From a virus: 64,000 bases of DNA. The translations under genes were made by a program, and so were the position numbers. The notes under the pieces were generated by a model. The model searched no databases. It saw nothing but the letters and a program-made list of their open reading frames with translations, and was not told where the DNA came from. Numbering within the stretch: position 1 is the first letter of the stretch; every line of letters begins with the position of its first letter. Below are positions 1-64,000 of the stretch, piece after piece. The stretch lies in IMG/VR virus record IMGVR_UViG_3300031994_000007; one strand, written 5' to 3'.

Positions 1-2638
1 AGAACCAGCCCCAATCACTATGGCTTACTTTATCTGCATCTTTTTTATTTGTTGCTGACTTAAATTTAGTTTTAAAATTTCTACGAGGGTATGCCTAAGA
101 AGATGTGCCCTATACATTAATTCCAACACCAATAGCAACATAACTTGGGGAATGTGTTTTATAAAATTGAGCTGAAATTAATCCTTTTTCATAGGCACGA
201 TCTAAAACAGGATTTGTAAAAGTTATTTTACAATATCTGTCATTTCCTTTAAAATAAGGTAATTTATCATCATTTTCAGCATGTGGGCCTTTATTTGGAT
301 CATTAAAACCAGAACCATTATCAATAATTTCCCATACAGCATATGGCATAGATGGATTATCTGGATATAATTCATTATATTTTAATAATTTTGAATATAA
401 TAAAATAGTTCCATCAGTTTCATCTGTTAACTAATTTTGATCATATAAAGCTACATCATGAATATCAGCAATATAATTATGAATAACATCTGGCATTGAA
501 AGTTCAGTACGATATATTCTAAGTTTAAAGATATCAACATCACAAAATTCAGAATTAATTTCAAATTTATTATTATCCATTTTAAAAGATGGAGTAGAAC
601 TTAAATCTAATGCGCCACTTAAAATACCATTTAAATAAATGGATAATAAATTACTTGATTTAGAAATTACAAAACCTAAATTAATAATTTCATCTTCTTT
701 ATATCGGACATTAGCAATTGCCAATGGTGTACGAAAATAAGCTTCCTAAGTACCAATACAAAAACCAAAACCTTGATTATTTAAATATTTAAAAATAACT
801 CCGGCTGTGTCACTAATTGTTTTTGGGGATCCTTTATCCATTTCTGGGTTGCCATCTGTATCTACTTTTATTGTGTAATGATTTGCTGCTATCTCAGCTA
901 ATGTATAAGAATTAGTGTTTTCTTCTACATAATAATAAGGAATTGTTTTAATTAAAGTAGAATATTCTTGAATATTTCTTACTCTAAATCTAATTTCAAA
1001 AGAATAATTATTTTCATTACCACTTAATGTAAAAGTATCTAAATTAACATCTACGCTCGCTCCATTAGATACTGATAAATAAGAACCATTTCCATCATCA
1101 TCATTTAACCAACCATTATTATACCAGTTGAAATTTTTAAAAGTAGTATTATAATTATTGAAACTCCAATTGTTACGAGAAGTTGTTGTTTCATTATTTG
1201 ATCTACCAGTAGAGTTTAGATTTAAAATTAAGCTATTCTTATTTACTAAACCTAAATCACGAGCTCCTTCAGTGGTTACAATAATACTTATATTTTCAGT
1301 AGTACTTCCACAAGTAAAAGTAAAAATATTTTCTTTTTCTGGATCAACACCTTCGCTTGCTTCATATAAATTAGTGACATCTAATTTTATCCAAGTTGAA
1401 GCATTATAAGAAACTTCCATCGGCGAAGCAGGAATTTGACTACCGTTTTTATAGATATAAACTTTAGATTTAGTTGAATTAGCTTCTTTATCAGGATCAT
1501 AAATCATGAAAGGAATAACACATTCATTATAATTTATAACCTTTTTTTCATATTCCCCAAACCAAATAATAGGGACTTTTGAATTAATATCACGCCAAGC
1601 TAAATCATAAGAAATATAATCAGAATAAAGATCTACCCCACTAATTTTAGTAGACATTCTCAATTTAATATTATGTGCTCCATGAGTTTGTTCTGGAATC
1701 ATAACAGTATAAGTTGAATTTCCAGTAGGTTTAAAAGATATAAATTGCTTATTTCTTTCATCACTCGTCAATTTTAACTCACGATCATCATCAATTAATA
1801 CATGTAAAGTCTAATTTAATCCATTATAAACTGGAATAAATGAAATTCCTATTTCTCCTGTCCTAATTGCAGTTGGATTAAAAGTAGAATCTTTTTTAAT
1901 TCCAAGCTCAACAGTAGAAATATCTCCTAAAATACGTCTAATACGAGAATCATTAATTCCCATATTAGAATTAACAGATGATGCTCTAACCGTAATAGTG
2001 ATATCATTACCTTTTGGAAGACGAGCCGTATCAAATAAATAAGTTTCTCCGCTATTTATTTTTTCACTAAAACTTTCATACTGTTCTCCTTTTTGGGTAA
2101 TAACAAAAGTTAAAGTAATTTGAGTATCAACATCAGATGTGGCAGTAAATTTAGCATATGAAGTTTGACCATAAATATATGTAAAACCAGAATCAATACT
2201 TGTATTGTCATAAGATAAATAAGTATCCTAAGATGATACGTTAGTTCCTCCGCCACTACCACTGCCACTAACAGCAATTAATTCTCCAATTACATATCCA
2301 TTATCTATTTGCATTACACGGAAAAAACGTCCATCGGAATTTAAAATTAAGGCATCTTTTTTTGGTAAAATTTGGTCATCAAAAGCAGATTGCTAAATAT
2401 TATAAGTTTGATCAGCATCGTCATCTGTTGCTTTAGTAATAGTTTCATCTGTCCCATGAGCCCAGATGAATCCAGTAGAACTATCAGAATTCCCACCATT
2501 ACTCATAAGATAACGACCGCCAGATTTATCTAAATAAATTTTTCCAGTATCATATGCAAAATAAATATATCCTTCATTAATTGGCATCTATTTAATTTTG
2601 CTTTCAGTCCCTCTCACTGGTTGAAAAATTTCTGCCAT
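1..2638 (-). CDS. tail fiber / receptor-binding protein C (partial, continues beyond window start); concanavalin/LamG-like domain near C-terminal part; requires read-through of in-frame TAG
   Basis: RBS GAGAAAGGAG 7 nt upstream of ATG at 2638. N-terminal motif (IYFAYDTGKIYLD) shared with fibers A and B. Single frame with TAGs at 2585, 2393, 2228, 1811, 746, 431, 110. LamG-like 'LSIYLNGILSGALDLSS...FKLRIYRTELS' at 431-724. Confidence 0.6.
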
Positions 2639-2674
2639 TTGTAATGCTCCTTTCTCTAAAAATATAATAAAAAT

Positions 2675-2707
2675 AAGGGAAAGAAATATTAAAATTTTCT
2701 TTCCCTT
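2675..2707 (-). terminator. intrinsic terminator hairpin between fiber B and fiber C
   Basis: AAGGGAAAGAAA-loop-TTTCTTTCCCTT 12-bp stem. T-rich on minus strand side after fiber B stop (2783). Confidence 0.5.
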
Positions 2708-2782
2708 TATATAATATTTCCTTCGCTAAAATATGAAAATTTGTTTTTCTATTTTAAAGGAAGTTGTCCTTTTTATAAGGTA

Positions 2783-4528
2783 TTAAGCAAAAGATTCCCA
2801 CTCTAAATTCATTTTTAAAGTATTATCAAGATCAGAAGTAGTAGAAGGAGTTACTCTATATAATTTTAAATTATCAGAAGTTAATCTTAAATTTAAATTA
2901 ACAGAATTACCTTCTTGTTCTGATAAAGCAAAATTAGCACCATAAATACCCATATTATCTGCAACAGTAGAAGTATATTCTAAGTCTTGTAAAGTGGGAT
3001 GAGTATCTTGTACAGTATATTCAACAGTACTAATTGAAGCAATATGTCCCTAAGGATCTAAACTAATTGCTGAAATTGTTGGAATTGTTAAAGAACCTTT
3101 TTTACTCTGTACTCTTCCATTAGTACTAGTAGCTGCTTCATAAGTACGAGCTGTCCCAGTCCCAGGAGCACCATGAGTAATTTGAAAATTCATTTCAGCA
3201 TTGTTAGTACCTGTACCAGTAGCTGTAATATTAATTTTAGCATTATTATTATTGCTATCTTCAGTAAAACTAATACTACTTAAAGTTGCATCACTATTAT
3301 AATGGTCTTCAAAAATTAAAGCTTTATTTGCTACATTACCAGTGAATTTAATAAATTGATCGTCACCAGAAGGAATAACTTTCCAAACAATAGTATCATT
3401 TGTTTTATCTTCTTCAGCAATAATTAAATCACCAGTTTTTGCATTTACCACACCAGTTAAATTAATATCACAACCAGCTTTATATGTGTAACCTGGTTTA
3501 TTTGTTCCAGTAAGGGCATTAGTTGCATCAGTTAAATTTTCTAATACTCCTTTAAATTTCATGCCATCGAATTCAGCTTCTTTAGCATCAAAAAGAGCAT
3601 CAATTTCAGCTCTAGAATAAACGCTCAAATGAGCAGTAGGATCTTCTCCAACAGCTCCAATAAACACTTTAGATTCTAATTTAGCGCCCTCACCATAGGT
3701 AATAACTGGAGTAATTCCTTGTGAATCAATATCACTTTCTCCGCCTTTAAAAGAGATTTTGCTAGAAAAGACTCCTTGATCAGAGAAATTATTTGTAATT
3801 GATTGAATATCAGAATGACTAGTAATATTGATATTTCCATTTGCATCACTTGTAATATGGGTGCCGCCACCGCCATTAAATGTTACGTCATCTGTGTCCT
3901 TTGATCCCTATACGCCTAAATGTAAATAACCTGCATTTTGATTATTTTCAGTTGCGGTAGTAGACATAACATAAACTGTAGCATGGTCATTATCTGCACT
4001 AATAACAATTTCATTACCAGCATTCAATGCTAAATGAACATTAGCGCCACCTTTTAAAGTAAAATTACCAGTAGCAGAACGAGATGCATTTTTGCCAGCT
4101 TCCTCTACAGTGGTAGTAATTTGAACTCCATATGTTTCAGCATCGCCGCCGTCAGAAGCCTCAACAGCTTCACTAGAGCTTTTTAATCTTGTATCTGGAT
4201 TAATTTGAATCCATCCATTAGTATCACCAAGTCCAGTATAAACAGCTAAAATATTCTGACTAGACCAATAATAAAAATCTCCAGTTTTTAAATTAGGATT
4301 TGTTGTGCTATCTGGTAAAGTCTCACCTTGAGGAACAATATGAATAAATTGATTTAATTCAACTAATTTATTATTTGCTTGAGCAAAATATAAACGATTT
4401 GTATCTTCAGTTAAATAAAAAGCACCGGCTTTAAATACACCTTGAGCACTACTAGCATTATTAGTTATTAAAGTATCTAATGCACTTTGTGTGCCTCTTT
4501 TAAAATATACATTCATAGGATTAGCCAT
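2783..4528 (-). CDS. tail fiber protein B (581 codons, TAG read-through required)
   Basis: RBS GAGAGGAGA before ATG 4528. N-term 'YFKRGTQSALDTL...GAFYLTEDTNRLYFAQ' resembles the phage hyaluronidase/tail-fibre N-terminal motif. Frame continuous through TAGs at 3908, 3050 and others. Terminal TAA at 2783. Confidence 0.65.
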
Positions 4529-4556
4529 TTAATAATATCTCCTCTCATTATAAATA

Positions 4557-5612
4557 TTATCCATTATTTTCTTCAGAAGAACCATTTTCATCTAATTCAG
4601 CCCATTTTAATTCTTCTTTTAAGCTAATAATTTCATCAATAACAGTAGTGGTTTCTTTACCAGTAGCATCAAGTAATTTAGATAAATCTCCTACTTCATT
4701 GGTATAGCGTTCAATAGTTAAATAATTATCAGTAATACTTTGTAAGTTGTTTGATAAATTATGTAACTAAGTATTTAAATCACCAACTGCATTGTTAAAA
4801 TTTTCAGTTGTGACATAATTATTTAAATTAATGTCAGAGCCGCCTACTTTTTCATATTTCCCATTAATAACCATATACTCAGTATATGAATTATCTCCAT
4901 CTTCATTATCATTAGGAACTAAGAAAATTGTATTATTTAATTCACCAACATCTTCGATCTCAGGTAAAGTTGGAGTAATTTCATACTGACGCTAATTGAC
5001 TCCTTTAATGGCAGCTGCAATTTTTCCATCAACAGCTTCTAATCCATCCTATAAATCACTAATATTGGTTTTAATTGTTGTAATTTCATTTTCAAGTGAT
5101 GTTACTCGATTATCAATAGATTCACCTATTAATAATTCCCATTGCTCCCCATTATAAAGATAAGGGACTCCATCAACAAATGAAATATCTCCAGCGTTTG
5201 GAGAACTATTTATTCTGTTTAAACACTCATTTAAAGTTTCATCTTCTTGCTATTGAGTATCTTTAATAATAATAGACCCAGCATTAGGGGAGAAATGCGC
5301 ATCTTTAAGAGCCTGAACAAGAGAAGTTGAAACCCATTTATTCTCTGTTATATCATATTGTAAAATATAACCATCTGCTAAATCATTTGTGATATTTAAA
5401 TCACTTAAATTAGATAAGGTTAAATTTTCTAATACATTGTTTATTCCACTAATTAATGTTTTCCCTAAATATAAAGAACCATTTTTTTCTAAATTATTAG
5501 GGTCTTGAATAAAATATAAAGCATTATCTTCTAAATGATTAGCCGCTTTTAATCTATCATATGCAGCTTGAGAACCACGCTAAAATTTTACATACTTATT
5601 AATCTCCGCCAT
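4557..5612 (-). CDS. tail fiber protein A (351 aa, 5 in-frame TAG)
   Basis: RBS AAAGGGGT. N-term 'MAEINKYVKF*RGSQAAYDRL' parallels fiber B 'VYFKRGTQSALDTL', so TAG aligns with K/Q. Terminal TAA 4557-4559. Confidence 0.6.
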
Positions 5613-5647
5613 TGTACTTTTTACCCCTTTCTTTTTATTTTATTTTT

Positions 5648-5686
5648 CCTATAATTAATTAAAAAAAATTTTTAATTAATTATAGG
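5648..5686. repeat. perfect palindrome / bidirectional terminator-like hairpin
   Basis: CCTATAATTAATTAAAAA|AAATTTTTAATTAATTATAGG inverted repeat between the 1605-aa gene and fiber A. Confidence 0.5.
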
Positions 5687-5776
5687 AACATGGCCAAATC
5701 AAGGGAAGTCCAATGTGAATATCTTTTGTTAGTTCATAATATAGATTAATTACATCTACATTTTTAAATGTATTAT

Positions 5777-8700
5777 TTAAGGATTGTCGCTATCAGTATT
5801 ATTAAAATAAAATATAATTGTTTTATCATTATAACCAGTAAATTCAAATAAAGATGTTTTTCCAGCTAATAAACTATCTGCATTAACCCAATATAAAATA
5901 TGTCCTTGTTTAAGATTGAAGCTTGTAGCAATATCAATATCTTCAACTTTTAATTCAATATTATTAAAGTTCATATCTTCAATAGAATATAATCCAGTAT
6001 TAATATCTAATAGAATCCACTTGCCCTCATCTGCTGGAATCTTTTCATTACCTACAATTAAAGTATTTAATGCATATTTATTTAAAGAACTATAAGAACC
6101 AGTTAATGTAATTTCATTATTACTTTGACTAATAATAATATTATCCTAATTATCTTGAGCTAATTTAATAATTTCAGTATTATCAGTTAATAAAGAAGAA
6201 GACACTGTAGTAACTTTTTTAACACTAATATCCATATCTAATTTATTACTATTTGTATTAATAGCTTGTAATAAAACTTTAGTTTCTTTATAACCAAGAG
6301 CATTAATTGTTAATACTTTCTAACGGAATAAATCTTCAATAGCATACCATAATATAACGCAACTTTTTGGTAAAGAATATTCGCTAGTAAAATCTTCATC
6401 ATCTTTAGTTAATATTCTATCATTAATACTTACTCCAATAATAGAATCAAGACCAAAGTCAATTGTAATACCAATCCACCTATAAGGAGCATTATTTTGA
6501 ATATCATTATCAAAAACATAAGGAGTAAGATTCTAAAAATTACCTTCGATAATAAAGCTATTAAGATTTTCATTTTCTTTTCTAACTGTGATACGATTCT
6601 AATTCTATTGAGCGACCTAACTATTAATATTATTATTAGCAATAAGATTAACTCTTTGAACATCAATATCTAAAGTATTCTATTTAAAACAAAGATTTAT
6701 AGTTTTATCATAATAATTTTCACTTTCTAAAATAATAGTTGTACCATTTAAAATATCTTCAGCATTAACCCAATAAGCAATATGCCCATTATGAAGCCCA
6801 TAAGCAATAGCAAAATCAGCATCTTCTTCAGTTAAAACTGTCCCATTTATTTTTGTTCCAACAATAGTTGGTAAACCAGTATTAATATCTAATCCAATCC
6901 AAAAACCTTCAACCTAATCTAAGTTAGTAGGCGTAAATTTATTCATGGCTGTTAAATCACCAAAAACAACAATATCATTCTCAGTCTAAGTAACAGTAAT
7001 TAAATCCTAATTCTACTATGACACAATTTGATTATCATCAGCTAAAGAAGTCATGATTTTATTAATAACTACATTCATTTCATTAATATTATTTGTTGTG
7101 TCAACAAATTTTAACATTAAATAAAAATCATGGTATTTATCAGATTTAACAACAAAGGTATTCATCGCTTCACCATTTAATTCTTCTATATTAACCCAAA
7201 GCAACAAATGTTTTTCGTCTAACCCAGCTGCAATACTCTATTGAACATCATCTTCTGTATATACTTTCTCATTAATTGTCGCATCTTTAATAGTTAATAA
7301 ATCTGTTTCAATATCTAATAATATCCATTTGCCAAGTCCATAATCTGATAAAGTAAAATCATTTAAACGTTTTAAATCACCAATAATTAAATAATCAGTT
7401 GAGTTATATTTTACTACATCTGTTAATCTCTAATTTTTCTAAGATTTATTATAATTTATATCTGTTTCTGGTAAAATAGTATCATTAATTTTATTAACCT
7501 AGATTTTCATAACTCTAATATCATTAAATTTTATTAATAAAACATAATCACTAAAACCAGAAGATTTAATCAAATAACTTTTTGTATTCTATAAAACTTT
7601 AACATCTTCCCAAATCACAATATGGCCCGCTGGTAAACCTAATGCAGTGGCTTCAGACTCATCTTCTTCAGTAAGTTCTTTATTATTAATTGATGCTCCT
7701 ACAATAGTGGATAATCCAGTATCAATATCTATTCCAATCCAATGGCCAAAAGAACTTGTTTCTCCATTAGGAGTTATATCATAAAGATTTAACTTATCAA
7801 GATTTCCTTCGATTAATACAGTTTTTCCATCTTTTGGATCTAAATAAGTATTGACTATTTTCTAATTCTCTAAAGCTTCTTCCATATTTTCATTATTTGG
7901 AACAGTTGTTAAAAGATTAACTCTAACATTCATTAAAATATCTGAAATATCATTAATACTATTAAATCTAACATTTAGAGCTATTGGATCATATCCTGGA
8001 ATAGAAAAATTAATTTTTTGTTCTGTAAGATAATCAAAAACTTTAATCCATAAAGCAATATGACCTGGAATTAAGTTTGATGCTGTGGCTTTAGCCACAT
8101 CTGTATCATCTAACTAACGTCCATTTACTATTATATTTTTTATATCTCTCTATCCAGTTTTAATATCTAATCCTACCCATTTTGATTCAACCTCATCTAA
8201 AGAGAAACTTCTTAATTTATTGATATTACCATATATTAATATATCATTATTATATTGAGAAATAGAAATACTATCTTGATTCTATTTTGATGCTCCAAAA
8301 TTCGCATCATTAGGAACTACTAAAATTTTATTAACTTTTAGATTTACAGTATTTGTAAGATCAATATTACCTTTAGAAGTATTCATTAACTACCAAGTAT
8401 CAAAATTAATATTATAATGTCCATCAATAAAATCTGAAGATACTTTTGTATCTGTATAACTATATGTTGTTTTAGCTTTATTAACAGCTATGGCTCTACC
8501 ACGTTCATCTACCCAATAACCGCCAGATAAATCAGCCAATGATTCATTTGGATAAGTTATATACTTAGTTGCATAGCCACCGACAGTATAAGGTTTGTTT
8601 AAAATCATTGGAGTATTGGTATCGCCATTATTATCAGCAGTCCAATCATTATATAAATAATAACTAATTTCTCCTGTTAATGGGTTAGTTTCTTTAAACA

Positions 8701-10594
8701 AATCAATTAGAATATTAGCTAAACCAATTGAGTTATTTTTTAAGACATCTTGTAGTTCTGGGACCTAATTCATCCAATCTAAATTAGGATCATCTTCCCC
8801 ATTTGGAATTCTCATAGTCCATGTAATTGGTTTTCCTTGTCTTATATCATACAAAAAAGCATATCCATCATTGGCATTAGGTTCTGTTGTTGGAAGATCA
8901 ATTATTCTATTATCATTCGTGCAAAACTTAGCGACAATAAAATTTGGGCTTATTTTTTTGCCATATAATAAAGACCAAGGCTTAATAATCTAGTTGAATT
9001 CAGTAGCAGACCAAGTTCCATCCTAATTTTCTGATTCTAAAGTACCTGATATTTCAATTTTTTCTGGGAGAGCGTTAGGATCATTTCTATTTTTTAATGT
9101 TACATATTCATCTTCACCATCATTATTCACTACAGTAAGATAGTTATGAAATTGTGTTGTTCTAGAAAATTTTCTGAAATAAGGACGTAAAATTCCTTTA
9201 CGAAGATCTTCCTCGTCTTCTGGTTCAGGAAAACCATAAATTAAATCATACAAAATCTTCATTGTATTCCCAATAGACGGGAAATTTAAATATAACTGTT
9301 TGCGATTTACATCAGTAACTGATTTTAATCTAGCTAATGTATTGCCCAAAGCATCTTTACTTTCAACAGGCTCTAAATTTGAACCTAATGTTAATATTTT
9401 TTCATAATCATCTAATCCACTTGGAATAAATGCTAAAGCTGTTTGCCCATTATCTAAATTATAACTATAAGCCATATTGAAGCCATTTTTATTATAATTT
9501 ACAGTATTGTTGCTAGCTTCTACCTCTAAAAGATGCGGATAATGCATTAAAAATCTTTGTTCAGTATCCATAACTGAATCAAAATAAGCTTGATTATATT
9601 TTTCTTTAGCATTTACCAATTTAACAATTTCAAATTCATTTGTTACAGGATCAATTCTTCCTGTAACGATTCTATCGTCAGCATCAACACCATCATCAAG
9701 TTCATAAGTTAATGGCGCTTCTTCTTTAAGATCAAACTATGGAGCTCTAGCATTAAGTTCAGCTACCATAATATATTTATCAATAACAATATTTCCTTGC
9801 TAAATATAAGTTTTTTGCCATACAGTAGAATCGTAAGTTGCTCCATAGTAAGTTAAATCTGTTCTTTCATGGGCTCTAAAACTTGAATTTTCTTGAATAA
9901 TTGAATTTTTAAAAGCATCCTAATAAGCCGGTGGCCCAGCCATAGTTTTATAATAATCAGAAAATTCTGCATTTATTTCATTTAATTTACTAAAAATTTT
10001 ATTCTAAAAATAAGTTTTAAATTTATCATAAGATCCATCGCCATTAATAATTAAATTTCTTAAAGAATTATTTAAATTATTAACAGTAAAAAAATCTTCA
10101 AAACTATCTCTTGTATATACATTGCCCTAAAGGACATAATTTTCCCATTCTTCCTAAGATAATGGTGTAAAACGAACATAATTATCATTATACTTAATAT
10201 AATATATAGTATTAGCGCTATATTCTCCAACAGTATATACACGATTATAAATAGTTGGAAAAATCTCTAATAATTTATCATAACTGTCTTTGCCAACAAT
10301 ATTATTCTCTTTTGTCAACAGACTAAATGTTTCCTATAATTCAATTACATCTTTAATTTTATTATAATATTTCTATTTTGCCTCATCTAAGTAACTATTT
10401 AATTTATTAATATAAGTAATAGAACTTCCAGGTGATGTATTTTTATAACGTTCACCATACTCGACTAATACATAACGACCAGCATAAACACCATCTGTTT
10501 TAGCAGCCTCATCCATTTCTTTTCTAGTGCTATAAACACGATCAAACTAAAAAGTTGCTGCTCCAATTTTTTTTATATTTCCATATAAACTCAT
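5777..10594 (-). CDS. large tail fiber / receptor-binding protein (1605 codons) containing ~7 tandem ~160-aa repeat domains
   Basis: RBS AAGGAGA. ATG overlaps TGA of the upstream gene (ATGA). One frame through the TAG-bounded fragments 9023, 8390, 7862, 7016, 5777. Repeated motif 'W(I/V)G(L/I)DI(D/N/K)TGL.(T/S)I(V/I)G..IN...LT.EDE..A.A.GL..GHI..W' recurs about 7 times. Terminal TAA 5777. Confidence 0.6.
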
Positions 10595-10938
10595 ACATTC
10601 ATCTCCTTTTGCTCTTCATAAACAATATCTATAATTAAATAGCCATTTGGAAGATTTTTTAATAATTCCATACTGTCCTAATCAATTCGTATATTGTTAA
10701 TAGTAGCTGATGTATTTTTTACATCTAATTCAAAAATTCCTGAATTTCCTACTACAACAGGTTTTAAACTACTATTTAAATAAAATTTTGTTCCAGGAAT
10801 AGTCTAAATACCTAAAGAAATAATTGGAGAATATTTTTTAAAGCTTTCAGAGGTGCAATACCTAGTCCAAGTCCAATCTGGGAAATTATTAGCCGCACCA
10901 TCTTTATAATATCGAAATTGTGCCATTCTTGTTGCCAT
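10591..10938 (-). CDS. hypothetical virion protein (115 aa, 2 in-frame TAG)
   Basis: RBS GGAGGA. ATG 10938. TGA at 10591 overlaps the next ATG. Confidence 0.45.
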
Positions 10939-10955
10939 AAAGGTAATCCTCCTTT

Positions 10956-13900
10956 TTAATTTTTATAAATAATAGTAATAATCAAAAATCCATTCTCTAA
11001 AACATCTAATGTTTTTTTACTATTATCATCTATAGTTAAGCCAGTAACTGCTAATAAATTACTATATTTTTGAGTTGTTTTAAGAATTCGATCTCTTAAA
11101 ACTATATCAAAATTTCCAGTAGGCCCTATAATAAATGGTAACATTTCATGATTGGCACTTGATTTTTTGTCCTAATTGATATATAGTTTTAATCCAGGGA
11201 TCGTCTAAATATGAATAGATTGTATATTCTTATATTTCTCAAAAGTCCATCTATATGGGAACAAAGAAGCTCCATAATTATCTGCATAAATATCTGTAAC
11301 TACTGGAAAATTATACTTTTTTGCGTTAGGATTATTTGCCCCATAATATCTAAACTATGCAATTTTTAAACCCATAATAATATAATAACCTCCTTAATAT
11401 ACACGTTCTGGGACTCTAATCGCGTTAATTGTCATTATACCAGAATAATCTAATGGTAAATTAATTTTATCAATAATATAATAACCATTAATTCCACGAT
11501 TTTCATCCTAAGCAGAAATTAATGTATTTGGTTCTAAATAATAAATAGGAGTCGCAGATAATGTAATTTGTTCATTGCAATAAGCATTATTGTATAATAA
11601 ATCGTCAATAATTTCTTGTATAGTAATACTTCTTGTACTAATACGTATTCTATCATCTTCTATAAACTATGAAAAAATATCTGTATTTATTAAGTAATTA
11701 TACCCAGTTAAAAGACGACCTTTTTCTTCATATTCATTATATAATTTCTAATCTATAAAAATAACATTTGGTACTGAATTATAAATAATAGCTTGACTAT
11801 TCTCATTTTTTATATTTTTTGGACGATCACCTATTGCTGTTACAGAAAATTGTCCTAGTCCTAATGAATCAGCATCAAAAAAATCAAACCAAAAAATTAA
11901 ACTTGATGGATCTAACAAAATATTTTTATTCCATGGCCCTGAATATTTTGTTTCAACAATTTCATTTCCTATTTTAGTATATGTCTCAAAATTCTCAATA
12001 TCAATACTCTAATAACTATTAATACTTGTATTTTTTTTAATTTCAAGTAACTCATCTTCTGGCATATATAAAATACGCCAAAAACCATTTATATCATGAT
12101 AATATTGTTCATATCCAGTTTTCCCTTTTTCATAAGGGCGAACACTTACATATTTATTCATTTTTTTAAAAAAGAATTTTTTATTATTATTACGTTGTAA
12201 CTATGCACTATAATCATCATCATGGTTATGCTAATAATAGTCTTTTGCCATCTAATAGATAACTTCTCTCCAATCTACTAATTTAAAAACTTCATTATTT
12301 AAAATAATATTAGGATAAATATTACTATTTAATGGTAAATCTTGCGTTAAATCTAAGTCTTTATCATTATCATTCTCTATTTCAAAAGAATATTCTAAAC
12401 GAATTGTATCATTAAAATAGTTAATACTCATATAATTAGTGCCATTGTAAGCAGAATAAAAACTAGGTTTTTTATCAATTGCATATCTCGCATGTATAGG
12501 GACTTCTAAACCTGAAGATAATTTTTTTATGCCCCACACGGTAAAATCATTTTTTATTTTTCCAATCTATGGGTTGCTTGAGTAAGTTGTAATAGTACGG
12601 CTTCCTTCAAAATGGTATTTTACATTTGAAGAAACATTATATGGTTCTATATAATACTCATTACGTCCTTCAATATCAATACGGTTATCCCAAGATGTAT
12701 TAACATATGTTTGTTTTGCCTAAAAAATAAATTGTCCTTGAGTATTATAAAAATATTCAAAAATACCAAAAGTTTTAATAATTTTATCTAATATAGAAGT
12801 TACTGTATCTCCTACACCAGCTATTAATTCATCTGGGTAATAAGTTTCAGTTAATTCATATCCAATATCTTCGCCATCAGCAATCTAAATCAAAACATAA
12901 TTACCTTCATAAAACTCTGTCTACTGACCAATATTATTCTCTTGTAAAAAAGTTTGAAAATTTTTTATATTATCTTTTAAATGATACATAGTATGTTTAA
13001 TAAATAAATCATCTTTAAATCCATAAGATAATAAAATCTAATATTCATCATATGAAATAATTGATTCAATTCCAGTGATCTATTTTAAAACAGCTATTAA
13101 AGCTTCATCTTGAAAATTTATAATTTTTTCATCTATTACAATATTATTAATTTTTAAAAAGTTTTGAAAATCTTCAAAAGAATTTATTGTATAAATAATT
13201 TTACTAGTATCATCAGTTTCTATAAATAATTCATTATCTACATTATATTTTAATAATATTTGATAATCATCTTCTGAAATTAAACTTTTTTCATTTTCTA
13301 TTTTTTTTAAAATTTTTGGCAAAGTTTCATTTTCCATTAATAAAAAAGTAGGATGAGTAAAATTGTCAATTAAATTATTATTATCTTCTCCTACTCCAGA
13401 CTAAAAGATAAATCCTTTTTTAAAAATATTAAAATTTACTAATAATTCTGGCTAATTTTTATAATAATATTTATATTTGGGCATAATGGCCCCATCGCTA
13501 GCAAGATCAACAATTTCTTCAGTATCATAATTCTAAATGAAATAAAATGTATTCCTACTATTATTAGTTAACATCTTTAAAGATAATTTGTCAATATCTT
13601 TTACTATAATATTTTGAAAATCTTCCTAAGCATAATGATGTATCATTTCTTTAATAATATAAGATAAAGGTTTTTTTTGATCAACAAAACTTCCATCAGC
13701 ATTAAAAATACGTTCTACATCAAGCTATGTTTCAGTATTAAAAATTCCACCAATATCTCCATTTAACAGACACATTTTATCTTTACCAGTTAATTTAATT
13801 GTATAAGAACTTACTGAAGCAGATGAACGAAAATCTGTTAAAATAAAAATACCCTATGGAAACCAAATAATATCTGGGTACATCTAATAATAATTAGTAA

Positions 13901-14222
13901 TATTATAATTAGTTTTTTCTAATTTTGCAGTTGTAATATTATTCTCAATTCCAATTTCAATTTTTACTCTTGTGGTTAATGACCAATAAATATTATTTAT
14001 ATTTAAATTATTAGTTGTTAAAGTCAAAGAACAAGTACGTCTAACACAGGAGCGTCCATCTAAAGAGATGGACCCCCCTGTAACAATTCCTTCAATTCTT
14101 TCAATAGGATAATTATCTAAAGTTAAAGAGGTAATGCGAGCATATGTTATTTTATTTCTATTTTGATCTAATTGATATAAAAATTCAAAATCTTGCAATG
14201 GAATCTATCTTGCTTTTGTCAT
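10956..14222 (-). CDS. large tail/baseplate protein with distal-tail-protein-like N-terminus (1088 codons, many in-frame TAG)
   Basis: N-term 'ITSLTLDNYPIERIEGIVTGGSISLDGRSCVRRTCSLTL' resembles siphophage tail-component (Dit-type) N-domains. Single frame across fragments 13884, 13080, 12252, 10956. Length is a multiple of 3. Terminal TAA. Confidence 0.5.
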
Positions 14223-17200
14223 ACTACGCCGTATCCCCTTTCTATAGTATCAATATAAGTAATCGTTAACATATATAAATATTCAGCAAACTTCTAATAA
14301 ATTTCTTTTGTTAATCTTTCTTTATCAACTTTAATTGTTGTTAATTTATTTAATAAATTCTATATTTCAGTTAATCGTGTCTCATATTCATATTTTAATT
14401 CTCGCAAATCTTCTTCTGCCGCTGCATCTCCACGTATCTGTGTTAATAATTTATGATATAAATCTAAATTCTCAAAATATGCTGTCTCAATATTATCTAA
14501 ATATGGGTTTGATCCAAAGCCTATCCCATAATACAGATATGTCCAGCGCATACCAAGCATATCATGGAATATACGACGTAAACCACCATTTCCCTAATAA
14601 TATAAAGATGTTTTTTGACGTTCAAAATCATGTTCATTTTTAACATCAGCAGGAACATAACCCTAATTAGGATCTCTTAAATAGTAATTTTTATTTGAAT
14701 CATAAACTTCTAAAGTATTATCAGCATTGACATGGAAATATTCATGATAATTTATAAAATCAATACATAATTCTGGATAATTTGTAAAATAAAGATCTAA
14801 AGTCTACAAATCTTTTTTCCAATTTTCTTTATCTAAATATATATAAGGCACATAAGTTTTTTTGTCATCTGCTTTAATGAAATAACAACCTTCTTTATAT
14901 GCTACATCTGTAGATGTCACTTTTTCAATCAATGGGAAATTTTTATAAAATTTATCTTCAAAATCTCTTGCTTTTTGAATAATTGCAGAAAAATCAACAT
15001 GAGAATAACGGGCGTCACCATAAAATTTCTTATATTTTTCTAAAGAATAAGCAATTCCAAAATTATAAATTGGTGTTTCATTATTATTAATATGTAAAAT
15101 TTCTTCACGAGAAATAATATTCTAATTAATACCAACTCCAAAAGGTGCACGATTAAATAATAATTTTAAATAATGGTCACATTTTTGACGATAAATACTA
15201 CAATTCTAATTAGTTTTATTAATTAAATTAGATAAATCTCTTCCAATAGCTCTACTTGCCTATTTTGCTAAAAAATAATCTTTTAAAATTAAATTAGTAC
15301 TAGTTAATGTATCAATTTCTTGTTTCCATTTAATAATAGCCTTAGTATAATAATCTTTTTTTTGACGAGCATTAGTAATAATATTTTTTAATTGTTTCAT
15401 TTTACCGTCATTTTCTTTAATACCTTCTAAACGATAACCAGCTAATGTAAATTCACTTTGACTAACTACTTTTTCCCAATGAGCTTCCTAGTCCTAGAAA
15501 TCTGCCAATTTCGTTTCTAAGTTAACTAAATAAGTAATTAAATTTTTTAGATTTTCTTTATCATCAGGATCATCAACTTCAATATTAGCATTTAAATATA
15601 CAGATTTATTAGCATGAAAATAAGCTGCTATTAAATTAAACATTGTCATGTTAGCTTCTAAAATACCATAAAAACTGCCATATTCTTCAGCAAAAGGATT
15701 TGTTCTCTAATCATTTGGGATATCATGAGTAATTTTCCCTAAAAAGTTCTTTAAATAATTATATTTTTTAAGAGGGGTTATCAATAATTTATCATTTTCA
15801 TTAATTTTTAATCCTAAATTGGTATAATAATCTAAATTAGTAATTTTAGAAATATTTAATTGTTTTACATCCCAGTCATATAAGAAACTATAAAAATATC
15901 CTGAACAAGTTATTGGAGCACTATCAGTTAACCAAACTAACTTTTTACCTATCGAAGCATAATATTTTACTGTAGCATCAAATTCGTTATCATCCATATC
16001 TTTATAATCAAAAGCTAATACCAAATGATTAATAGAACTGCCTTTTATATAAATTTTAGTATCTCTCTAAAAAGGATTTTTATAATAAACTCCATTACTA
16101 GAAATATTAACATCTATAAAACTTCTTTGATTTTCTTCAATTGGAGCTCTTAATAACTAATAACCAGAAGGAATAATTCTGGCACCTTCTGCATAACCTG
16201 TAGTAATTATCTATGAATTTGGACCAATAGTGCGAATAGTTGGATAATAATATGGCTCGAATAGACTATTACTAGACTATTCTAAAATAACCAATTTATC
16301 ATCTAATCCATCATCTGATAAAAGCATTCCTAATGTACAACTTCTAATTGAATCAGAATTTCTTTGTCCTGGTCCATAAAAAATATTAGCCATATGAGCC
16401 TCAAGCTATTTACATCCATTCTAACGTGTTTCTACTTCCTCTGATTCTAATAAAGTTAAATAATTCGCAGCATCTGGATCTGTTTCTTCATCTAAAATAT
16501 ATAAAATATTTTTATAAACAGATAAGAAATAATGTGATAAATCAAACTAAAATTTATCTGTGCCTGGAGAATACGCTGGGTTGGTTGTTTCTGGATCGTC
16601 ATAACCATGCTATAAATCTTCTTCAATAGAATTGTATTTATGTAAAAAATCAAATGCTTCTAATTCATAAATATCTATATATTCTTTTATAAAATTACCA
16701 TACTCTTCTCCGGTATGAACAGTATTATCTAAATGTCCTAATTGTTGAATTAAAGCATTCTAATTCTAATAAATCCAGTTAACATAAGATGCCAAAGTCC
16801 TGAAATTATCTAATATAGAATCATTATAAACTAAAATATCATAAAAGAAATGTCTAGACTCTAAAACATCATTCAATTCATCAGCCAATAATAATTGATT
16901 TAAAACAGTACTATACTAATCTCTTACAGCATTTTCTTTATTATGCAATTCATTAATAACATTATCTAAATTATCAATTTCATCTTGAATAAGCTATTTA
17001 TTTTTAAGATAAATATTTTTGGTTTTATCTAATTTTTCAATACGTTCAGCATATAAAGTATCTTTATGCTTAATCTATTGTACAAGCTATTTAGATTCAT
17101 TTTCTACGTCAGCTGGATAATATTCATTTAAAAATTCTTTAATAGAAGTAGCCTAAGACTAATTAATTTTATCAGTGAATAAATTTAAAATAGCAAAAGC

Positions 17201-20200
17201 TTTATCATTCGCTTCTATTTCTTTTGTAAAGAAAACTAAATTCTTTAAGTCAAAAGGATTAGATACTAACCAATCATTAATTGCTCTTTCTGATACTGTA
17301 ACATATTCATCTCTAATTTGACTAATTTTATTATTAAAGGTCTATTCTACACCTCGATATGGATAATTATAATTTTCATATCTAAAATTATAATTACGTC
17401 CCTCATTACCAGGATGTTTTTTAATATCTTCTAAAATTGATATAGCATTAGTCCAAATTTTTTGTTCTGCTTCGATTTCAGCACCATACAAAGAATAGGC
17501 TTTATCATAAGCTGAAATAGCACTAAATTGCATACTTAAATATTTCTTTAAAGATCCGTTTGCATTATTCTTAATTTCATTATATAACTGCTCTAAAGTC
17601 TTTTTTGGAGTAAATAATTCACAAATCTACTCATATATTTTTTCATCTGTATTATCGACATAAGTATATTTAATTTCATTTTGAAGATCTAAACTAACCT
17701 GCTATCTTATAATATCTGTAGTAACAATTCTATCTTCTTGTAATATTTCCATTAAAGAAGCTAACTAATTAGCGTTTAAAATATTATTGCTATTAATTTC
17801 ATGTCCAACATCTTTTAAATATAAAGCTTTTATTCTATTTAATTTAGATGTAGCATGATTATTATAAGCAGTTAATAAATCAATAAGTGCATCAGCATTC
17901 TTATATAAATAAGTAGCTGTCGCATTTTGAATAGTAGTTAATAAATTCCCAGCTCTATCAACATTTAAAGATAACAATCTATTGACTAAATCAGCTTTCT
18001 GTCTGCTAATACGTAATAATTCATCAGCATATTTTTTATTTAATTTATTTAATAAATAATCATAATAAATAATAGTATGTTCAGGAGGTGGATTAGAATC
18101 ATCATAATCAGCAATATCAAAACCTCCAATTAATTCACCCTACTAAGCTTGAAGTTCAGCAATTTGCTATTCATAGTTATTAATAGTAGCTTCATGACGC
18201 AATTTTTGTTCTTTATAATAGTCAACATCAATCTAATAACTATCATGAATATAATCATAAAACTTATCTCTATTCTAAACAATAGTTACTGGTAATTCAT
18301 TTAAAAATAAACCACCAACTGTTTCAGCAGAAAAAATATCTTGCTATGTAGCTCTTGAAGATGATAAGTTAGAAATTCTTTTTTCAATTTCATTTCTATA
18401 ATTTAAAATAGTTTCGTTTCCTGATGTCTAATTCATATAACTATTGAAATCTTTTTCAATTTTTTGTGCAGCTGTTTGCTATTCTAATAATGTTTTATAA
18501 TGACCATCTTTAATTAATGTTGTTTTAGCTGAGTTTAATTTTGCTTTTATTTCAGAAACATTAGAAACTTTTCCATTTGAATCAAATTTTATTTCGATAT
18601 CTAAATAACCCAATTGTTTAGTAATCATATATTTATTCTATACTTTAATTAAGGTATAATCATTAAGACAATTAATTGGTGGATCAATATCTATATCAGT
18701 ATATAATGTATATAACTATAAAAAATAAGCAATTTCTTGAGCTATTTTTTCTCTATGATCCCATAATTTAACTTTCTATTCAACAATCTATTCATTAACT
18801 GCCTCTTGAACTCCCTTATATATTTCAGCATGAGAAGTAGATTCTAACTAATAGTTAATAATTTTTAATTTATCTTTAAGAATATCTCGTTCAGATTCTA
18901 ACTTATCAGATTCGCCTAGAGCATCTAATACACTATCCAACTATTTGCCATAAGTTCCAGCAACAGTTAAATAATCATTTTTTGCTTGTCTAACTTCATA
19001 ATTAGTTTCTTCTAAATCATAATCTACAGTACGTTTCTAATAAGTAATATTTGCTACAACTCCATTACCCAATCGGATTAAATCAATATCATCTAAATTA
19101 TACATTAATAATTCATTTATATCATTTAAATAAATATTATTATCACCAATAATTTCTGGATCAGAAATTTCTTCTCCTTCTTCAGTTTCAGGATTATAAT
19201 AATATGATTTGAATGTCTATAATTCATTAATAGCAAAACTAGGATCATATTCAGTATTTCCGCTCCACCAAGAATTAGTATAATTGTCGTAATATTTATA
19301 TCCTGGTGTATTAGAAGGTTCCCAATCCTATATATCTGGGTTCCAAATAAATACCTAAAAAATGGTCAATGAATTCTTCTATCCAGTAACAGCACCAAGA
19401 GTAACAATATCGTATACACTAACATTTCCACTATCCTAAAAATTATCTTTTTCATCAATCTCAATAACATCTTCATAAGATGTTTCATCTTTTTTCTATA
19501 CATATCTCATAGTCTAAGTGCCATTTTCTAAATAATCTAAAATTTTCTGATTATTTACATATCCCTAATAAAAAGGAGTTATCCCGAACATTGTATTAGG
19601 TCCGATTGGTTCAGTTTTATAAGCAAAAATAGGAATAATATCTCTTTTTTTGACATGTAAAATTTCTATTTTAGTAGCTTTATATTTTTCAACAACTACT
19701 TTATCATCCTATAATGATTCAATATTATAATTAATATGATTATTTGATAATAAATCATCATAAACATGTTTTACGCCATCGGCTTTTCTCCAACGATTTT
19801 TTACAACTCCATCAGCATTTGGGATACCATAACAATTTAATCGTAAATCAAAAGGTTCTAATAAATTATTTTTTGGTCCAACATATTGCTCACCAGCTTC
19901 TGTTGATAAATTAATACTAGCAATAGCATCAAAACGAGTTAATGTTAAAGTCTAATAAGAATAAATTAATTCTCTCTCAAAATCATTATATGTATTTACA
20001 TATGGATTAACTTTTATCCAAACTTTACTGATATGTCTTCCATCGTCATTAACTTCTAAACTACCAGTAACTCCAATAGTATAATAAATTGTGCCAGTAT
20101 CCTAATCGCCAAGAGAAGATTCATCATATAATATTTTTACTTCATCCCCCGGAGCAAAATGCTAAATCATAACACTATTTATGCTAATTCCTTGTGGAGT

Positions 20201-22348
20201 CATTAATACAAATCCTTGATCATCAATAATATCTGCATAATCAGGATTTTTAGCTAGCTAAATCATTTCTTGTACATTAACAATATTCCACTATTCTTCA
20301 TAACTACTAACACTTTTTGGTGTAACTAAACCATATTTAATTAAATTTTCAAAAGAAATTTCATCAATTTCATCAATCGTAGCCGATACATTATACAATA
20401 AACGACTAATACGTTCTTCCGGCGTCATAGACACGTTTAAAATACGAACTAAATAATTTCCTTCAGTTGAAGATCTAAATAATTTAACTTTTCCATCATT
20501 CAACCAATCTAAAACTTTTAGTCTAAAATAGCGTTCTCCAGAAAAATTCTCACTTGTTAAATTTGTATCTGTTCTTACATAAGCAAATGAATCACTATCT
20601 TCTTCTGGGACATCTCGTGTTACATGGCCATCTGTATACAAATTTAATAACCTATATCTAAATTTTTGCTAAGGTTTGCGAACCATAACGTATCTGACTT
20701 CAGTATATAATAATTGTTTAGTATAAGGGTCATAAACATCATTTTCTTCTTTTACAAAATATACATTTTGTTCAACTGAATTTTCAATTTCTTTTGTTGA
20801 ATAATAAATATCTTTTGATGAAATTCCTCTATATTTTGTCTATTCTAAAATGCCACTTTCTTTTAATTCATCCTAAGACAAAAACAACTATGCTGTATCA
20901 CTTTGATAAGAAATTAAACCAGAAATACCAAATTCTTTATAAGATACAGAACCATTTCTAAAAATAAAAGGATATTTACTTCCAATTGTTTCAATCTTTT
21001 TTTCTGGAATAGCTGTTTTAAAAGATTTAATTTTTGAATTATAACTAATTTTTAACTAACGAGTGCCATCACTTATAAATATATGTTCAAAATCTGCAAC
21101 TACAGTATCTTCTATTTCTTCGGTATCCCCATTGGCATTAACAATAGGATGGCTCTAAAAAGTCATAGCTGAATATACTTCATGAATATTATATTGCTAA
21201 AGGGCATATTTATATTCAATACCTTGCTAAACAGTTTGATCTTTATGATGAATAGTAGAAGGTTTTTGGCTCTATATAGCAAAACGAGATACTTCAACCC
21301 ATTCTGTAAAATTACTTTCAGCCGAACTTCTTTTAATTACAAAATTTCCAGTATAAGCAGCTTCGCCATAAACTGCTGATTCAGAACGTATATATAAAGC
21401 ACGTTCTCCCATTAAATATTCCCATTCTTCTAAATTCCCATCAAATTCTATAAAATTTAAATCCTATTTTCTAAAATAAATTACTTCATCATCATAATCT
21501 TTAGTAGGATCAGCAAGCTAATAGTAACGCTGCCTTAATTCCTCATTTTCTTCAAATTCTCCCTCTAGACTTACATCAATATAACCATTTTCATAGTTAT
21601 TTTTTGCTCGTAATTTTATTTTATATTCTGTAGGGACAGAAGCTATCTTCATAATTTTATATCTTGGACTTGATACAGTAAATCCATTTAAAGTAGTAAC
21701 TATATATTCTAAATAATAAGTATCTCCTGAATTAAATTCACTATAAATACGCCAAAAATCCTATGAAGTATCACTATTTGTATCCTAAGTAGCATCATGG
21801 ATATTTTCATTAGAAGTTAATTTTAAAACTCCATCCATATCATATATATTAAATATATATGAATATGCTTTCTCAGTACTGTCACCATAAGTAGTATCTT
21901 GTGAATAAACACCATAAAAAGAATCATTAAACATATTAATATTACCTGATGTATATCCATTAATAGATGCAGTTGGCGCGGCAATACATTTTATAATTCC
22001 AACAGTAGAATAATATCCAACATTATCATTATGATCGACAAAAGCAATCTAAACACGATAATATTGACTTTCATTAAATAATTTCTTTTTTTTATCAAAT
22101 AAAAAAATAGCATTACCTGTTTCTAAGTCATGCTATGTATCTATATAATCAGATACTAAAAAAGTATTTGTAGATGTAGTTCTAATCCTTATTGCGATAC
22201 CTTTAATAGAGTTAACACTAACAGCACGATTTAACCCAAAAGGAATTTTTAAAGTTGTTCCTAAAAAGTTATTATTATTATTAATATCATAAGTATTAAC
22301 AAATGCTGGTAAACTCCCCTCTAATTGAGGCGGATAAAGTTTAGCCAT
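14219..22348 (-). CDS. giant virion structural protein (2709 codons; tail/baseplate-associated, dozens of in-frame TAG)
   Basis: RBS AAAGGAGGATG before ATG 22348. All >=60-aa fragments (22133, 20291, 17765, 17342, 15707, 14360) share one frame separated only by TAG. Ends TGA 14219 overlapping the next ATG (ATGA). Confidence 0.5.
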
Positions 22349-22393
22349 ACTTATACATCCTCCTTTAACTCTTAATATATATTAATTACTATT

Positions 22394-22972
22394 TTATATT
22401 TTAAGTTTATCTTTAATAGACACTATATCTGCTTTTATTGATTCAAGTTCTCGATCAATAGTATCTATTTTTTCATTAATAATACTTATATCACTTTCAA
22501 TAACTTCAATTGCTTCTTCAAAGCTATTCTTTAAAGTTTCAACATAGTTATGTTCATCATTTATTAATTTTTTATAATCTTTTTGTATATAATCATGTTC
22601 ATAGGTGTTAGAACGTTTAATTGTATTAAAATCATCTTTTAATAGTTCTACCTATTTTATTTTAGTCTCTTGGACTACTGTATTTTGATTATCAGGGATA
22701 TATCTATCCATAATAACTTTTTGTTTAGTATAGTCATTATCAGGAATTCTAATATACACTTTATCTCCAATTCCATATGTAATAATATCCGAATATGCTG
22801 TAAATCTAATATTATTATCAGTAGTTACCTAATAACGACCATAATTAGCTCGACTATTATCAGTAATTGTACCAATAATTGTTTTATCAAACTATACATT
22901 TTCCAATCTTTTTGTTGTAATAGCATCAATAGCTTCAAATAACTGCTAAACAATTTCATTTCTATCTGCCAT
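22394..22972 (-). CDS. hypothetical tail protein (192 aa, 4 in-frame TAG)
   Basis: RBS AAAGGAGAA. Coiled-coil-like C-terminus. TAA at 22394. Confidence 0.5.
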
Positions 22973-23047
22973 TTTACTATTCTCCTTTATCTCAAAAATC
23001 TTCTATATAGATTTAAAAACAAAATAAATAAAATTACTAATAATTGT

Positions 23048-23095
23048 CCAAATAAAAAAAAGTACAAGTTTTTATAAAAAACTTGTACTTTTTAA
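23048..23095 (-). terminator. strong bidirectional intrinsic terminator downstream of tape measure gene
   Basis: AAAAAAGTACAAGTTTTT-ATAA-AAAACTTGTACTTTTT perfect inverted repeat flanked by A/T runs. Confidence 0.6.
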
Positions 23096-23191
23096 TTATA
23101 TCTTTCTATTTGCATATTGAATAGCTCGATTTACTAAATTATCAAAAGCTTCTTCAATTTCATTATGGTCTGTAGCATCTGGAAATACTGC

Positions 23192-26100
23192 TTCAATATG
23201 AACTTCTTGCTATAGTGTCTATTCAAAACCACCAATAGATGGTGAGAATAAATTTCCTAATCCCTATGCCATAGACATTGCTGATATATCAATTTGACGT
23301 AAAATAGTAGCAGCTTCTAATAAATTATTAGTATCATTTTCATTAAATATCTATTCATGTTCATGAAGCACTGCTATCTTTCCATCTGGTCCCCAACTAC
23401 CAGTATAACCACCAGTATCTAATGAGGTGGCTTCTCGTAATTCAGCATCAAATTTATCAGAAATCGCCTTAAACTATTCTTTATTTATTTTACCACCAGA
23501 ATAATTTCTAGAAGCAGTTAAGTAATCATCTAAAGAATCGTGCAAATGATTATATGAACGTAATGTTCCTAAAGTTGCAATTAAATCATTTAATGAGGCG
23601 ATCATTTTTTCATTTTGCTAAGTCATTTCTATAATTCCATTAGCATATTCTTTTTCCCAACTTACTGCTTGGGCAAGAGCATCACTAAATTTTTCATTTA
23701 ATAAATTTGATAAAGCAAAAACTTGATTTTTTGTTTCTTCAGATGCGTCACCTATATTGGTTGTTACTGATGATACCTAATTAGCAAACTACGAAATACT
23801 AGCCCCAGTAAGCTCTAAAATACTATCTAACATTTTTTTACGATCATCTAATGCATCAGACATATCATATAAAAATGAATCACTAGCTGTTATCCAATTA
23901 TCCATATAATCTTGGATACTATCCATACCGGTTAAACTTGCTAATTTTGTTTTTTCCCATAAATCTATTAAATCAGCTCCAGTAGCCTAATAAACACCAA
24001 GCATTCTATCCATAGTATCAGCTTGATTATTAAATGCGTTTAAACTCTAATCATTAAAATAATTCTATTGATTAGCTAACCATTCATTTAACTCTTCAAT
24101 TCGTGCTCTTCGTTCCTAATCATCTAAAGTGGTATCTTTCATAATTTCAGCAAGAGTTTCTCTATAAGTTGTCTACACTTCTAAAGCTTTTTCCTATAAT
24201 TCTTGAATATAATTATCATTTAACTCTTGATAAGCATGGAGTTTATCTTCGTATTGCTATTCAGCTTGAGCAATTTCTTCTTGATTTGCTGTATAAATAT
24301 ATCCCCAATTACCTTCTGCATCACGAGATAAACGAACAGTATGTTTAGCATCTTGTGCAATCTATAAATCATTATAAGCCTGTTGCATTTCTAATTTAGC
24401 TCTTAATGCATCTAAATCATATTGACTTAATTGCACGCCTTCTACTTGATATTCATTTATCTAACGCTAAATTTCAAGTAATTCTTTTCTATTTGTTACA
24501 CCACGAGTATCACTTAATGTTTTATTTAAGTCTCTCTGTAATTTATTCAATTCATATAATTTATCATAATCTTGCAAATACAAATCTTCACTTTCAGATT
24601 GTCTACCAAAAGCTTCTTTTAAATAATCTAAACTACCAAAAGCACCGGACATAGCTTCATCAAATTTATCAGTAATATCCTCAATCATCTATTCAAAAAT
24701 AGCCTAAGCCTATTCCATAGTTTCTTGCCAAGAACTAAGATATTCTTCTTCAGAATCTTTTATCTCAGAATCTAATGTTTCTAATAATTCTTTATACTCT
24801 CTGGCCGCATCTTCTCCGCCTTCCGCTAAGGCGGTATCATATAGAGCTTGAGCTTCTGATCTTTGCATTACTAAATCTTCATAACGTTTTTTAGCAGCTT
24901 CAATAGTATTCTTAGAATTTTCTAACATAGCATTATTTAAGTCAGAAATTAACTTTTTCTATTCTTTATTAACTGAATGTCCCATTAAATCAGTTATATC
25001 TTTATACACTTGTAAAGTATTTTTATAATGAGAGAATAAATCATATTGAGTTTGGATTTTATCATTAAATTCATCAAAAACATTTAAAATTTTATCAGCT
25101 ATATTGCCGCGCATTTCTAATAACGCTTGATTTGCTTCCAATATACTATCTCGCCAATCTCTAATCTATTCAACTTGATCTCCTGTAAAATCACCATTTT
25201 CAATTAAAGCTTTAACTCTTTCATCATCTAAATTAGATAAATCAGCCATAGTCATACCTTTTGACTTTAATAAATCTATTAATCCTGTTTCATAAATCTT
25301 TATTTTATCTAAAGTATTAGTTGTCTATTTCCCAAAAATAGAAATAGCTTCAGCTGCTTTATAAGCATCATCAGAATATTTTTCTAAGAAATATTCTAAT
25401 AATTTAGCTTCATCATCTGCTATACTAATCTTTAATTCAATTTTAGTAGTAATTAATTCAAAGAAAGCATCGTTTAATTCATCAATACCTGTTGCAGTTG
25501 AATAAATTTGATCTTCTAATTTACCTAAAGTCTCTTCATACTAAGAAATTGCTTTTTTAGCATCTTCTAAAGCGGTTTTTTGCTCATTAATAGAATCTGG
25601 AATTTCATCACCTGTAGCATTATAGCTATTTTCTTCATCAATAAGAGCGTTTTCCATATCCAATAGAGCATCTTGAATTTCTTGATAATTAGAGATAACA
25701 CCATCTTTATCAATCTCAACTTTAATTCCAAGACTACCCAACTATGACATCATATCTGATTTATCTTGAGAAAGAAATTCCTAAATTTCTTTCATATAAT
25801 CAGATTGAAGCTCTAAAGATTCTTTCCTTAAAGATATTTCTTTTTCTAATTGAGCAATTTTTTCAGCTCCAAATGCTCTCTCTTTACGTCTAGCAGCTTC
25901 GTCCTAAGCTTTTTTAATATTATCAAGTCGTTTATTAACAGTATGATAACGCTCACTAGCATCAGCTTTGACATGAGATGTTAAAGAACGAGGTTTCTTT
26001 TCAGAGCCAGATGAACTACCTCCGCCGCCACTAGAGCCACTAGATTTACTGCCCCCAGTACCACTACTTGTATTACTTAACTTGTGGTGACTAATATTGC

Positions 26101-29100
26101 CACCCTAGGCCCCTGTAGCGGTAATTGTTTCTACTTTTAAAGCATGCCCTCCTGGCTTTGCATCAATCATTTTAGCAGGTTTAGTTTCCATATGACCTGG
26201 TTCTGCTATTTCCATATAACTGAAATCTCTTGTTCCACCTTCTGCACCATTTGATAGTTGCTCTGTTTTCATAATATAAGTAGCTGGAACAAAATATGAA
26301 AGTTCACTTGGCACCTCTTCTACGCCAGGATCTTCATCAGAAAAAGTAAGATTATATCCCATTTTACCAAAAGCTTCATTAGCTTGTTCGGCAGTCCATC
26401 CTGCTGCAGCAATAATTTCATTACATTTCTCTAATAATGGACCAGTATCAATTACATCGCCTGGGTTTAAATGTAAATTATATAATTCATCCTATAATGT
26501 ATCCATAGCAGAAAGAATATCATTAGTTAGAGCATCAAAATCCATCATAACATCTGGACCAATATCAAAAAATTCTCTGATACTGTCCTAATTAGCTTCT
26601 ACTTGTTGTCTTATTTCATCAAAAGAATTATAAATTGTATCATCAGTAGCTCTCTCAACCAATGTGTCATAAGCAGTTATATTTCCATCTAATGCTTCTT
26701 TCATTAACCAAGCATTTTCAGCACTTTCTAAAAATGATTTTGATAAATGAGCATCTTGACTTAAATTCAATAAATCACTATATGTATTTTCTAAGTCCTG
26801 TAACATCTATATAGTGATTTTTCCAGACTAGAATCCTTCTAACCAATTTTTCCAACTAGACTAGAAACGTTTTGCAGCTGCTTCGGCACGAAGAAGTTCT
26901 TCGGCTATTAAACGTATTATTTCAGGATTATTTAAAGCTTCTTTATCAAGATCATATAATTCTGCTCCATACTCTTTCAAAAAAGCTATTCTTTCTTTTA
27001 GAGCATCATTACTTATATCAGGATCTAATTCTTTAAGTTTTTCAGTATTGATGCCATCAACTGCTTCTTCAAAATTATGAATAGATTCTTCATAATCTTC
27101 AATTTCTTGCGTTAATTCAGGATATAAATTTTTTAAAGATTCAAATATTTGTAATAATCTTTCATAAACTTCAGGATTAGCATTTTTAAATGCTTCTATT
27201 CCTTCAATACCTTGGTATGAGCCACTATTCTAATTATATAAATCTTCAGCTATTTTTATTTCTGGAGATTTATTTTCCCCTTGAATTGCTTGAATAAAAC
27301 TTAACATACCTTCAATGCTTTCACCGGCTTGATTATATTTTTCTTGATAACCTTCTGCAGTGTCAGCAATTTCTTTTAATGCATTAAAACTTTCAATAGA
27401 ATCTTGTAAACCTTTATTAAATTCTTCTAATACAATCGTATTAAAGATTTCCTAAAATTCTTCAGCGTCTCCTTTAAAGCTATAATCCCCAGTCGCTGTT
27501 CTTGAAAAATAATGCCTTAATGTATCAAATTCAAATTCTGATTCATGAGCAGCTAAATACTCATTAATCTAATCTTCATACTGCTATAAATAGCCATAAT
27601 CATCTGAAGAAATCTCTTCCCCATATTCTAAATTAGAAATAACTTTTTTTGCATTTTTATATCTTTCAGCCGCTTCATCAAATGTAATTCCAGCAGCTTC
27701 TTTCATTAACTCAATAATCTTTTCTAATGGTACTTTAAAGTCATCAGCGGCAAAACCAGCAGCGATTAATTTATCAGATAATTTACTAACTGTTGTAGTC
27801 TGCCAATCGACGCCATCTAAAACATCACTTAGTTCGCCGGCCCTATCACCAGCTGTTTCAAACATTTCTTTTAAGCTTTTAAAACTTGTTAAGTCATTAC
27901 CCAAACCAATTGCTTCTATTAACTACTCACCAATTCTTTTATACTAATCAGGAGAAATAGTATCAAATTTGGTTAGATTCGTCATAAAATCTTCTAAGAA
28001 TTTTTGAGTATATTTAGGTAATTCTTGGAATATTTTACTAAAAGTATTTTCCCAATCTTGGGTAACTCCATCAAAAACTTCTTCAGCTTCTAATCTATTA
28101 GCATATCCTAAATTATGAGCCTGTCCAACAAATTTTTTACCAAAAGTTTTTAATTCTTGTCGATTAAAACCAGATAAATCTGGATTCTAATTTCTAACTA
28201 TCGCAATTATAGCATTTAGCTAATCTTCATTATTCTGAAACTATGCTGCTAATACATCTGCTGCTTCTACAAAAGACTATGCATTTAAAATAATTTGTCT
28301 GACTTTTTCAACATCAGCTTCTGGTCCACCAGCTTTAGCGATATCAACATCCATTAATGCCGCAGCTAAACCAGCATTATCACTTTTTAATTCCTAAGCC
28401 ATTTTAATAACAGCTGAATTTACCTAAGTACTATAAGCGTTTTCAGCAGTTGAAAATTCATCTAAAGCTGTAATAATTGGCTCTAAATCTTCCATTTTAG
28501 CAGATAATGACTCAAAAAAGTTAATTATTTCTTCATTATCAAGCCCACTTAAAAAATCTTTATCAAAACCTAGTCTATCTAATGTATTTCTATATAAAGA
28601 AACCTCAGCTTCGTCAGCTGCTTCTGCTGCTCCCAACTTGTCATAAGGATTTACATTTAATGCTTTATCAAAAGCTTCAGCACGAGCATCTTTGATCTCC
28701 TATCCCATCTTTGGAAAATAATATTTTAAGAAAGTGCTTAACTCTTTATTATTTTTAAGAGAATTAATAGCATCATTTATTTCTTCTTCGGTATATTTAC
28801 GGAGCCCAAGGAAACCACTCTAAACTACTCCCTCTATAGCACTATCTACAGCAAGTTCTTTTTCTAAATATGTATTTCTTGCTAGCTCTACTTGTTTTTG
28901 AACTTCATCAATTCTACTTGCTCGCTAAGCTTGTTCTAAATCAGCTTCTTCAAAAATTAAAGCTCCATTACTATTAATTTTTACTTTTGAAGCCAATTCA
29001 GGCCATAACTCTATTAATTTTAAAGCTTCTTCATTCGTTTTCTCAATAGCTTCTCGCCATTCTTTAGTGCCTTCTGTTAGCTAATCAATACTATTTCTTG

Positions 29101-32100
29101 CTTCAGTATAATCTTCAATAGTTGACTTTAACTAATTATATGTTTCAGTAGCTTTTTCAAACTCTTCTTTAGCTTTTTTAGTCGCTTCTACCTATTCGGC
29201 ATAAGCCTATCTTGCTTTATGGGTAGCATCATAAAAACTTTTAATAGCGATAACGACCCCTGCAAGTATTGCAATAACAATTGTTGCTGTAGCTGCAAAG
29301 GTAGCAATCGCTGCTCCAGCTTCACTCAATCCAGCTGTTAAAGCACCAATAGCTGGCACAGCACTATTGATACTAGTACCAGTTTTTATAGCAAATTTTC
29401 CAATACTTTCAAATAATTTTGGTACAGCATTGGCCCCTTTTATCATACGGTCTAAACTAAACATCAAAGTGCCCGATGCCGCCGCCGTAGATAACATTTT
29501 GTCTGACATACTCTTGGAAGTATCATTCCAAGTTTCTTTTAAACCTTTAATAGTATTTATAAACGAAGCTAATGCAGTTAACCCACTAGCAACTGTTGTT
29601 AAGCTTTGCCCAATACTCTATAACTCTCCTTTAACTTGCTATAAATATTCTTTTAAAATAGCCGCAGAAGAAGACATGTTAAAGAAACCTGTTGTGACAT
29701 CTTTACTTGCCCCTTGAACATTATTAAAATGATCCTCTAAAGCTCGCATAGCTCCATCTACATCAGTAGTAAAAGGTTTAATTATGTTTCTTATTGTCTC
29801 TAAACTTGTTTGAATATCAGTATTTAATTCTCCGCTTCTACCTTGTATCTTATTAAAAAAGGCTTCAGCAGCCTAATTGACTTCATCGAATCCTTTACTA
29901 GGATCCTTTATAGCCGCTTCAAATTTAGCTTTAAATTCATCAAAAAGTCTTTGAGTATTTGTTCCATATACCTCTTCAACTGTATGGCCAAACTATTTTG
30001 TAGATTGCTCTATTCCATTTATTATAGCCTCAAATGATGTTAAATTATTTGTATTTTTTGAAAAATCTATTTTGGTAAATGACTACATAGTTGTTTCAAC
30101 TATAGCCAATTCTTTCGCATATTTTTGTAAATTACTTATCTAAGTATCATATTTAGTTTTATCAAATTCGTTTGAAGTATTTTTTAATGCAAGAAAACGA
30201 TCTACTACTTTAGCCGCATTTGCTTCAACTGATTTAAGATTATCTTTTACTCCAGTACAAGCTGTTTGCAAAGTCTAAAAAGCTTTAATGGCTTCACTTG
30301 AGTATCCTTTTCCTTCTAAAAATTTTTCTACTGTCTACTTTCCCGAATGTGCTGCATCTTCAACTGCTTTAATTTCTTGTTTAAGTAATTTAAATCCTTC
30401 TTGAGCTTCTTTAGTGTCAACACTTGTTAATTTTCCTAAAATATCATCAAAACTACTACTACTATCCCAAAACTACTTATCATTAACTTCTACATTATTG
30501 CTATGTCTCTAAGCTGCATTAGATATTCGAGCCTTTTCTATTCCAAATTGTTCTTGTGCTTTCTATAACTCTTTACCAGCTTCAATTGTATTCTATACTA
30601 AAATATTGTGCTATTCTTGTAATAATGTTACTATTTTAGCTTCTTCTGCTGATAACTATTTCTTTTTATTTAATTGCTATTCTAAAATTATATTAGAATA
30701 AGCCGCCTATGACTTATAAGCGGTTCCTGCAACTTGATCTTTTGTATGAGTAGCCCCTGCATACATATTAGCTAATTGATTATTAGCATCCTATTTCATA
30801 GCAATAATTTCTTTTTGAGTATATCCAAAAAAGAATCTAATACGCTATATTAAATTATCAATACTAGAACTTAATTGTGGTCCAAAAATAGTAAGAAAAG
30901 CAGTGCTAACGACAGATAATACACCGGGCAATCCGCCCAATGCTTTAATTAAATTATTAATACCATCAAGATTTTTTTCTATAAAATCATTAACATCAAT
31001 AAAAAAATCATCATTTATTAATGATGAATAAATAGCTTCAGCAGCAGCTTTTACTCTATCTCTTGCTGCTTCCCAGCCTTCAGCATAAATTTCAGCTTGT
31101 TTATTTAAAGTTCCCTCAGAACCTTCAGCAATTTGTATATTATCTTTAAATTTATCAAAATTATCAAAAAGTGCAATTAAATTAGTATATTGACGCACAC
31201 CACCAACAGTGTTTGCGACTGTGATTCGCGAAGTTTCATCTAATGTCTACCATTTCTCTCCAATATCAAATAAAATAGTATCCATTTCTTTTAACTTTCC
31301 ATTAGCATCTAATACGTTAACACCTATTTTAGCTAATGCTTCTGTGTATTTAGTTAATCCTACGCCATCTTCTAATGTTTTACCAAGTTTCAAACTTTGT
31401 AAACGAGCGAAAATAGTCCTTAAACCAGTACCTACAGTATCAGCACTCTAACGAGTCTATGCAACAATAGTTGCTAAAGCAGCAGCGGCATTTTCATAAC
31501 TTAAACCTACTGTACTAGCAACTGATGCAAATTTTTCCATACCAACAGCAATTTCAGCTTGGCTGGAAGCAGTCGCCGCACCTAAAGCAGACATAACATC
31601 AGCATAATATTCAAGTGATTTACTTCCATCATCAAAATTATTCCAGACAGCTGTCATCTAATCAGATACAGTTTCAGCTGTCTATCTAGAAACATTTGCC
31701 AATTTTAAAGTTGCTTCAGTTCTACGTGCTACTTCTTCATCAGTTAAACCCTATTGATAATAAATTAAAGAAGCATTAGTATAATCTAATGTAGTAGAAC
31801 TTAAACTACGCGCTGCTTTATTAGCACGATCAGCAAATAAAGACATTTCTTCGGCTGACTAATTAGTAACAATACGAATATTATTTAAAGATTCATTTAA
31901 ATTCTAAGCATATCCATATGCACTGGAGATCCCACCAACTAATGTGTGGATAACACTTGAAGAAATCTAAAATCGTGCGACATTCTTCAATGTAATCCAC
32001 ATTTGATTAATCATACTATTACTACGTTCTAAAGAAACATTAGCTGTACTAATAGATTGAGTTAATTGCAAAAATGCCTATTTTCCATTTGCACCTAATT

Positions 32101-32398
32101 TAGATAAGGCAGAGCCATAATCCCCCAATGTTTTTCCACTAGTTTTTAATGAATTATTAAATTTTACTAAATCTAATGATCCATCTGTCCGCATAGCATC
32201 CTGTAATTTTACTTTTAATTCAGTGGCTGCTATTTTTGCTTTATTAATTTCAGCACTAATCCCAGAACCACCTAATCCAATAGATGGCTAGTTTAAAGCT
32301 TTATCTAATAAACGATTTAATTCTTGAATAGAATTTTTTGCCTAACTTGTATCAGCAGTAAATCGCATATCAACATTTAAGTGTTTTCCTCCACTCAT
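23192..32398 (-). CDS. tail tape measure protein, TP901-family core (about 3068 codons; about 45 in-frame TAG)
   Basis: RBS AGAGAAAGGAG before ATG 32398. N-terminal 'NIRIVTN*SAEEMSLFADRANKAARSLSSTTLDYTNASLIYYQ*GLTDEE' matches the conserved TMP core. All fragments from 31457 to 24467 are in one frame broken only by TAG. C-terminal 'GGYTGSWGPDGKIAVLHEHE' motif. TGA at 23192. Internal TAA/TGA not exhaustively excluded. Confidence 0.75.
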
Positions 32399-32551
32399 TG
32401 GACTAAAACTCCTTTCTCTCTATAACATTATATATAAAAAAGAAAAACGGATTATTACCCATTGTAAAGAATAATAATCCGTTTATAAAAATCATATTCT
32501 TCTATTAATAAATAATAAATATATTAATAGAATTAATTTAATTAGGCCATT

Positions 32552-33079
32552 TTAAGTTGTCTTATCAATAATTTCTTTTAATTCTTTTATATTATTATCA
32601 TTTGCTATTTTATCTTTTATAGTATCTATATCTAAATTTAAATTACTATAATCAGTCTATAAAGAATCTAAAATGCCATAAACAGAATTGCGATATTCCA
32701 TAATACTAATAATACTAGCATTAGTATGTTTTTCAAACCAATCACAATCATCTTTTGGAATTAAATCCCAAATCTATTTCATTAATCCTGAAGCAACAAA
32801 ATTATCATATAATTTCATTGGATTCTCTTTTTGTTTATCTGTAAACTTAATATTAGTATAAGCATATAATACTTCCATTTTAATATTAAAATCAATGCGA
32901 GCAGTATTATAAAATCCTCTTTCATCAATAGAATTATTAATAATATTTGTTAATACTTCTAATTTCTTTTCTAATGGAAGAAATTGCTTTACTTCAATTT
33001 GTTCATTGCCGCAATGAATAATAGCAATTTCATCAAAGTTTGGTTTTAAGCCTAATTTAGTATATGTGACTTGTGCCAT
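32552..33079 (-). CDS. putative tail assembly chaperone (175 aa)
   Basis: Immediately upstream of the TMP. RBS AAAGGAGG. 3 in-frame TAG. TAA at 32552. Assignment by position only. Confidence 0.35.
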
Positions 33080-33148
33080 TATTTTTAGCCTCCTTTAACT
33101 CTTCTTTATTTTTAATTATAACATTTTTTTTTAATTTTTGCAATTTTT

Positions 33149-34324
33149 TTAATCTGTATGTGCCATCATTGCCACTGCACCACTAGAAATAGGACCATCT
33201 TTTGGTTTATAAAAAGCTAATACATATGACTAAGCCTTAAATTCAGCTAATAATTCTGATGTAAAATAAATCTAATTACCTGTACTAAAAATAAAGTTAT
33301 TTTTACCAATAATATTTATCAAATTAGACATAGCAGCATACATACCTGCATGCCAAAAATATTTTCCATTTCCTTCGGGGATAAAATTAGCATGTGATCC
33401 AAAATCAAGAAAATATCTATTTCCTCCATATCCAGGTGACCAAGGAGTCATCCAACTTTTTGATTGGATACCTCCTAATAATTTTTCCTAATCATCTGTT
33501 GTAATAGTCTAATGAGATGCAGCATTCCCTAAATTCTCCATTTGATTTATAAGTAATGATAAATTATCTTTATCATTACTATTAACATTTATGGTTCCTA
33601 AAAGTATATCGTATTGAATTTGCTAACCTTTTTCATTTCGCTAAGACCCTGATGATATTGCCTTTATTCCATACTATTTTAAAATTTTTTCTAATGCTGG
33701 GACTAATAATTCTTCTTTATAATATCCTTTTAAAGATTTCTTATAATTATCTATCCTATGAGCAATAATTCCAGTTTGTAATTGTTCAAGTATTAATTTT
33801 CTAGCATAACCAAATAAATTATTCTAAATATCAGTATTTGTAGTATGACCTAGTTTGGTAATAGAAGCTACATGAGAAGCAACCATCTAACGAGTAAAAT
33901 TATTTGATTCTAAAAATTTTTCTATATCTTTCGTTATATTTTCTGCTAATCGTTCTGGTTTAATTTCACCAGCTTCTCCTCTTCTAATTAAGTCTTTATA
34001 CCGATTAAGTAAAGTATTATAACTAGCAGTATTCCCTTCCCCGGAAATTGTTTTTATCATAAAATCTTCCATTAATTCTTTAATAGCATCAAAAGCTTTA
34101 TTAAATGTTTCATCCAATTCATTATCAGTTTCCTATTCCAATGCTTCATTTAATTTATTTAAAAAGTCTTTAGCTGCTCCTTTTTGCTATAATTCTAACT
34201 ATTGTAAGAAATTTCTTTTCTGTTCTTTAAAATTATTGATTGCATTATTATAAGCACTATCAATAATACTATGAGACTAATTTTTATAATATATATACCA
34301 AGGATTATTTAATACAGGACTCAT
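33149..34324 (-). CDS. hypothetical tail-module protein (391 aa, about 12 in-frame TAG)
   Basis: RBS TTAGGAG. Single frame across TAGs. TAA 33149. Confidence 0.4.
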
Positions 34325-34412
34325 AATATAAACTCCTAAAAAAAAAATAAGGAGAGAAATATTTATATATCTCTCTCCTTTAATTTAATTAACCATTAGC
34401 GTTTTCAATTCT

Positions 34413-35447
34413 CTAACTAAGTAAATCCTCGTGAGGATCAACACCAGTTGTAACACCATCAACTGCATAGACACCATTAGGTGTAGCACCACGGTGGAGC
34501 TCTTGAGCACTTTCTTCTTCAATGATTTGAACAACAGCAAGAACTTTCTTACTATGATCAAAACGAGTGTAATCAGGGAATGCATCCATAGTGAAAGTAA
34601 AGCTTGATGGATCACCAGAAGATGCCATAGTAAATGTAAAGTTAGATTGAATCTTGCAGTTAGGAATTATGAATTCAGCAGGCATATCTACACCAGCTTC
34701 ATTACGGAAGAGGGTAGAAGCTTCAAGATAGAAGTTACCACCAAATTTATCGGGGGTAATTTCAATTTGTTGTGCAGCTGCTTCACGAGCTACATAGAAA
34801 TCAACAAGAACACTATCAAACTTAATATCATCAATTTGACCAATCTTATATCCAACATTATCATTACCGGTATGAGTATCATCATAACAATTATGCTCAG
34901 CAATAGTAATAACATATTTTCCATTTTCATCAGGAGTAATTGCTCCATGAACTGGAATGTAAGGCTCAGTTACGATAGCGCCATCACGCATAAACATAAC
35001 ATAAGCAAAGTTCTCACCCTTATTTTCTGGTAAATAAGGTTCCTAAGATAATGGAATTGTAACTGAAGAACTAGTACTATTACCTTCAGCGATAGAAGAT
35101 TTTAAAACATCACCAGCATCAATAGTTTCTGTAACATGTTGATAAATTGGTTTCCCAGCTGTAGCAGTTACAAGACCAGCACCAGAAAGAATCATAAATC
35201 CTTCTGGAGAAATAAGAGCATCTTCCATAGTGAAAGTTACAGTTCTTTCACCTTCCCATGCTACTAAACGAGCATTACCACGTCCACCTTGGGCATATAC
35301 TGTAGTAGCTGCACCCTCGAGACTAGAAGTTTTTAAAGTATCAAAATAAATAACCGGTTCATTTTTATAGAAAATTTTATTGCCAACTTGCATACGGTTC
35401 TTTGCACGAAGAACTACATCACAAATCTCACGTACACCAAACTTCAT
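34413..35447 (-). CDS. putative major tail protein (344 aa; a single in-frame TAG at 35043)
   Basis: Two track ORFs (35043..35447 and 34413..34997) are in the same frame, separated by one TAG. Position upstream of chaperone/TMP. GC noticeably higher than neighbours and nearly TAG-free, which suggests high expression. Confidence 0.45.
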
Positions 35448-35466
35448 AATGTGTTTTCCTCCTTAA

Positions 35467-35997
35467 TTAATTATGAATATTTTTCATCCAATTGTCGGGC
35501 TTAGAGTCTGGTTTCCCGCCGGCCAAACGGCTACGGATATCTAAATCCCAATTAATCCATAAATGGTATCGTTCAATTAAATCATATAATTGAAACATTG
35601 TTAAATTTATCAATTCGTGCAAAGGCTAATATAAAGCCACTGCTAAAATTGATAAATACTAACTTAAAACACTCGCATTCTTTGCACCTGACTCAGCGGC
35701 AATTCGTTCTCGTCCTCGCTATAATTTTCTTGCAATTTCTTGAGCCTTTGCCCCACCAGGATTAAATGCTTGCTAATCCATAGGACCATTACTAACGCAA
35801 AAAATCTAACGCAATATTATCTATAAATCTTCAAAATTCTCAACATCTACAATAATATTCTCTCCCTATCCATCGTTTGGACGAAATAATAAAGAATTTG
35901 GAGTAAATAACACCTAATATTTAGGAAATAATAATAATAAAACCTATTGTACAGCCTACTTTTTATCTTGCGCTTTGGTTTCTTGCATTATTTTCAT
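35467..35997 (-). CDS. hypothetical protein (176 aa) with about 11 in-frame TAG (~6% of codons)
   Basis: ATG 35997 and TAA 35467 are in frame. The translation reads coherently only if TAG is sense ('...VLS*YLSILAVALY*PLHELI...'). Confidence 0.45.
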
Positions 35998-36166
35998 AAA
36001 TATTTGAAAATTATTTATTGTTGATAGAAGATTTTTGTCCTAAACAAACATAGTTTTATATAAAGAAAGACATTGAGCTCCAGTAAAATATACTTGCTCA
36101 CCAAGCATAGAAATTTCTTTAATTGAAGGCTAATGAACCACTAATTGGCAAGCTGGAATTGGGATA

Positions 36167-36808
36167 TCACTCCCGCACATTAAGGCTAGCCTATAATCCA
36201 TTAGGATATTCCTTTTCCTACTCTTTCTATGCCAAAATCATTTTTTTATATTCTTGTTCAAACTATTCTTGCTCATTCGGATTAGGCATTCTCTTTTTAT
36301 CTTCTTCTCCATGATAAGTTCTATACATTAAACATAATCCAGCAAATTCATCATTTAAAATAATCTAATTTGCTCCTAAAAATTCAATTTTCCCAATACC
36401 AGTTAATTTCTACTAATTAAGCATTGAATCAATTTCAGCTGCAATACGATACGGACGTAAATTATAGTCTTTTAATTGCCATTGATCAAAATGACAAATA
36501 ATATCAAATTCAATAATATTATCTCTAAATTCAGGATTCTCTGATTCGACAAAATTATCAAAACTAATAATAATATAATTCAATACGCTTTTATCTATAT
36601 ATAACTTAGGAACATTTTTAATTTCTTTGCCAAACATTTTAATTTTTTCATTATCAGAAAGATTTGGCTATTCAAGAGCGTCTCTTGTAGTACGACATAA
36701 TAATTTACATAATCTGTCATTGCTTAAAAACTTATCTATTAGTAATCTCATATCTTTATTAATAGATAAAAAACTACTTTTTGGAGGATGATAATTTTCA
36801 ATTTTCAT
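36167..36808 (-). CDS. hypothetical head-tail joining region protein (213 aa)
   Basis: RBS AGGAGAAAG before ATG 36808. Frame followed codon by codon through 9 TAGs to TGA at 36167. Confidence 0.4.
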
Positions 36809-36836
36809 ACTCTTTCTCCTTTTACTCTTATTTCAA

Positions 36837-37967
36837 TTAAAACAATGATTCAACAACAATTGTTTTTGAGAAATTTTTATCATGGCCAATTTCTTTATTT
36901 CCATACCATAAAGTAAATTGTCCACTATAACTACTATTCCATTTAATTTTAATTCCAGGAATACCTTTTTCTGTTTTAAACTTTTCTAATAATACAGGAA
37001 CACGCGGTCCATCTATATACCAATCACCATTGCTATTTTTATCAGCATTTACAAAATATTGATATTCAATTTTTGGTTTAATAAATGTTGGACCAATAAT
37101 ATCTTCTTTTCGATTAATTTCAGGTTCTATATTCTTTTTAATATAAGCTCCTACTAATCCATCCTAAATATTATCTTCAGTCTCATTAGCAAAGTATTCA
37201 ACAGCTGTAATTTCAAAAATCCCTTTTGTACTAATTGAATCAGTTGCTTCTACTCTCCAACATATATTATTATCTGGAGAATCAGCATCTTTTAAATAAA
37301 ATTTTTTATATCTTTGAAACTATTTCATAACCTATTCATTTTTCGGTAATAAAATATGTAGACTATGATTTGGTTCATCAATACTAATACCGTGTTTCTA
37401 AATAAAATTGATTTTTGTTTCTACTGGGCCTCTAATTGCTGCATATGTGCTCTATTCATTTCCATCTTCATCCAGCCAATTAATTTCATAATCACAACGA
37501 CGAATTTCAGCTCTGAAATAAGCAATTTCATCTAAATCCTATAGAGTAATTAACCAATAACTATTGGTACGACACCACTCAAATATATCGCCAACTTCAA
37601 AACCGTGCTCAAATCCAATAGAAATAATTTTGTCATCATAATCAAATTTATTTTTGTCAGGGTTGATAAGTGCTCGCACCGGAGCCGAATGTTCAGGCCC
37701 GTGCTCTAAATTTTTTACTCCTTGGATTTTTTTTACCCAAGCTCCTTGATAAGAATACAATGTTGCTTTATCTAATGACTTTCTTTTATCCCGAATCATT
37801 CGTTCCTATTGCGGGAAGCCTCCTCTATAACGCAACTAGTCAGCTATCGTATTGGCGCCTTCTACTGTGTCTTTGTAATATTTATGAGGTTCTAAATTCC
37901 CAAGTCTTGCCCCCATTAATTTCATAGCTAAATTAGCGCCAATACCAAAAGAATCATTTTTATTCAT
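36837..37967 (-). CDS. hypothetical virion protein (376 aa)
   Basis: ATG 37967. Same frame as fragment 37539..37799. TAA 36837. Confidence 0.4.
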
Positions 37968-38182
37968 TCTTTTGTATCTCCATTAAACTCATTAATTAAA
38001 TTAATGCATTCAAATACTGTTTTTCTATAAATAGAAAAATCTACATCTACTACACGCAATCCCTCTAATTTAGATAAAAGCTATAAAAAACATGAATTAT
38101 GAAGAAAAATTTGATCTTTCCCAGCAATATCAATAATTACTGTTTCTAACTATCTATCCCAGTCTTCCCCATTCTCCCTCAT
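37964..38182 (-). CDS. small hypothetical protein (>=72 aa; start uncertain)
   Basis: ORF ending TGA 37964 overlaps the next ATG (ATGA). The first in-frame ATG is at 38182. Confidence 0.25.
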
Positions 38183-38271
38183 AGGAATTAACTTCCAAAG
38201 CTAATTAGTTAATCTAATAACTTCTTTTTTTATATCTTCTTCTCTAAAAGCAAATTTATATTTACTTGAAA

Positions 38272-38856
38272 TCAATAATATACACCATGACCCAAAGCAT
38301 TTTTCCAATTAGACTAATATCTTTGGTCCTCTCTATTGATCTTGCGGCGTTTATATAAACGCTACATATGATGAGATTGACGCTGACATTCTGACAATAA
38401 AGCTAATAATTTCTATAAATGATTAGCCTATGATGTCATTTTAAAATCAGCGCCACTATATTTCATGCGTGTACTTTCGATAGATGTTACCTGTCGTTGA
38501 ACCCAAGCAATCATCATTAAAATCGCTAAAATATTAATTTCCTCTGAATTTAAATCAGAGGAAAAAGTAGATTTTTCAATTAATGCTAATGGAGGTCTTC
38601 CAAAATCATTTTCATCAATAGTATCGTCCCATAGAACACCAATTAAAAAATCATCTTCAGTTACTTCATTTTCTGGCTTAATTTCTTGATCTATAGTATA
38701 ATCATATAAATTACATCTTGGAAATTCAAAACCAGGAATAGCATCTATTAACATTTTTCTTAAATCTTTAATAGTATCCTATGGAGTTAATTCAACATAC
38801 ATGTCATCAGTAATTTTACCAAGAAAGCGGTTATAAATATCTGTGAATTTAGTCAC
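38272..38856 (-). CDS. hypothetical protein (194 aa, GTG start)
   Basis: AAGGAGG 8 nt before GTG 38856. Frame traced through TAGs at 38428, 38413, 38362, 38314 to TGA 38272. Confidence 0.4.
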
Positions 38857-38877
38857 AAAATACGCCTCCTTCTTTAA

Positions 38878-39429
38878 TTACCCCTAATTAACAACCTTAT
38901 AATTAGTTTGAGTTCTACGACCAGTTACTGGAGTATCAATAGCTTTTTCGACAGCCTTTTCAGTTTTATCGTCAACTTCTGTACCAGAATTAGCAATCGC
39001 TTTATCAACATCAAAACCGGTCTTTTTCTTTAAAGCCGCACGTTTTTCAAAGTCAGTTAAAGGTAATTCTACAGCAAACTTTTTAACTAATTCCAAGACG
39101 CCCTCTGGAGCATAGTCTAAACAATCTAAAAAAGCTGGTAAAGTTCCAGTCTTTAAAAGCTCAATAATCTGCGCTTCTGACATATAATATTCTGGTTCAA
39201 CATTAAGTCCAAGACTTTTAGGGACGCCTTCACTCTAAATCTATAAAAAATTAATCATCATCTCGCGGCCACCTGGCTGATAACTTAAATGCAATAATTC
39301 TTCATAAGAAATACGCTTTGTCTCACCAGGAGTAAAACGTCTTACAATATTATCTTCTGGAATTGTATATTTTACAATACCAGCACTACGATTTTTTACA
39401 TTATAAAAATATTTTCTTTGTTCTACCAT
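38878..39429 (-). CDS. hypothetical head completion / connector-region protein (183 aa)
   Basis: RBS AAAAGGAGA before ATG 39429. Fragments 39241 and 38884 in the same frame. TAGs at 39241, 39232, 38884. TAA 38878. Confidence 0.45.
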
Positions 39430-39465
39430 TTTTAATAAATCTCCTTTTACTCATAATAAAAAATA

Positions 39466-39494
39466 GGAGAGCGGGAGATTTACTCCCTCTCCCC
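39466..39494 (-). terminator. intrinsic terminator after major capsid gene
   Basis: On the minus strand GGGGAGAGGGAG-loop-CTCCCGCTCTCC followed by TATTTTTT. Confidence 0.55.
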
Positions 39495-39527
39495 TTTATC
39501 TCAAAAATTATTTAATTAATTTTTAAA

Positions 39528-40751
39528 TTATGGATTAGTTGTGCCGCCTTGGGAAGGAGTTGTATTTTCTCCGCCTTGTGCAGGAGTGGTATTTCCACTA
39601 TTAGTACCGCTATCAGCACTAGAACCATCCTCATTCACAGCACCATCAAATTGACCATCTTTACGGCCATCATAAGTAATTACATTACCAGTAACTCCAT
39701 TAAAGTTCCAAGTATCCATTTGTCCCATAAGAGAAGTGTCAACATAGCAACAAATATCATTAGTTAACATAGCAACTACGCCAACCTTACGATATACATG
39801 AATTTCTTTACTCCAAGTACCACGATTATCGTCTTCACGTACAAGAGTATTACCCTCAAAGGCAATCTTAACAGGCTTGCTATTAGCTCCAGCAGGAATA
39901 ATCCAACAATAACCTGGATCAATAACCTTACGGCTATTAGTTTCATCTTCAAAGCCTTGATCAAGAATAGTTACAGTATGACCTTTATAATTAGCAAGAC
40001 GACCTTTTTCCCAAAGTTCTTGCTTCATACCATCAGTATAACGCCAAGCTTCTTGAGGAATCATTTTAACAGCAAATTCATAAGTACAATAAATAGCAGG
40101 AGTACCATAAGCACTTGCAATATAAATTAAACGATCAAACTCAGTTTCATCAAAACCATTAAAAGCAACACGATTTGCTGGAGGAAGTTGATTAATAGAA
40201 GCTTTAAGAGCATGAGCAACTTCTTTTGCAATTAATTCTTCCATACCCTCGTAAATAATACGAGTTACTTCAGCAAAATCAACACGACCATCAAGGAACT
40301 CTTCAAATCCAATTTGAGCAGCTCCGCCAATAGCACTAGTGCGAACTTCGAAAGCCTCTTCAGCTTTACCAAGCTTAAAGACTTCATATACACCAGCAAG
40401 ACCAACACGAGTAATGAATTGTTTTGCACGGTTATTTGAATTGAGCTTACGACGGAAAATAGGTTTATCACCTTGACCAAAGGTCTTTACTTCAGCAAAT
40501 TGCATATAGGTTTCAGTAACCTTACGTGGAAGCACTTCATCAAGAGTTTGTTCAATAAGAGTAAAAATAGTATTTTTATTTTCACGATATGCAGCATTAG
40601 TGCCACAAAGTTCATTGAGTTCTTGGCGAAGAGTTTCATTTAAAACATCATAACTAAGATTCTGTCCATTAAAACTATAAGAAGTAGGAGCAGAAGCATT
40701 AGCTTTAGCTGTAATCTTCATTAATTGAAGTAAGTTATTAAAATCCAACAT
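39528..40751 (-). CDS. putative major capsid protein (407 aa; no in-frame TAG; ~45% GC)
   Basis: Uninterrupted ORF with RBS AAGAAAGGAGAAAG. Located after scaffold and decoration genes (SPP1/lambda-like order). Followed by a strong terminator. Compositionally distinct from TAG-rich neighbours. Confidence 0.5.
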   Translation of the reverse strand: MLDFNNLLQLMKITAKANASAPTSYSFNGQNLSYDVLNETLRQELNELCGTNAAYRENKNTIFTLIEQTLDEVLPRKVTETYMQFAEVKTFGQGDKPIFRRKLNSNNRAKQFITRVGLAGVYEVFKLGKAEEAFEVRTSAIGGAAQIGFEEFLDGRVDFAEVTRIIYEGMEELIAKEVAHALKASINQLPPANRVAFNGFDETEFDRLIYIASAYGTPAIYCTYEFAVKMIPQEAWRYTDGMKQELWEKGRLANYKGHTVTILDQGFEDETNSRKVIDPGYCWIIPAGANSKPVKIAFEGNTLVREDDNRGTWSKEIHVYRKVGVVAMLTNDICCYVDTSLMGQMDTWNFNGVTGNVITYDGRKDGQFDGAVNEDGSSADSGTNSGNTTPAQGGENTTPSQGGTTNP

Positions 40752-40772
40752 TATCTTCTTTCTCCTTTCTTA

Positions 40773-41597
40773 TTATTGAATACGCATTAATTTTACGCCT
40801 GGTTGATGATCTGGCATAGTATAAACTTTAACAACTTGCCATACCATATCAGATGCAGTTGGAGTTGCTTTCTTAGTAAGAATACCCTTATTGTTCTTAT
40901 CAGGAACAAGTTTATCTTTAAGAGCTACAGTATTATCGGCAATCATATTTGTAGTCATAATATCGCCAACATGAGTCTTAACAAGACGTGGAACCATAGT
41001 AGTTCCTTCTGGCATTAATTGTTCGGTGTAAGGTCCAACAATATGGAATGGATCTTCATTGTAATGAAGTTCATACATATCAGGAGCAGCAGTTACATCA
41101 TCAACTGGGAATGACTTTGCATTATCGCCTTCACCAAAAGTAACTTTACCATTAGCAAATTTAATGCTACCATTTTTTGCGTCAACACCATTGCCATTGT
41201 AGTAACGAGATTGTCTATCCCACATTTCATCAGGTTGAAGATTACGATCCTTATCATAACCACCACCAAATGGGCTATATACACGAGCTTGATAATTATC
41301 CTTAATCATTGCGAACTCAGCATCAATTTGATGATCGCGATAAAGTTTAATTTCATTATATACTAATAACCATTCGCCAGGACCAGTAAAGTCTACAACG
41401 CCCTCAGCATAGTCATACTTTGCAAATTGACCATTTTCAAGAATTTGAATATCAGCAGCGGCTGGGAGTTGAGCATATACCTCTTTAGTAGCTTCACCAG
41501 AGAGGTGGTTAGCTTCAACTTGACCGTATCCATAGCCATTAGTCTTAATATATCCAGCTTGGCTTTCAATATTTTTCTTTAAGAAATCACTAAGCAT
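40773..41597 (-). CDS. putative head decoration / abundant capsid-associated protein (274 aa; no in-frame TAG)
   Basis: Uninterrupted ORF. RBS GGAGGA. Lies between the scaffold and major capsid genes. Confidence 0.35.
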   Translation of the reverse strand: MLSDFLKKNIESQAGYIKTNGYGYGQVEANHLSGEATKEVYAQLPAAADIQILENGQFAKYDYAEGVVDFTGPGEWLLVYNEIKLYRDHQIDAEFAMIKDNYQARVYSPFGGGYDKDRNLQPDEMWDRQSRYYNGNGVDAKNGSIKFANGKVTFGEGDNAKSFPVDDVTAAPDMYELHYNEDPFHIVGPYTEQLMPEGTTMVPRLVKTHVGDIMTTNMIADNTVALKDKLVPDKNNKGILTKKATPTASDMVWQVVKVYTMPDHQPGVKLMRIQ

Positions 41598-41612
41598 TTT
41601 ATATTATCCTCC

Positions 41613-43226
41613 TCAATCAAAATTTCCTTCATTTTTAACTTCAATAGCACGAGCAACCCAAGCGGGCATATTTGCATAAGCATCATCTGTAGTGCTATCA
41701 AGATTATAGGTAGTAGTTTTAACTTCTTCTTCTTTCTTTTCAGAGTCATTTAAATCAAAACTTACTTTATTACGTACACAAATTACTGATAATTTAGCTT
41801 CAATTTCATCAAGGCTATATTTATCAATATTATCTACGCAATCTTTCTTTTGCTCACTATTAAGCATAAAGAAAGAATCAATTAATGCTTGTTTCTTTTC
41901 TTTATCAATACTATTCTTAAAATCACACAATTCTTTATTTTCATTAACTAATCGTGTAATAGTAGTATTTAATTCATTTACTTGAGCTTCAAGAGCAGTA
42001 TATTTATTTAATAACTCTTGATATTCAACTACTTCATCAAGACTATATTTAGTCTTGTTCTTTTTCTTTTCATCTTCTAATTCATCATTATTAGATTTTT
42101 TTTCATCGGCAGGGGTTTCTTCTTTTTTAGGGTCTTCTTTAGGAGACTATGAGTCTTCCTTCTTTTCAGGCTTTTTCTTCTCTTCAGTCTATTCTTCTTT
42201 AGATTTCTTTTCTTCTTCATCATTCTTTTTCTGTTTATATTCAATCTCAAAAGAATTTATATCTTCAAGAGTGAATTGAGAATTATCAAAAGAATCAGAA
42301 GAAAATTGAATAAGTTCGTCAGCAGGAATAAATTCTTCTGTGTCGGTTAAAGAGAAATTTAAACGAGAATAAGTAGAATCTTCACGATTTTGAAGAACTG
42401 CAAATTTTTGACCTTCAGTTTCCTCATAAACACCAACTAAACGATAAATTAATTCATCATTAGTTTTATAATTATTCCACATATAATCGTAAATTGCGTC
42501 CCAAAGACGACCACCAATTTCAACAGCATAAGTATTAAACACTGGTGTTCCTCCTTTATCATTACTCAAAATTTCTTTCATTGCCTCAATTAATGAGAAC
42601 AATCTTTGCTTAAAATTATCTTCAAAAGAAAATTGTACTTTAGAAATAGATGCTCCTTCAAAGCAGGGTTCAACATCTTCTCCTAAAACACAAAGCTTTG
42701 ACATAATTGCTTCATTAATAATGAAAAACTACGGCTTTCCATTATTATCTTTTGTCCAAAATGCATCTAAAGTATTATCATCTAATTCCATAGATTGATT
42801 ATTTCCATGTTCTATAATTCTTTGAGACTCTGGATATTGTCCAGTCCAAATATATCCCTCAGTTACTAAATATTCATGAGGTACTCCATCATCTTCAAAC
42901 CACTAAAACCAAACTTTAGCATCCATTGAAACAAAGCCATAAGGTCTAGTAGTATCTTTAATCTATATAGTCCCATTTGAAATTTCAATTGTTCTATTAT
43001 GTTCTTCAAAATCTTTTTTTTCAGAATTATAATAACCAACGATTGGGCAACCTGGAATAGAATTAGCGAATTCTTTAGCTACTTCTTTTGTAATTACACT
43101 TCTATTACGATTAGCCTATTGGCCTACATAGCATACTTTTATTTGACATTTTGAAATAAGAGGATTAACAGGTTTTATGTCTAATACTTCAATAGGCATA
43201 TCTACCATGTTTATACTAACATGCAT
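41613..43226 (-). CDS. putative capsid scaffolding protein (537 aa)
   Basis: RBS GAAAGGAGGA before ATG 43226. Acidic/Lys-rich coiled-coil C-terminal half. Position between portal and capsid genes. In-frame TAGs. TGA 41613. Confidence 0.45.
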
Positions 43227-43241
43227 GCTTGTCCTCCTTTC

Positions 43242-44873
43242 TTAGCTCATAGCTTCTTTATTTTTAATAGTTTTTTCAGATTTTTCATCATCTGGTTTTT
43301 CTGGTCTACCACCAGTACTTTTACTATCTGATATTTTTTGAGTTTTATTAGAATTATTTTGATTTTTTGTGCCCAAAATATCTTGTCCACTAACAGTATT
43401 ACTACTCAATGGAGGAATCATCAAGTTAGGCAAATCAAGTATTTCATTTTCAAAATATGCTAAATTAACAACTGAACTCTATGAATGACCAAGAGCAACC
43501 ATAGGTAAAAATTTAGACTAACCATTAGAAGTTAAATCTTTATACATTTTTGAAATATCTTTATAATTATACTAAGTGGTTTCAAGCATCACAAAAGTAA
43601 AATTAAACTTTTTATTACTACTTTTTTTATCTACTAATTTATTAAAAAATATATCAAACTATAAAATTAAATTGCGCATAGTAGATTCATCATCTAAAAT
43701 AGATTTTTCTAATGATAAATTGCCATCAGTATTAAATAAATTTCTTGAAATACCAAGAGCATCATATAAAGCTCTTTCAACTTTTGCTAAATCATCAGTT
43801 TTAGTAGTAGTATTCTTATCACTAATATCAATAGATTGTACATCAGCAAAAGTAGTTACTACATCAATACCGATAGCTTTACTTAACATAGCAACCATAG
43901 TATTATGTATATCTCTTGCTTCATCAACATCAAATATTAAATCACCATTTTTATCCATAGGTAATTTCTGTACTAAAATTTTTAAAAGCTGTTGCATCTA
44001 TTTCTTTCTATCTAATTCCTAAGCAGCATCTAAATCAATAATAGCAGGAATTGCATTAAAGAAAATAGGGAAATCACTTCCATTAATATTAAATTTAACA
44101 GTACTGCCTGGATCTAAAAGATACCAACCTTGGCGTCCTTGATAAGTCCCAGTATTATTATCTGTCCAATCTATTTCAGTATTTGTAAGTTTACCCTATT
44201 TATAGAGCATATATCCTTTTGCAAATTCTTCTGGGAACATTCTTATAACTTTTATTCTATAAGCTGGATCAACAAATTTATCATCAAAAAATGCCATATT
44301 AAATTCAATGACTGGAGCACCTTCAACATTGAATCTGGAACGACAATATTCTAATGGAAGTTCTTGCAATACAACGCCTTTTGCACTATTAATTATATAT
44401 CCATAATAACAACCATGTTTTACGACTTTAAGTGCTATATCGCCACAAATTTTTTTAATATAAGAATTATCTAAATATGATAAAATCTTTACATATTCTT
44501 CTAATACTTTATCAGTTTTAGCATTCTCTTTAACATTTTCTGGATAAATATACCAATCATATCTATAAAGAAATGCAAAATAATTACAAACTGTCTAATA
44601 AATACCACTAGCATTATAAAAAAAATCTGAAATAATTCTCATTTTTTTATAATCCTTCTTAATAATAGTTGCTAATATTTCTTTTTTATTACAAAAAGGT
44701 AATTTAGCTTCTTTTAATGTACCTAAATCTAATAAAGCATCTTCTAATACTTTTACTCCAACTTTTATTTTTCCATAATCAGTAATATTTTCATTATTAT
44801 CTCCTGTGGGAAAACCAAAATCAAATAAATCAAAGCCTTTATTATGGATAGCTTCTTGTCTTTCAATATCCAA
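43242..44873 (-). CDS. putative portal protein (543 aa, TTG start)
   Basis: GGAGGA 8 nt before TTG 44873. Fragments 44595 and 43242 in the same frame. Size and position (downstream of the large terminase) typical of a portal. TAA 43242. Confidence 0.5.
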
Positions 44874-44887
44874 AATACTATCCTCCT

Positions 44888-45244
44888 TTAATAGCCAGCT
44901 TTATGCATTATATAATCATAAGTAATTAAATTTTCTTCAGTATAAGGAATTTCAATTAATTTTAAATCATGTAATGCACAAAATCTACGCTTCTTATTAT
45001 CATTATATTTTTGCTAATAAAATCCTTTTTTCCCACCAAATTTCGCAGTAGGTTCATAATGCTATTTTCCTTGATATTCAATAATAAAATCAATTTTTCC
45101 ATCATCATCAAATATTACGAAATCAAATCTAAGTGGACGGCCATTATCACTTCGGAGTTCTGGAAAAATATATTCTTCTTCAAAAGTTAATCCAGCTTCA
45201 TCTAAAATTTCTTCAATCTTTATTTCACCTCTACTAGATCGCAT
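44888..45244 (-). CDS. small PD-(D/E)XK-nuclease-like protein (118 aa)
   Basis: Motif 'RFDFVIFDDDGKIDFIIEYQGKQH' resembles the Vsr/DUF559-type restriction-endonuclease fold. One in-frame TAG at 45062. Inserted between terminase and portal. Confidence 0.35.
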
Positions 45245-45258
45245 TTTCCTTTCCCCCT

Positions 45259-47016
45259 TTAACTTATAAACATCATATCAGTAACTTTAAATTTTTTCTT
45301 TTTCTTTTTACTATCTTCTTCAATTTTTATATAATATAAACCATATTCTGCCGCAGAAAATTTATCTTTCTTAATTCCTTTATTAGCCTATTTTAAAATA
45401 ATATTAACCCCTTCATTCTCTTCTCTAAGATTCATCATTTCCTCTTTAAGAATGGAAGTTAAAGTAAATGGTTTTAAATATTCTGCCCTCTTTTCAGGAG
45501 TCATTTTCTATCCAGCTTTTGTATTTAATAATTTAGCTTTAGCTACTCTTTCATCAATTAATAATTTAATTTTTCCAGCATTTAACATTGTCTAAAAATT
45601 AGCATGAGCTTCAGTATTTTCTGGAGCGTGAGCTTTCATTAAATACATAGCTTCTTCTTCTGTCTCATTAGTATGAAATTTTTTATATTCATCAATAGCG
45701 TCAGCCTAAGTTCCCCCATAAACTCCGAAGTCGGGAAAATCTTCTTGCGTTTCATTATCATGCTATGGTTTAACCATATAATCAACAAGACCCATACCAA
45801 TACCATTAGCATCAATAACAATTCTACGAGCTTTATATTTATAATAAAGTCTTTTAACTTTAATAGCCTAATCCTCCATATGGGTATCTGCCATTGTATA
45901 AATATTTACTAATGATTTAATTGATGGCCCCATTGACTATGGAGTTACTTTCCAAACACAAACAACACTATCACATCCTTTTCTACCAACGTCCATAGAA
46001 AGGATATAATAACTTTTTGTTGACGAACGACCAGATGATTCATATTCTGGTTGATTTAATATTCTATGTTTATCAAAAGTTTCTCCATTAAAGAAAGCAT
46101 TTTCTGCTGTACCGCTCCATTTACTTTCATATTCACGATCAAATGAAGCTTCATTATAAGTACCATCTCGTTGTAAATCTTGTAGAAATGTTCTATCTAA
46201 TAATTTCATTAATACTGGTATTCGCCAAGTACCACCCATAATAAATGCTTTTTCTGGTTCAGTTATCATCCAAACTAATAACTAAATTAATTTATCATAG
46301 GCAAAAGTCCCTTTCCAACCAGCAGTAGTAACATATATCTAACTTTTATTTAATGTTTCTTCTGGATATGACTATCCATCCATTGCCAATCTTGAAACGT
46401 TCATTGTAGGAATAATAACTTCTGAAAGAATTTGTCCATCAACACCAACACATTCTTCTATTAATCCGCCATGACGACGTTTACCACGAGACTTTTCTGT
46501 AGCGGCAATATTATCAAAATATGAACCATTTTTAAACATAAAAATACAATAATCTTTACTTATTCGTGTTTTACCAGGCCGATGATCTAATTCTTTATCT
46601 AAAGCTGGAATTAATCTACAAAGTTCATCTACTTTTTCTTTAATAATACCAGCAGCCTATTCTTTACCACCAGAAGTAACAAATAATTTTGCTCTTGGAT
46701 AAAGAATACAACGAATCATTAAAACTAACACAGAAAGAAATGATTTTGAATATGCACGTGGGAATACCATATAAACATATTTATACCGCATAGCCGCACG
46801 TAAAAATACTCTTTGATAAAAGAAAAAATGTAATCCATCATCTGGAATTTTACCATCTAATCCAGTCTATAAAAAATCAACAAACATATCAGGATATTCA
46901 CGCCAATAACTTACATACTATCTAATGTAAGGTTTTAATGGTGTAATACGCTCTTCTGATATACCAATTTTTCTAGTACTAGATGATGATAAATTTAGTA
47001 AATCTTGTAATGCCAT
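45259..47016 (-). CDS. terL: terminase large subunit (586 codons)
   Basis: Walker-A-like 'PRAYSKSFLS', nuclease-domain-like 'IVIDANGIGMGLVDYM'. Start and stop in frame with fragment 45937..46269. About 14 in-frame TAG. TAA 45259. Confidence 0.7.
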
Positions 47017-47017
47017 T

Positions 47018-48244
47018 TTAGATTAAAATTTCATCATTGTCAAGTAATGATGCTATATATTCTTCATCATCAATAGCTTCATCATCAACAAGTTCTTTCA
47101 ATTGCTAAAAGTCTTCGTCATTTAAGAAGGCTTTTTCATCTTCATCAAAGAGTTCGGCTTCAAATGCATCATCATCGCCAGCAGCATCAGCATCACGCAT
47201 TGCTTCTTTTTCTTTATCTAATTGAATTTGTTTGACAGCACCTTCAATTAAATTACCAAGATTCATTTCTTCTGTTATTAATGTTCTAGTATATTTCTAT
47301 AAATCCTATAAAGTTCTATCTACTTTATCTTGAGGGCCATCTGTATAATAGCGAGGGAAGAAGCCATCTCGTTCACACATGGCAATTAATTCACTGATAG
47401 AATCAACCGCATTGCCACTATCAGTTTTATTTTGAGCCGCAGTAAATTTACCACTTTTCATTAACATATCATACATTTTACTAGCCTTCTGGGCGCCATC
47501 AATATCGCCCATATCTAATAGCTAATTCGTTTTTAAAGATGTTTTACAAATCATTTTTAATGTATCAATATGTCCAGCAGATTGGATATCATAAGACTCC
47601 ATCATATCATTATAAAGTTTTTCTAAATAAATCCATTCGTCTGGTTTATAAGTTTTACCCCATTTTATTTTAAGTGCTAATTTTTCTTCATCGGTCAATG
47701 AATCAACTATTACATCATCATCTGATTCATTTGGCTCGGTTATCTCAAAATCCTAATATACTGGTGGGGGAGATGGAGCATTAAAATTTTCTTCCTCATC
47801 TTTATTGATTAAACCAGCTTCTGCTACTGCTTTATCAATTTCTTGAATATCATATCCTTGGCGCTTCATAGCTTCTTCAATTTTATGAGCGGCTAATTCT
47901 TGAAGATAAGCAGTATCTTTCCATCGATATTGCTTAAACTATTTAAGTTTCATTTTAGAAATATAGCGGCCCATAATTGTAGTTCCTGTCACAGACGCTT
48001 TATCTCTACCATATGAAAGTAATAATTTATTCCATTCTTCTGGAACATATGGAACATCACATTCTTGCAATATCCATAAAAATGTATCCGGATTCCAATT
48101 ATCTACATGCATAGTAATACAATCTTTACACATATTAAGTCGGCCTGCCGGATATTTAATTAAATCATTTGAAGTATAAAAATTATCTTCATTTTTTGTT
48201 CTTTTGCACTTTTCACAAAAGCGCTATTCTTTTGATCTTGGCAT
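47018..48244 (-). CDS. zinc-ribbon protein with acidic C-terminus (409 codons); possible small-terminase/packaging or late regulator
   Basis: RBS AAGGAGG before ATG 48244. N-term 'CEKCKRT...FYTSNDLIKYPAGRLNMCKDC'. Stop is 1 nt before the terL ATG. Paralogous to the 48321 and 48702 genes. Confidence 0.45.
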
Positions 48245-48320
48245 AACTCAGCCTCCTTTTATATTCATCACAAAAGGCTGGAATTAACTAACAACTTTTG
48301 CCCTAAAAAATTTTTTTTAT

Positions 48321-48626
48321 TTATTTTTCATTAAAATAAATACTATCTTCAAAATGAAATCCAATAAATCCTTTTAATTGCATTTTACTTACATATCTTC
48401 CAATATTAATAGTATTTGGGTGGTATTCATTTAATTTATTCCATTCTTCTTGTATAAATGGAATATCTAGTTCTTTACAAATTTCTAATATATTATCTTT
48501 AAAATTATTTTTTATACATTCTTTACAATAATGGCTACTTCTAATTAAATGTTTACCTTCAGTATAATGTAAATAAAAATCTTTTAAATCTTTATATGTA
48601 TTACATAATTTACAATATTTTTCCAT
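48321..48626 (-). CDS. zinc-ribbon protein (101 aa), paralog of N-terminal domain of 47018..48244
   Basis: Uninterrupted ORF. 'CKLC...FYLHYTEGKHLIRSSHYCKEC' plus a shared 'EEWNKL...GRY(I/V)SKM(K/Q)LK' motif. Confidence 0.45.
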   Translation of the reverse strand: MEKYCKLCNTYKDLKDFYLHYTEGKHLIRSSHYCKECIKNNFKDNILEICKELDIPFIQEEWNKLNEYHPNTINIGRYVSKMQLKGFIGFHFEDSIYFNEK

Positions 48627-48701
48627 AAAAAAACCTCTAATTAAAATTTTTCTTTTAATTCACTTAATAACTTTTGCCCAAGCGCATCTTTATTCCTAGC
48701 C

Positions 48702-49760
48702 TCATTTTTTCTTATTTCGGCAGCATTTACAGATGGAATAAAAGCCATCCTTACTGGTTTTATTTTTACTAAAATATTTGTTATGCGCCAATTTAACTTG
48801 ACCGCATCTACTGCATCGTTTAAATTTTCCGGGTTTTACTTGGGTATAATACCAATTTAAATATTCATCCTCAGCAGCGGATGCTATTAATGTTGGAATT
48901 TTACGACGCCATAAACTGGAAATATATTCAACGCTATGTTTTATACCGAATTCTTGTTGGAGAGCTATTTGAATATCTATATTTTGCATTCCATCAATTT
49001 TATATTCAACAAGTCGTTTATACAATGGATAAGCTTCTAATGCTTTGTCGCATATCTATTCAAAATCATAAATTAAATACCACATATCATTTTCAAAATA
49101 ACCCCAGCTATCTTCTTTTAGTTTTGAATAATTACATAAAATACCAGAACAAACAGCTGGGTCTATTAAAGTAATTCCTTTAGAAATTAAATTATCATCA
49201 TTATCAATTTCTATATCTCCTTCTAATGGAATAACATTTTTTGAATGAGTAATTTTTGTAAGAGTAATTGGTCTACGATATGCATTTTTAATTATATATT
49301 GATCTTTACGCAGTTCAATTAAAGTAGATTTAATAATATAAGCCTATCTACCTTCTGCTGTTTTTAATTTAGTTTCCCAAATATTTATGGCTTCTTTTAA
49401 TTGTTGTAAAGGTTGTATTTCTTCTATATCTTTTTTTGTTATTGTTATTTTTGGCTAAAATATAATATTTTTATTTTCTGTTATTAAATTATAAATTCCG
49501 TCTTCGCCATTTTCAAATTGGGACACAAGCCCTTCAAAAGAGGTTTCTCGTTTATTTACAGTAGTCATACGGTTGTCAGTTAAAATTTTTCGTTCTTTAC
49601 GCTCTTGTTTCTCCATACATAAAATGAGATAATCAGCCATAATTTCTAAGTATTTTTCTCCTGGGTCTGGATTTTCTTGTAAAATTTGTTTGATTAATTC
49701 ATTTCTATCTTCTGGGTTGTCAAGCGTATAGTCTAATTTAATCAAATTATCAACCTCCAC
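48702..49760 (-). CDS. hypothetical protein with C-terminal zinc ribbon (352 aa, GTG start, 3 in-frame TAG)
   Basis: First gene of the minus-strand late operon. C-term 'CSRCGQVKLAHNKYFSKNKTSKDGFYSICKCC'. TGA 48702. Confidence 0.4.
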
Positions 49761-49781
49761 TTAACGATTTCTCTATCATAG

Positions 49782-49811
49782 ATTATACTAAAAAATTTTT
49801 TGTTTGACAAA
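49782..49811 (-). promoter_or_regulatory. minus-strand promoter for late operon (TTGTCA-18-TATAAT)
   Basis: Its -35 overlaps the -35 of the divergent plus-strand promoter within the palindromic TTTGTTTGACAAATTT. Confidence 0.45.
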
Positions 49812-49832
49812 TTTTTAAAAAAATTATATAAT
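49804..49832 (+). promoter_or_regulatory. plus-strand consensus promoter TTGACA-17-TATAAT for the abrB-like/DUF488 unit
   Basis: Perfect hexamers with a 17-nt spacer. Confidence 0.6.
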
Positions 49833-49871
49833 ATTATTAGAAAAAATATATAAAAAAGAGGTTAAAAAAAA

Positions 49872-50126
49872 ATGAAGTTGATAAAAGAAAATACTACTCG
49901 TAAAGTTGATACTCTCGGCAGAGTTAGTATTCCGAAAGGAATGCGAGATAGACTTGATATTAAAGATGGCGAAGAAATGGATTTTTATTTATTGGAAGAT
50001 GATTGCGGAAATCAATATGTTGCATTAACAAAACAAATTGAAGATAATAATAAATATATTGTTGCCGCAAATGTTTTAAAAGAACTTAATTTAGAAGTAC
50101 CAGAAAAACTAGAGGAATTAATTTGA
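49872..50126 (+). CDS. AbrB/MazE/SpoVT-family transcriptional regulator (84 aa)
   Basis: 'RKVDTLGRVSIPKGMRDRLDI' is a SpoVT-AbrB swapped-hairpin motif. RBS AAGAGG. TGA overlaps the next TTG start. Confidence 0.7.
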   Translation: MKLIKENTTRKVDTLGRVSIPKGMRDRLDIKDGEEMDFYLLEDDCGNQYVALTKQIEDNNKYIVAANVLKELNLEVPEKLEELI

Positions 50127-50467
50127 TTTATACTAGTTATTTTAGTAATTATAAAAATTTTCCTCAAAATTTTATTCCTATTGGAATAACTCGTTATCCT
50201 CCTAAAAATTGGAAAGGAATTAATTTAGATATATTAGCGCCAAGTGAAAAATTATTAAAAATGTACAAGAATAAAGAAATAGATGAATATATTTTTAAAA
50301 AAAGATATTTTAAAGAATTATCTGATAAAAATTTAACGCCGGCAAACGTGCGACAATAGCTTGAAAAATTTGGGAATATTATTCTATGTTGTTATGAAAA
50401 ATCAGATGATTTTTGTCATCGACATCTTTTGGTTGAATGGCTTGGCGAAGGATAGGAGTTACCGTAA
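50123..50467 (+). CDS. DUF488-family protein requiring TAG read-through (114 codons if both TAGs sense)
   Basis: N-term MIYT... and C-terminal 'LCCYEKSDDFCHRHLLVEWL' DUF488 signature. The signature lies downstream of the in-frame TAG at 50357. Second TAG at 50453, then TAA 50465. Confidence 0.6.
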
Positions 50468-50647
50468 AATCGAAATGAAAAATCATTTAGAAATTTTTTA
50501 GGTCAGACCAAATGATTTTGTGTATAAAAAAATTTTTTTATCCTGAAACTATACGCCCCCCATTTTATTCTCAGTAAATATCTACAAAAAGTATTGGATA
50601 TTTTTCTGAAAAAATTTTAATAGTAATGAATGAACACCCCTTATTTG

Positions 50648-50690
50648 CTCGCCCCGCTGACAGCCAAAGCGGGGCGAGTTTCGCATTGTT
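50648..50690 (+). terminator. GC-rich intrinsic terminator at the AT-rich/GC-richer boundary
   Basis: CTCGCCCCGCT-GACAGCCAA-AGCGGGGCGAG followed by TTTCGCATTGTTT. Confidence 0.55.
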
Positions 50691-50699
50691 TCCAGTTCG

Positions 50700-50885
50700 T
50701 AAATTTTTACGCCAAAATGTTACAAAAATGTAACAGACCGTTACATCCTGTAACCAAGAGGACTAAACATACATTTAATTAACTTTTATTACAAAATAGT
50801 TACAATAAATAACTCTATTGTAACCAAGAGTATCAAACACATGTTTAGTTATTTTAATTTACAAAATAGTAACAAATTAATTAAA
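50700..50885. repeat. iteron/operator-like region: GTTAC-N4-6-GTAAC inverted repeats and two ~68-bp direct repeats (GTAACCAAGAG...)
   Basis: gttacaaaaatgtaac and gttacatcctgtaac. Two units both begin gtaaccaagag and end ttacaaaatagt(t/a)aca. A third ccaagagag copy at about 50990. Confidence 0.5.
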
Positions 50886-51215
50886 AAAATGACAAATTAA
50901 AAAAATAAATTCTTTAATACACTAAATCGTAAAAAAGCCAGTCAAATACTAAATTAACATTATTCTTTAACACATTAAAGTAATAAAAAACCAAGAGAGA
51001 TAATAGTAACAATGTATCATCAAATAATTGCGCAATAGGCGAGATAGATAAAGAAGCTTCACAAAGCAAGGCAGAGACATTCGTCAAGCCTATACGTTAG
51101 CATAACACAACAAGACTATGAATAAACAATAAGACAAAAGAGTAGATAAACAACAAACTAAATACGATAGTAATAGTAATACATTAATTATTATAATAAT
51201 TACAAAAGAAAAACA

Positions 51216-51244
51216 TTGACAAACAGCACCACTTGTGGTATAAT
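51216..51244 (+). promoter_or_regulatory. consensus promoter with the -10 region flanked by a 9-bp inverted repeat (GCACCACTT/AAGTGGTGC); drives a short non-coding leader
   Basis: TTGACA-17-TATAAT. No RBS or ORF before the next promoter. Downstream small hairpins and a T-run (51250-51300). Confidence 0.5.
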
Positions 51245-51318
51245 AGAAGTGGTGCCTTGCGATAAGGTAAGCGGCGACCTTTGTTAAAAAAATAACAATC
51301 TTTTTTATAAAAAAACTC

Positions 51319-51347
51319 TTGACATTTGCCCGGGCTTGTGATATTAT
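51319..51347 (+). promoter_or_regulatory. class A promoter (TTGACA-17-TATTAT, GCCCGGGC box in spacer)
   Basis: Sequence consensus. Confidence 0.6.
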
Positions 51348-51396
51348 AATACCAGAAAGAGAGAGATAAATAAATTAAAAGAAAGAGGTAAACAAA

Positions 51397-51624
51397 ATGA
51401 AAGAGATTAAGTACGCAATTCACAATAACAAGAATGAGGTTGTTGATTGGGCTAACACCGAAGCAGAAGCAGAAGCACTTGTCAAGAAAGCCGCTAAAAG
51501 AGGCTGGAAACGCACCATTCACAAAATCGAATGGACGATCAATGAAAACCCTGAAATCTGGGAACTCGAAGGTGGCAAGGAAGATCCCACCAAGGTGGAA
51601 TGGGGCAATAATGAAGAGTGGTAA
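51397..51624 (+). CDS. hypothetical early protein (75 aa)
   Basis: RBS AGAGG. TAA stop embedded in terminator hairpin GAAGAGTGG-TAAAAA-CCACTCTTC+T7. Confidence 0.65.
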   Translation: MKEIKYAIHNNKNEVVDWANTEAEAEALVKKAAKRGWKRTIHKIEWTINENPEIWELEGGKEDPTKVEWGNNEEW

Positions 51625-51655
51625 AAACCACTCTTCTTTTTTTATAAAAAAACTC

Positions 51656-51684
51656 TTGACAGATTGGCACATCCATGTTATAAT
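51656..51684 (+). promoter_or_regulatory. promoter TTGACA-17-TATAAT driving structured RNA copy 1
   Basis: Sequence consensus. Confidence 0.6.
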
Positions 51685-51690
51685 ACAATC

Positions 51691-51738
51691 ACAGGTTGAG
51701 GGAAACCACACGCGGGTAGTCGAGGGGAGAGACTAACT
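51691..51738 (+). ncRNA. repeated structured RNA element, copy 1
   Basis: ACAGGTTGAGGGAAACCACACGCGGGTAGTCGAGGGGAGAGACTAACT. Covarying helices across the 7 copies. Confidence 0.45.
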
Positions 51739-51781
51739 AAATAGTAACAAAAGAAAAACAAAAAGTTTCTAAAAATAGTTG

Positions 51782-51810
51782 TTGACAAATAACATCCTTT
51801 GTGCTATACT
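51782..51810 (+). promoter_or_regulatory. promoter TTGACA-17-TATACT
   Basis: Sequence consensus. Confidence 0.55.
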
Positions 51811-51846
51811 ATAATCACAAAGGGAAGAGAAAAGGAGATAACAAAG

Positions 51847-52155
51847 ATGATTAACATTAGAACTATCAACAAACTCACTGAGAATGATGGACTTACTCTT
51901 AAAAATGGTAAGCTTATCACTTACAAAAGCGGTTGGCAGGTTGCCACCGAGGGCGTAGAGTGCCACACCGCACGGGAAGCCATTAACGCGGTTAAGGCTT
52001 ACGGCGGTAACTGTGGGGTGTGGTTCGCTGGTGGTATCTACTACATCGACAAAAGCCACAGAGTCAATACCAAGCGCGAGGCGCTTGAAATTGGCAAAGC
52101 TCATAATCAAATCTCTGTTCTGGGCTGGCGTAAAATGGTTTTAGCGTACTGCTAA
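51847..52155 (+). CDS. hypothetical early protein (102 aa)
   Basis: RBS AAAGGAGATAACAAAG-ATG. 14-bp-stem terminator (AAAATGGTTTTAGC/GCTAAAACCATTTT) overlapping the stop. Confidence 0.65.
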   Translation: MINIRTINKLTENDGLTLKNGKLITYKSGWQVATEGVECHTAREAINAVKAYGGNCGVWFAGGIYYIDKSHRVNTKREALEIGKAHNQISVLGWRKMVLAYC

Positions 52156-52183
52156 AACCATTTTATTTTTTATAAAAAAATAC

Positions 52184-52212
52184 TTGACAAGTCAATCTAT
52201 CTATGCTATAAT
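52184..52212 (+). promoter_or_regulatory. promoter TTGACA-17-TATAAT driving structured RNA copy 2
   Basis: Sequence consensus. Confidence 0.6.
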
Positions 52213-52218
52213 ACAATC

Positions 52219-52268
52219 ACAGGTTGAGGGAAACCGCACTCGGGCAGGAGAGGGGAAGGACTGACTTA
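52219..52268 (+). ncRNA. repeated structured RNA element, copy 2
   Basis: ACAGGTTGAGGGAAACCGCACTCGGGCAGGAGAGGGGAAGGACTGACTT. Confidence 0.45.
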
Positions 52269-52318
52269 AAAGTAACAAAAGAATGACAAAAAATTTTTCT
52301 ATTTTTTTTGAAAAAATG

Positions 52319-52347
52319 CTTGACAAATCGCCCGGGCTTTGCTATAA
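52319..52347 (+). promoter_or_regulatory. class A promoter TTGACA-aatcGCCCGGGCtttgc-TATAAT
   Basis: Sequence consensus. Confidence 0.6.
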
Positions 52348-52380
52348 TACAATCAGAAAGAACAAGGGAGGACAAAAAAA

Positions 52381-52782
52381 ATGACTTACTACTTCGACAT
52401 GGATGGCGTTCTGGCTGACTTCCACTCTACTTACACTGAGCGCGCACAGGCTTTGAGCCGCGACTATCTTGCCAATCTCGCCCCGTTCGTTGAGAATGTC
52501 AAGACTGTCCGGAACCTCATTGCTCACGGTGAAAAGGTTTACATTCTCACCAAGGCCGCTAACGATGATGCCAAGGCTGGCAAAATTGACTGGCTGGCAA
52601 AGTACATCCCGGAAATTACGGCAGAACAGTTTATTTGCATCGTAGGCTCTGGTCGCAAGGTTGATTACATTCGTGAAGCTGGCATTCTTGTGGATGATGA
52701 TATTAAGAACATTCGGCAGTGGGTCAAAGGTGGCTTTGAGGGCTATCTGGTAGAGACTAAAGGTGCCACGGTTATTCTCTAA
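52381..52782 (+). CDS. HAD-superfamily 5'(3')-deoxyribonucleotidase-like protein (133 aa)
   Basis: N-terminal 'YYFDMDGVLADF' (DxDGV HAD motif I) and NT5C-like layout. RBS GGGAGGA. Paralog at 63036. Followed by hairpin terminator 52763-52800. Confidence 0.65.
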   Translation: MTYYFDMDGVLADFHSTYTERAQALSRDYLANLAPFVENVKTVRNLIAHGEKVYILTKAANDDAKAGKIDWLAKYIPEITAEQFICIVGSGRKVDYIREAGILVDDDIKNIRQWVKGGFEGYLVETKGATVIL

Positions 52783-52916
52783 CCGTGGCGCTTTCTATTT
52801 TGCCCGGGCAAAATCGCCAGCTCCGAAAGGCCCCGGACTTCACCACGCTAAAGTGGTGAAGTAAAAAACGCGAATGATTGTTAAACAAATAACAATAAAA
52901 AATGTCCCGAAACTAC

Positions 52917-52945
52917 TTGACAATAGGCACAATGTGTGGTAGAAT
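52917..52945 (+). promoter_or_regulatory. promoter TTGACA-17-TAGAAT
   Basis: Sequence consensus. Confidence 0.5.
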
Positions 52946-52977
52946 ACAGTCACCAAGAGGAAAAGAGGTAGACAGCA

Positions 52978-53382
52978 ATGACAATTAGATTCGCAACGAC
53001 TGCTGATGCTATCCGCATTATTAGGGCTATACAGAATAAACGCATGGACTACAATACGCCGCAAGATGTGCGGGAAGATGTGAACGCGGGGCGGCTGATT
53101 GTAGCAGAGGAAAACGGCAAGCTTTTAGGGTCTGTAGCTGTCGTGTATAAAGTCCATCGTGGTTATTATGCTATCATGAGAATGTGCGTGTATTCAAAAA
53201 CCAGCAAGGGCAAAGGGGTAGCAAGTGCGTTAATTGACTACGTGTTAGCTCTTGGCCTTGGCACTTATGGTGCAACGCCTTGGAATGACAATCCGGCCAT
53301 GATTCACATTTTTGTTAAAAGAGGTTTTGAGTACCAATACACATTCAAAAATAAATACGATTTTTATAAAAAAGGGGCTTGA
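52978..53382 (+). CDS. GNAT-family N-acetyltransferase-like protein (134 aa)
   Basis: 'LGSVAV...MRMCVYSKTSKGKGVASALIDYVL' resembles the acetyl-CoA-binding motif A. The TGA stop is the TTGACA -35 of the next promoter. Confidence 0.55.
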   Translation: MTIRFATTADAIRIIRAIQNKRMDYNTPQDVREDVNAGRLIVAEENGKLLGSVAVVYKVHRGYYAIMRMCVYSKTSKGKGVASALIDYVLALGLGTYGATPWNDNPAMIHIFVKRGFEYQYTFKNKYDFYKKGA

Positions 53383-53407
53383 CAAGTTCAAGCCCTTATG
53401 TTATAAT
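53379..53407 (+). promoter_or_regulatory. class B promoter (TTGACA embedded in GGGGCTTGA...TCAAGCCC hairpin)-17-TATAAT
   Basis: Sequence consensus. Confidence 0.6.
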
Positions 53408-53436
53408 ACAATCACAAAAGAAAAGGAGATAAAAAA

Positions 53437-53607
53437 ATGTTTAATGTTTACTACATCCGCAATGGGTATGAACTCAACGCTAAATTTGAAAAAAGAGGAA
53501 GTGCTCTTTTATTTGCTCATAATTTTGTATCTATGTTAGGCGGAGATTATGCCGCTGTTACTGATACAGAAACAAATAAAACTATACAAGTTTATAGCAG
53601 ATACTAA
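53437..53607 (+). CDS. hypothetical early protein (56 aa)
   Basis: RBS AAAGGAGATAAAAAA-ATG. Terminator AGGCTGA-TTCAGCCT+T6 at 53608-53640. Confidence 0.6.
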   Translation: MFNVYYIRNGYELNAKFEKRGSALLFAHNFVSMLGGDYAAVTDTETNKTIQVYSRY

Positions 53608-53659
53608 AAAAGGCTGATTCAGCCTTTTTTATTTACATTAAAAAAAATGAAAAAAGTGC

Positions 53660-53688
53660 TTGACAAATCGCCCGGGCAATGTTATAAT
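53660..53688 (+). promoter_or_regulatory. class A promoter driving structured RNA copy 3
   Basis: TTGACA-aatcGCCCGGGCaatgt-TATAAT. Confidence 0.6.
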
Positions 53689-53694
53689 ACAATC

Positions 53695-53745
53695 ACAGGC
53701 TGAGGGAAGCCCCACGCGGGGAGACGAGGGGAGAGACTGACTTAA
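53695..53745 (+). ncRNA. repeated structured RNA element, copy 3
   Basis: ACAGGCTGAGGGAAGCCCCACGCGGGGAGACGAGGGGAGAGACTGACTT (compensatory changes relative to copies 1/2). Confidence 0.45.
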
Positions 53746-53795
53746 AAGTAACAAATTGATGACAAAAAAATTTTTAAAAAAAATGAAAAAAGTGC

Positions 53796-53824
53796 TTGAC
53801 AATTTGCCCGGGCTGTGCTATACT
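53796..53824 (+). promoter_or_regulatory. class A promoter TTGACA-17-TATACT
   Basis: Sequence consensus. Confidence 0.55.
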
Positions 53825-53876
53825 ATAATCAGAAAGAGGGAAGGAAAACCCAAATAAACCGGAAAGGAAGAAAAAG

Positions 53877-53984
53877 ATGGAATTTTACAGTATGGAACAG
53901 TTCGAGATTCTGGGCGACCTGATGGAAGACTATCAGGAGTGGCTGGACTTTGAAGAGGACATGAAAACTAATCCTTGGGGCTGA
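53877..53984 (+). CDS. very acidic micro-protein (35 aa)
   Basis: MEFYSMEQFEILGDLMEDYQEWLDFEEDMKTNPWG. RBS GGAAAGGAAG. Stop within hairpin CCTTGGGGCTGAAAAAAGCCCCAAGG. Confidence 0.5.
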   Translation: MEFYSMEQFEILGDLMEDYQEWLDFEEDMKTNPWG

Positions 53985-54014
53985 AAAAAGCCCCAAGGAA
54001 ATTAAAAAAAGTAC

Positions 54015-54043
54015 TTGACAAGTAAGACAAAGTATGTTATAAT
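54015..54043 (+). promoter_or_regulatory. promoter TTGACA-17-TATAAT
   Basis: Sequence consensus. Confidence 0.6.
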
Positions 54044-54075
54044 ACAACCAGAAAGAAAGAAAAGGAGATAAAAAA

Positions 54076-54246
54076 ATGTACATCGTAACTGCTTACAAGA
54101 TTTGGGAAGAGTTTGAAGACTACAACAAAGCCGAACTGTACTTCGCCGCTTTGAAACATGGTGGGTACAAGTATGTGGAACTGAAAAAGAAAACCACGAC
54201 CGACAAATACGAATACTTTGAAAGTATCAAAATCTTTGTAAAATAA
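54076..54246 (+). CDS. hypothetical early protein (56 aa)
   Basis: RBS AAAGGAGATAAAAAA-ATG. TAA stop. Confidence 0.6.
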   Translation: MYIVTAYKIWEEFEDYNKAELYFAALKHGGYKYVELKKKTTTDKYEYFESIKIFVK

Positions 54247-54259
54247 TTAAAAAAGGGGC

Positions 54260-54289
54260 TTGACAAATCAAGCCCCTATGTGATATAAT
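54260..54289 (+). promoter_or_regulatory. class B hairpin promoter
   Basis: GGGGCTTGACAAATCAAGCCCC...TATAAT. Confidence 0.55.
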
Positions 54290-54321
54290 AAAGGCACAAA
54301 AGAAAAAAGGAGATTAAAAAA

Positions 54322-54471
54322 ATGACTATTCGTGAATTTTATAATTGGGCTGTCGCTAATGATGTTGAGGATTTTTGGTTTGGTGAAATGTTCCCCAATG
54401 GGATTGAAGTCTTTGAAATTGAAGATTTCACAATCAATACTGATAATAATTTTGTTTCTATCAACAATTAA
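54322..54471 (+). CDS. hypothetical early protein (49 aa)
   Basis: RBS AAGGAGATTAAAAAA-ATG. Confidence 0.55.
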   Translation: MTIREFYNWAVANDVEDFWFGEMFPNGIEVFEIEDFTINTDNNFVSINN

Positions 54472-54492
54472 AAAAATAATTAAAAAAGGGGC

Positions 54493-54521
54493 TTGACAAG
54501 ACAAGCCCCTTGTGTTATAAT
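54493..54521 (+). promoter_or_regulatory. class B hairpin promoter
   Basis: GGGGCTTGACAAGACAAGCCCC-TTGTGT-TATAAT. Confidence 0.6.
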
Positions 54522-54553
54522 GTAATCACAAAAGAGAAAAGGAGATAAAAAAA

Positions 54554-54709
54554 ATGAAAATGATTCAGAACATCGAATGCGGTAACATCTTCCCCTATAC
54601 CCTTGAGGGATTGATCGAAATGAGAGAAGAAGCCCGTGAACTTTACGATATTGAAGATCCCACTAATGCGGTGAGCATTTCCGAATACTATCAAATTATC
54701 ACGCTGTAA
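54554..54709 (+). CDS. hypothetical early protein (51 aa)
   Basis: RBS AAAGGAGATAAAAAAA-ATG. Strong terminator TCACGCTGTAAAAAGCGTGA+T9 (54695-54730). Confidence 0.6.
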   Translation: MKMIQNIECGNIFPYTLEGLIEMREEARELYDIEDPTNAVSISEYYQIITL

Positions 54710-54738
54710 AAAGCGTGATTTTTTTTTTGAAAAAGTGC

Positions 54739-54767
54739 TTGACAAATCGCCCGGGCAATGCTATAAT
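54739..54767 (+). promoter_or_regulatory. class A promoter driving structured RNA copy 4
   Basis: TTGACA-aatcGCCCGGGCaatgc-TATAAT. Confidence 0.6.
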
Positions 54768-54773
54768 ACAATC

Positions 54774-54824
54774 ACAGGTTGAAGGAAACCGCACCGGGGC
54801 AGAGGAGGGGAGAGACTGACTTAA
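54774..54824 (+). ncRNA. repeated structured RNA element, copy 4
   Basis: ACAGGTTGAAGGAAACCGCACCGGGGCAGAGGAGGGGAGAGACTGACTT. Confidence 0.45.
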
Positions 54825-54863
54825 TAGTTACAAAAGAAAAACAAAAAATTTCTAAAAAAAACT

Positions 54864-54892
54864 CTTGACATTTGCCCGGTCTTGTGATATTA
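54864..54892 (+). promoter_or_regulatory. class A-like promoter TTGACA-17-TATTAT
   Basis: Spacer tttGCCCGGtCttgtga (one mismatch to the box). Confidence 0.55.
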
Positions 54893-54945
54893 TAATACCA
54901 GAAAGAGGGAAGGAAAACCCAATAAACCAGAAGGGAAAAGAAAAG

Positions 54946-55377
54946 ATGAAAGAACTATACAGAGTGGAGCACATGACCAGAAGTGACTATGATGAATACA
55001 TGTGCGGGGGCTATAACTATAGGGTGCAGAAAATAAATGTGCTCGCGGAAAACCTGCAGGACGCCGCCCAAATCGTTAAAGAAATGTTCCCGTCTCATGT
55101 AATTAATGATGGTTATGTCAAAACTGTCGCTGAACTTGAGGCAGAACAAGCGGCAAAGGAAGCAGAATGGGAAGCCGAAAAAAGGAAAAAAGCAGAGCAG
55201 AAAGCCAAAAAAGAAGCTTTTGAAAAAGCCCATCCTGAGATTGTGGCAGAGCGCAAAAGAAAAGCAAAAATTACCAGAGCAAAAACAACAATTAAAGGAC
55301 TTGAAAAGCAGATTGCAGAAGCTGAAAAGAATCTTGCATACTGGAAAGCAAAACTTGAAGAACTTGAAAAGGGCTGA
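54946..55377 (+). CDS. hypothetical early protein with Lys/Glu-rich coiled-coil C-terminus (143 aa)
   Basis: RBS-proximal ATG in frame with track ORF 54865..55377. Terminator AAAAGGGCT-GAAAAA-AGCCCTTTT+T. Confidence 0.6.
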   Translation: MKELYRVEHMTRSDYDEYMCGGYNYRVQKINVLAENLQDAAQIVKEMFPSHVINDGYVKTVAELEAEQAAKEAEWEAEKRKKAEQKAKKEAFEKAHPEIVAERKRKAKITRAKTTIKGLEKQIAEAEKNLAYWKAKLEELEKG

Positions 55378-55407
55378 AAAAAGCCCTTTTCTTTTTTTAG
55401 AAAAGTG

Positions 55408-55436
55408 CTTGACAAATCCCCCAACCTATGATACAA
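55408..55436 (+). promoter_or_regulatory. promoter TTGACA-17-TACAAT driving structured RNA copy 5
   Basis: Sequence consensus. Confidence 0.55.
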
Positions 55437-55442
55437 TACAAT

Positions 55443-55492
55443 CACAGGCGGAGGGACGCCCCACGCGGGGAGCCGAGGGGGAAGACTGACTT
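55443..55492 (+). ncRNA. repeated structured RNA element, copy 5
   Basis: ACAGGCGGAGGGACGCCCCACGCGGGGAGCCGAGGGGGAAGACTGACTT. Confidence 0.45.
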
Positions 55493-55533
55493 TAGGTTAC
55501 AAAATGGTAACAAAAAATTTCTAAAAAAAGTAG

Positions 55534-55562
55534 TTGACAAATGCCCGGGCTTGTGATATTAT
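55534..55562 (+). promoter_or_regulatory. class A promoter TTGACA-aatGCCCGGGCttgtga-TATTAT
   Basis: Preceded by a GTTAC-N6-GTAAC inverted repeat (55506-55521). Confidence 0.6.
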
Positions 55563-55597
55563 AATACCAGAAAAAGAAAAGAAAGGAAGTAAATACA

Positions 55598-55771
55598 ATG
55601 TATAGAATCAAAATCGAAAGCGAACATGCCCCCAATACTTACAAATGGTATAATAACCCTCAGCAAGCGCATCTTGTAGCCTATACCATTATTAAGAATA
55701 AGGACGCAAATATTGTAACAGTGGAAAACCTTAAAGAAAAAAAGATTGAAAAAATTTATAAAAGGGCTTGA
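55598..55771 (+). CDS. hypothetical early protein (57 aa)
   Basis: RBS GAAAGGAAG. TGA stop formed by the -35 TTGACA of the next promoter. Confidence 0.55.
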   Translation: MYRIKIESEHAPNTYKWYNNPQQAHLVAYTIIKNKDANIVTVENLKEKKIEKIYKRA

Positions 55772-55796
55772 CAAATAGCCCGGCCTATGGTATAAT
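55768..55796 (+). promoter_or_regulatory. class B-like promoter (GGGCTTGACAAATAGCCC)-TATAAT
   Basis: Sequence consensus. Confidence 0.55.
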
Positions 55797-55830
55797 AAAG
55801 GCACAAAGAAAGAAAAGGAGATAAAAGAAA

Positions 55831-55989
55831 ATGAACGTTAACGAAATCAAAGAAAGAATTGAAAAACTTGAACGCTGGTGCTGGTTTGAGCAGATGGCAG
55901 ATTTTATGAACTGGACAGCCTACAACAAAGCACAGGCTGAAATCAAAGAGTTGAAAAAAAAGTTAGCAGAAATTGAAAAAGGGGCTTGA
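55831..55989 (+). CDS. hypothetical early protein (52 aa)
   Basis: RBS AAAGGAGATAAAAGAAA-ATG. C-terminal KGA-TGA inside the next -35. Confidence 0.55.
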   Translation: MNVNEIKERIEKLERWCWFEQMADFMNWTAYNKAQAEIKELKKKLAEIEKGA

Positions 55990-56014
55990 CAAAACAAGCC
56001 CCAGATGGTATAAT
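55986..56014 (+). promoter_or_regulatory. class B hairpin promoter
   Basis: GGGGCTTGACAAAACAAGCCCC...TATAAT. Confidence 0.6.
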
Positions 56015-56048
56015 AAATACAGAAAGAAAGAAAAGGAGAATTAAAAAA

Positions 56049-56333
56049 ATGAGTTATTTTATGGGAAATGGTCGTGCCGATACTTGCCGCCACAACGATG
56101 AAGTTTATAAAGGCAAGGCGGTTGAGATGATGATTGATGTGCTGGAAACCCGCGACGGCTTTGAGCTTCGCAAGGCAAGCGACAGCACTGGAGCGGCGGC
56201 AAAGTTCCGCATCTTTTGGGACGGTGAGTGCATCAGCACCGTCTATAATGAAAAGGAAGCACGGGCACTGTTTAACGACTTCGCCCCAGCGCCCCAGCGG
56301 AAGGCGGGACGCCCTAAGAAGAATGCGGCATAA
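56049..56333 (+). CDS. hypothetical early protein (94 aa), basic C-terminus
   Basis: RBS AAAGGAGAATTAAAAAA-ATG. TAA stop. Confidence 0.6.
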   Translation: MSYFMGNGRADTCRHNDEVYKGKAVEMMIDVLETRDGFELRKASDSTGAAAKFRIFWDGECISTVYNEKEARALFNDFAPAPQRKAGRPKKNAA

Positions 56334-56379
56334 AAAGCCGCTTCTTCATCGCCCGGGCAAAGATTACAAAAGAAAAACA

Positions 56380-56408
56380 TTGACAAATAGCCAAAAGCAT
56401 GTTATAAT
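56380..56408 (+). promoter_or_regulatory. promoter TTGACA-17-TATAAT
   Basis: Preceded by tcGCCCGGGCaaag just after the upstream stop. Confidence 0.6.
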
Positions 56409-56440
56409 GTAATCACAAAAGAGAAAAGGAGATAAAGAAA

Positions 56441-56617
56441 ATGACTTACGAAGAAATGTACGACTTGCTGGCCAATACCCTTGGGATCGATGAGAATGCC
56501 CTTGATTTGGCTTTTGCTGTTGGTGGATGCAATGAAGAAACTGCTGAAAGAATTTTATTCTATTACACTGGCTGGCATTCCTTTGAGGGCTGGTTGGGTG
56601 AGCAGGAAGAGGGCTGA
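56441..56617 (+). CDS. acidic hypothetical early protein (58 aa)
   Basis: RBS AAAGGAGATAAAGAAA-ATG. Terminator GAGGGCT-GAAAAA-AGCCCTC+TTTTG. Confidence 0.6.
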   Translation: MTYEEMYDLLANTLGIDENALDLAFAVGGCNEETAERILFYYTGWHSFEGWLGEQEEG

Positions 56618-56662
56618 AAAAGCCCTCTTTTGCCCGGGCGGAAAAGTTACAAAAAAAAGTCA

Positions 56663-56691
56663 TTGACAAACCAAAAGATGTATGGTATTAT
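56663..56691 (+). promoter_or_regulatory. promoter TTGACA-17-TATTAT
   Basis: Sequence consensus. Confidence 0.55.
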
Positions 56692-56721
56692 AATACCAGA
56701 AAGAGAAAAGGAGATAAAAAA

Positions 56722-56895
56722 ATGAAAGTCAAAGATTTAATGAACATTCTCAGCAAGTATGACATGGACGACGATGTAAGGGTTATTAGTTATGATGATA
56801 ACGCAATAATTCAAATTGGTAATTACAGACCCTCTGCTGGCCCCTATGGTGACAAGTATCCTTTCTTTATTCCGTATGGTGAAATTACTACTTGA
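56722..56895 (+). CDS. hypothetical early protein (57 aa)
   Basis: RBS AAAGGAGATAAAAAA-ATG. TGA stop. Confidence 0.6.
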   Translation: MKVKDLMNILSKYDMDDDVRVISYDDNAIIQIGNYRPSAGPYGDKYPFFIPYGEITT

Positions 56896-56913
56896 AAAAA
56901 ATAAAAAAGGGGC

Positions 56914-56942
56914 TTGACAAAACAAGCCCCGCATGATATAAT
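56914..56942 (+). promoter_or_regulatory. class B hairpin promoter
   Basis: GGGGCTTGACAAAACAAGCCCC...TATAAT. Confidence 0.6.
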
Positions 56943-56974
56943 ACAATCACAAAGAAAGAAAAGGAGAAATAAAA

Positions 56975-57100
56975 ATGATTACTTGCGCTGAATGTCTGTG
57001 CCATAATGAGTGCCCGCTGTATCGTGGTGAAGATACCGACCCCTGTTGGTATGAAAAAATCAGAAAAGAAAAGGAGAACAAAGAAAATGAAAAAGTTTGA
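56975..57100 (+). CDS. Cys-rich micro-protein (41 aa; putative zinc-binding)
   Basis: MITCAECLCHNECPLYRGEDTDPCWYEK... RBS AAAGGAGAAATAAAA-ATG. Confidence 0.5.
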   Translation: MITCAECLCHNECPLYRGEDTDPCWYEKIRKEKENKENEKV

Positions 57101-57224
57101 AGCTAAGATTACCCGCGACAATGCCGAAATCAAGTGCATTGTGGAAGCTATTGACAAAGACCACGCCGCCCGCCGCTTCTTTGAGATTCTGGGAGAGCAC
57201 GGCCTGAAAATCAAGGAACTGTAA
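57087..57224 (+). CDS. hypothetical early protein (45 aa), overlaps previous ORF by 14 nt
   Basis: RBS AAAAGGAGAAC inside the upstream ORF. In frame with track ORF 57006..57224. Terminator GGAACTGTAAAAAGTTCC. Confidence 0.5.
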   Translation: MKKFEAKITRDNAEIKCIVEAIDKDHAARRFFEILGEHGLKIKEL

Positions 57225-57292
57225 AAAGTTCCTTGACTTTTGCCCGGGCGATTTACCTCAAAAATTTTAAGTAAAAAAATTAAAAAAGAGGC

Positions 57293-57321
57293 TTGACAAA
57301 TGCCCGGGCTTATGTTATTAT
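57293..57321 (+). promoter_or_regulatory. class A promoter TTGACA-aatGCCCGGGCttatgt-TATTAT
   Basis: Sequence consensus. Confidence 0.6.
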
Positions 57322-57352
57322 AATACCAGAAAGAACAAAGGAGATAAAAAAA

Positions 57353-57562
57353 ATGAACATGAATGAGAAAATCAAAGAACTGGAAGCCAAAGGGTACAAC
57401 AAGCATGACACCTATGAAGTGGATGAAGCCGCGAATGGTGGATGGGTTATTACAGTTTATACCAGTCTGTGGGGTTTTGAAGAGTATTTGTATGATACAG
57501 ACGGAAATCCCATTGAAGCAACAGAAATCAATCTGTATGGCAAGCCCCAAAAAATTTATTAA
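57353..57562 (+). CDS. hypothetical early protein (69 aa)
   Basis: RBS AAAGGAGATAAAAAAA-ATG. In frame with track ORF 57293..57562. Confidence 0.6.
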   Translation: MNMNEKIKELEAKGYNKHDTYEVDEAANGGWVITVYTSLWGFEEYLYDTDGNPIEATEINLYGKPQKIY

Positions 57563-57570
57563 ATTGGGGC

Positions 57571-57599
57571 TTGACAAATAAAACAAAGCATGTTATAAT
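57571..57599 (+). promoter_or_regulatory. promoter TTGACA-17-TATAAT
   Basis: Sequence consensus. Confidence 0.6.
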
Positions 57600-57633
57600 A
57601 AATACAGAAAGAAAGAAAAGGAGAAATAAAAAA

Positions 57634-57852
57634 ATGAAAGCAATTATGGTTGATAACAAGATTCTGTCTCTGGAAAATGTAAAAGAAGTTGAATTCTATG
57701 AGGGCGGGACAGGAGCACAGCGAAATCCCTTTTATTATGGGGTAGCAATTGATTATATGAATGGAGAGCATTCTTCGTCTGGCTCTACAAACAATAAAGA
57801 AAAAGCCAAAGAATGGTTTAATAAAATCTTTGAAATTATTACCGCTGAATAA
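57634..57852 (+). CDS. hypothetical early protein (72 aa)
   Basis: RBS AAAAGGAGAAATAAAAAA-ATG. Terminator ATTACCGCT-GAAT-AAGCGGTAAT+T6. Confidence 0.6.
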   Translation: MKAIMVDNKILSLENVKEVEFYEGGTGAQRNPFYYGVAIDYMNGEHSSSGSTNNKEKAKEWFNKIFEIITAE

Positions 57853-57914
57853 GCGGTAATTTTTTACTGCCGAAAATACTTCAAAAATTTTAAGTAAAAA
57901 CCGCAAAAAACCTA

Positions 57915-57943
57915 TTGACAAATCGCCCGGGCAATGCTATACT
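57915..57943 (+). promoter_or_regulatory. class A promoter driving structured RNA copy 6
   Basis: TTGACA-aatcGCCCGGGCaatgc-TATACT. Confidence 0.55.
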
Positions 57944-57949
57944 ATAATC

Positions 57950-58000
57950 ACAGGTTGAGGGAAACCGCACTCGGGCAGAAGAGGGGAAAGACTGACTTTA
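57950..58000 (+). ncRNA. repeated structured RNA element, copy 6
   Basis: ACAGGTTGAGGGAAACCGCACTCGGGCAGAAGAGGGGAAAGACTGACTT, followed by a GTTAC-N6-GTAAC inverted repeat. Confidence 0.45.
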
Positions 58001-58049
58001 AGTTACAAAATAGTAACAATAATTTTTTTAGAAAAAATAAAAAAAAGGC

Positions 58050-58078
58050 TTGACAAGCCCGGGCATGTATGCTATAAT
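58050..58078 (+). promoter_or_regulatory. class A promoter TTGACA-aGCCCGGGCatgtatgc-TATAAT
   Basis: Sequence consensus. Confidence 0.6.
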
Positions 58079-58114
58079 GTAATCACAAAGAGGGAAGGAA
58101 AAGGAGATAAAAAA

Positions 58115-58336
58115 ATGGAAAAGAAATTTATTTATGATGTAGCAGGCAACCTTTATGAAGATACCGAAGCCTTTGGCAAGGCTTGGAAGGCCGCAAAGGA
58201 AAAGGCCACAACTCTCCACTGTGCGATTTATCGCACTGTCTGCAAGGGAGAGACAGAACGCCGGGAGGTGTTCTTCAAGGGCAGGTGCTTCAACAATGTA
58301 AAATACGCCACTTCTGACAACGTGATGATTTTCTAA
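58115..58336 (+). CDS. hypothetical early protein (73 aa)
   Basis: RBS AAAAGGAGATAAAAAA-ATG. Terminator CTAAGGGATT-A6-AATCCCTTAG. Confidence 0.65.
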   Translation: MEKKFIYDVAGNLYEDTEAFGKAWKAAKEKATTLHCAIYRTVCKGETERREVFFKGRCFNNVKYATSDNVMIF

Positions 58337-58374
58337 GGGATTAAAAAAATCCCTTAGAAAATTAAAAAAAATGC

Positions 58375-58403
58375 TTGACATGTAAAACAAAGTATGCTAT
58401 AAT
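58375..58403 (+). promoter_or_regulatory. promoter TTGACA-17-TATAAT
   Basis: Sequence consensus. Confidence 0.6.
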
Positions 58404-58436
58404 ACAGACAGAAAGAAAGAAAAGGAGAATAAAACA

Positions 58437-58760
58437 ATGAAAGTTAAAATGAATCAGCTAACCTATCACGCAAAAGAAGAAAGACGCGATAGACGCGAAA
58501 TCGTCAAACAAGTTGGAATTGGTAAACCAATAGCACAGGTTAAAAAATTCAATGACAATGGTAGAGAAAAAATTGAAATGCTCACAGATACAGGGCTGGT
58601 TATTATAATGGGTGATGATAATAAAATCATAACTCTTTACCTTGCGAGTACCGCAAAAGCGGCAGCCATTTATAAATCAGCACACGGCGCAAATGCAAAA
58701 ATGCCTGCACAAATCTTTGAACAAATCAAAATAAATCGTATCATGTTCCCCGCTGATTAA
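58437..58760 (+). CDS. hypothetical early protein (107 aa)
   Basis: RBS AAAAGGAGAATAAAACA-ATG. Terminator TCCCCGCT-GATTAA-AGCGGGGA. Confidence 0.65.
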   Translation: MKVKMNQLTYHAKEERRDRREIVKQVGIGKPIAQVKKFNDNGREKIEMLTDTGLVIIMGDDNKIITLYLASTAKAAAIYKSAHGANAKMPAQIFEQIKINRIMFPAD

Positions 58761-58769
58761 AGCGGGGAC

Positions 58770-58798
58770 TTGATTTTTATAAAAAAAAATGATATAAT
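58770..58798 (+). promoter_or_regulatory. promoter TTGATT-17-TATAAT
   Basis: Overlaps the upstream terminator tail. Confidence 0.45.
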
Positions 58799-58834
58799 AA
58801 ATTATAAAATAAAATAAAGGAGGCCGAAAAAGTT

Positions 58835-58951
58835 ATGGACTTAATGCTTGCCCGGGCACTTTTAGCAATCGCAAAGTATTGCGCTTCTTGTGATGATTGT
58901 GATAAATGTGCTTTACATGAATTCTGCGGGAAAATACCATTAGAGTGGTAA
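58835..58951 (+). CDS. Cys-rich micro-protein (38 aa, C-x2-C-x2-C-x2-C...C)
   Basis: MDLMLARALLAIAKYCASCDDCDKCALHEFCGKIPLEW. RBS AAAGGAGG. Followed by two GC hairpins (58960-59060). Confidence 0.45.
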   Translation: MDLMLARALLAIAKYCASCDDCDKCALHEFCGKIPLEW

Positions 58952-59067
58952 TTAACGCGGCGACCGCACCCAATCGGGGCGGTTCGAACTTTCGCACGGT
59001 AAAGCGTTGAAGAATTTTTCGGCCATTAAGTCGGGCAAAACTTTTAATGTTTTTTGCCCGAAACCTA

Positions 59068-59096
59068 TTGACAAATAAATACTCTTGTGTTATACT
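59068..59096 (+). promoter_or_regulatory. promoter TTGACA-17-TATACT
   Basis: Sequence consensus. Confidence 0.55.
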
Positions 59097-59145
59097 ATAA
59101 TTGTTCCAAGAGAGAACAACAAAAACAAAAAAGGAGAATACAACA

Positions 59146-59328
59146 ATGTATAATGTGCGGTTTACTGACACCATCCATGGTGAGATGGAAGAGAACTTTG
59201 ATAGCTATGATGCGGCTATGGAGTATTGGAATAGCTATGCTGATACCGAGTCTTGTGTGGCTGGTGTCATGATGGATTTGGATAATTGCGAAATTATCTG
59301 GAATTTTGACGACAGGGAGGCAGAATAA
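59146..59328 (+). CDS. acidic hypothetical early protein (60 aa)
   Basis: RBS AAAAGGAGAATACAACA-ATG. In frame with track ORF 59101..59328. Confidence 0.55.
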   Translation: MYNVRFTDTIHGEMEENFDSYDAAMEYWNSYADTESCVAGVMMDLDNCEIIWNFDDREAE

Positions 59329-59589
59329 ATGAAAAAGATTCTTGCTTTTGTCCTTGTTTTTGTTCTTATCCTATCGTTGGGCATAAGCGCTTATGCTTAT
59401 AATAAATCTATCTTTGATTTGAAATACCATTTCAATTATGCTTATGTAGATTTGTTAAATGGTACGACAGTTGAGGGTAAAGTCCAGAGTTGGAAAGACT
59501 GGGAAGATTCAGACATGTTGCAAGTCACTTTTGAGGATGGAGCTACTTATTATTCCCATTCTTCTAACATTATGCTTGTTTCAAAATAA
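59329..59589 (+). CDS. secreted/membrane-anchored small protein (86 aa) with N-terminal signal/TM segment
   Basis: MKKILAFVLVFVLILSLGISAYA... Start immediately follows the upstream TAA. RBS GGGAGG. Confidence 0.6.
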   Translation: MKKILAFVLVFVLILSLGISAYAYNKSIFDLKYHFNYAYVDLLNGTTVEGKVQSWKDWEDSDMLQVTFEDGATYYSHSSNIMLVSK

Positions 59590-59603
59590 TAATAAAAAAG
59601 GGC

Positions 59604-59632
59604 TTGACAAACAAGCCCTTTTGTGCTATTAT
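59604..59632 (+). promoter_or_regulatory. class B hairpin promoter
   Basis: AAGGGCTTGACAAACAAGCCCTT...TATTAT. Confidence 0.6.
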
Positions 59633-59662
59633 AATACCAGAAAAGGAAAGGGAAATAAAAAA

Positions 59663-59842
59663 ATGACTACTTACAGAGAACGCCTGCTTGACCGCATGAT
59701 TGCCCTTTATGGGCTTGAAAATCCAATTGTTATCGAGTTTGCCAATATGTGCGAAAAATATGGGGATAATTCTTGGAATGATGATTTTCTGCGGCTCTTG
59801 GTAGAAGCCCATGAAGCAGACCCAGTTTTTAAGGAAGATTAA
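59663..59842 (+). CDS. hypothetical early protein (59 aa)
   Basis: RBS AAAGGGAAATAAAAAA-ATG. Terminator GGAAGATT-AAAA-ATCTTCC. Confidence 0.55.
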   Translation: MTTYRERLLDRMIALYGLENPIVIEFANMCEKYGDNSWNDDFLRLLVEAHEADPVFKED

Positions 59843-59888
59843 AAATCTTCCTTAATCGCCCGGGCAGAAAAGTGACAAAAGAAAGACA

Positions 59889-59917
59889 TTGACAAACTAT
59901 AAATAATGTGTTATAAT
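59889..59917 (+). promoter_or_regulatory. promoter TTGACA-17-TATAAT
   Basis: Preceded by aatcGCCCGGGCagaaaag. Confidence 0.6.
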
Positions 59918-59948
59918 AAAGGCACAAAAAGAAAAGGAGAATAAAACA

Positions 59949-60386
59949 ATGAATAAAGTTTTCAACAAAATAAAGACATGGGCTGAACCTGTGAGCGATT
60001 GGTGGTTTTTTAATTGGGAAGCTGTTGTAGTTATAATTTTTATAGCGGCTGTGCTTATTGGGCTTGTGGTACTCGCTTTATGGGCTTCTGGTGCTTTTTA
60101 TGATGAAGTCGAAAATTATGACTTCACAGCGCAGGTGTATGATAAAGACCACTATACCACTCAATCAGTAAGTTATATTACTTCTGGTAAAACTCGCATT
60201 CCTGTATACCATACTCATCATCACTACAAAGTAATGTGGGAAGATGGTGGAGAACGTGGTACATTTGAAATTGGTGAAGACCATTATGATTTAATTAAAA
60301 TCGGGGACTTTATCAATGTTCATTGCTCTGTGAGGGCAGACAAGCAGGGTGAACTTCATTATTATTATAGTTTCAAGGGATATTAA
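59949..60386 (+). CDS. membrane protein (145 aa) with one TM helix and His-rich segment
   Basis: TM 'AVVVIIFIAAVLIGLVVLALWA'. RBS AAAAGGAGAATAAAACA-ATG. Terminator CAAGGGAT-ATTAAA-ATCCCTTG. Confidence 0.65.
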   Translation: MNKVFNKIKTWAEPVSDWWFFNWEAVVVIIFIAAVLIGLVVLALWASGAFYDEVENYDFTAQVYDKDHYTTQSVSYITSGKTRIPVYHTHHHYKVMWEDGGERGTFEIGEDHYDLIKIGDFINVHCSVRADKQGELHYYYSFKGY

Positions 60387-60415
60387 AATCCCTTGAAATT
60401 TTTTTCAAAAAGTGC

Positions 60416-60444
60416 TTGACAAGTCCAAAAGAGTATGTTATAAT
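60416..60444 (+). promoter_or_regulatory. promoter TTGACA-17-TATAAT
   Basis: Sequence consensus. Confidence 0.6.
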
Positions 60445-60477
60445 GAAGGCACAAAGAAAGAAAAGGAGAATAAAAAA

Positions 60478-60939
60478 ATGAATAACGAAGTAATTAAGGC
60501 AATGAATAAACAGCCCCGTAAAAAAAGCAATTTTCAAAAGTGGTGGGAACAAAACGATTATAAAGTTTGGCGTGTCGTGCTGTTCCCCATTTGGATTTAT
60601 GTGTGGAGCAGAGAAAAAATTAAAACTTATCTTAATTCCCGTACAGTATGGAATGAAAACAGAGCGAATGAAATACTTAGTTATTACATTCCCCGCTGTG
60701 CTCGTTGGAATAATGAAAATAAAACCTTTTATTATTTTAATAATGGGTATGGATGGGAAATGGGCTTTGCTAAAAAGTATTTGAAAATTAAAGACCGTAG
60801 ATTTTGGAATCTTTATGCGTGTTGGCGTATTCGTGATTATCTTATCAAAAATTTTGAACTGGAAGGGTTCACCAAAGAAATTGGTAACTGCTACGATGGC
60901 TGGACTGAAATCACTTTCAGAATGAAAACAGAGGATTAA
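60478..60939 (+). CDS. Trp/aromatic-rich hypothetical early protein (153 aa)
   Basis: RBS AAAAGGAGAATAAAAAA-ATG. In frame with track ORF 60412..60939. Terminator ACAGAGGATT-A5-ATCCTCTGT+T7. Confidence 0.65.
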   Translation: MNNEVIKAMNKQPRKKSNFQKWWEQNDYKVWRVVLFPIWIYVWSREKIKTYLNSRTVWNENRANEILSYYIPRCARWNNENKTFYYFNNGYGWEMGFAKKYLKIKDRRFWNLYACWRIRDYLIKNFELEGFTKEIGNCYDGWTEITFRMKTED

Positions 60940-60968
60940 AAAATCCTCTGTTTTTTTCAAAAAAGGGC

Positions 60969-60997
60969 TTGACAAATCGCCCGGGCTATGTTATATT
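60969..60997 (+). promoter_or_regulatory. class A promoter driving structured RNA copy 7 (variant)
   Basis: TTGACA-aatcGCCCGGGCtatgt-TATATT. Confidence 0.55.
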
Positions 60998-61003
60998 ATA
61001 GTC

Positions 61004-61050
61004 ACAGGCGGAGGGACGCCACACTCGGGTAGTAGAGGGGGAGGCTTTTT
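61004..61050 (+). ncRNA. repeated structured RNA element, copy 7 (divergent 3' end with T-run)
   Basis: ACAGGCGGAGGGACGCCACACTCGGGTAGTAGAGGGGGAGGCTTTTTTT. Confidence 0.4.
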
Positions 61051-61119
61051 TTATTTGGAGAATGTGGGGGAGGTTGCCCGGGCGGCGGCAAAAGAAAAAC
61101 AAAAAATTACAAAAAAAGA

Positions 61120-61148
61120 CATTGACAAATAACCAGAAGTATGCTATT
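61120..61148 (+). promoter_or_regulatory. promoter TTGACA-17-TATTAT
   Basis: Preceded by gttGCCCGGGCggcggc. Confidence 0.55.
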
Positions 61149-61184
61149 ATAATACCAGAAAGAGAGATAAAGGAGGACAAAAAA

Positions 61185-61373
61185 ATGTATTTCGTTCTTG
61201 ATATTGTCAGTAATAAAACGGTCGCAATGACCGCTTTTAGAGACGCGGCGGAAATTATCGCCGCAAACTTCCCCGCAAAGTGCGTAGTTCGCTACGCCGC
61301 TGAAATAGTTAGCGGGTATTCTAAAGACAGCCTGTTCTTTGAGAATGAGCAGGAAATGAAAAAAGGGGCTTGA
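61185..61373 (+). CDS. hypothetical early protein (62 aa)
   Basis: RBS AAAGGAGGACAAAAAA-ATG. KKGA-TGA stop inside the next -35. Confidence 0.55.
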   Translation: MYFVLDIVSNKTVAMTAFRDAAEIIAANFPAKCVVRYAAEIVSGYSKDSLFFENEQEMKKGA

Positions 61374-61398
61374 CAAAATAGCCCCTTTATGATACAAT
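61370..61398 (+). promoter_or_regulatory. class B-like promoter TTGACA-17-TACAAT
   Basis: GGGGCTTGACAAAATAGCCCC. Confidence 0.55.
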
Positions 61399-61428
61399 AC
61401 CAATAGAAACAGAAAAGGAGAAATACAA

Positions 61429-61548
61429 ATGATGTATGACATTTATCCCTGCGATCTTGACCCATTCGGGGAGTGCCCGAAGCATTGTCAGGATTGCGCC
61501 CATTGCGTGGGCTGGTTCATGGATGAACCAGAGGACGAAGAAAATTAA
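61429..61548 (+). CDS. Cys-rich micro-protein (39 aa; putative zinc-binding)
   Basis: MMYDIYPCDLDPFGECPKHCQDCAHCVGWFMDEPEDEEN. RBS AAAAGGAGAAATACAA-ATG. Confidence 0.5.
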   Translation: MMYDIYPCDLDPFGECPKHCQDCAHCVGWFMDEPEDEEN

Positions 61549-61557
61549 AAAAGGGGC

Positions 61558-61586
61558 TTGACAAATACAACCCCCTGTGCTATAAT
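61558..61586 (+). promoter_or_regulatory. class B-like promoter TTGACA-17-TATAAT
   Basis: GGGGCTTGACAAATACAACCCCC. Confidence 0.55.
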
Positions 61587-61613
61587 AAAGACACAATAAA
61601 GGAGATGAAAACA

Positions 61614-61667
61614 ATGAAAGCACGACCGCCGCCCGCAAGGGCATGTGATTGGATTACTAATAATTAG
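61614..61667 (+). CDS. 17-aa micro-ORF (MKARPPPARACDWITNN) terminated by TAG
   Basis: RBS AAAGGAGATGAAAACA-ATG. The only TAG-terminated ORF in the early array. If TAG is read through it extends 9 codons to a TAA overlapping the next micro-ORF ATG (TAATG). Confidence 0.35.
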   Translation: MKARPPPARACDWITNN

Positions 61668-61687
61668 ATAGTAATGTATAGGAGAAT

Positions 61688-61827
61688 AAACTAATGAATA
61701 GAATTAGAGATGAGACGAAAACCTTTTAAGGTTTTCTAATAGATAGTATAGAATAGAAAGATAATAGAAAATGAGGAAAAACTAATGAATAGAATTAGAG
61801 ATGAGACTAAAACCTTTTAAGGTTTTT
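61688..61827 (+). repeat. tandem duplicated micro-ORF units (2 x ~48 bp, ~92 bp apart), each RBS + MNRIRDETKTF + stop-overlapping hairpin
   Basis: Units at 61688-61735 and 61780-61827 differ by 1 nt. ORFs at 61694..61729 and 61785..61820. Hairpin AAAACCTTTTAAGGTTTT. The surrounding 230 nt is unusually dense in TAG triplets. Confidence 0.5.
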
Positions 61828-61942
61828 GATGAATAGAATAGAATGATAGTAATAAAATAGAATAGAAGTAAGTGCCAAGGGGCGGCTCGGTTGGAGGATG
61901 GAAGTAGCCGAAAAAATTTTTCAAAAAATTTTGAAAAACCCC

Positions 61943-61971
61943 TTGACAAATGCCCGGGCATTTGTTATAAT
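61943..61971 (+). promoter_or_regulatory. class A promoter TTGACA-aatGCCCGGGCatttgt-TATAAT
   Basis: Sequence consensus. Confidence 0.6.
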
Positions 61972-62005
61972 ACAATCACAAAGAGAAAACAAGGAGAAAA
62001 AGAAA

Positions 62006-62119
62006 ATGATGACTAACGATTATTGGGAAGCTCACGAAGCCGAATGGCTTGCCGCTCAGGAGTGCATGGAGTGGCTCCTGTTTGAGGCCGACATGGCCAC
62101 TGACCCCTACCGGGATTAA
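62006..62119 (+). CDS. acidic micro-protein (37 aa)
   Basis: MMTNDYWEAHEAEWLAAQECMEWLLFEADMATDPYRD. RBS AAGGAGAAAAAGAAA-ATG. Hairpin CCCTACCGGG-attaaaa-CCCGGTAGGG overlaps the stop. Confidence 0.5.
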   Translation: MMTNDYWEAHEAEWLAAQECMEWLLFEADMATDPYRD

Positions 62120-62140
62120 AACCCGGTAGGGAGAAAATAC

Positions 62141-62169
62141 TTGACAAGTCCAAAAGTGTATGATATAAT
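62141..62169 (+). promoter_or_regulatory. promoter TTGACA-17-TATAAT
   Basis: Sequence consensus. Confidence 0.6.
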
Positions 62170-62198
62170 TAAGGCACAAAAACAAAGGAGATAAAAAA

Positions 62199-62516
62199 AT
62201 GAGAACTTGTAAAAACTGCGGTTGTTATCTTCCAGATAATTGGACTACTTGCCCCGCATGTTTTATGGATGAAAAGCAAGTTGAACATAAAACAGAAAAA
62301 CAGATTGATTCACACAAAGAGTCTTTTCTTAATAACATTTGCCGCGTTGATACATTCCATAAAAACAATACTAAAACATCAAATGTTTTTGCCTCTTATG
62401 AATACGCTATTAGATTTGCTCATTATATAGCTTGCGAATCTGACATAGCAATGGTTATTGTAACTGACATTCCCAGTGGGAAAATAATTGAAAAACTTTC
62501 TCGTAAAGGGTATTGA
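62199..62516 (+). CDS. zinc-ribbon protein (105 aa; C-x2-C-x10-C-x2-C N-terminus)
   Basis: MRTCKNCGCYLPDNWTTCPACF... RBS AAAGGAGATAAAAAA-ATG. TGA stop inside the next -35 (tatTGAcaa). Confidence 0.6.
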   Translation: MRTCKNCGCYLPDNWTTCPACFMDEKQVEHKTEKQIDSHKESFLNNICRVDTFHKNNTKTSNVFASYEYAIRFAHYIACESDIAMVIVTDIPSGKIIEKLSRKGY

Positions 62517-62541
62517 CAAATCCAAAAGCGTATGGTATAAT
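62513..62541 (+). promoter_or_regulatory. promoter TTGACA-17-TATAAT
   Basis: Sequence consensus. Confidence 0.6.
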
Positions 62542-62572
62542 TAAGGCACAAAAGGAAAAGGAGATAAGAAAA

Positions 62573-62713
62573 ATGTACGAATACGAAATTCGCTATCTGG
62601 CAACTGGTGAGACTGATTTTCTGTATGGATATTCTCGTCAGGACTTGGCAAGACGCTATCCCGAAATCCCAACCGATACTTATGTTATCATCTGCCGCGA
62701 GTACATCGACTGA
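62573..62713 (+). CDS. hypothetical early protein (46 aa)
   Basis: RBS AAAAGGAGATAAGAAAA-ATG. In frame with track ORF 62513..62713. Confidence 0.5.
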   Translation: MYEYEIRYLATGETDFLYGYSRQDLARRYPEIPTDTYVIICREYID

Positions 62714-62794
62714 TGGCTCGCGGTTTTCTATTCATTTTTTTAGAATGGTTATGCATTGTATAAGCATACATTATAAATGAATTTTATACGGGCT

Positions 62795-62835
62795 ATTTTC
62801 GGCGCGCCGCTCCTGGCCGACGCGGCGCGTTTTTC
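62795..62835 (+). terminator. GC-rich intrinsic terminator
   Basis: CGCGCCGC-tcctggccga-GCGGCGCG followed by TTTTT. Contains GGCGCGCC. Confidence 0.6.
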
Positions 62836-62974
62836 GCTGTAATAATTCTGCCACAATTTTGTCATCAATTTGTAACACATTCGCACAAACAGGCAAAGTC
62901 CCGAAATGAATAATTATACAATGAATAATGAATAAAAATTCAAAAAATTTTTTTGAAAAAATTAAAAAAAAGTG

Positions 62975-63003
62975 TTGACAAACGCCCGGGCATCTGCTAT
63001 AAT
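62975..63003 (+). promoter_or_regulatory. class A promoter TTGACA-aacGCCCGGGCatctgc-TATAAT
   Basis: Sequence consensus. Confidence 0.6.
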
Positions 63004-63035
63004 CATAGACAGAAAGGGACAAGGAGGATAAAAAA

Positions 63036-63443
63036 ATGACTAACTACTACTTCGACATGGACGGCGTTCTGGCTGACTTCCACGGTGCTTATACTGATAG
63101 GGCACAGGCTTTTCAGTATGATTTTATTGCTAACCTTGCCCCATTTACCGCAAATGTTGAACTTGCAAAGTCCCTCATAGCACAGGGCAATCGGGTTTAT
63201 ATCTCCACCATTGCCGCAAGTGAAGAAGCAAAGCAGGCGAAAATTGATTGGCTTGCTAAGTATCTTCCGGAAATCCCCAGCTATCGTATCATTATCATTG
63301 TTGGGCATGGTAACAAGGCCGAACACATGAGAACAAAGACCGGAATCCTCATTGACGACAAGCGCGCCAACTGCCGCCAATGGGAAAAGGCCGGACAGCG
63401 TGCGGTGTGGCTGGAAATCAAGGGGGGAGCAATCTCCCTTTGA
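63036..63443 (+). CDS. HAD-superfamily 5'(3')-deoxyribonucleotidase-like protein, paralog 2 (135 aa)
   Basis: Shares 'YYFDMDGVLADFH..Y..RAQA...ANLAPF...AKIDWLAKY(I/L)PEI' with 52381..52782 (~50% identity). RBS AAGGAGGATAAAAAA-ATG. Confidence 0.65.
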   Translation: MTNYYFDMDGVLADFHGAYTDRAQAFQYDFIANLAPFTANVELAKSLIAQGNRVYISTIAASEEAKQAKIDWLAKYLPEIPSYRIIIIVGHGNKAEHMRTKTGILIDDKRANCRQWEKAGQRAVWLEIKGGAISL

Positions 63444-63477
63444 TTCTAAAAAAAATTGTTTTGTAACTATTTTGTAG

Positions 63478-63506
63478 TTGATTTTGCCCGGGCTATTTGT
63501 TATAAT
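63478..63506 (+). promoter_or_regulatory. class A-like promoter TTGATT-ttGCCCGGGCtatttgt-TATAAT
   Basis: Sequence consensus. Confidence 0.5.
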
Positions 63507-63537
63507 TAAGCCAGAAAGAAACAAGGAGGACAAAAAA

Positions 63538-63972
63538 ATGTACGCTATCACTTATTCCAACATCATTCACTGCAAGAAATCCGGCGACACCGCACAGCAG
63601 ACCGCAAACTTCTACCACACCGGACGGACGGAAAGACACGACGATCGCCCCTGGTATGAGGGAAGTGATATTGAAGAAATCGCCGCAAGCGTCAAGTCTA
63701 ATGGTTTTAGTCTTGCTGATGGCCGCACCAATCACGGCGACACGCTGGAAGAAAAATGGAACGATTTTCGTACCCGCACCGCTTCCAATCTCTTTATTTA
63801 TGTAACCAATAATTTTACCGGTTATTACATGAATATTGATGAGTTTGAAGAGTTTGTGAAAATGTGGTGCTATGTTAGCACAGAATCCGCAAAAAACGGC
63901 GGGCGGTCTAAAATTAGATGTAAGCACGAAAGCCAAAAAATGCGGAATTGGTTAGCTCACAGGGCGGGATAA
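63538..63972 (+). CDS. hypothetical early protein (144 aa)
   Basis: RBS AAGGAGGACAAAAAA-ATG. In frame with track ORF 63478..63972. Hairpin GCGGGATAAAAACCCGC after the stop. Confidence 0.6.
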   Translation: MYAITYSNIIHCKKSGDTAQQTANFYHTGRTERHDDRPWYEGSDIEEIAASVKSNGFSLADGRTNHGDTLEEKWNDFRTRTASNLFIYVTNNFTGYYMNIDEFEEFVKMWCYVSTESAKNGGRSKIRCKHESQKMRNWLAHRAG

Positions 63973-64000
63973 AAACCCGCCCAAAACGAAAAAAAGTTCT

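What the first reader, a model, noticed from the sequence alone, without database searches (positions are those of the whole stretch)
53379..62520. Bifunctional hairpin/-35 elements: stop codon and C-terminal residues encoded inside the next gene's promoter
In class B promoters the -35 TTGACA lies in the 5' arm and loop of a GGGGCTTGACAA..CAAGCCCC hairpin that directly follows an ORF. At least six ORFs (ending at 53382, 55771, 55989, 56895, 61373, 62516) terminate with TGA supplied by the TTGACA hexamer, typically after a ...KGA tail encoded by the hairpin arm. This couples an RNA 3' hairpin, the stop codon and the downstream promoter into about 30 bp, an unusually compressed arrangement.
Basis: seen in the sequence. 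Interest (0 to 1): 0.6.

Follow-up and report, generated by a model that had tools for sequence, protein, structure and literature searches.

The report
Terminator hairpins wrapped around next promoter
In the early-gene array of this phage, many tiny genes end in an RNA hairpin whose loop is the -35 box of the next gene's promoter, and some borrow that box's TGA as their stop codon; this is a real, conserved, extremely compact version of the promoter-terminator cassettes already described in T4-like phages.

Summary
The window is a phage. Its minus-strand late genes (1-49760) read open only if TAG is recoded. Its plus-strand early array (about 49800-64000) holds some 40 near-consensus TTGACA-N17-TATAAT promoters. 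Five of the six listed ORF ends (53382, 55771, 55989, 61373, 62516) do stop on the TGA inside TTGACA. ORF end 56895 does not, and 62516 has no hairpin. Seven promoters carry a stable hairpin (-14 to -18 kcal/mol) bridging the -35.

The arrangement recurs in about 20 related promoter arrays, including cultured Enterococcus phage H1:
- The hairpin arms covary (56 arm pairs among 77).
- A stop at +1 of the -35 is the commonest stop position (17 of 121 junctions).
- Hairpins bridging the -35 and a gene's own terminator are mutually exclusive (p = 7e-9).
- Orthologues switch between the two solutions.

Best reading: the hairpin is the upstream gene's terminator or 3' hairpin, squeezed into the next promoter. 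Use of the TGA follows from reading frame, since only that frame stops at once. The closest known system is the PeSL cassette of T4-like phages, so this is a new variant of a known kind. Termination itself is untested.

The parts
52978..53382 (+). GNAT-like acetyltransferase gene ending ...YKKGA, with its TGA stop at bases 2-4 of the -35 at 53379
   Evidence: ORF and RBS. PHROG acetyltransferase match reaches residue 131 of 134. The L088 orthologue is 77% identical and ends ...YKKVA-TGA.
53375..53407 (+). Hairpin/promoter element: hairpin 53375-53395 (GGGCTTGA/TCAAGCCC), -35 at 53379-53384, -10 at 53402-53407
   Evidence: RNA fold -17.7 kcal/mol, z -5.9.
54254..54289 (+). Hairpin/promoter element: hairpin 54254-54277, -35 at 54260, 18-bp spacer, -10 at 54284. 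The upstream gene 54076-54246 stops at a TAA 7 nt before the hairpin.
   Evidence: Fold -18.0 kcal/mol, z -5.1.
54486..54521 (+). Hairpin/promoter element: hairpin 54486-54511, -35 at 54493. The upstream gene 54322-54471 stops at a TAA 14 nt before the hairpin.
   Evidence: Fold -17.7 kcal/mol, z -4.3.
55598..55796 (+). Gene 55598-55771 (...YKRA) with its TGA in the -35 at 55768. Weak 5-bp hairpin at 55764-55781 (GGGCT/AGCCC). -10 at 55791.
   Evidence: The fold is weak: -9.9 kcal/mol, z -0.8.
55831..56014 (+). Gene 55831-55989 (...EKGA) with its TGA in the -35 at 55986. Hairpin 55981-56002 (GGGGCTTG/CAAGCCCC). -10 at 56009.
   Evidence: Fold -15.6 kcal/mol, z -3.8.
56909..56942 (+). Hairpin/promoter element: hairpin 56909-56930, -35 at 56914.
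   Evidence: Fold -15.5 kcal/mol, z -5.4.
57541..57599 (+). Reversed variant. The 5' arm CAAGCCCC (57541-57548) lies in the last codons of gene 57353-57562, the TAA stop is in the loop, and the 3' arm GGGGCTTG (57566-57573) supplies the TTG of the -35 at 57571.
   Evidence: Fold -17.8 kcal/mol, z -2.8. Identical in L088.
59596..59632 (+). Hairpin/promoter element: hairpin 59596-59622 (AAAAGGGCTTG/CAAGCCCTTTT), -35 at 59604. The upstream gene 59329-59589 stops at a TAA 6 nt before the hairpin. This copy has the best + strand T-run of the set.
   Evidence: Fold -16.0 kcal/mol, z -4.6. Conserved in L088.
61185..61398 (+). Gene 61185-61373 (...MKKGA) with its TGA in the -35 at 61370. Hairpin 61362-61388 (AAAGGGGCT/AGCCCCTTT). 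-10 at 61393.
   Evidence: Fold -14.3 kcal/mol, z -4.7.
61552..61586 (+). Weak hairpin/promoter element (GGGG...CCCC) with -35 at 61558. The upstream gene 61429-61548 stops at the TAA that opens the A-tract.
   Evidence: Fold -9.5 kcal/mol, z -1.5.
62199..62541 (+). Gene 62199-62516 (...RKGY) with its TGA in the -35 at 62513. No hairpin. -10 at 62536.
   Evidence: Fold -3.4 kcal/mol, z +0.5.
60478..60997 (+). Contrast case. Gene 60478-60939 has its TAA in the loop of its own terminator (about 60924-60955, followed by a T-run), then a promoter at 60969 without a strong bridging hairpin (only a short GGGC/GCCC pairing). Its orthologues in three relatives end in the -35 instead.

Best explanation
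These are composite terminator-promoter cassettes in the early, host-RNA-polymerase-dependent gene array of a large phage that infects Bacillota and recodes TAG.

As DNA, each cassette is a near-consensus sigmaA/sigma70 promoter: an A-rich UP-like tract, TTGACA, a 17-bp spacer with a TG extension, and TATAAT. It is followed by a conserved leader, a strong ribosome-binding site and a small gene.

As RNA, the G-rich bases just upstream of the -35 pair with a C-rich stretch in the promoter spacer. This RNA can only be made by polymerases arriving from the upstream gene. The -35 hexamer becomes the loop, or the loop plus the inner stem, of a GC-rich hairpin. That hairpin is the intrinsic terminator and/or the 3'-end-protecting hairpin of the upstream mRNA. 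The U-rich remainder of the spacer and the -10 serve as an imperfect U-tract.

This is the extreme end of a rule that holds across the whole array: the last codons form the 5' arm of the terminator and the stop codon lies in its loop. When the coding sequence runs right up to the promoter, only one of the three frames stops at once, namely the TGA in TTGACA. Surviving genes therefore end there, with 2-3 C-terminal residues ((K)GA or RA) dictated by the A-tract and the hairpin arm.

Such overlap is workable because in Bacillota the polymerase outruns the ribosome, so a ribosome at the stop codon does not block hairpin formation during transcription (inferred from PMC12207403).

Shown here: the sequence anatomy, covariation, distribution and orthologue swaps. 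Inferred: termination or stabilisation activity, and promoter activity.
For: 1. Promoters. About 40 promoters match 11-12 of 12 consensus positions with a TG extension, all on the + strand.
2. Hairpin stability. Seven hairpins fold at -14.3 to -18.0 kcal/mol with z -3.8 to -5.9. Hairpin-less promoters fold at -2.5 to -4.4.
3. Real pairing. A helix bridging the -35 is found in 27.8% of 277 promoters, against 8.7 +/- 1.4% when the partners are permuted. There are 56 distinct arm pairs among 77 hairpins, for example GAGGG/CCCTC, TTGGGG/CCCCAA, GGTCTTG/CAAGACC and ATAGAGGGCTTG/CAAGCCCTCTAT.
4. Substitution for a terminator. Of 117 gene-to-promoter junctions, 46 have only the gene's own hairpin, 41 only a bridging hairpin, 6 both and 24 neither. 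Fisher p = 7e-9.
5. Orthologue swap. One 153-156 aa gene ends ...ERA-TGA in the -35 with the hairpin GAAAGGGC/GCCCTTTC in L033, L052 and L067. In the window it carries a 30-nt insert holding its own terminator, followed by a promoter without a strong bridging hairpin.
6. Stop position. d = +1 is the commonest stop position, 17 of 121 junctions in 9 arrays. 17 of the 21 ORFs that reach the -35 use that frame (p = 1e-5). The other frames would add a median 44-51 nt.
7. Strand. Internal G.T against A.C is 10 to 2 (p = 0.04). The T-run after the GC core is enriched relative to hairpin-less promoters, at least 4 of 7 T in 38% against 13%.
8. Independent annotation. In cultured Enterococcus phage H1 the deposited CDS H1_82, H1_90, H1_92, H1_96 and H1_98 end exactly on the TGA of a TTGACA.
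9. Host type. The closest terminase relatives infect Enterococcus, Geobacillus, Alicyclobacillus and Bacillus.
Against: - No transcript 3' ends or promoter activities were measured.
- In the window most copies lack a canonical U-tract on the + strand. The tails are TTATGTT, TTGTGTT, AGATGGT and GCATGAT.
- The simple scanner calls the hairpins terminators on the minus strand only.
- The G.T/A.C asymmetry rests on 12 positions.
- Mutual exclusion with a gene's own terminator is partly geometric, because short intergenic gaps leave no room for a second hairpin.
- The relatives were fetched with a pattern that contains GGGGCTTGACAA, so one element per locus is ascertained. The 3' arm and all other promoters in each locus are not.
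- The -35 stop at 62516 has no hairpin, so a hairpin is not obligatory.
Confidence: 0.7

Rival explanations
1. The hairpins work mainly on the other strand, or on both. Read on the minus strand each is a textbook intrinsic terminator, a GC hairpin followed by TTTTTT. It would stop antisense transcription from crossing the early array and running into the minus-strand late genes. This is not exclusive with the best explanation.
For: - The scan calls 53395, 54277, 54511, 55781, 56002, 56930 and 59622 minus-strand terminators.
- The A-run 5' of the GC core is stronger than the T-run 3' of it: at least 5 of 7 A in 68% of hairpins against at least 5 of 7 T in 18%. The A-run is also somewhat enriched over hairpin-less promoters, 68% against 43%.
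- In phage H1 the early array is followed by a long convergent minus-strand block.
Against: - The A-tract is present upstream of nearly all promoters, with or without a hairpin, as expected of an UP element.
- No strong minus-strand promoter lies in or beside the array within the window.
- G.T exceeds A.C by 10 to 2, which favours + strand RNA.
- Presence of the hairpin tracks whether the upstream + strand gene has its own terminator. A purely antisense role does not predict that.
Confidence: 0.15
2. The inverted repeat acts as DNA. It could be a recombination hot spot within repeated about 90-bp cassettes that shuffle small genes, as proposed for PeSLs. Alternatively it could be a binding site or cruciform that regulates the promoter. 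On this view the RNA hairpin is incidental.
For: - The cassettes are repeated about 40 times at 80-90% identity.
- The window and its close relative L088 differ by a 1.9-kb, six-gene indel and two gene replacements. Homology breaks fall in promoter/leader cassettes.
- PeSL crossovers were mapped in or next to the stem-loop (PMC2839356).
Against: - Arm sequences, arm lengths (4-15 bp) and loop lengths (4-10 nt) vary freely while pairing is kept. That argues against a sequence-specific protein site.
- Homologous recombination needs the repeat, not the hairpin. Hairpin-less promoters in the same array are equally repeated.
- The G.T/A.C asymmetry and the T-run enrichment are not expected for a DNA-only role.
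Confidence: 0.1
3. Coincidence or mis-called genes. On this view G-rich flanks and C-rich spacers pair by chance, and the ORFs really end elsewhere.
For: The ORFs are short, and most have no database homologues. One of the six claimed ends was indeed mis-assigned.
Against: - The permutation control gives 8.7% against 27.8% observed.
- There are compensatory arm changes.
- The frame test gives p = 1e-5.
- The acetyltransferase domain runs to within 3 residues of the TGA.
- Orthologue C-termini are conserved.
- The deposited annotation of phage H1 gives the same ends.
Confidence: 0.03

Closest known systems
PeSL (promoter-early stem-loop) cassettes of T4-type phages (Arbiol et al. 2010, PMC2839356; Comeau et al. 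2014, PMC4122927)
   Same: - Conserved cassettes of about 100 bp between small early ORFans: an AT-rich tract, a strong sigma70-like promoter, a polyG/polyC stem-loop, then a Shine-Dalgarno sequence and ATG.
- The stem-loop is described as the terminator or attenuator for upstream transcription.
- The described subclasses include stem-loops between the -35 and -10 or overlapping the -35.
- Cassettes flank the indels and replacements that distinguish close relatives.
   Different: - Unrelated phage lineage: T4-like myoviruses of Gram-negative hosts, against a TAG-recoding lineage whose terminase is nearest to Enterococcus and Geobacillus phages.
[quoted passage not shown]
- Here the -35 is the hairpin loop, the last codons form the 5' arm, and the stop is often the TGA of the -35 itself.
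- PeSL promoter and terminator activities and mini-circles were shown experimentally. Nothing has been tested here.
Host-takeover module of Bacillus phage SPO1 (terminal redundancy)
   Same: A dense run of small early genes served by strong host-sigma promoters and strong ribosome-binding sites, in a Bacillota phage that encodes its own sigma factor(s) for later genes. This comparison rests on my own knowledge of the literature; the window's sigma factor is.
   Different: A strict scan of SPO1 bases 1-16000 found only 2 matching promoters and no hairpin bridging a -35. Its genes are grouped in operons rather than one promoter per gene.
Intrinsic terminators that overlap or abut stop codons in Bacillota, where transcription and translation are uncoupled
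   Same: The distance from stop codon to terminator is short. This is tolerated because the ribosome does not trail the polymerase closely (PMC12207403, section on localization of termination sites).
   Different: Here the overlap is systematic, with the stop codon inside the loop for most genes of the array, and it extends into the next promoter.
Bidirectional intrinsic terminators (A-tract, hairpin, T-tract)
   Same: A GC hairpin flanked by an upstream A-run and a downstream T-rich stretch. The minus-strand reading is canonical.
   Different: The A-run doubles as the promoter's UP-like tract and occurs without hairpins too. The element sits between co-directional genes rather than convergent ones.

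Membership tests
PeSL-type composite promoter-terminator cassette | Intergenic cassette made of an AT-rich tract, a sigma70-like -35/-10, a stem-loop, and a Shine-Dalgarno sequence with start codon | tested here: met
   Example: TAAAAAAGGGGC TTGACA AAACAAGCCCCGCATGA TATAAT ...AAAGGAGA...ATG.
PeSL-type composite promoter-terminator cassette | Stem-loop rich in polyG followed by polyC, placed within or next to the promoter (subclasses overlap the -35) | tested here: met
   GGGG(C)/(G)CCCC cores bridge the -35 in 77 of 277 promoters. The arms covary.
PeSL-type composite promoter-terminator cassette | Many copies clustered in a hyperplastic region of small ORFans | tested here: met
   About 40 promoters in 13 kb, before genes of 35-153 aa. 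Most have no PHROG match or homologue in the fetched loci.
PeSL-type composite promoter-terminator cassette | Indels and replacements between close relatives begin and end in the cassettes | tested here: inconclusive
   The window and L088 differ by a 1.9-kb six-gene indel (54078-55969) and replacements at 56762-56904 and 57637-58359, with homology breaks in promoter/leader DNA. Only one pair was compared, and the breakpoints cannot be resolved to the base.
PeSL-type composite promoter-terminator cassette | Measured promoter and terminator activity; excised mini-circles | not testable with these tools
   Needs reporter assays and inverse PCR, as in PMC2839356.
PeSL-type composite promoter-terminator cassette | Carried by T4-type myoviruses (the lineage in which the family was defined) | tested here: not met
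   The terminase is closest to Enterococcus H1/VRE9_4/EF1, Geobacillus E3 and Phass-1. I therefore treat this as an analogue and a new variant, not a member by descent.
Canonical intrinsic (Rho-independent) terminator, + strand | GC-rich stem of at least 5 pairs with a 3-8 nt loop | tested here: met
   Stems of 8-11 pairs with 5-6 G-C and loops of 4-6 nt (9 at 61370).
Canonical intrinsic (Rho-independent) terminator, + strand | U-tract (at least 5 T in 8) directly after the stem on the transcribed strand | tested here: not met
   No class B hairpin in the window passes on the + strand, while seven of the nine pass on the minus strand. Across the family the T-run is enriched but imperfect, at least 4 of 7 T in 38%. 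Some relatives are canonical, for example H1 AAAAGGGG-TTGACAA-CCCCTTTTTT.
SigmaA/sigma70 promoter | TTGACA, 17 +/- 1 bp spacer, TATAAT, TG extension, A-rich upstream tract | tested here: met
   25 perfect 12-of-12 sites and 15 sites at 11 of 12 on the + strand. Nearly all have TG at -15/-14.

The most novel reading that the evidence does not exclude
Placing the release site of one transcription unit inside the recognition site of the next could be functional rather than merely compact.

Polymerase hand-off. A polymerase that terminates at the hairpin is released a few bases from the -10 of the next promoter. It could re-initiate there without leaving the DNA. The array would then act as a relay that sustains very high early expression from few polymerases.

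Translation-gated read-through. A ribosome pausing on the TGA in the hairpin loop would melt the terminator. Read-through into the next gene would then depend on translation of the previous one.

None of my evidence excludes either reading, and none tests it.
Probability: 0.1. Interest if true: 0.7.

Novelty: new variant of a known kind. Interest (0 to 1): 0.42.

Why it matters
Three signals on two kinds of molecule are written into the same roughly 45 bp: a translational stop, an RNA 3' hairpin and a promoter.

- **Annotation.** It gives a concrete rule for calling the ends of tiny early genes in a widespread, mostly uncultured group of gut phages. Automated callers, and the code-15 problem, make these genes hard to call.
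- **Reach of the PeSL idea.** It extends promoter-terminator cassettes from T4-like phages of Gram-negative hosts to an unrelated lineage infecting Bacillota. That suggests convergent evolution of cassette-based early-gene arrays.
- **Testability.** Cultured Enterococcus phages (H1, VRE9_4, EF1/EF5) carry the same arrangement, so the inferred termination and any polymerase hand-off can be tested directly.
- **Synthetic biology.** The element is a ready-made insulating promoter of minimal length.

Tried and rejected
- Megablast of the early region and of 20 kb of the late region against GenBank phages gave no hit. Relatives were reached instead through a motif scan of IMG/VR and a terminase tblastn.
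- Rfam at gathering threshold, and at E up to 1 on the early region, found no family for the hairpins or for the repeated non-coding element. The four weak hits look like chance. No tRNA was found.
- My first T-tail test, counting T after the full helix, showed no enrichment (1.78 against 2.01). The reason is that the helix itself swallows the T-run by pairing it with the A-tract. I repeated the test from the G-C core outward.
- A fixed protein operator was rejected, because arm sequence, arm length and loop length all vary while pairing is kept.
- A link between -35 TGA stops and stop-codon recoding was rejected. The recoded codon is TAG, and TGA and TAA are the working stops in the early genes.
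- The SPO1 terminal redundancy was checked as a possible known example. No -35-bridging hairpins were found.
- The first 50 kb of Phass-1 holds only four strict promoter matches and no array; I did not fetch the rest of that genome.
- tblastn of ten early proteins against the fetched loci found few homologues, so C-terminal conservation could be checked for only two gene families.
- I did not use the large protein-database, structure-prediction or metagenome searches. They would not have changed the verdict.

Full report
**What the window is**

Bases 1-49760 have 26-33% G+C and hold almost no long ORFs under the standard code. If TAG is read as sense, the minus strand opens into a continuous block of large genes: 3129, 2721 and 1613 aa with 84, 75 and 34 in-frame TAGs and no TGA. 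These genes include a terminase large subunit, a portal protein, virion proteins and a phage sigma factor. From about 49800 to 64000 the coding strand flips to +, G+C rises to 37-42% and the standard code applies. The early genes there stop only with TAA or TGA.

The terminase is closest to a human-faecal contig (60% aa). Next come Enterococcus phages VRE9_4, H1 and EF1/EF5 (48%), Geobacillus E3, an Alicyclobacillus phage and the code-15 gut phage Phass-1. So this is a large phage infecting Bacillota that recodes TAG. No close DNA relative exists in GenBank phages.

**The early array**

The + strand carries 25 perfect and 15 near-perfect TTGACA-N17-TATAAT promoters. Nearly all have a TG extension and an A-rich upstream tract. 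Each precedes either a small gene with a strong ribosome-binding site (35-153 aa) or a repeated non-coding element of about 55 nt.

**Checking the observation**

GGGGCTTGACA with at most 1 mismatch occurs 13 times against 0.27 expected.

Five of the six listed ORF ends are correct. These are 53382 (YKKGA), 55771 (YKRA), 55989 (EKGA), 61373 (MKKGA) and 62516 (RKGY). In each the TGA is bases 2-4 of the next -35. The sixth, 56895, is wrong. That gene has its own TGA, which starts 21 nt (ends 19 nt) upstream of the -35, and only an out-of-frame ORF ends in the -35.

RNA folding gives stable hairpins that enclose or include the -35 at seven promoters: 53379, 54260, 54493, 55986, 56914, 59604 and 61370. 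Their energies are -14.3 to -18.0 kcal/mol with z -3.8 to -5.9. The hairpins at 55768 and 61558 are weak, and 62513 has none. Three hairpin-less control promoters fold at -2.5 to -4.4 kcal/mol. A reversed variant sits at 57541-57573. There the 5' arm is in the last codons, the TAA is in the loop, and the 3' arm supplies the TTG of the -35.

**Relatives**

An IMG/VR scan for AAAAGGGGCTTGACAA returned 118 loci. About 20 of them carry dense promoter arrays of the same kind. Several share the window's late genes at 65-74% nucleotide identity, and L088 is a close relative of the early region.

In these arrays the -35 again sits in a hairpin, but the arms differ from copy to copy while staying complementary. 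Examples are GGGC/GCCC, GAGGG/CCCTC, TTGGGG/CCCCAA, GGTCTTG/CAAGACC, GAAAGGGC/GCCCTTTC and ATAGAGGGCTTG/CAAGCCCTCTAT. There are 56 arm pairs among 77 hairpins.

A permutation control re-pairs each 5' flank with another promoter's spacer. It lowers the share of promoters with a bridging helix of at least 4 G-C pairs from 27.8% to 8.7 +/- 1.4%. The pairing is therefore selected. Free variation in arm sequence, arm length and loop length argues against a fixed protein operator.

**Stop codons**

Across 121 gene-to-promoter junctions, the commonest stop position is +1 relative to the -35, meaning the TGA of TTGACA. It accounts for 17 cases in 9 arrays. Their tails are KGA, KRA, ERA, KEG, IGA, LGY, LDY, FEC and KGY, all dictated by the A-tract and the hairpin arm. 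The next peaks, at -11 to -13, are TAAs that open the A-tract.

Of the 21 ORFs that reach the -35, 17 are in the TGA frame (p = 1e-5). In the other two frames the next stop lies a median 44-51 nt further on, through the promoter and leader. Use of the TGA is therefore best explained by frame and survivorship, not by a special mechanism.

The deposited annotation of cultured Enterococcus phage H1 independently ends five genes (H1_82, 90, 92, 96 and 98) on the TGA of a TTGACA. Some of the hairpins there carry a canonical T-run, for example AAAAGGGG-TTGACAA-CCCCTTTTTT; others, such as GGTAAGGGG-TTGACAAA-CCCCTTACC, do not.

**What the hairpin is for**

The hairpin lies at about -45 to -18, upstream of the next gene's transcription start. 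As RNA it therefore exists only on transcripts coming from the upstream gene, or on antisense transcripts.

Most other early genes in the window end in a terminator of their own. Its 5' arm is the last codons and its loop holds the stop codon, as in GAAGAGTGG-TAAAAA-CCACTCTTC-TTTTTTT. The two kinds of hairpin are mutually exclusive: 46 junctions have only the gene's own hairpin, 41 only a bridging hairpin, 6 both and 24 neither (Fisher p = 7e-9).

One gene family shows the swap directly. In L033, L052 and L067 it ends ...ERA-TGA inside the -35 with a bridging hairpin. The window orthologue (60478-60939) has a 30-nt insert carrying its own terminator, followed by a promoter without a strong bridging hairpin. 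The acetyltransferase gene keeps its ...KK(G/V)A-TGA end in L088, where the following sequence is a canonical terminator rather than a promoter.

Two further observations point to the + strand. Internal wobble positions favour G.T over A.C by 10 to 2 (p = 0.04). The T-run after the G-C core is enriched relative to hairpin-less promoters, 38% against 13% with at least 4 of 7 T.

Together these results support the view that the bridging hairpin is the upstream gene's terminator or 3' hairpin, folded into the next promoter.

**Caveats**

- In the window the + strand U-tract is imperfect, and a simple scanner calls these hairpins terminators on the minus strand.
- The upstream A-run is stronger than the downstream T-run. 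However, the A-run is also present at promoters without hairpins, as expected of an UP element.
- A bidirectional or antisense-insulating role is therefore a live, non-exclusive rival.
- Nothing here measures termination, RNA stability or promoter strength.

**Comparison with what is known**

T4-type phages carry PeSL cassettes: an AT-rich tract, a strong sigma70-like promoter, a polyG/polyC stem-loop and a Shine-Dalgarno sequence. These are repeated between small ORFans in hyperplastic regions. Their terminator and promoter activities have been shown experimentally. Five subclasses are defined by stem-loop position, including overlap with the -35, and the cassettes have a role in modular shuffling (PMC2839356, PMC4122927).

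The present cassettes match that description feature by feature. The window and L088 also differ by a six-gene indel and two gene replacements whose homology breaks fall in cassettes.

The differences are:
- the phage lineage and host phylum;
- the -35 serving as the hairpin loop;
- the last codons serving as the 5' arm;
- the stop codon being taken from the -35.

In PeSLs the stop codons are described as lying in the upstream AT-rich region. SPO1's host-takeover region works similarly at the level of gene organisation but lacks such hairpins. Short stop-to-terminator distances are a known trait of Bacillota, linked to uncoupled transcription and translation (PMC12207403).

**Verdict**

This is a real, conserved and neatly compressed arrangement. 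It is a new variant of a known kind, not a new principle. Its mechanism is well supported by comparative evidence but has not been tested experimentally.

Noticed in passing
window 1-49760 (minus strand): The late-gene block reads open only if TAG is a sense codon. That gives ORFs of 3129, 2721 and 1613 aa with 84, 75 and 34 in-frame TAGs. The + strand early genes use only TAA and TGA as stops. No suppressor tRNA lies in the window.
   Followed up: partly
window 51690, 52218, 53694, 54773, 55443, 57949, 61003 (+ strand, about 55 nt each): Seven copies of a non-coding element, CACAGGYKGAGGGAMRCC-NCACNCGGGN-AG..GAGGGG..GACTGACTT. Each starts a few bases after its own consensus promoter. Three base pairs show compensatory changes. 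It matches no Rfam family. It is probably a small structured RNA made early in infection.
   Followed up: partly
window 51328-63493 (20 sites): The palindrome GCCCGGGC occurs 20 times against 0.08 expected, all within the early region. It sits either at a fixed place in the spacer of the hairpin-less 'class A' promoters or just after terminators. It may be an operator for a regulator of early transcription.
   Followed up: no
window 51397-63972, e.g. 51613-51636, 55366-55391, 57838-57860, 60369-60400: Most early genes have their stop codon inside the loop of their own terminator. The 5' arm is the last 5-9 nt of coding sequence and the loop is T(A/G)AAAAA. This is far tighter than the usual spacing between stop codon and terminator.
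   Followed up: partly
window 49804-50126 and 48702-49760: A perfect promoter drives an AbrB/MazE-like DNA-binding gene (49872-50126). It sits at the divergence point beside a phage sigma-factor gene on the other strand. Both are likely players in the early-to-late switch.
   Followed up: no
window 61600-61900: An ORF-poor, AT-rich stretch with a 54-nt direct repeat (61682-61735 and 61773-61826, 94% identical). Each copy contains a small hairpin, AAAACCTTTTAAGGTTTT.
   Followed up: no
window 52381-52782 and 63036-63443: Two paralogous genes resembling 5'(3')-deoxyribonucleotidases (MT.YYFDMDGVLADF...) lie in the same early array. Each sits behind a promoter that contains GCCCGGGC.
   Followed up: no
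window 50001-54000 against 1-50000: G+C rises sharply from about 27-33% in the late block to 37-42% in the early array, and GC and AT skews change sign.
   Followed up: no

What the first reader, a model, noticed from the sequence alone, without database searches (positions are those of the whole stretch)
61558..61900. TAG-rich leader with a TAG-terminated micro-ORF and tandem MNRIRDETKTF micro-ORFs: possible suppression sensor
Behind promoter 61558 a 17-aa ORF ends at TAG, the only TAG stop in the early array. If TAG is read as sense it continues 9 codons to a TAA that overlaps the ATG of the first of two nearly identical micro-ORF units. Each unit is RBS + 11-aa ORF + stop-overlapping hairpin AAAACCTTTTAAGGTTTT. 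The surrounding ~230 nt contains more than 20 TAG triplets. In an amber-recoded phage this could be a translational switch that reports suppressor-tRNA availability, or tandem leader peptides.
Basis: inference. Interest (0 to 1): 0.65.

Follow-up and report, generated by a model that had tools for sequence, protein, structure and literature searches.

The report
Conserved two-micro-ORF early phage RNA
The flagged stretch is a real, conserved early transcript of an amber-recoding phage that carries two tiny translated-looking ORFs and a structured 3' hairpin, but the features that suggested an "amber-suppression sensor" occur in only one of twelve related lineages.

Summary
The sequence observation holds. 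A consensus promoter (61558-61586) is followed by a 17-codon ORF ending in TAG, two 94%-identical units each encoding MNRIRDETKTF, a stop-overlapping hairpin, and a TAG-dense, C-poor tract. That tract has 17 TAG, not >20, against 5.7±2.1 expected. The phage does read TAG as sense in its late genes.

Eleven further lineages of the same cassette argue against the sensor reading:
- The upstream ORF ends in TGA (8 lineages), TAA (3) or TAG (window only).
- In the other lineages 18-51 nt separate the upstream ORF's stop from the ORF-B ATG, so the window's readthrough-to-TAATG route is unique.
- The 91-nt duplication is also unique to the window.
- TAG and TAA interchange freely in the tail.

What is conserved:
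- The starts of both micro-ORFs, MKAR(P/S)PP and MNRIRDET. Nine of 11 variable columns fall at third codon positions (p≈2e-4).
- A nearly invariant 47-nt block containing a hairpin.
- A 3' hairpin with compensatory stem changes and a conserved GGA-rich loop.

Best reading: an unannotated, translated regulatory leader or dual-function early RNA. A ribosome-occupancy-controlled fold is inferred, not shown. No Rfam or annotated phage match was found.

The parts
61558..61586 (+). Promoter P_A, TTGACA-17-TATAAT (12/12, TG-extended), with its -35 box inside a GGGG...CCCC hairpin
   Evidence: conserved in all 12 lineages.
61599..61604 (+). Shine-Dalgarno AAGGAG of ORF-A, 9 nt before the ATG
   Evidence: The format matches the other early genes. 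Invariant in alignment A6.
61614..61667 (+). ORF-A, MKARPPPARACDWITNN, with TAG stop. Relatives have 8-19 codons ending in TGA or TAA. The conserved part is MKAR(P/S)PP
   Evidence: In codons 1-7, 5 of 6 variable columns fall at third positions (p=0.0055), while 6 of 9 columns in codons 8-10 vary. ORF-A uses CGA and CCG, which are rare in the early genes.
61631..61642 (+). Small hairpin GCCC-GCAA-GGGC inside ORF-A
   Evidence: -8.2 kcal/mol. Two lineages change G-C to G-U.
61644..61646 (+). TGT codon in the window. Seven relatives have TGA here and two have TAA, ending ORF-A at codon 10
61647..61693 (+). Nearly invariant 47-nt block X1 (GATTGGATTACTAATAATTAGATAGTAATGTATAGGAGAATAAACTA), including the SD of ORF-B (AGGAG, 61680-61684)
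   Evidence: Only 5 of 47 columns vary across 12 lineages. By comparison, 22-35% of third positions in the adjacent gene differ between lineages.
61653..61675 (+). Hairpin HP1, ATTACTA / loop ATAATTAGA / TAGTAAT. The window's TAG stop lies in the loop
   Evidence: -4.8 kcal/mol. Three different A>G changes in the 3' arm all give U.G pairs.
61694..61729 (+). ORF-B copy 1, MNRIRDETKTF, with TAA stop
   Evidence: MNRIRDET is kept in 11 of 12 lineages, with one E>K change in the twelfth. Four of 5 variable columns fall at third positions (p=0.028).
61717..61736 (+). Hairpin GAAAACCTTTTAAGGTTTTC overlapping the ORF-B stop (the 'L form')
   Evidence: -8.7 kcal/mol, z -3.6. Present in 5 of 12 lineages.
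61773..61826 (+). Second copy of the 54-nt unit (SD GAGGA, ORF-B2 at 61785-61820, hairpin at 61809-61826), from a lineage-specific 91-nt tandem duplication
   Evidence: Absent from 11 of 12 lineages.
61828..61872 (+). C-poor, A/U/G-rich tail with (A)ATAGA repeats. It evolves fast but stays C-poor
   Evidence: 17 of 40 columns vary, only 2 of them involving C, and TAG and TAA interchange.
61883..61910 (+). 3' hairpin CGGCT[CGGTTGGAGGATGGAAGT]AGCCG, with a covarying stem and a conserved GGA/SD-like loop
   Evidence: One search shows two pairs with compensatory changes (C-G to U-A, G-C to A-U). Only 3 of 18 loop columns vary. In L021 the stem is longer and followed by a U5 tract, making a proper terminator.
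61871..61894 (+). 3' arm complementary to ORF-A codons 3-11 (61622-61646). This pairing is mutually exclusive with the 3' hairpin
   Evidence: The duplex is -24 to -31 kcal/mol in 8 of 12 lineages (shuffles about -18±3). It is -21.7 in L046 and lost in L019, L021 and L040.
61917..61938 (+). A/T palindrome TTTTTCAAAA-AA-TTTTGAAAAA upstream of the next promoter (UP-element-like)
   Evidence: I6. Stem kept and loop variable across lineages. The same motif precedes promoter 62975.
61943..61971 (+). Promoter P_B (12/12) with the palindromic spacer ACAAATGCCCGGGCATTTGT. It drives the 37-aa gene at 62006-62119

Best explanation
The region is one conserved early transcription unit of a TAG-recoding phage. 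A consensus host-type promoter drives an RNA of about 270-350 nt with no long ORF.

Shown by comparison of 12 lineages:
- Two ribosome-accessible micro-ORFs. ORF-A starts MKAR(P/S)PP and has a free C-terminus of 8-19 codons. ORF-B encodes MNRIRDET, with or without KTF.
- A 47-nt almost invariant block with a small hairpin between the two ORFs.
- A fast-evolving but persistently C-poor, stop-rich A/U/G tail.
- A 3' hairpin whose stem covaries and whose GGA-rich loop is conserved.
- Then the UP-like A/T palindrome and the independent promoter of the next gene.

They arise from three mutations. A T replaces the A of a TGA or TAA stop. One extra A is inserted. A 91-nt tandem duplication is present.

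Inferred mechanism: the unit is a translated regulatory leader or dual-function early RNA.
- Ribosomes load on ORF-A and slow on CGA-CCG-CCG-CCC (R-P-P-P).
- While they occupy that segment it cannot pair with the complementary 5' half of the 3' hairpin. Ribosome occupancy would therefore decide which of two mutually exclusive folds the RNA adopts.
- ORF-B's conserved nascent peptide would add a second translation-dependent input.
- The C-poor tail would keep the untranslated part free of Rho loading sites.
- The output would be read-through into the downstream early genes, or the stability or activity of the RNA itself. Which of these applies is not known.
For: - Transcription unit: the promoter and SD format are identical to those of the 27 neighbouring early genes.
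- Conservation map: variable columns are 3 of 21 in the 5'UTR/SD and 5 of 47 in X1. They are 3 of 18 in the hairpin loop. This compares with 17 of 40 in the tail and 6 of 9 in ORF-A codons 8-10.
- Neutral yardstick: 22-35% of third positions in the adjacent 37-aa gene differ between lineages.
- Coding signature: third positions account for 5 of 6 variable columns in ORF-A codons 1-7 and 4 of 5 in ORF-B codons 1-8. Combined hypergeometric p≈2e-4.
- An ATT>ATC change in L039 keeps the peptide but breaks the weak start-codon hairpin.
- PPP is kept through synonymous changes in L040 and L046.
- 3' hairpin: two pairs show compensatory changes and one lineage has a full terminator.
- Alternative fold: the ORF-A segment pairs with the 5' half of that hairpin at -24 to -31 kcal/mol in 8 of 12 lineages. 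At most 5% of shuffles reach that value.
- Stall-prone codons: CGA is 1% and CCG 14% of their synonymous sets in the early genes.
- Polyproline stalling is known to uncouple translation from transcription and to alter termination (PMC5021804).
- Lineage-specific origin of the TAG stop, the overlap and the duplication.
Against: - The downstream 37-aa gene has its own perfect promoter, so a leader is not needed to express it.
- Only 1 of 12 lineages has a canonical terminator (stem plus U-tract). In the window the hairpin is followed by A6U5.
- The long-range complementarity is lost without compensation in L019, L021 and L040, and is weak in L046. It shows no double-sided covariation.
- PPP becomes SPP in two lineages.
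- The sample is 12 closely related lineages with possible recombination. Column counts are therefore not independent events.
- There are no expression or ribosome-occupancy data.
- No trans target or known RNA family was found. The output of the proposed switch is therefore undefined.
Confidence: 0.4

Rival explanations
1. Amber-suppression sensor. ORF-A stops at TAG early in infection. Once the suppressor tRNA appears, ribosomes read through to the TAA that overlaps the ORF-B ATG and re-initiate, reporting the code switch.
For: - In the window lineage the geometry is exactly as described.
- This is the only TAG stop among 27 early ORFs.
- The phage does recode TAG, probably to Gln.
Against: - ORF-A ends in TAG in 1 of 12 lineages, against TGA in 8 and TAA in 3.
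- In the other lineages 18-51 nt separate the ORF-A stop from the ORF-B ATG, and the frame relation differs because they lack the extra A.
- L007 is TAG-recoded yet uses TGA here.
- ORF-B has its own strong SD and does not need coupling.
- TAG triplets in the tail are replaced by TAA in L019 and L044.
Confidence: 0.05
2. Trans-acting small RNA or protein sponge. The RNA itself is the product. The invariant X1 block with HP1 and the GGA/SD-like hairpin loop would bind a host or phage factor, such as a CsrA-like protein, the 30S subunit or an RNase. The micro-ORFs would serve only to load ribosomes and stabilise the RNA.
For: - X1 is more conserved than any coding constraint requires, with 5 of 47 variable columns.
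- HP1 changes are all structure-compatible.
- The conserved loop has three GGA motifs.
- The same early array holds several other promoter-driven structured RNAs with GGA-type loops.
Against: - The third-position bias in both ORFs is not explained by an RNA-only function.
- GGA is not enriched overall; by my own count there are about 7, against roughly 5 expected from composition.
- No complementary target was found in the 64-kb window or in the L001 locus.
- No Rfam family matches.
Confidence: 0.2
3. Micropeptide genes. The 8-19-residue products act in trans on a host target.
For: - Amino-acid-level conservation of MKAR(P/S)PP and MNRIRDET.
- Strong SDs.
Against: - The C-termini are free to vary in both length and sequence. 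That is unusual for a folded or binding peptide and typical of nascent-chain or initiation-region constraints.
- Products of 8-10 residues are expected to be unstable (general knowledge, not tested).
Confidence: 0.15
4. Decaying gene cassette or neutral spacer. A former small early gene has been wrecked by nonsense mutations and microsatellite-like (AATAG)n expansion and has no function.
For: - Variable ORF-A stop, indels, a 91-nt duplication and a fast-evolving low-complexity tail.
- In one NCBI contig an HNH endonuclease gene lies directly upstream of the 37-aa gene.
Against: - Near-invariance of X1, the SDs, both ORF starts and the hairpin loop, while neighbouring synonymous sites have diverged 22-35%.
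- Compensatory changes in the 3' hairpin.
- The tail stays C-poor despite 17 of 40 variable columns.
Confidence: 0.08
5. Anti-defence RNA decoy, for example a mimic of a type III antitoxin (pseudo-ToxI) or of a CRISPR repeat, whose dose was raised by the duplication.
For: It is a promoter-driven, repeat-containing early RNA with copy-number variation between lineages and a hairpin at the end. This resembles the pseudo-ToxI expansion in phage PhiTE, which is recalled from memory and was not tested.
Against: - The unit is 91 nt rather than 34-45 nt, and 11 of 12 lineages have a single copy.
- No toxin gene, cas gene or matching repeat was found.
- The coding-type substitution pattern is left unexplained.
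Confidence: 0.05
6. Binding platform for a ring-shaped UAG/GAG-repeat RNA-binding protein (HutP-like or TRAP-like).
For: There are 17 TAG and 25 (G/T)AG triplets in about 230 nt.
Against: - Start-to-start spacings are irregular: 4, 10, 20, 6, 35, 4, 5, 5, 11, 25, 6, 38, 5, 8, 11, 5. They do not match the 7-nt (HutP) or 5-6-nt (TRAP) register.
- TAG positions in the tail are not conserved.
Confidence: 0.03

Closest known systems
Leader-peptide attenuators and translation-attenuation leaders (trpL/pheL type; ermCL, cat and cmlA leader type)
   Same: Very short SD-ATG ORFs sit at the 5' end of a transcript. Peptide-level conservation is limited to a few residues. A downstream hairpin exists, and a segment inside the leader ORF is complementary to one arm of that hairpin. 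Ribosome position could therefore choose between two folds.
   Different: - There are two unrelated micro-ORFs.
- There is no run of one regulatory codon beyond PPP.
- There is no canonical terminator in 11 of 12 lineages.
- The next gene has its own consensus promoter.
- The alternative pairing is missing in 3-4 lineages.
Polyproline/EF-P-dependent pausing that uncouples translation and transcription (Elgamal, Artsimovitch and Ibba 2016, PMC5021804)
   Same: ORF-A carries R-P-P-P near its start, written with codons that are rare in the early genes. It lies upstream of an untranslated stretch and a hairpin.
   Different: The published cases are ordinary genes and engineered reporters in E. coli. 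Here the motif sits in an 8-19-codon ORF of a phage, is SPP in two lineages, and stalling has not been measured.
Dual-function small RNAs with an embedded small ORF (for example RNAIII/hld, SgrS/SgrT, SR1/SR1P)
   Same: A promoter-driven RNA of a few hundred nt combines conserved structured RNA parts with a short translated ORF.
   Different: No base-pairing target was identified. The ORFs are much shorter (8-19 codons). There is no sequence or Rfam relationship.
Phage lambda bar minigenes
   Same: Phage-encoded, strongly initiated, extremely short ORFs in an early transcript.
   Different: The bar ORFs are 2 codons long and act through peptidyl-tRNA drop-off of one tRNA. Here the ORFs are 8-19 codons long and the last sense codon varies synonymously (ACG, ACC, ACT or TTT).
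prfB-type stop-codon sensing (an in-frame stop that reports release-factor activity)
   Different: The TAG stop is not conserved here (1 of 12 lineages). No frameshift or read-through signal is conserved.

Membership tests
   Stops are TGA in 8 lineages, TAA in 3 and TAG in 1. L007 is TAG-recoded.
   This holds only in the window, which has an extra A. Elsewhere 18-51 nt separate the ORF-A stop from the ORF-B ATG, and the frame differs.
   Eleven of 12 lineages have a single unit.
Ribosome-mediated attenuator (leader peptide) | A short ORF with SD and ATG in the leader, translated | tested here: met
   SD spacing is 8-9 nt as in the neighbouring genes. Third-position bias gives p≈2e-4. Translation itself is inferred, not measured.
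Ribosome-mediated attenuator (leader peptide) | Mutually exclusive alternative hairpins, one of which involves the leader ORF | tested here: inconclusive
   A strong duplex forms between ORF-A and the 5' half of the 3' hairpin in 8 of 12 lineages. It is lost in 3-4 and shows no double-sided covariation.
Ribosome-mediated attenuator (leader peptide) | An intrinsic terminator (GC stem plus U-tract) before the regulated gene | tested here: not met
   In the window the hairpin at 61883-61910 has a 5-bp stem and is followed by A6U5. Only L021 has a stem followed by U5.
Ribosome-mediated attenuator (leader peptide) | The regulated gene depends on the leader's promoter | tested here: not met
   A consensus promoter at 61943-61971 lies directly upstream of the 37-aa gene in all lineages.
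Any Rfam family (T-box, riboswitches, known leaders, known sRNAs) | A covariance-model match | tested here: not met
   No hit at gathering score in the window. Only chance-level hits appear at E≤10 in 61500-62010. None were found in relatives.
Type III antitoxin RNA / pseudo-ToxI decoy | Two or more tandem direct repeats of about 34-45 nt | tested here: not met
   The unit is 91 nt (54 nt of it highly similar). There are two copies only in the window lineage.
Type III antitoxin RNA / pseudo-ToxI decoy | A cognate ToxN/AbiQ-type toxin in the host with a matching repeat | not testable with these tools
   The host is unknown. Exact-pattern scans of genome, metagenome and viral collections found only the same phage clade.
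HutP or TRAP RNA target | Regular register of UAG (7-nt) or (G/U)AG (5-6-nt) triplets | tested here: not met
   Spacing is irregular. TAG positions in the tail are not conserved.
CsrB/RsmZ-type sponge | Many GGA motifs presented in hairpin loops | tested here: inconclusive
   One conserved loop has three GGA. Overall there are about 7 GGA, close to the composition expectation by my own count. No CsrA data exist.
CRISPR mini-array / repeat mimic | Repeats of 24-48 nt separated by unique spacers, matching a host repeat | tested here: not met
   Similarity continues through the 'spacer' (families D2-D4), so this is a tandem duplication. There is no second copy in relatives.

The most novel reading that the evidence does not exclude
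The cassette would be a translation-state sensor built from two arrest-type micro-ORFs. Ribosome dwell time on R-P-P-P (rare CGA and CCG codons) and on the conserved MNRIRDET nascent chain would set the fold of the RNA and so time early gene expression. In the window lineage the TGA>TGT change has, secondarily, put ORF-A termination, and hence the melting of HP1 and coupling to ORF-B, under control of amber suppression. That single lineage would then have a read-out of the code switch.
Probability: 0.1. Interest if true: 0.7.

Novelty: new variant of a known kind. Interest (0 to 1): 0.4.

Why it matters
How amber-recoding phages time the switch from standard to recoded translation is an open question. 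A built-in suppression sensor would have been a direct handle on it. The comparison argues that this locus is not such a conserved sensor, which removes an attractive but misleading lead.

What remains is still useful. It is an unannotated early RNA whose two 8-19-codon ORFs show peptide-level constraint. It sits next to an almost invariant RNA block and a covarying hairpin. The early region that holds it turns out to be packed with other promoter-driven structured RNAs. If the micro-ORFs act as stalling leaders, this would be a compact example of a phage using ribosome dwell time as an early regulatory input. It could be tested with simple reporters.

Tried and rejected
- tRNA and tmRNA scan of the window: none found. 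Related locus L001 has only tRNA-Leu(UAA) and tRNA-Lys(UUU), with no suppressor seen.
- Rfam at gathering and permissive thresholds on the window, the element and relatives: nothing.
- GenBank phage collection, near and distant modes: only promoter-like matches.
- Exact-pattern scans of IMG/VR, metagenome and genome collections with four different patterns: only the same clade, L007/L018 and L020.
- The 17-mer hits L012-L017 are chance matches.
This was solved through the 105-aa and 40-aa neighbours and an exact look-up.
- Long-range GC helix as a conserved closing stem: rejected as universal because it is lost without compensation in L019, L021 and L040.
- Start-codon hairpin HP2: not selected, since it is broken by a synonymous change in L039.
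- Hidden longer ORF with TAG as sense: open in L007 and L019 (33-35 codons) but closed by TGA or TAA in the others, by my own reading of the aligned sequences.
- Origin of the TAG-rich tail from a recoded late gene: no significant similarity.
- Trans targets complementary to X1 or the loop: only chance 10-12-mers.
- Homology of the 3' end with the GC-rich RNAs that occupy the same slot in more distant relatives (L025, L038): too weak to claim.
- Palindrome AAAACC-N6-GGTTTT as a repeated operator: it occurs only in the two copies.
Full report
**Context**

The window holds a phage with two very different halves.

Positions 1-50 kb:
- This half is 26-33% G+C and is read on the minus strand.
- With the standard code its ORFs are shattered. 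With TAG as sense they reach 3128 and 2720 codons, with 84 and 75 in-frame TAG.
- In these genes CAG is almost absent and TAG is as common as CAA, which fits TAG = Gln.

Positions 52-64 kb:
- This half is about 40% G+C and reads on the plus strand.
- It is an array of some 35 perfect or near-perfect TTGACA-17-TATAAT promoters, each with a TG extension. Each is followed by AAGGAG, 8-9 nt, an ATG and a small gene.
- TAG is strongly avoided in this early array, with 85 observed against 238 expected from composition.

**The observation**

- the promoter at 61558-61586
- a 17-codon ORF (61614-61667) with a well-spaced SD that ends in TAG
- the only TAG stop among 27 scored early ORFs (TAA 16, TGA 10, TAG 1)
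- a read-through frame of eight more sense codons to a TAA that overlaps the ATG at 61694
- two 54-nt units, 94% identical and 91 nt apart, each with an SD and an 11-codon ORF (MNRIRDETKTF)
- an 8-bp hairpin of -8.7 kcal/mol around each ORF's UAA stop

The TAG count is 17 in 230 nt rather than more than 20. It is still the maximum of the window's plus strand and about three times the composition expectation (5.7±2.1). Six independent contigs from other samples carry the same arrangement with one or two SNPs, so it is not an assembly artefact.

**Finding relatives**

No annotated phage, Rfam family or tRNA matches the region. Relatives came from three sources:
- the NT5C-like neighbour gene (L007, a collinear relative 86-91% identical)
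- homologues of the 105-aa and 40-aa neighbour proteins (L019, L021)
- an exact look-up of the 37-aa protein encoded just downstream (L039, L040, L042, L044-L046, L048)

One metagenome pattern hit added L020. Together with the window these give twelve distinct lineages of the cassette, aligned as A6. L007 carries late genes with in-frame TAG, so at least this relative is amber-recoded too.

**What is lineage-specific**

- The upstream ORF (ORF-A) ends in TGA in eight lineages, TAA in three, and TAG only in the window. It is 8, 10, 17 or 19 codons long.
- The window has TGT at 61644-61646. Seven relatives have TGA there and two have TAA.
- The window also has one extra A near 61689, which creates the TAATG overlap.
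- In the other lineages 18-51 nt separate the ORF-A stop from the ORF-B ATG, and the frames differ.
- The 91-nt duplication occurs only in the window lineage.
- After codon 8 of the second ORF (ORF-B) there are two allelic forms:
  - Seven lineages stop at codon 9 (TAA) and have no hairpin.
  - Five continue with KTF and the hairpin.
- In the tail, TAG and TAA replace each other between lineages (for example AAATAGAATAGAAG against AAATAAAATAAAAG).

The conserved function therefore cannot be a sensor of amber suppression.

**What is conserved**

The yardstick is the adjacent 37-aa gene, whose third codon positions differ at 22-35% between lineages. Against that, the variable columns are as follows.

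| Segment | Variable columns |
|---|---|
| 5' UTR and SD | 3 of 21 |
| ORF-A codons 1-7 | 6 of 21 (5 at third positions) |
| ORF-A codons 8-10 | 6 of 9 |
| Block X1 (61647-61693) | 5 of 47 |
| ORF-B codons 1-8 | 5 of 24 (4 at third positions) |
| Tail | 17 of 40 |
| 3' hairpin loop | 3 of 18 |

- The third-position bias gives hypergeometric p=0.0055 for ORF-A, 0.028 for ORF-B and about 2e-4 combined.
- MNRIRDET is unchanged in 11 lineages and has one E>K in the twelfth.
- PPP is kept through CCG>CCA, CCG>CCC and CCC>CCT changes in L040 and L046, and becomes SPP in L019 and L048.
- A synonymous ATT>ATC in L039 breaks the weak hairpin around the ORF-B start. That points to the peptide, not that hairpin, as the constrained object.
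- Inside X1, the hairpin ATTACTA/TAGTAAT shows three different A>G changes in its 3' arm, all of which give U.G pairs.
- The 3' hairpin CGGCT[18-nt loop]AGCCG has two pairs with compensatory double changes. In L021 it is lengthened and followed by U5, making a proper intrinsic terminator.
- The tail evolves fast yet stays almost free of C. Only 2 of its 17 variable columns involve C.

TAG enrichment of two- to three-fold over composition is seen in the five lineages tested (7-17 TAG per 120-230 nt). Because individual TAGs are not conserved, I attribute it to the C-poor A/U/G composition and to (A)ATAGA repeats, not to selection on the triplet.

**Mechanism**

Shown:
- The unit has the same promoter and SD format as the neighbouring genes.
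- Both micro-ORF starts carry a coding-type substitution pattern.
- The X1 block and the hairpin loop are constrained as nucleotide sequence.
- The 3' hairpin is a real RNA helix.

Inferred:
- The ORF-A segment 61622-61646 is complementary to 61871-61894, which includes the 5' arm of the 3' hairpin.
- The predicted duplex is -24 to -31 kcal/mol in eight lineages, against about -18±3 for shuffles. It excludes the hairpin.
- ORF-A is written with CGA (1% of Arg codons in the early genes) and CCG (14% of Pro codons) across R-P-P-P.
- Polyproline pauses are known to uncouple ribosomes from RNA polymerase and to change termination (PMC5021804).
- A ribosome dwelling on ORF-A would therefore free the 3' arm to form the hairpin. 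A vacant ORF-A would sequester it.
- ORF-B, strongly initiated and peptide-constrained, could add a second nascent-chain input.
- The C-poor tail would be a poor Rho substrate. That rests on general knowledge of rut sites and was not tested.

Weaknesses:
- The next gene has its own perfect promoter.
- Eleven of twelve lineages lack a U-tract after the hairpin.
- The complementarity is lost without compensation in L019, L021 and L040.
- Nothing is known about the output.

I put this translated-regulatory-RNA reading at about 0.4. An RNA-only function (sRNA or sponge) stands at about 0.2, trans-acting micropeptides at 0.15, and a decaying cassette at 0.08. The suppression sensor stands at 0.05, and then only as a lineage-specific novelty.

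**Comparison with known systems**

The cassette works most like leader-peptide or translation-attenuation leaders and like dual-function small RNAs. It fails several defining tests of the classical attenuator:
- no canonical terminator
- an independent downstream promoter
- no conserved alternative pairing

It matches no Rfam family. It is not a HutP or TRAP target because the triplet spacing is irregular. It is not a type III antitoxin-like array because the unit is 91 nt and single-copy in 11 of 12 lineages. It is not a CRISPR-like array because the similarity runs through the 'spacer'. It is not a bar-type minigene because the ORFs are 8-19 codons long. I file it as a new variant of a known kind, a short-ORF-bearing regulatory RNA. 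Its mechanism is unproven.

**Surroundings**

The slot between an upstream promoter and an A/T-palindrome-plus-promoter is filled elsewhere in the array by other promoter-driven RNAs.

The first is a family of about 50 nt:
- It has seven copies in the window and more in L007, L019, L039 and L048.
- 99% of its cells are paired in a hairpin plus two interleaved 2-bp helices.
- Four of its pairs show double-sided changes.

The second group is in several relatives, where one or two larger GC-rich structured RNAs sit directly upstream of the cassette.

None of these match Rfam. The cassette examined here is thus one member of a dense and so far undescribed set of early non-coding or micro-coding units in this phage clade.

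Noticed in passing
window 51686-51745, 52214-52273, 53690-53749, 54769-54828, 55439-55498, 57945-58004, 60999-61058 (+): There are seven copies of a promoter-driven RNA motif of about 50 nt. Its consensus is AATCACAGG-NN-GARGGA-N'N'-CC-W-CAC-X-CGGG-Y-AG-N-X'-GAGGGG. The hairpin stem covaries (TT/AA, CT/AG, CG/CG). Two interleaved 2-bp helices (W-Y and X-X') are Watson-Crick in nearly every copy, which looks like a pseudoknot. 99.1% of cells are paired and four pairs show double-sided changes. No Rfam family matches. A covariance model finds 24 copies, all in the close clade (window, L001, L007, L019, L039, L048).
   Followed up: partly
L044 250-830; L045 280-830; L040 and L046 520-830; L039 600-830; L001 10990-11770; L007 16999-17570: One or two further promoter-driven, GC-rich structured non-coding cassettes sit directly upstream of the element in several relatives. 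One type starts GTCAAGAGGGGTGA...CCCCCACCTGAC and the other starts AAAGGGGAAGGAAAACCCC. There are no Rfam hits. More distant relatives (L025 2660-2960, L038 200-520, L036 970-1290) have yet other structured RNAs in the same slot.
   Followed up: partly
window 61946-61965, also near 62978-62997 and 63485-63500: A perfect 20-bp palindrome, ACAAATGCCCGGGCATTTGT, fills the spacer of several consensus promoters and looks like an operator. Other promoters instead have the -35 box inside a GGGGCTTGACAA...AGCCCC hairpin, which the terminator scan picks up on the minus strand.
   Followed up: no
window 62795-62835; L001 ~10805 and ~11826; L009 ~8610; L010 ~9770; L020 1-70 (minus): A conserved GC-rich hairpin, TTTTCGGCGCGCCG...CGGCGCGTTTTT, recurs ahead of the NT5C-like gene in both close and distant relatives.
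   Followed up: no
L009 9430-9800: An array of about a dozen palindromes of the form TTGTTAAA(N2-4)TTTAACAA lies just upstream of the NT5C-like gene. It resembles iterons or operators and could be an origin or a regulator-binding array.
   Followed up: no
window 1-50000 versus 52000-64000: There is a sharp compositional and coding split. The late half is 26-33% G+C, on the minus strand, and TAG-recoded, with TAG replacing CAG. The early half is about 40% G+C, uses the standard code, and has TAG depleted about three-fold in all frames.
   Followed up: partly
L001 14200-16200 (about 6-8 kb beyond the window's end): Seven consensus promoters have no ORF behind them. Only tRNA-Leu(UAA) at 14908-14994 and tRNA-Lys(UUU) at 16016-16090 were detected. 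No amber-suppressor tRNA was seen in the window or in this extension.
   Followed up: partly
NCBI contig of GCA_016648615.1 (DNA not available): In one relative a 209-aa HNH_3 endonuclease gene lies directly upstream of the 37-aa gene, about where the cassette sits in the window.
   Followed up: no
window 52381-52782 and 63036-63443: The early array holds two paralogous NT5C-like 5'-deoxyribonucleotidase genes of 133 and 135 aa. A third, fainter one lies in L001 at 12760-13194.
   Followed up: no
window 54895-54930 and many other 5' UTRs: Many early 5' UTRs carry a small hairpin, GGG[AAGGAAAA]CCC, that presents an SD-like AAGGA in its loop upstream of the real SD.
   Followed up: no
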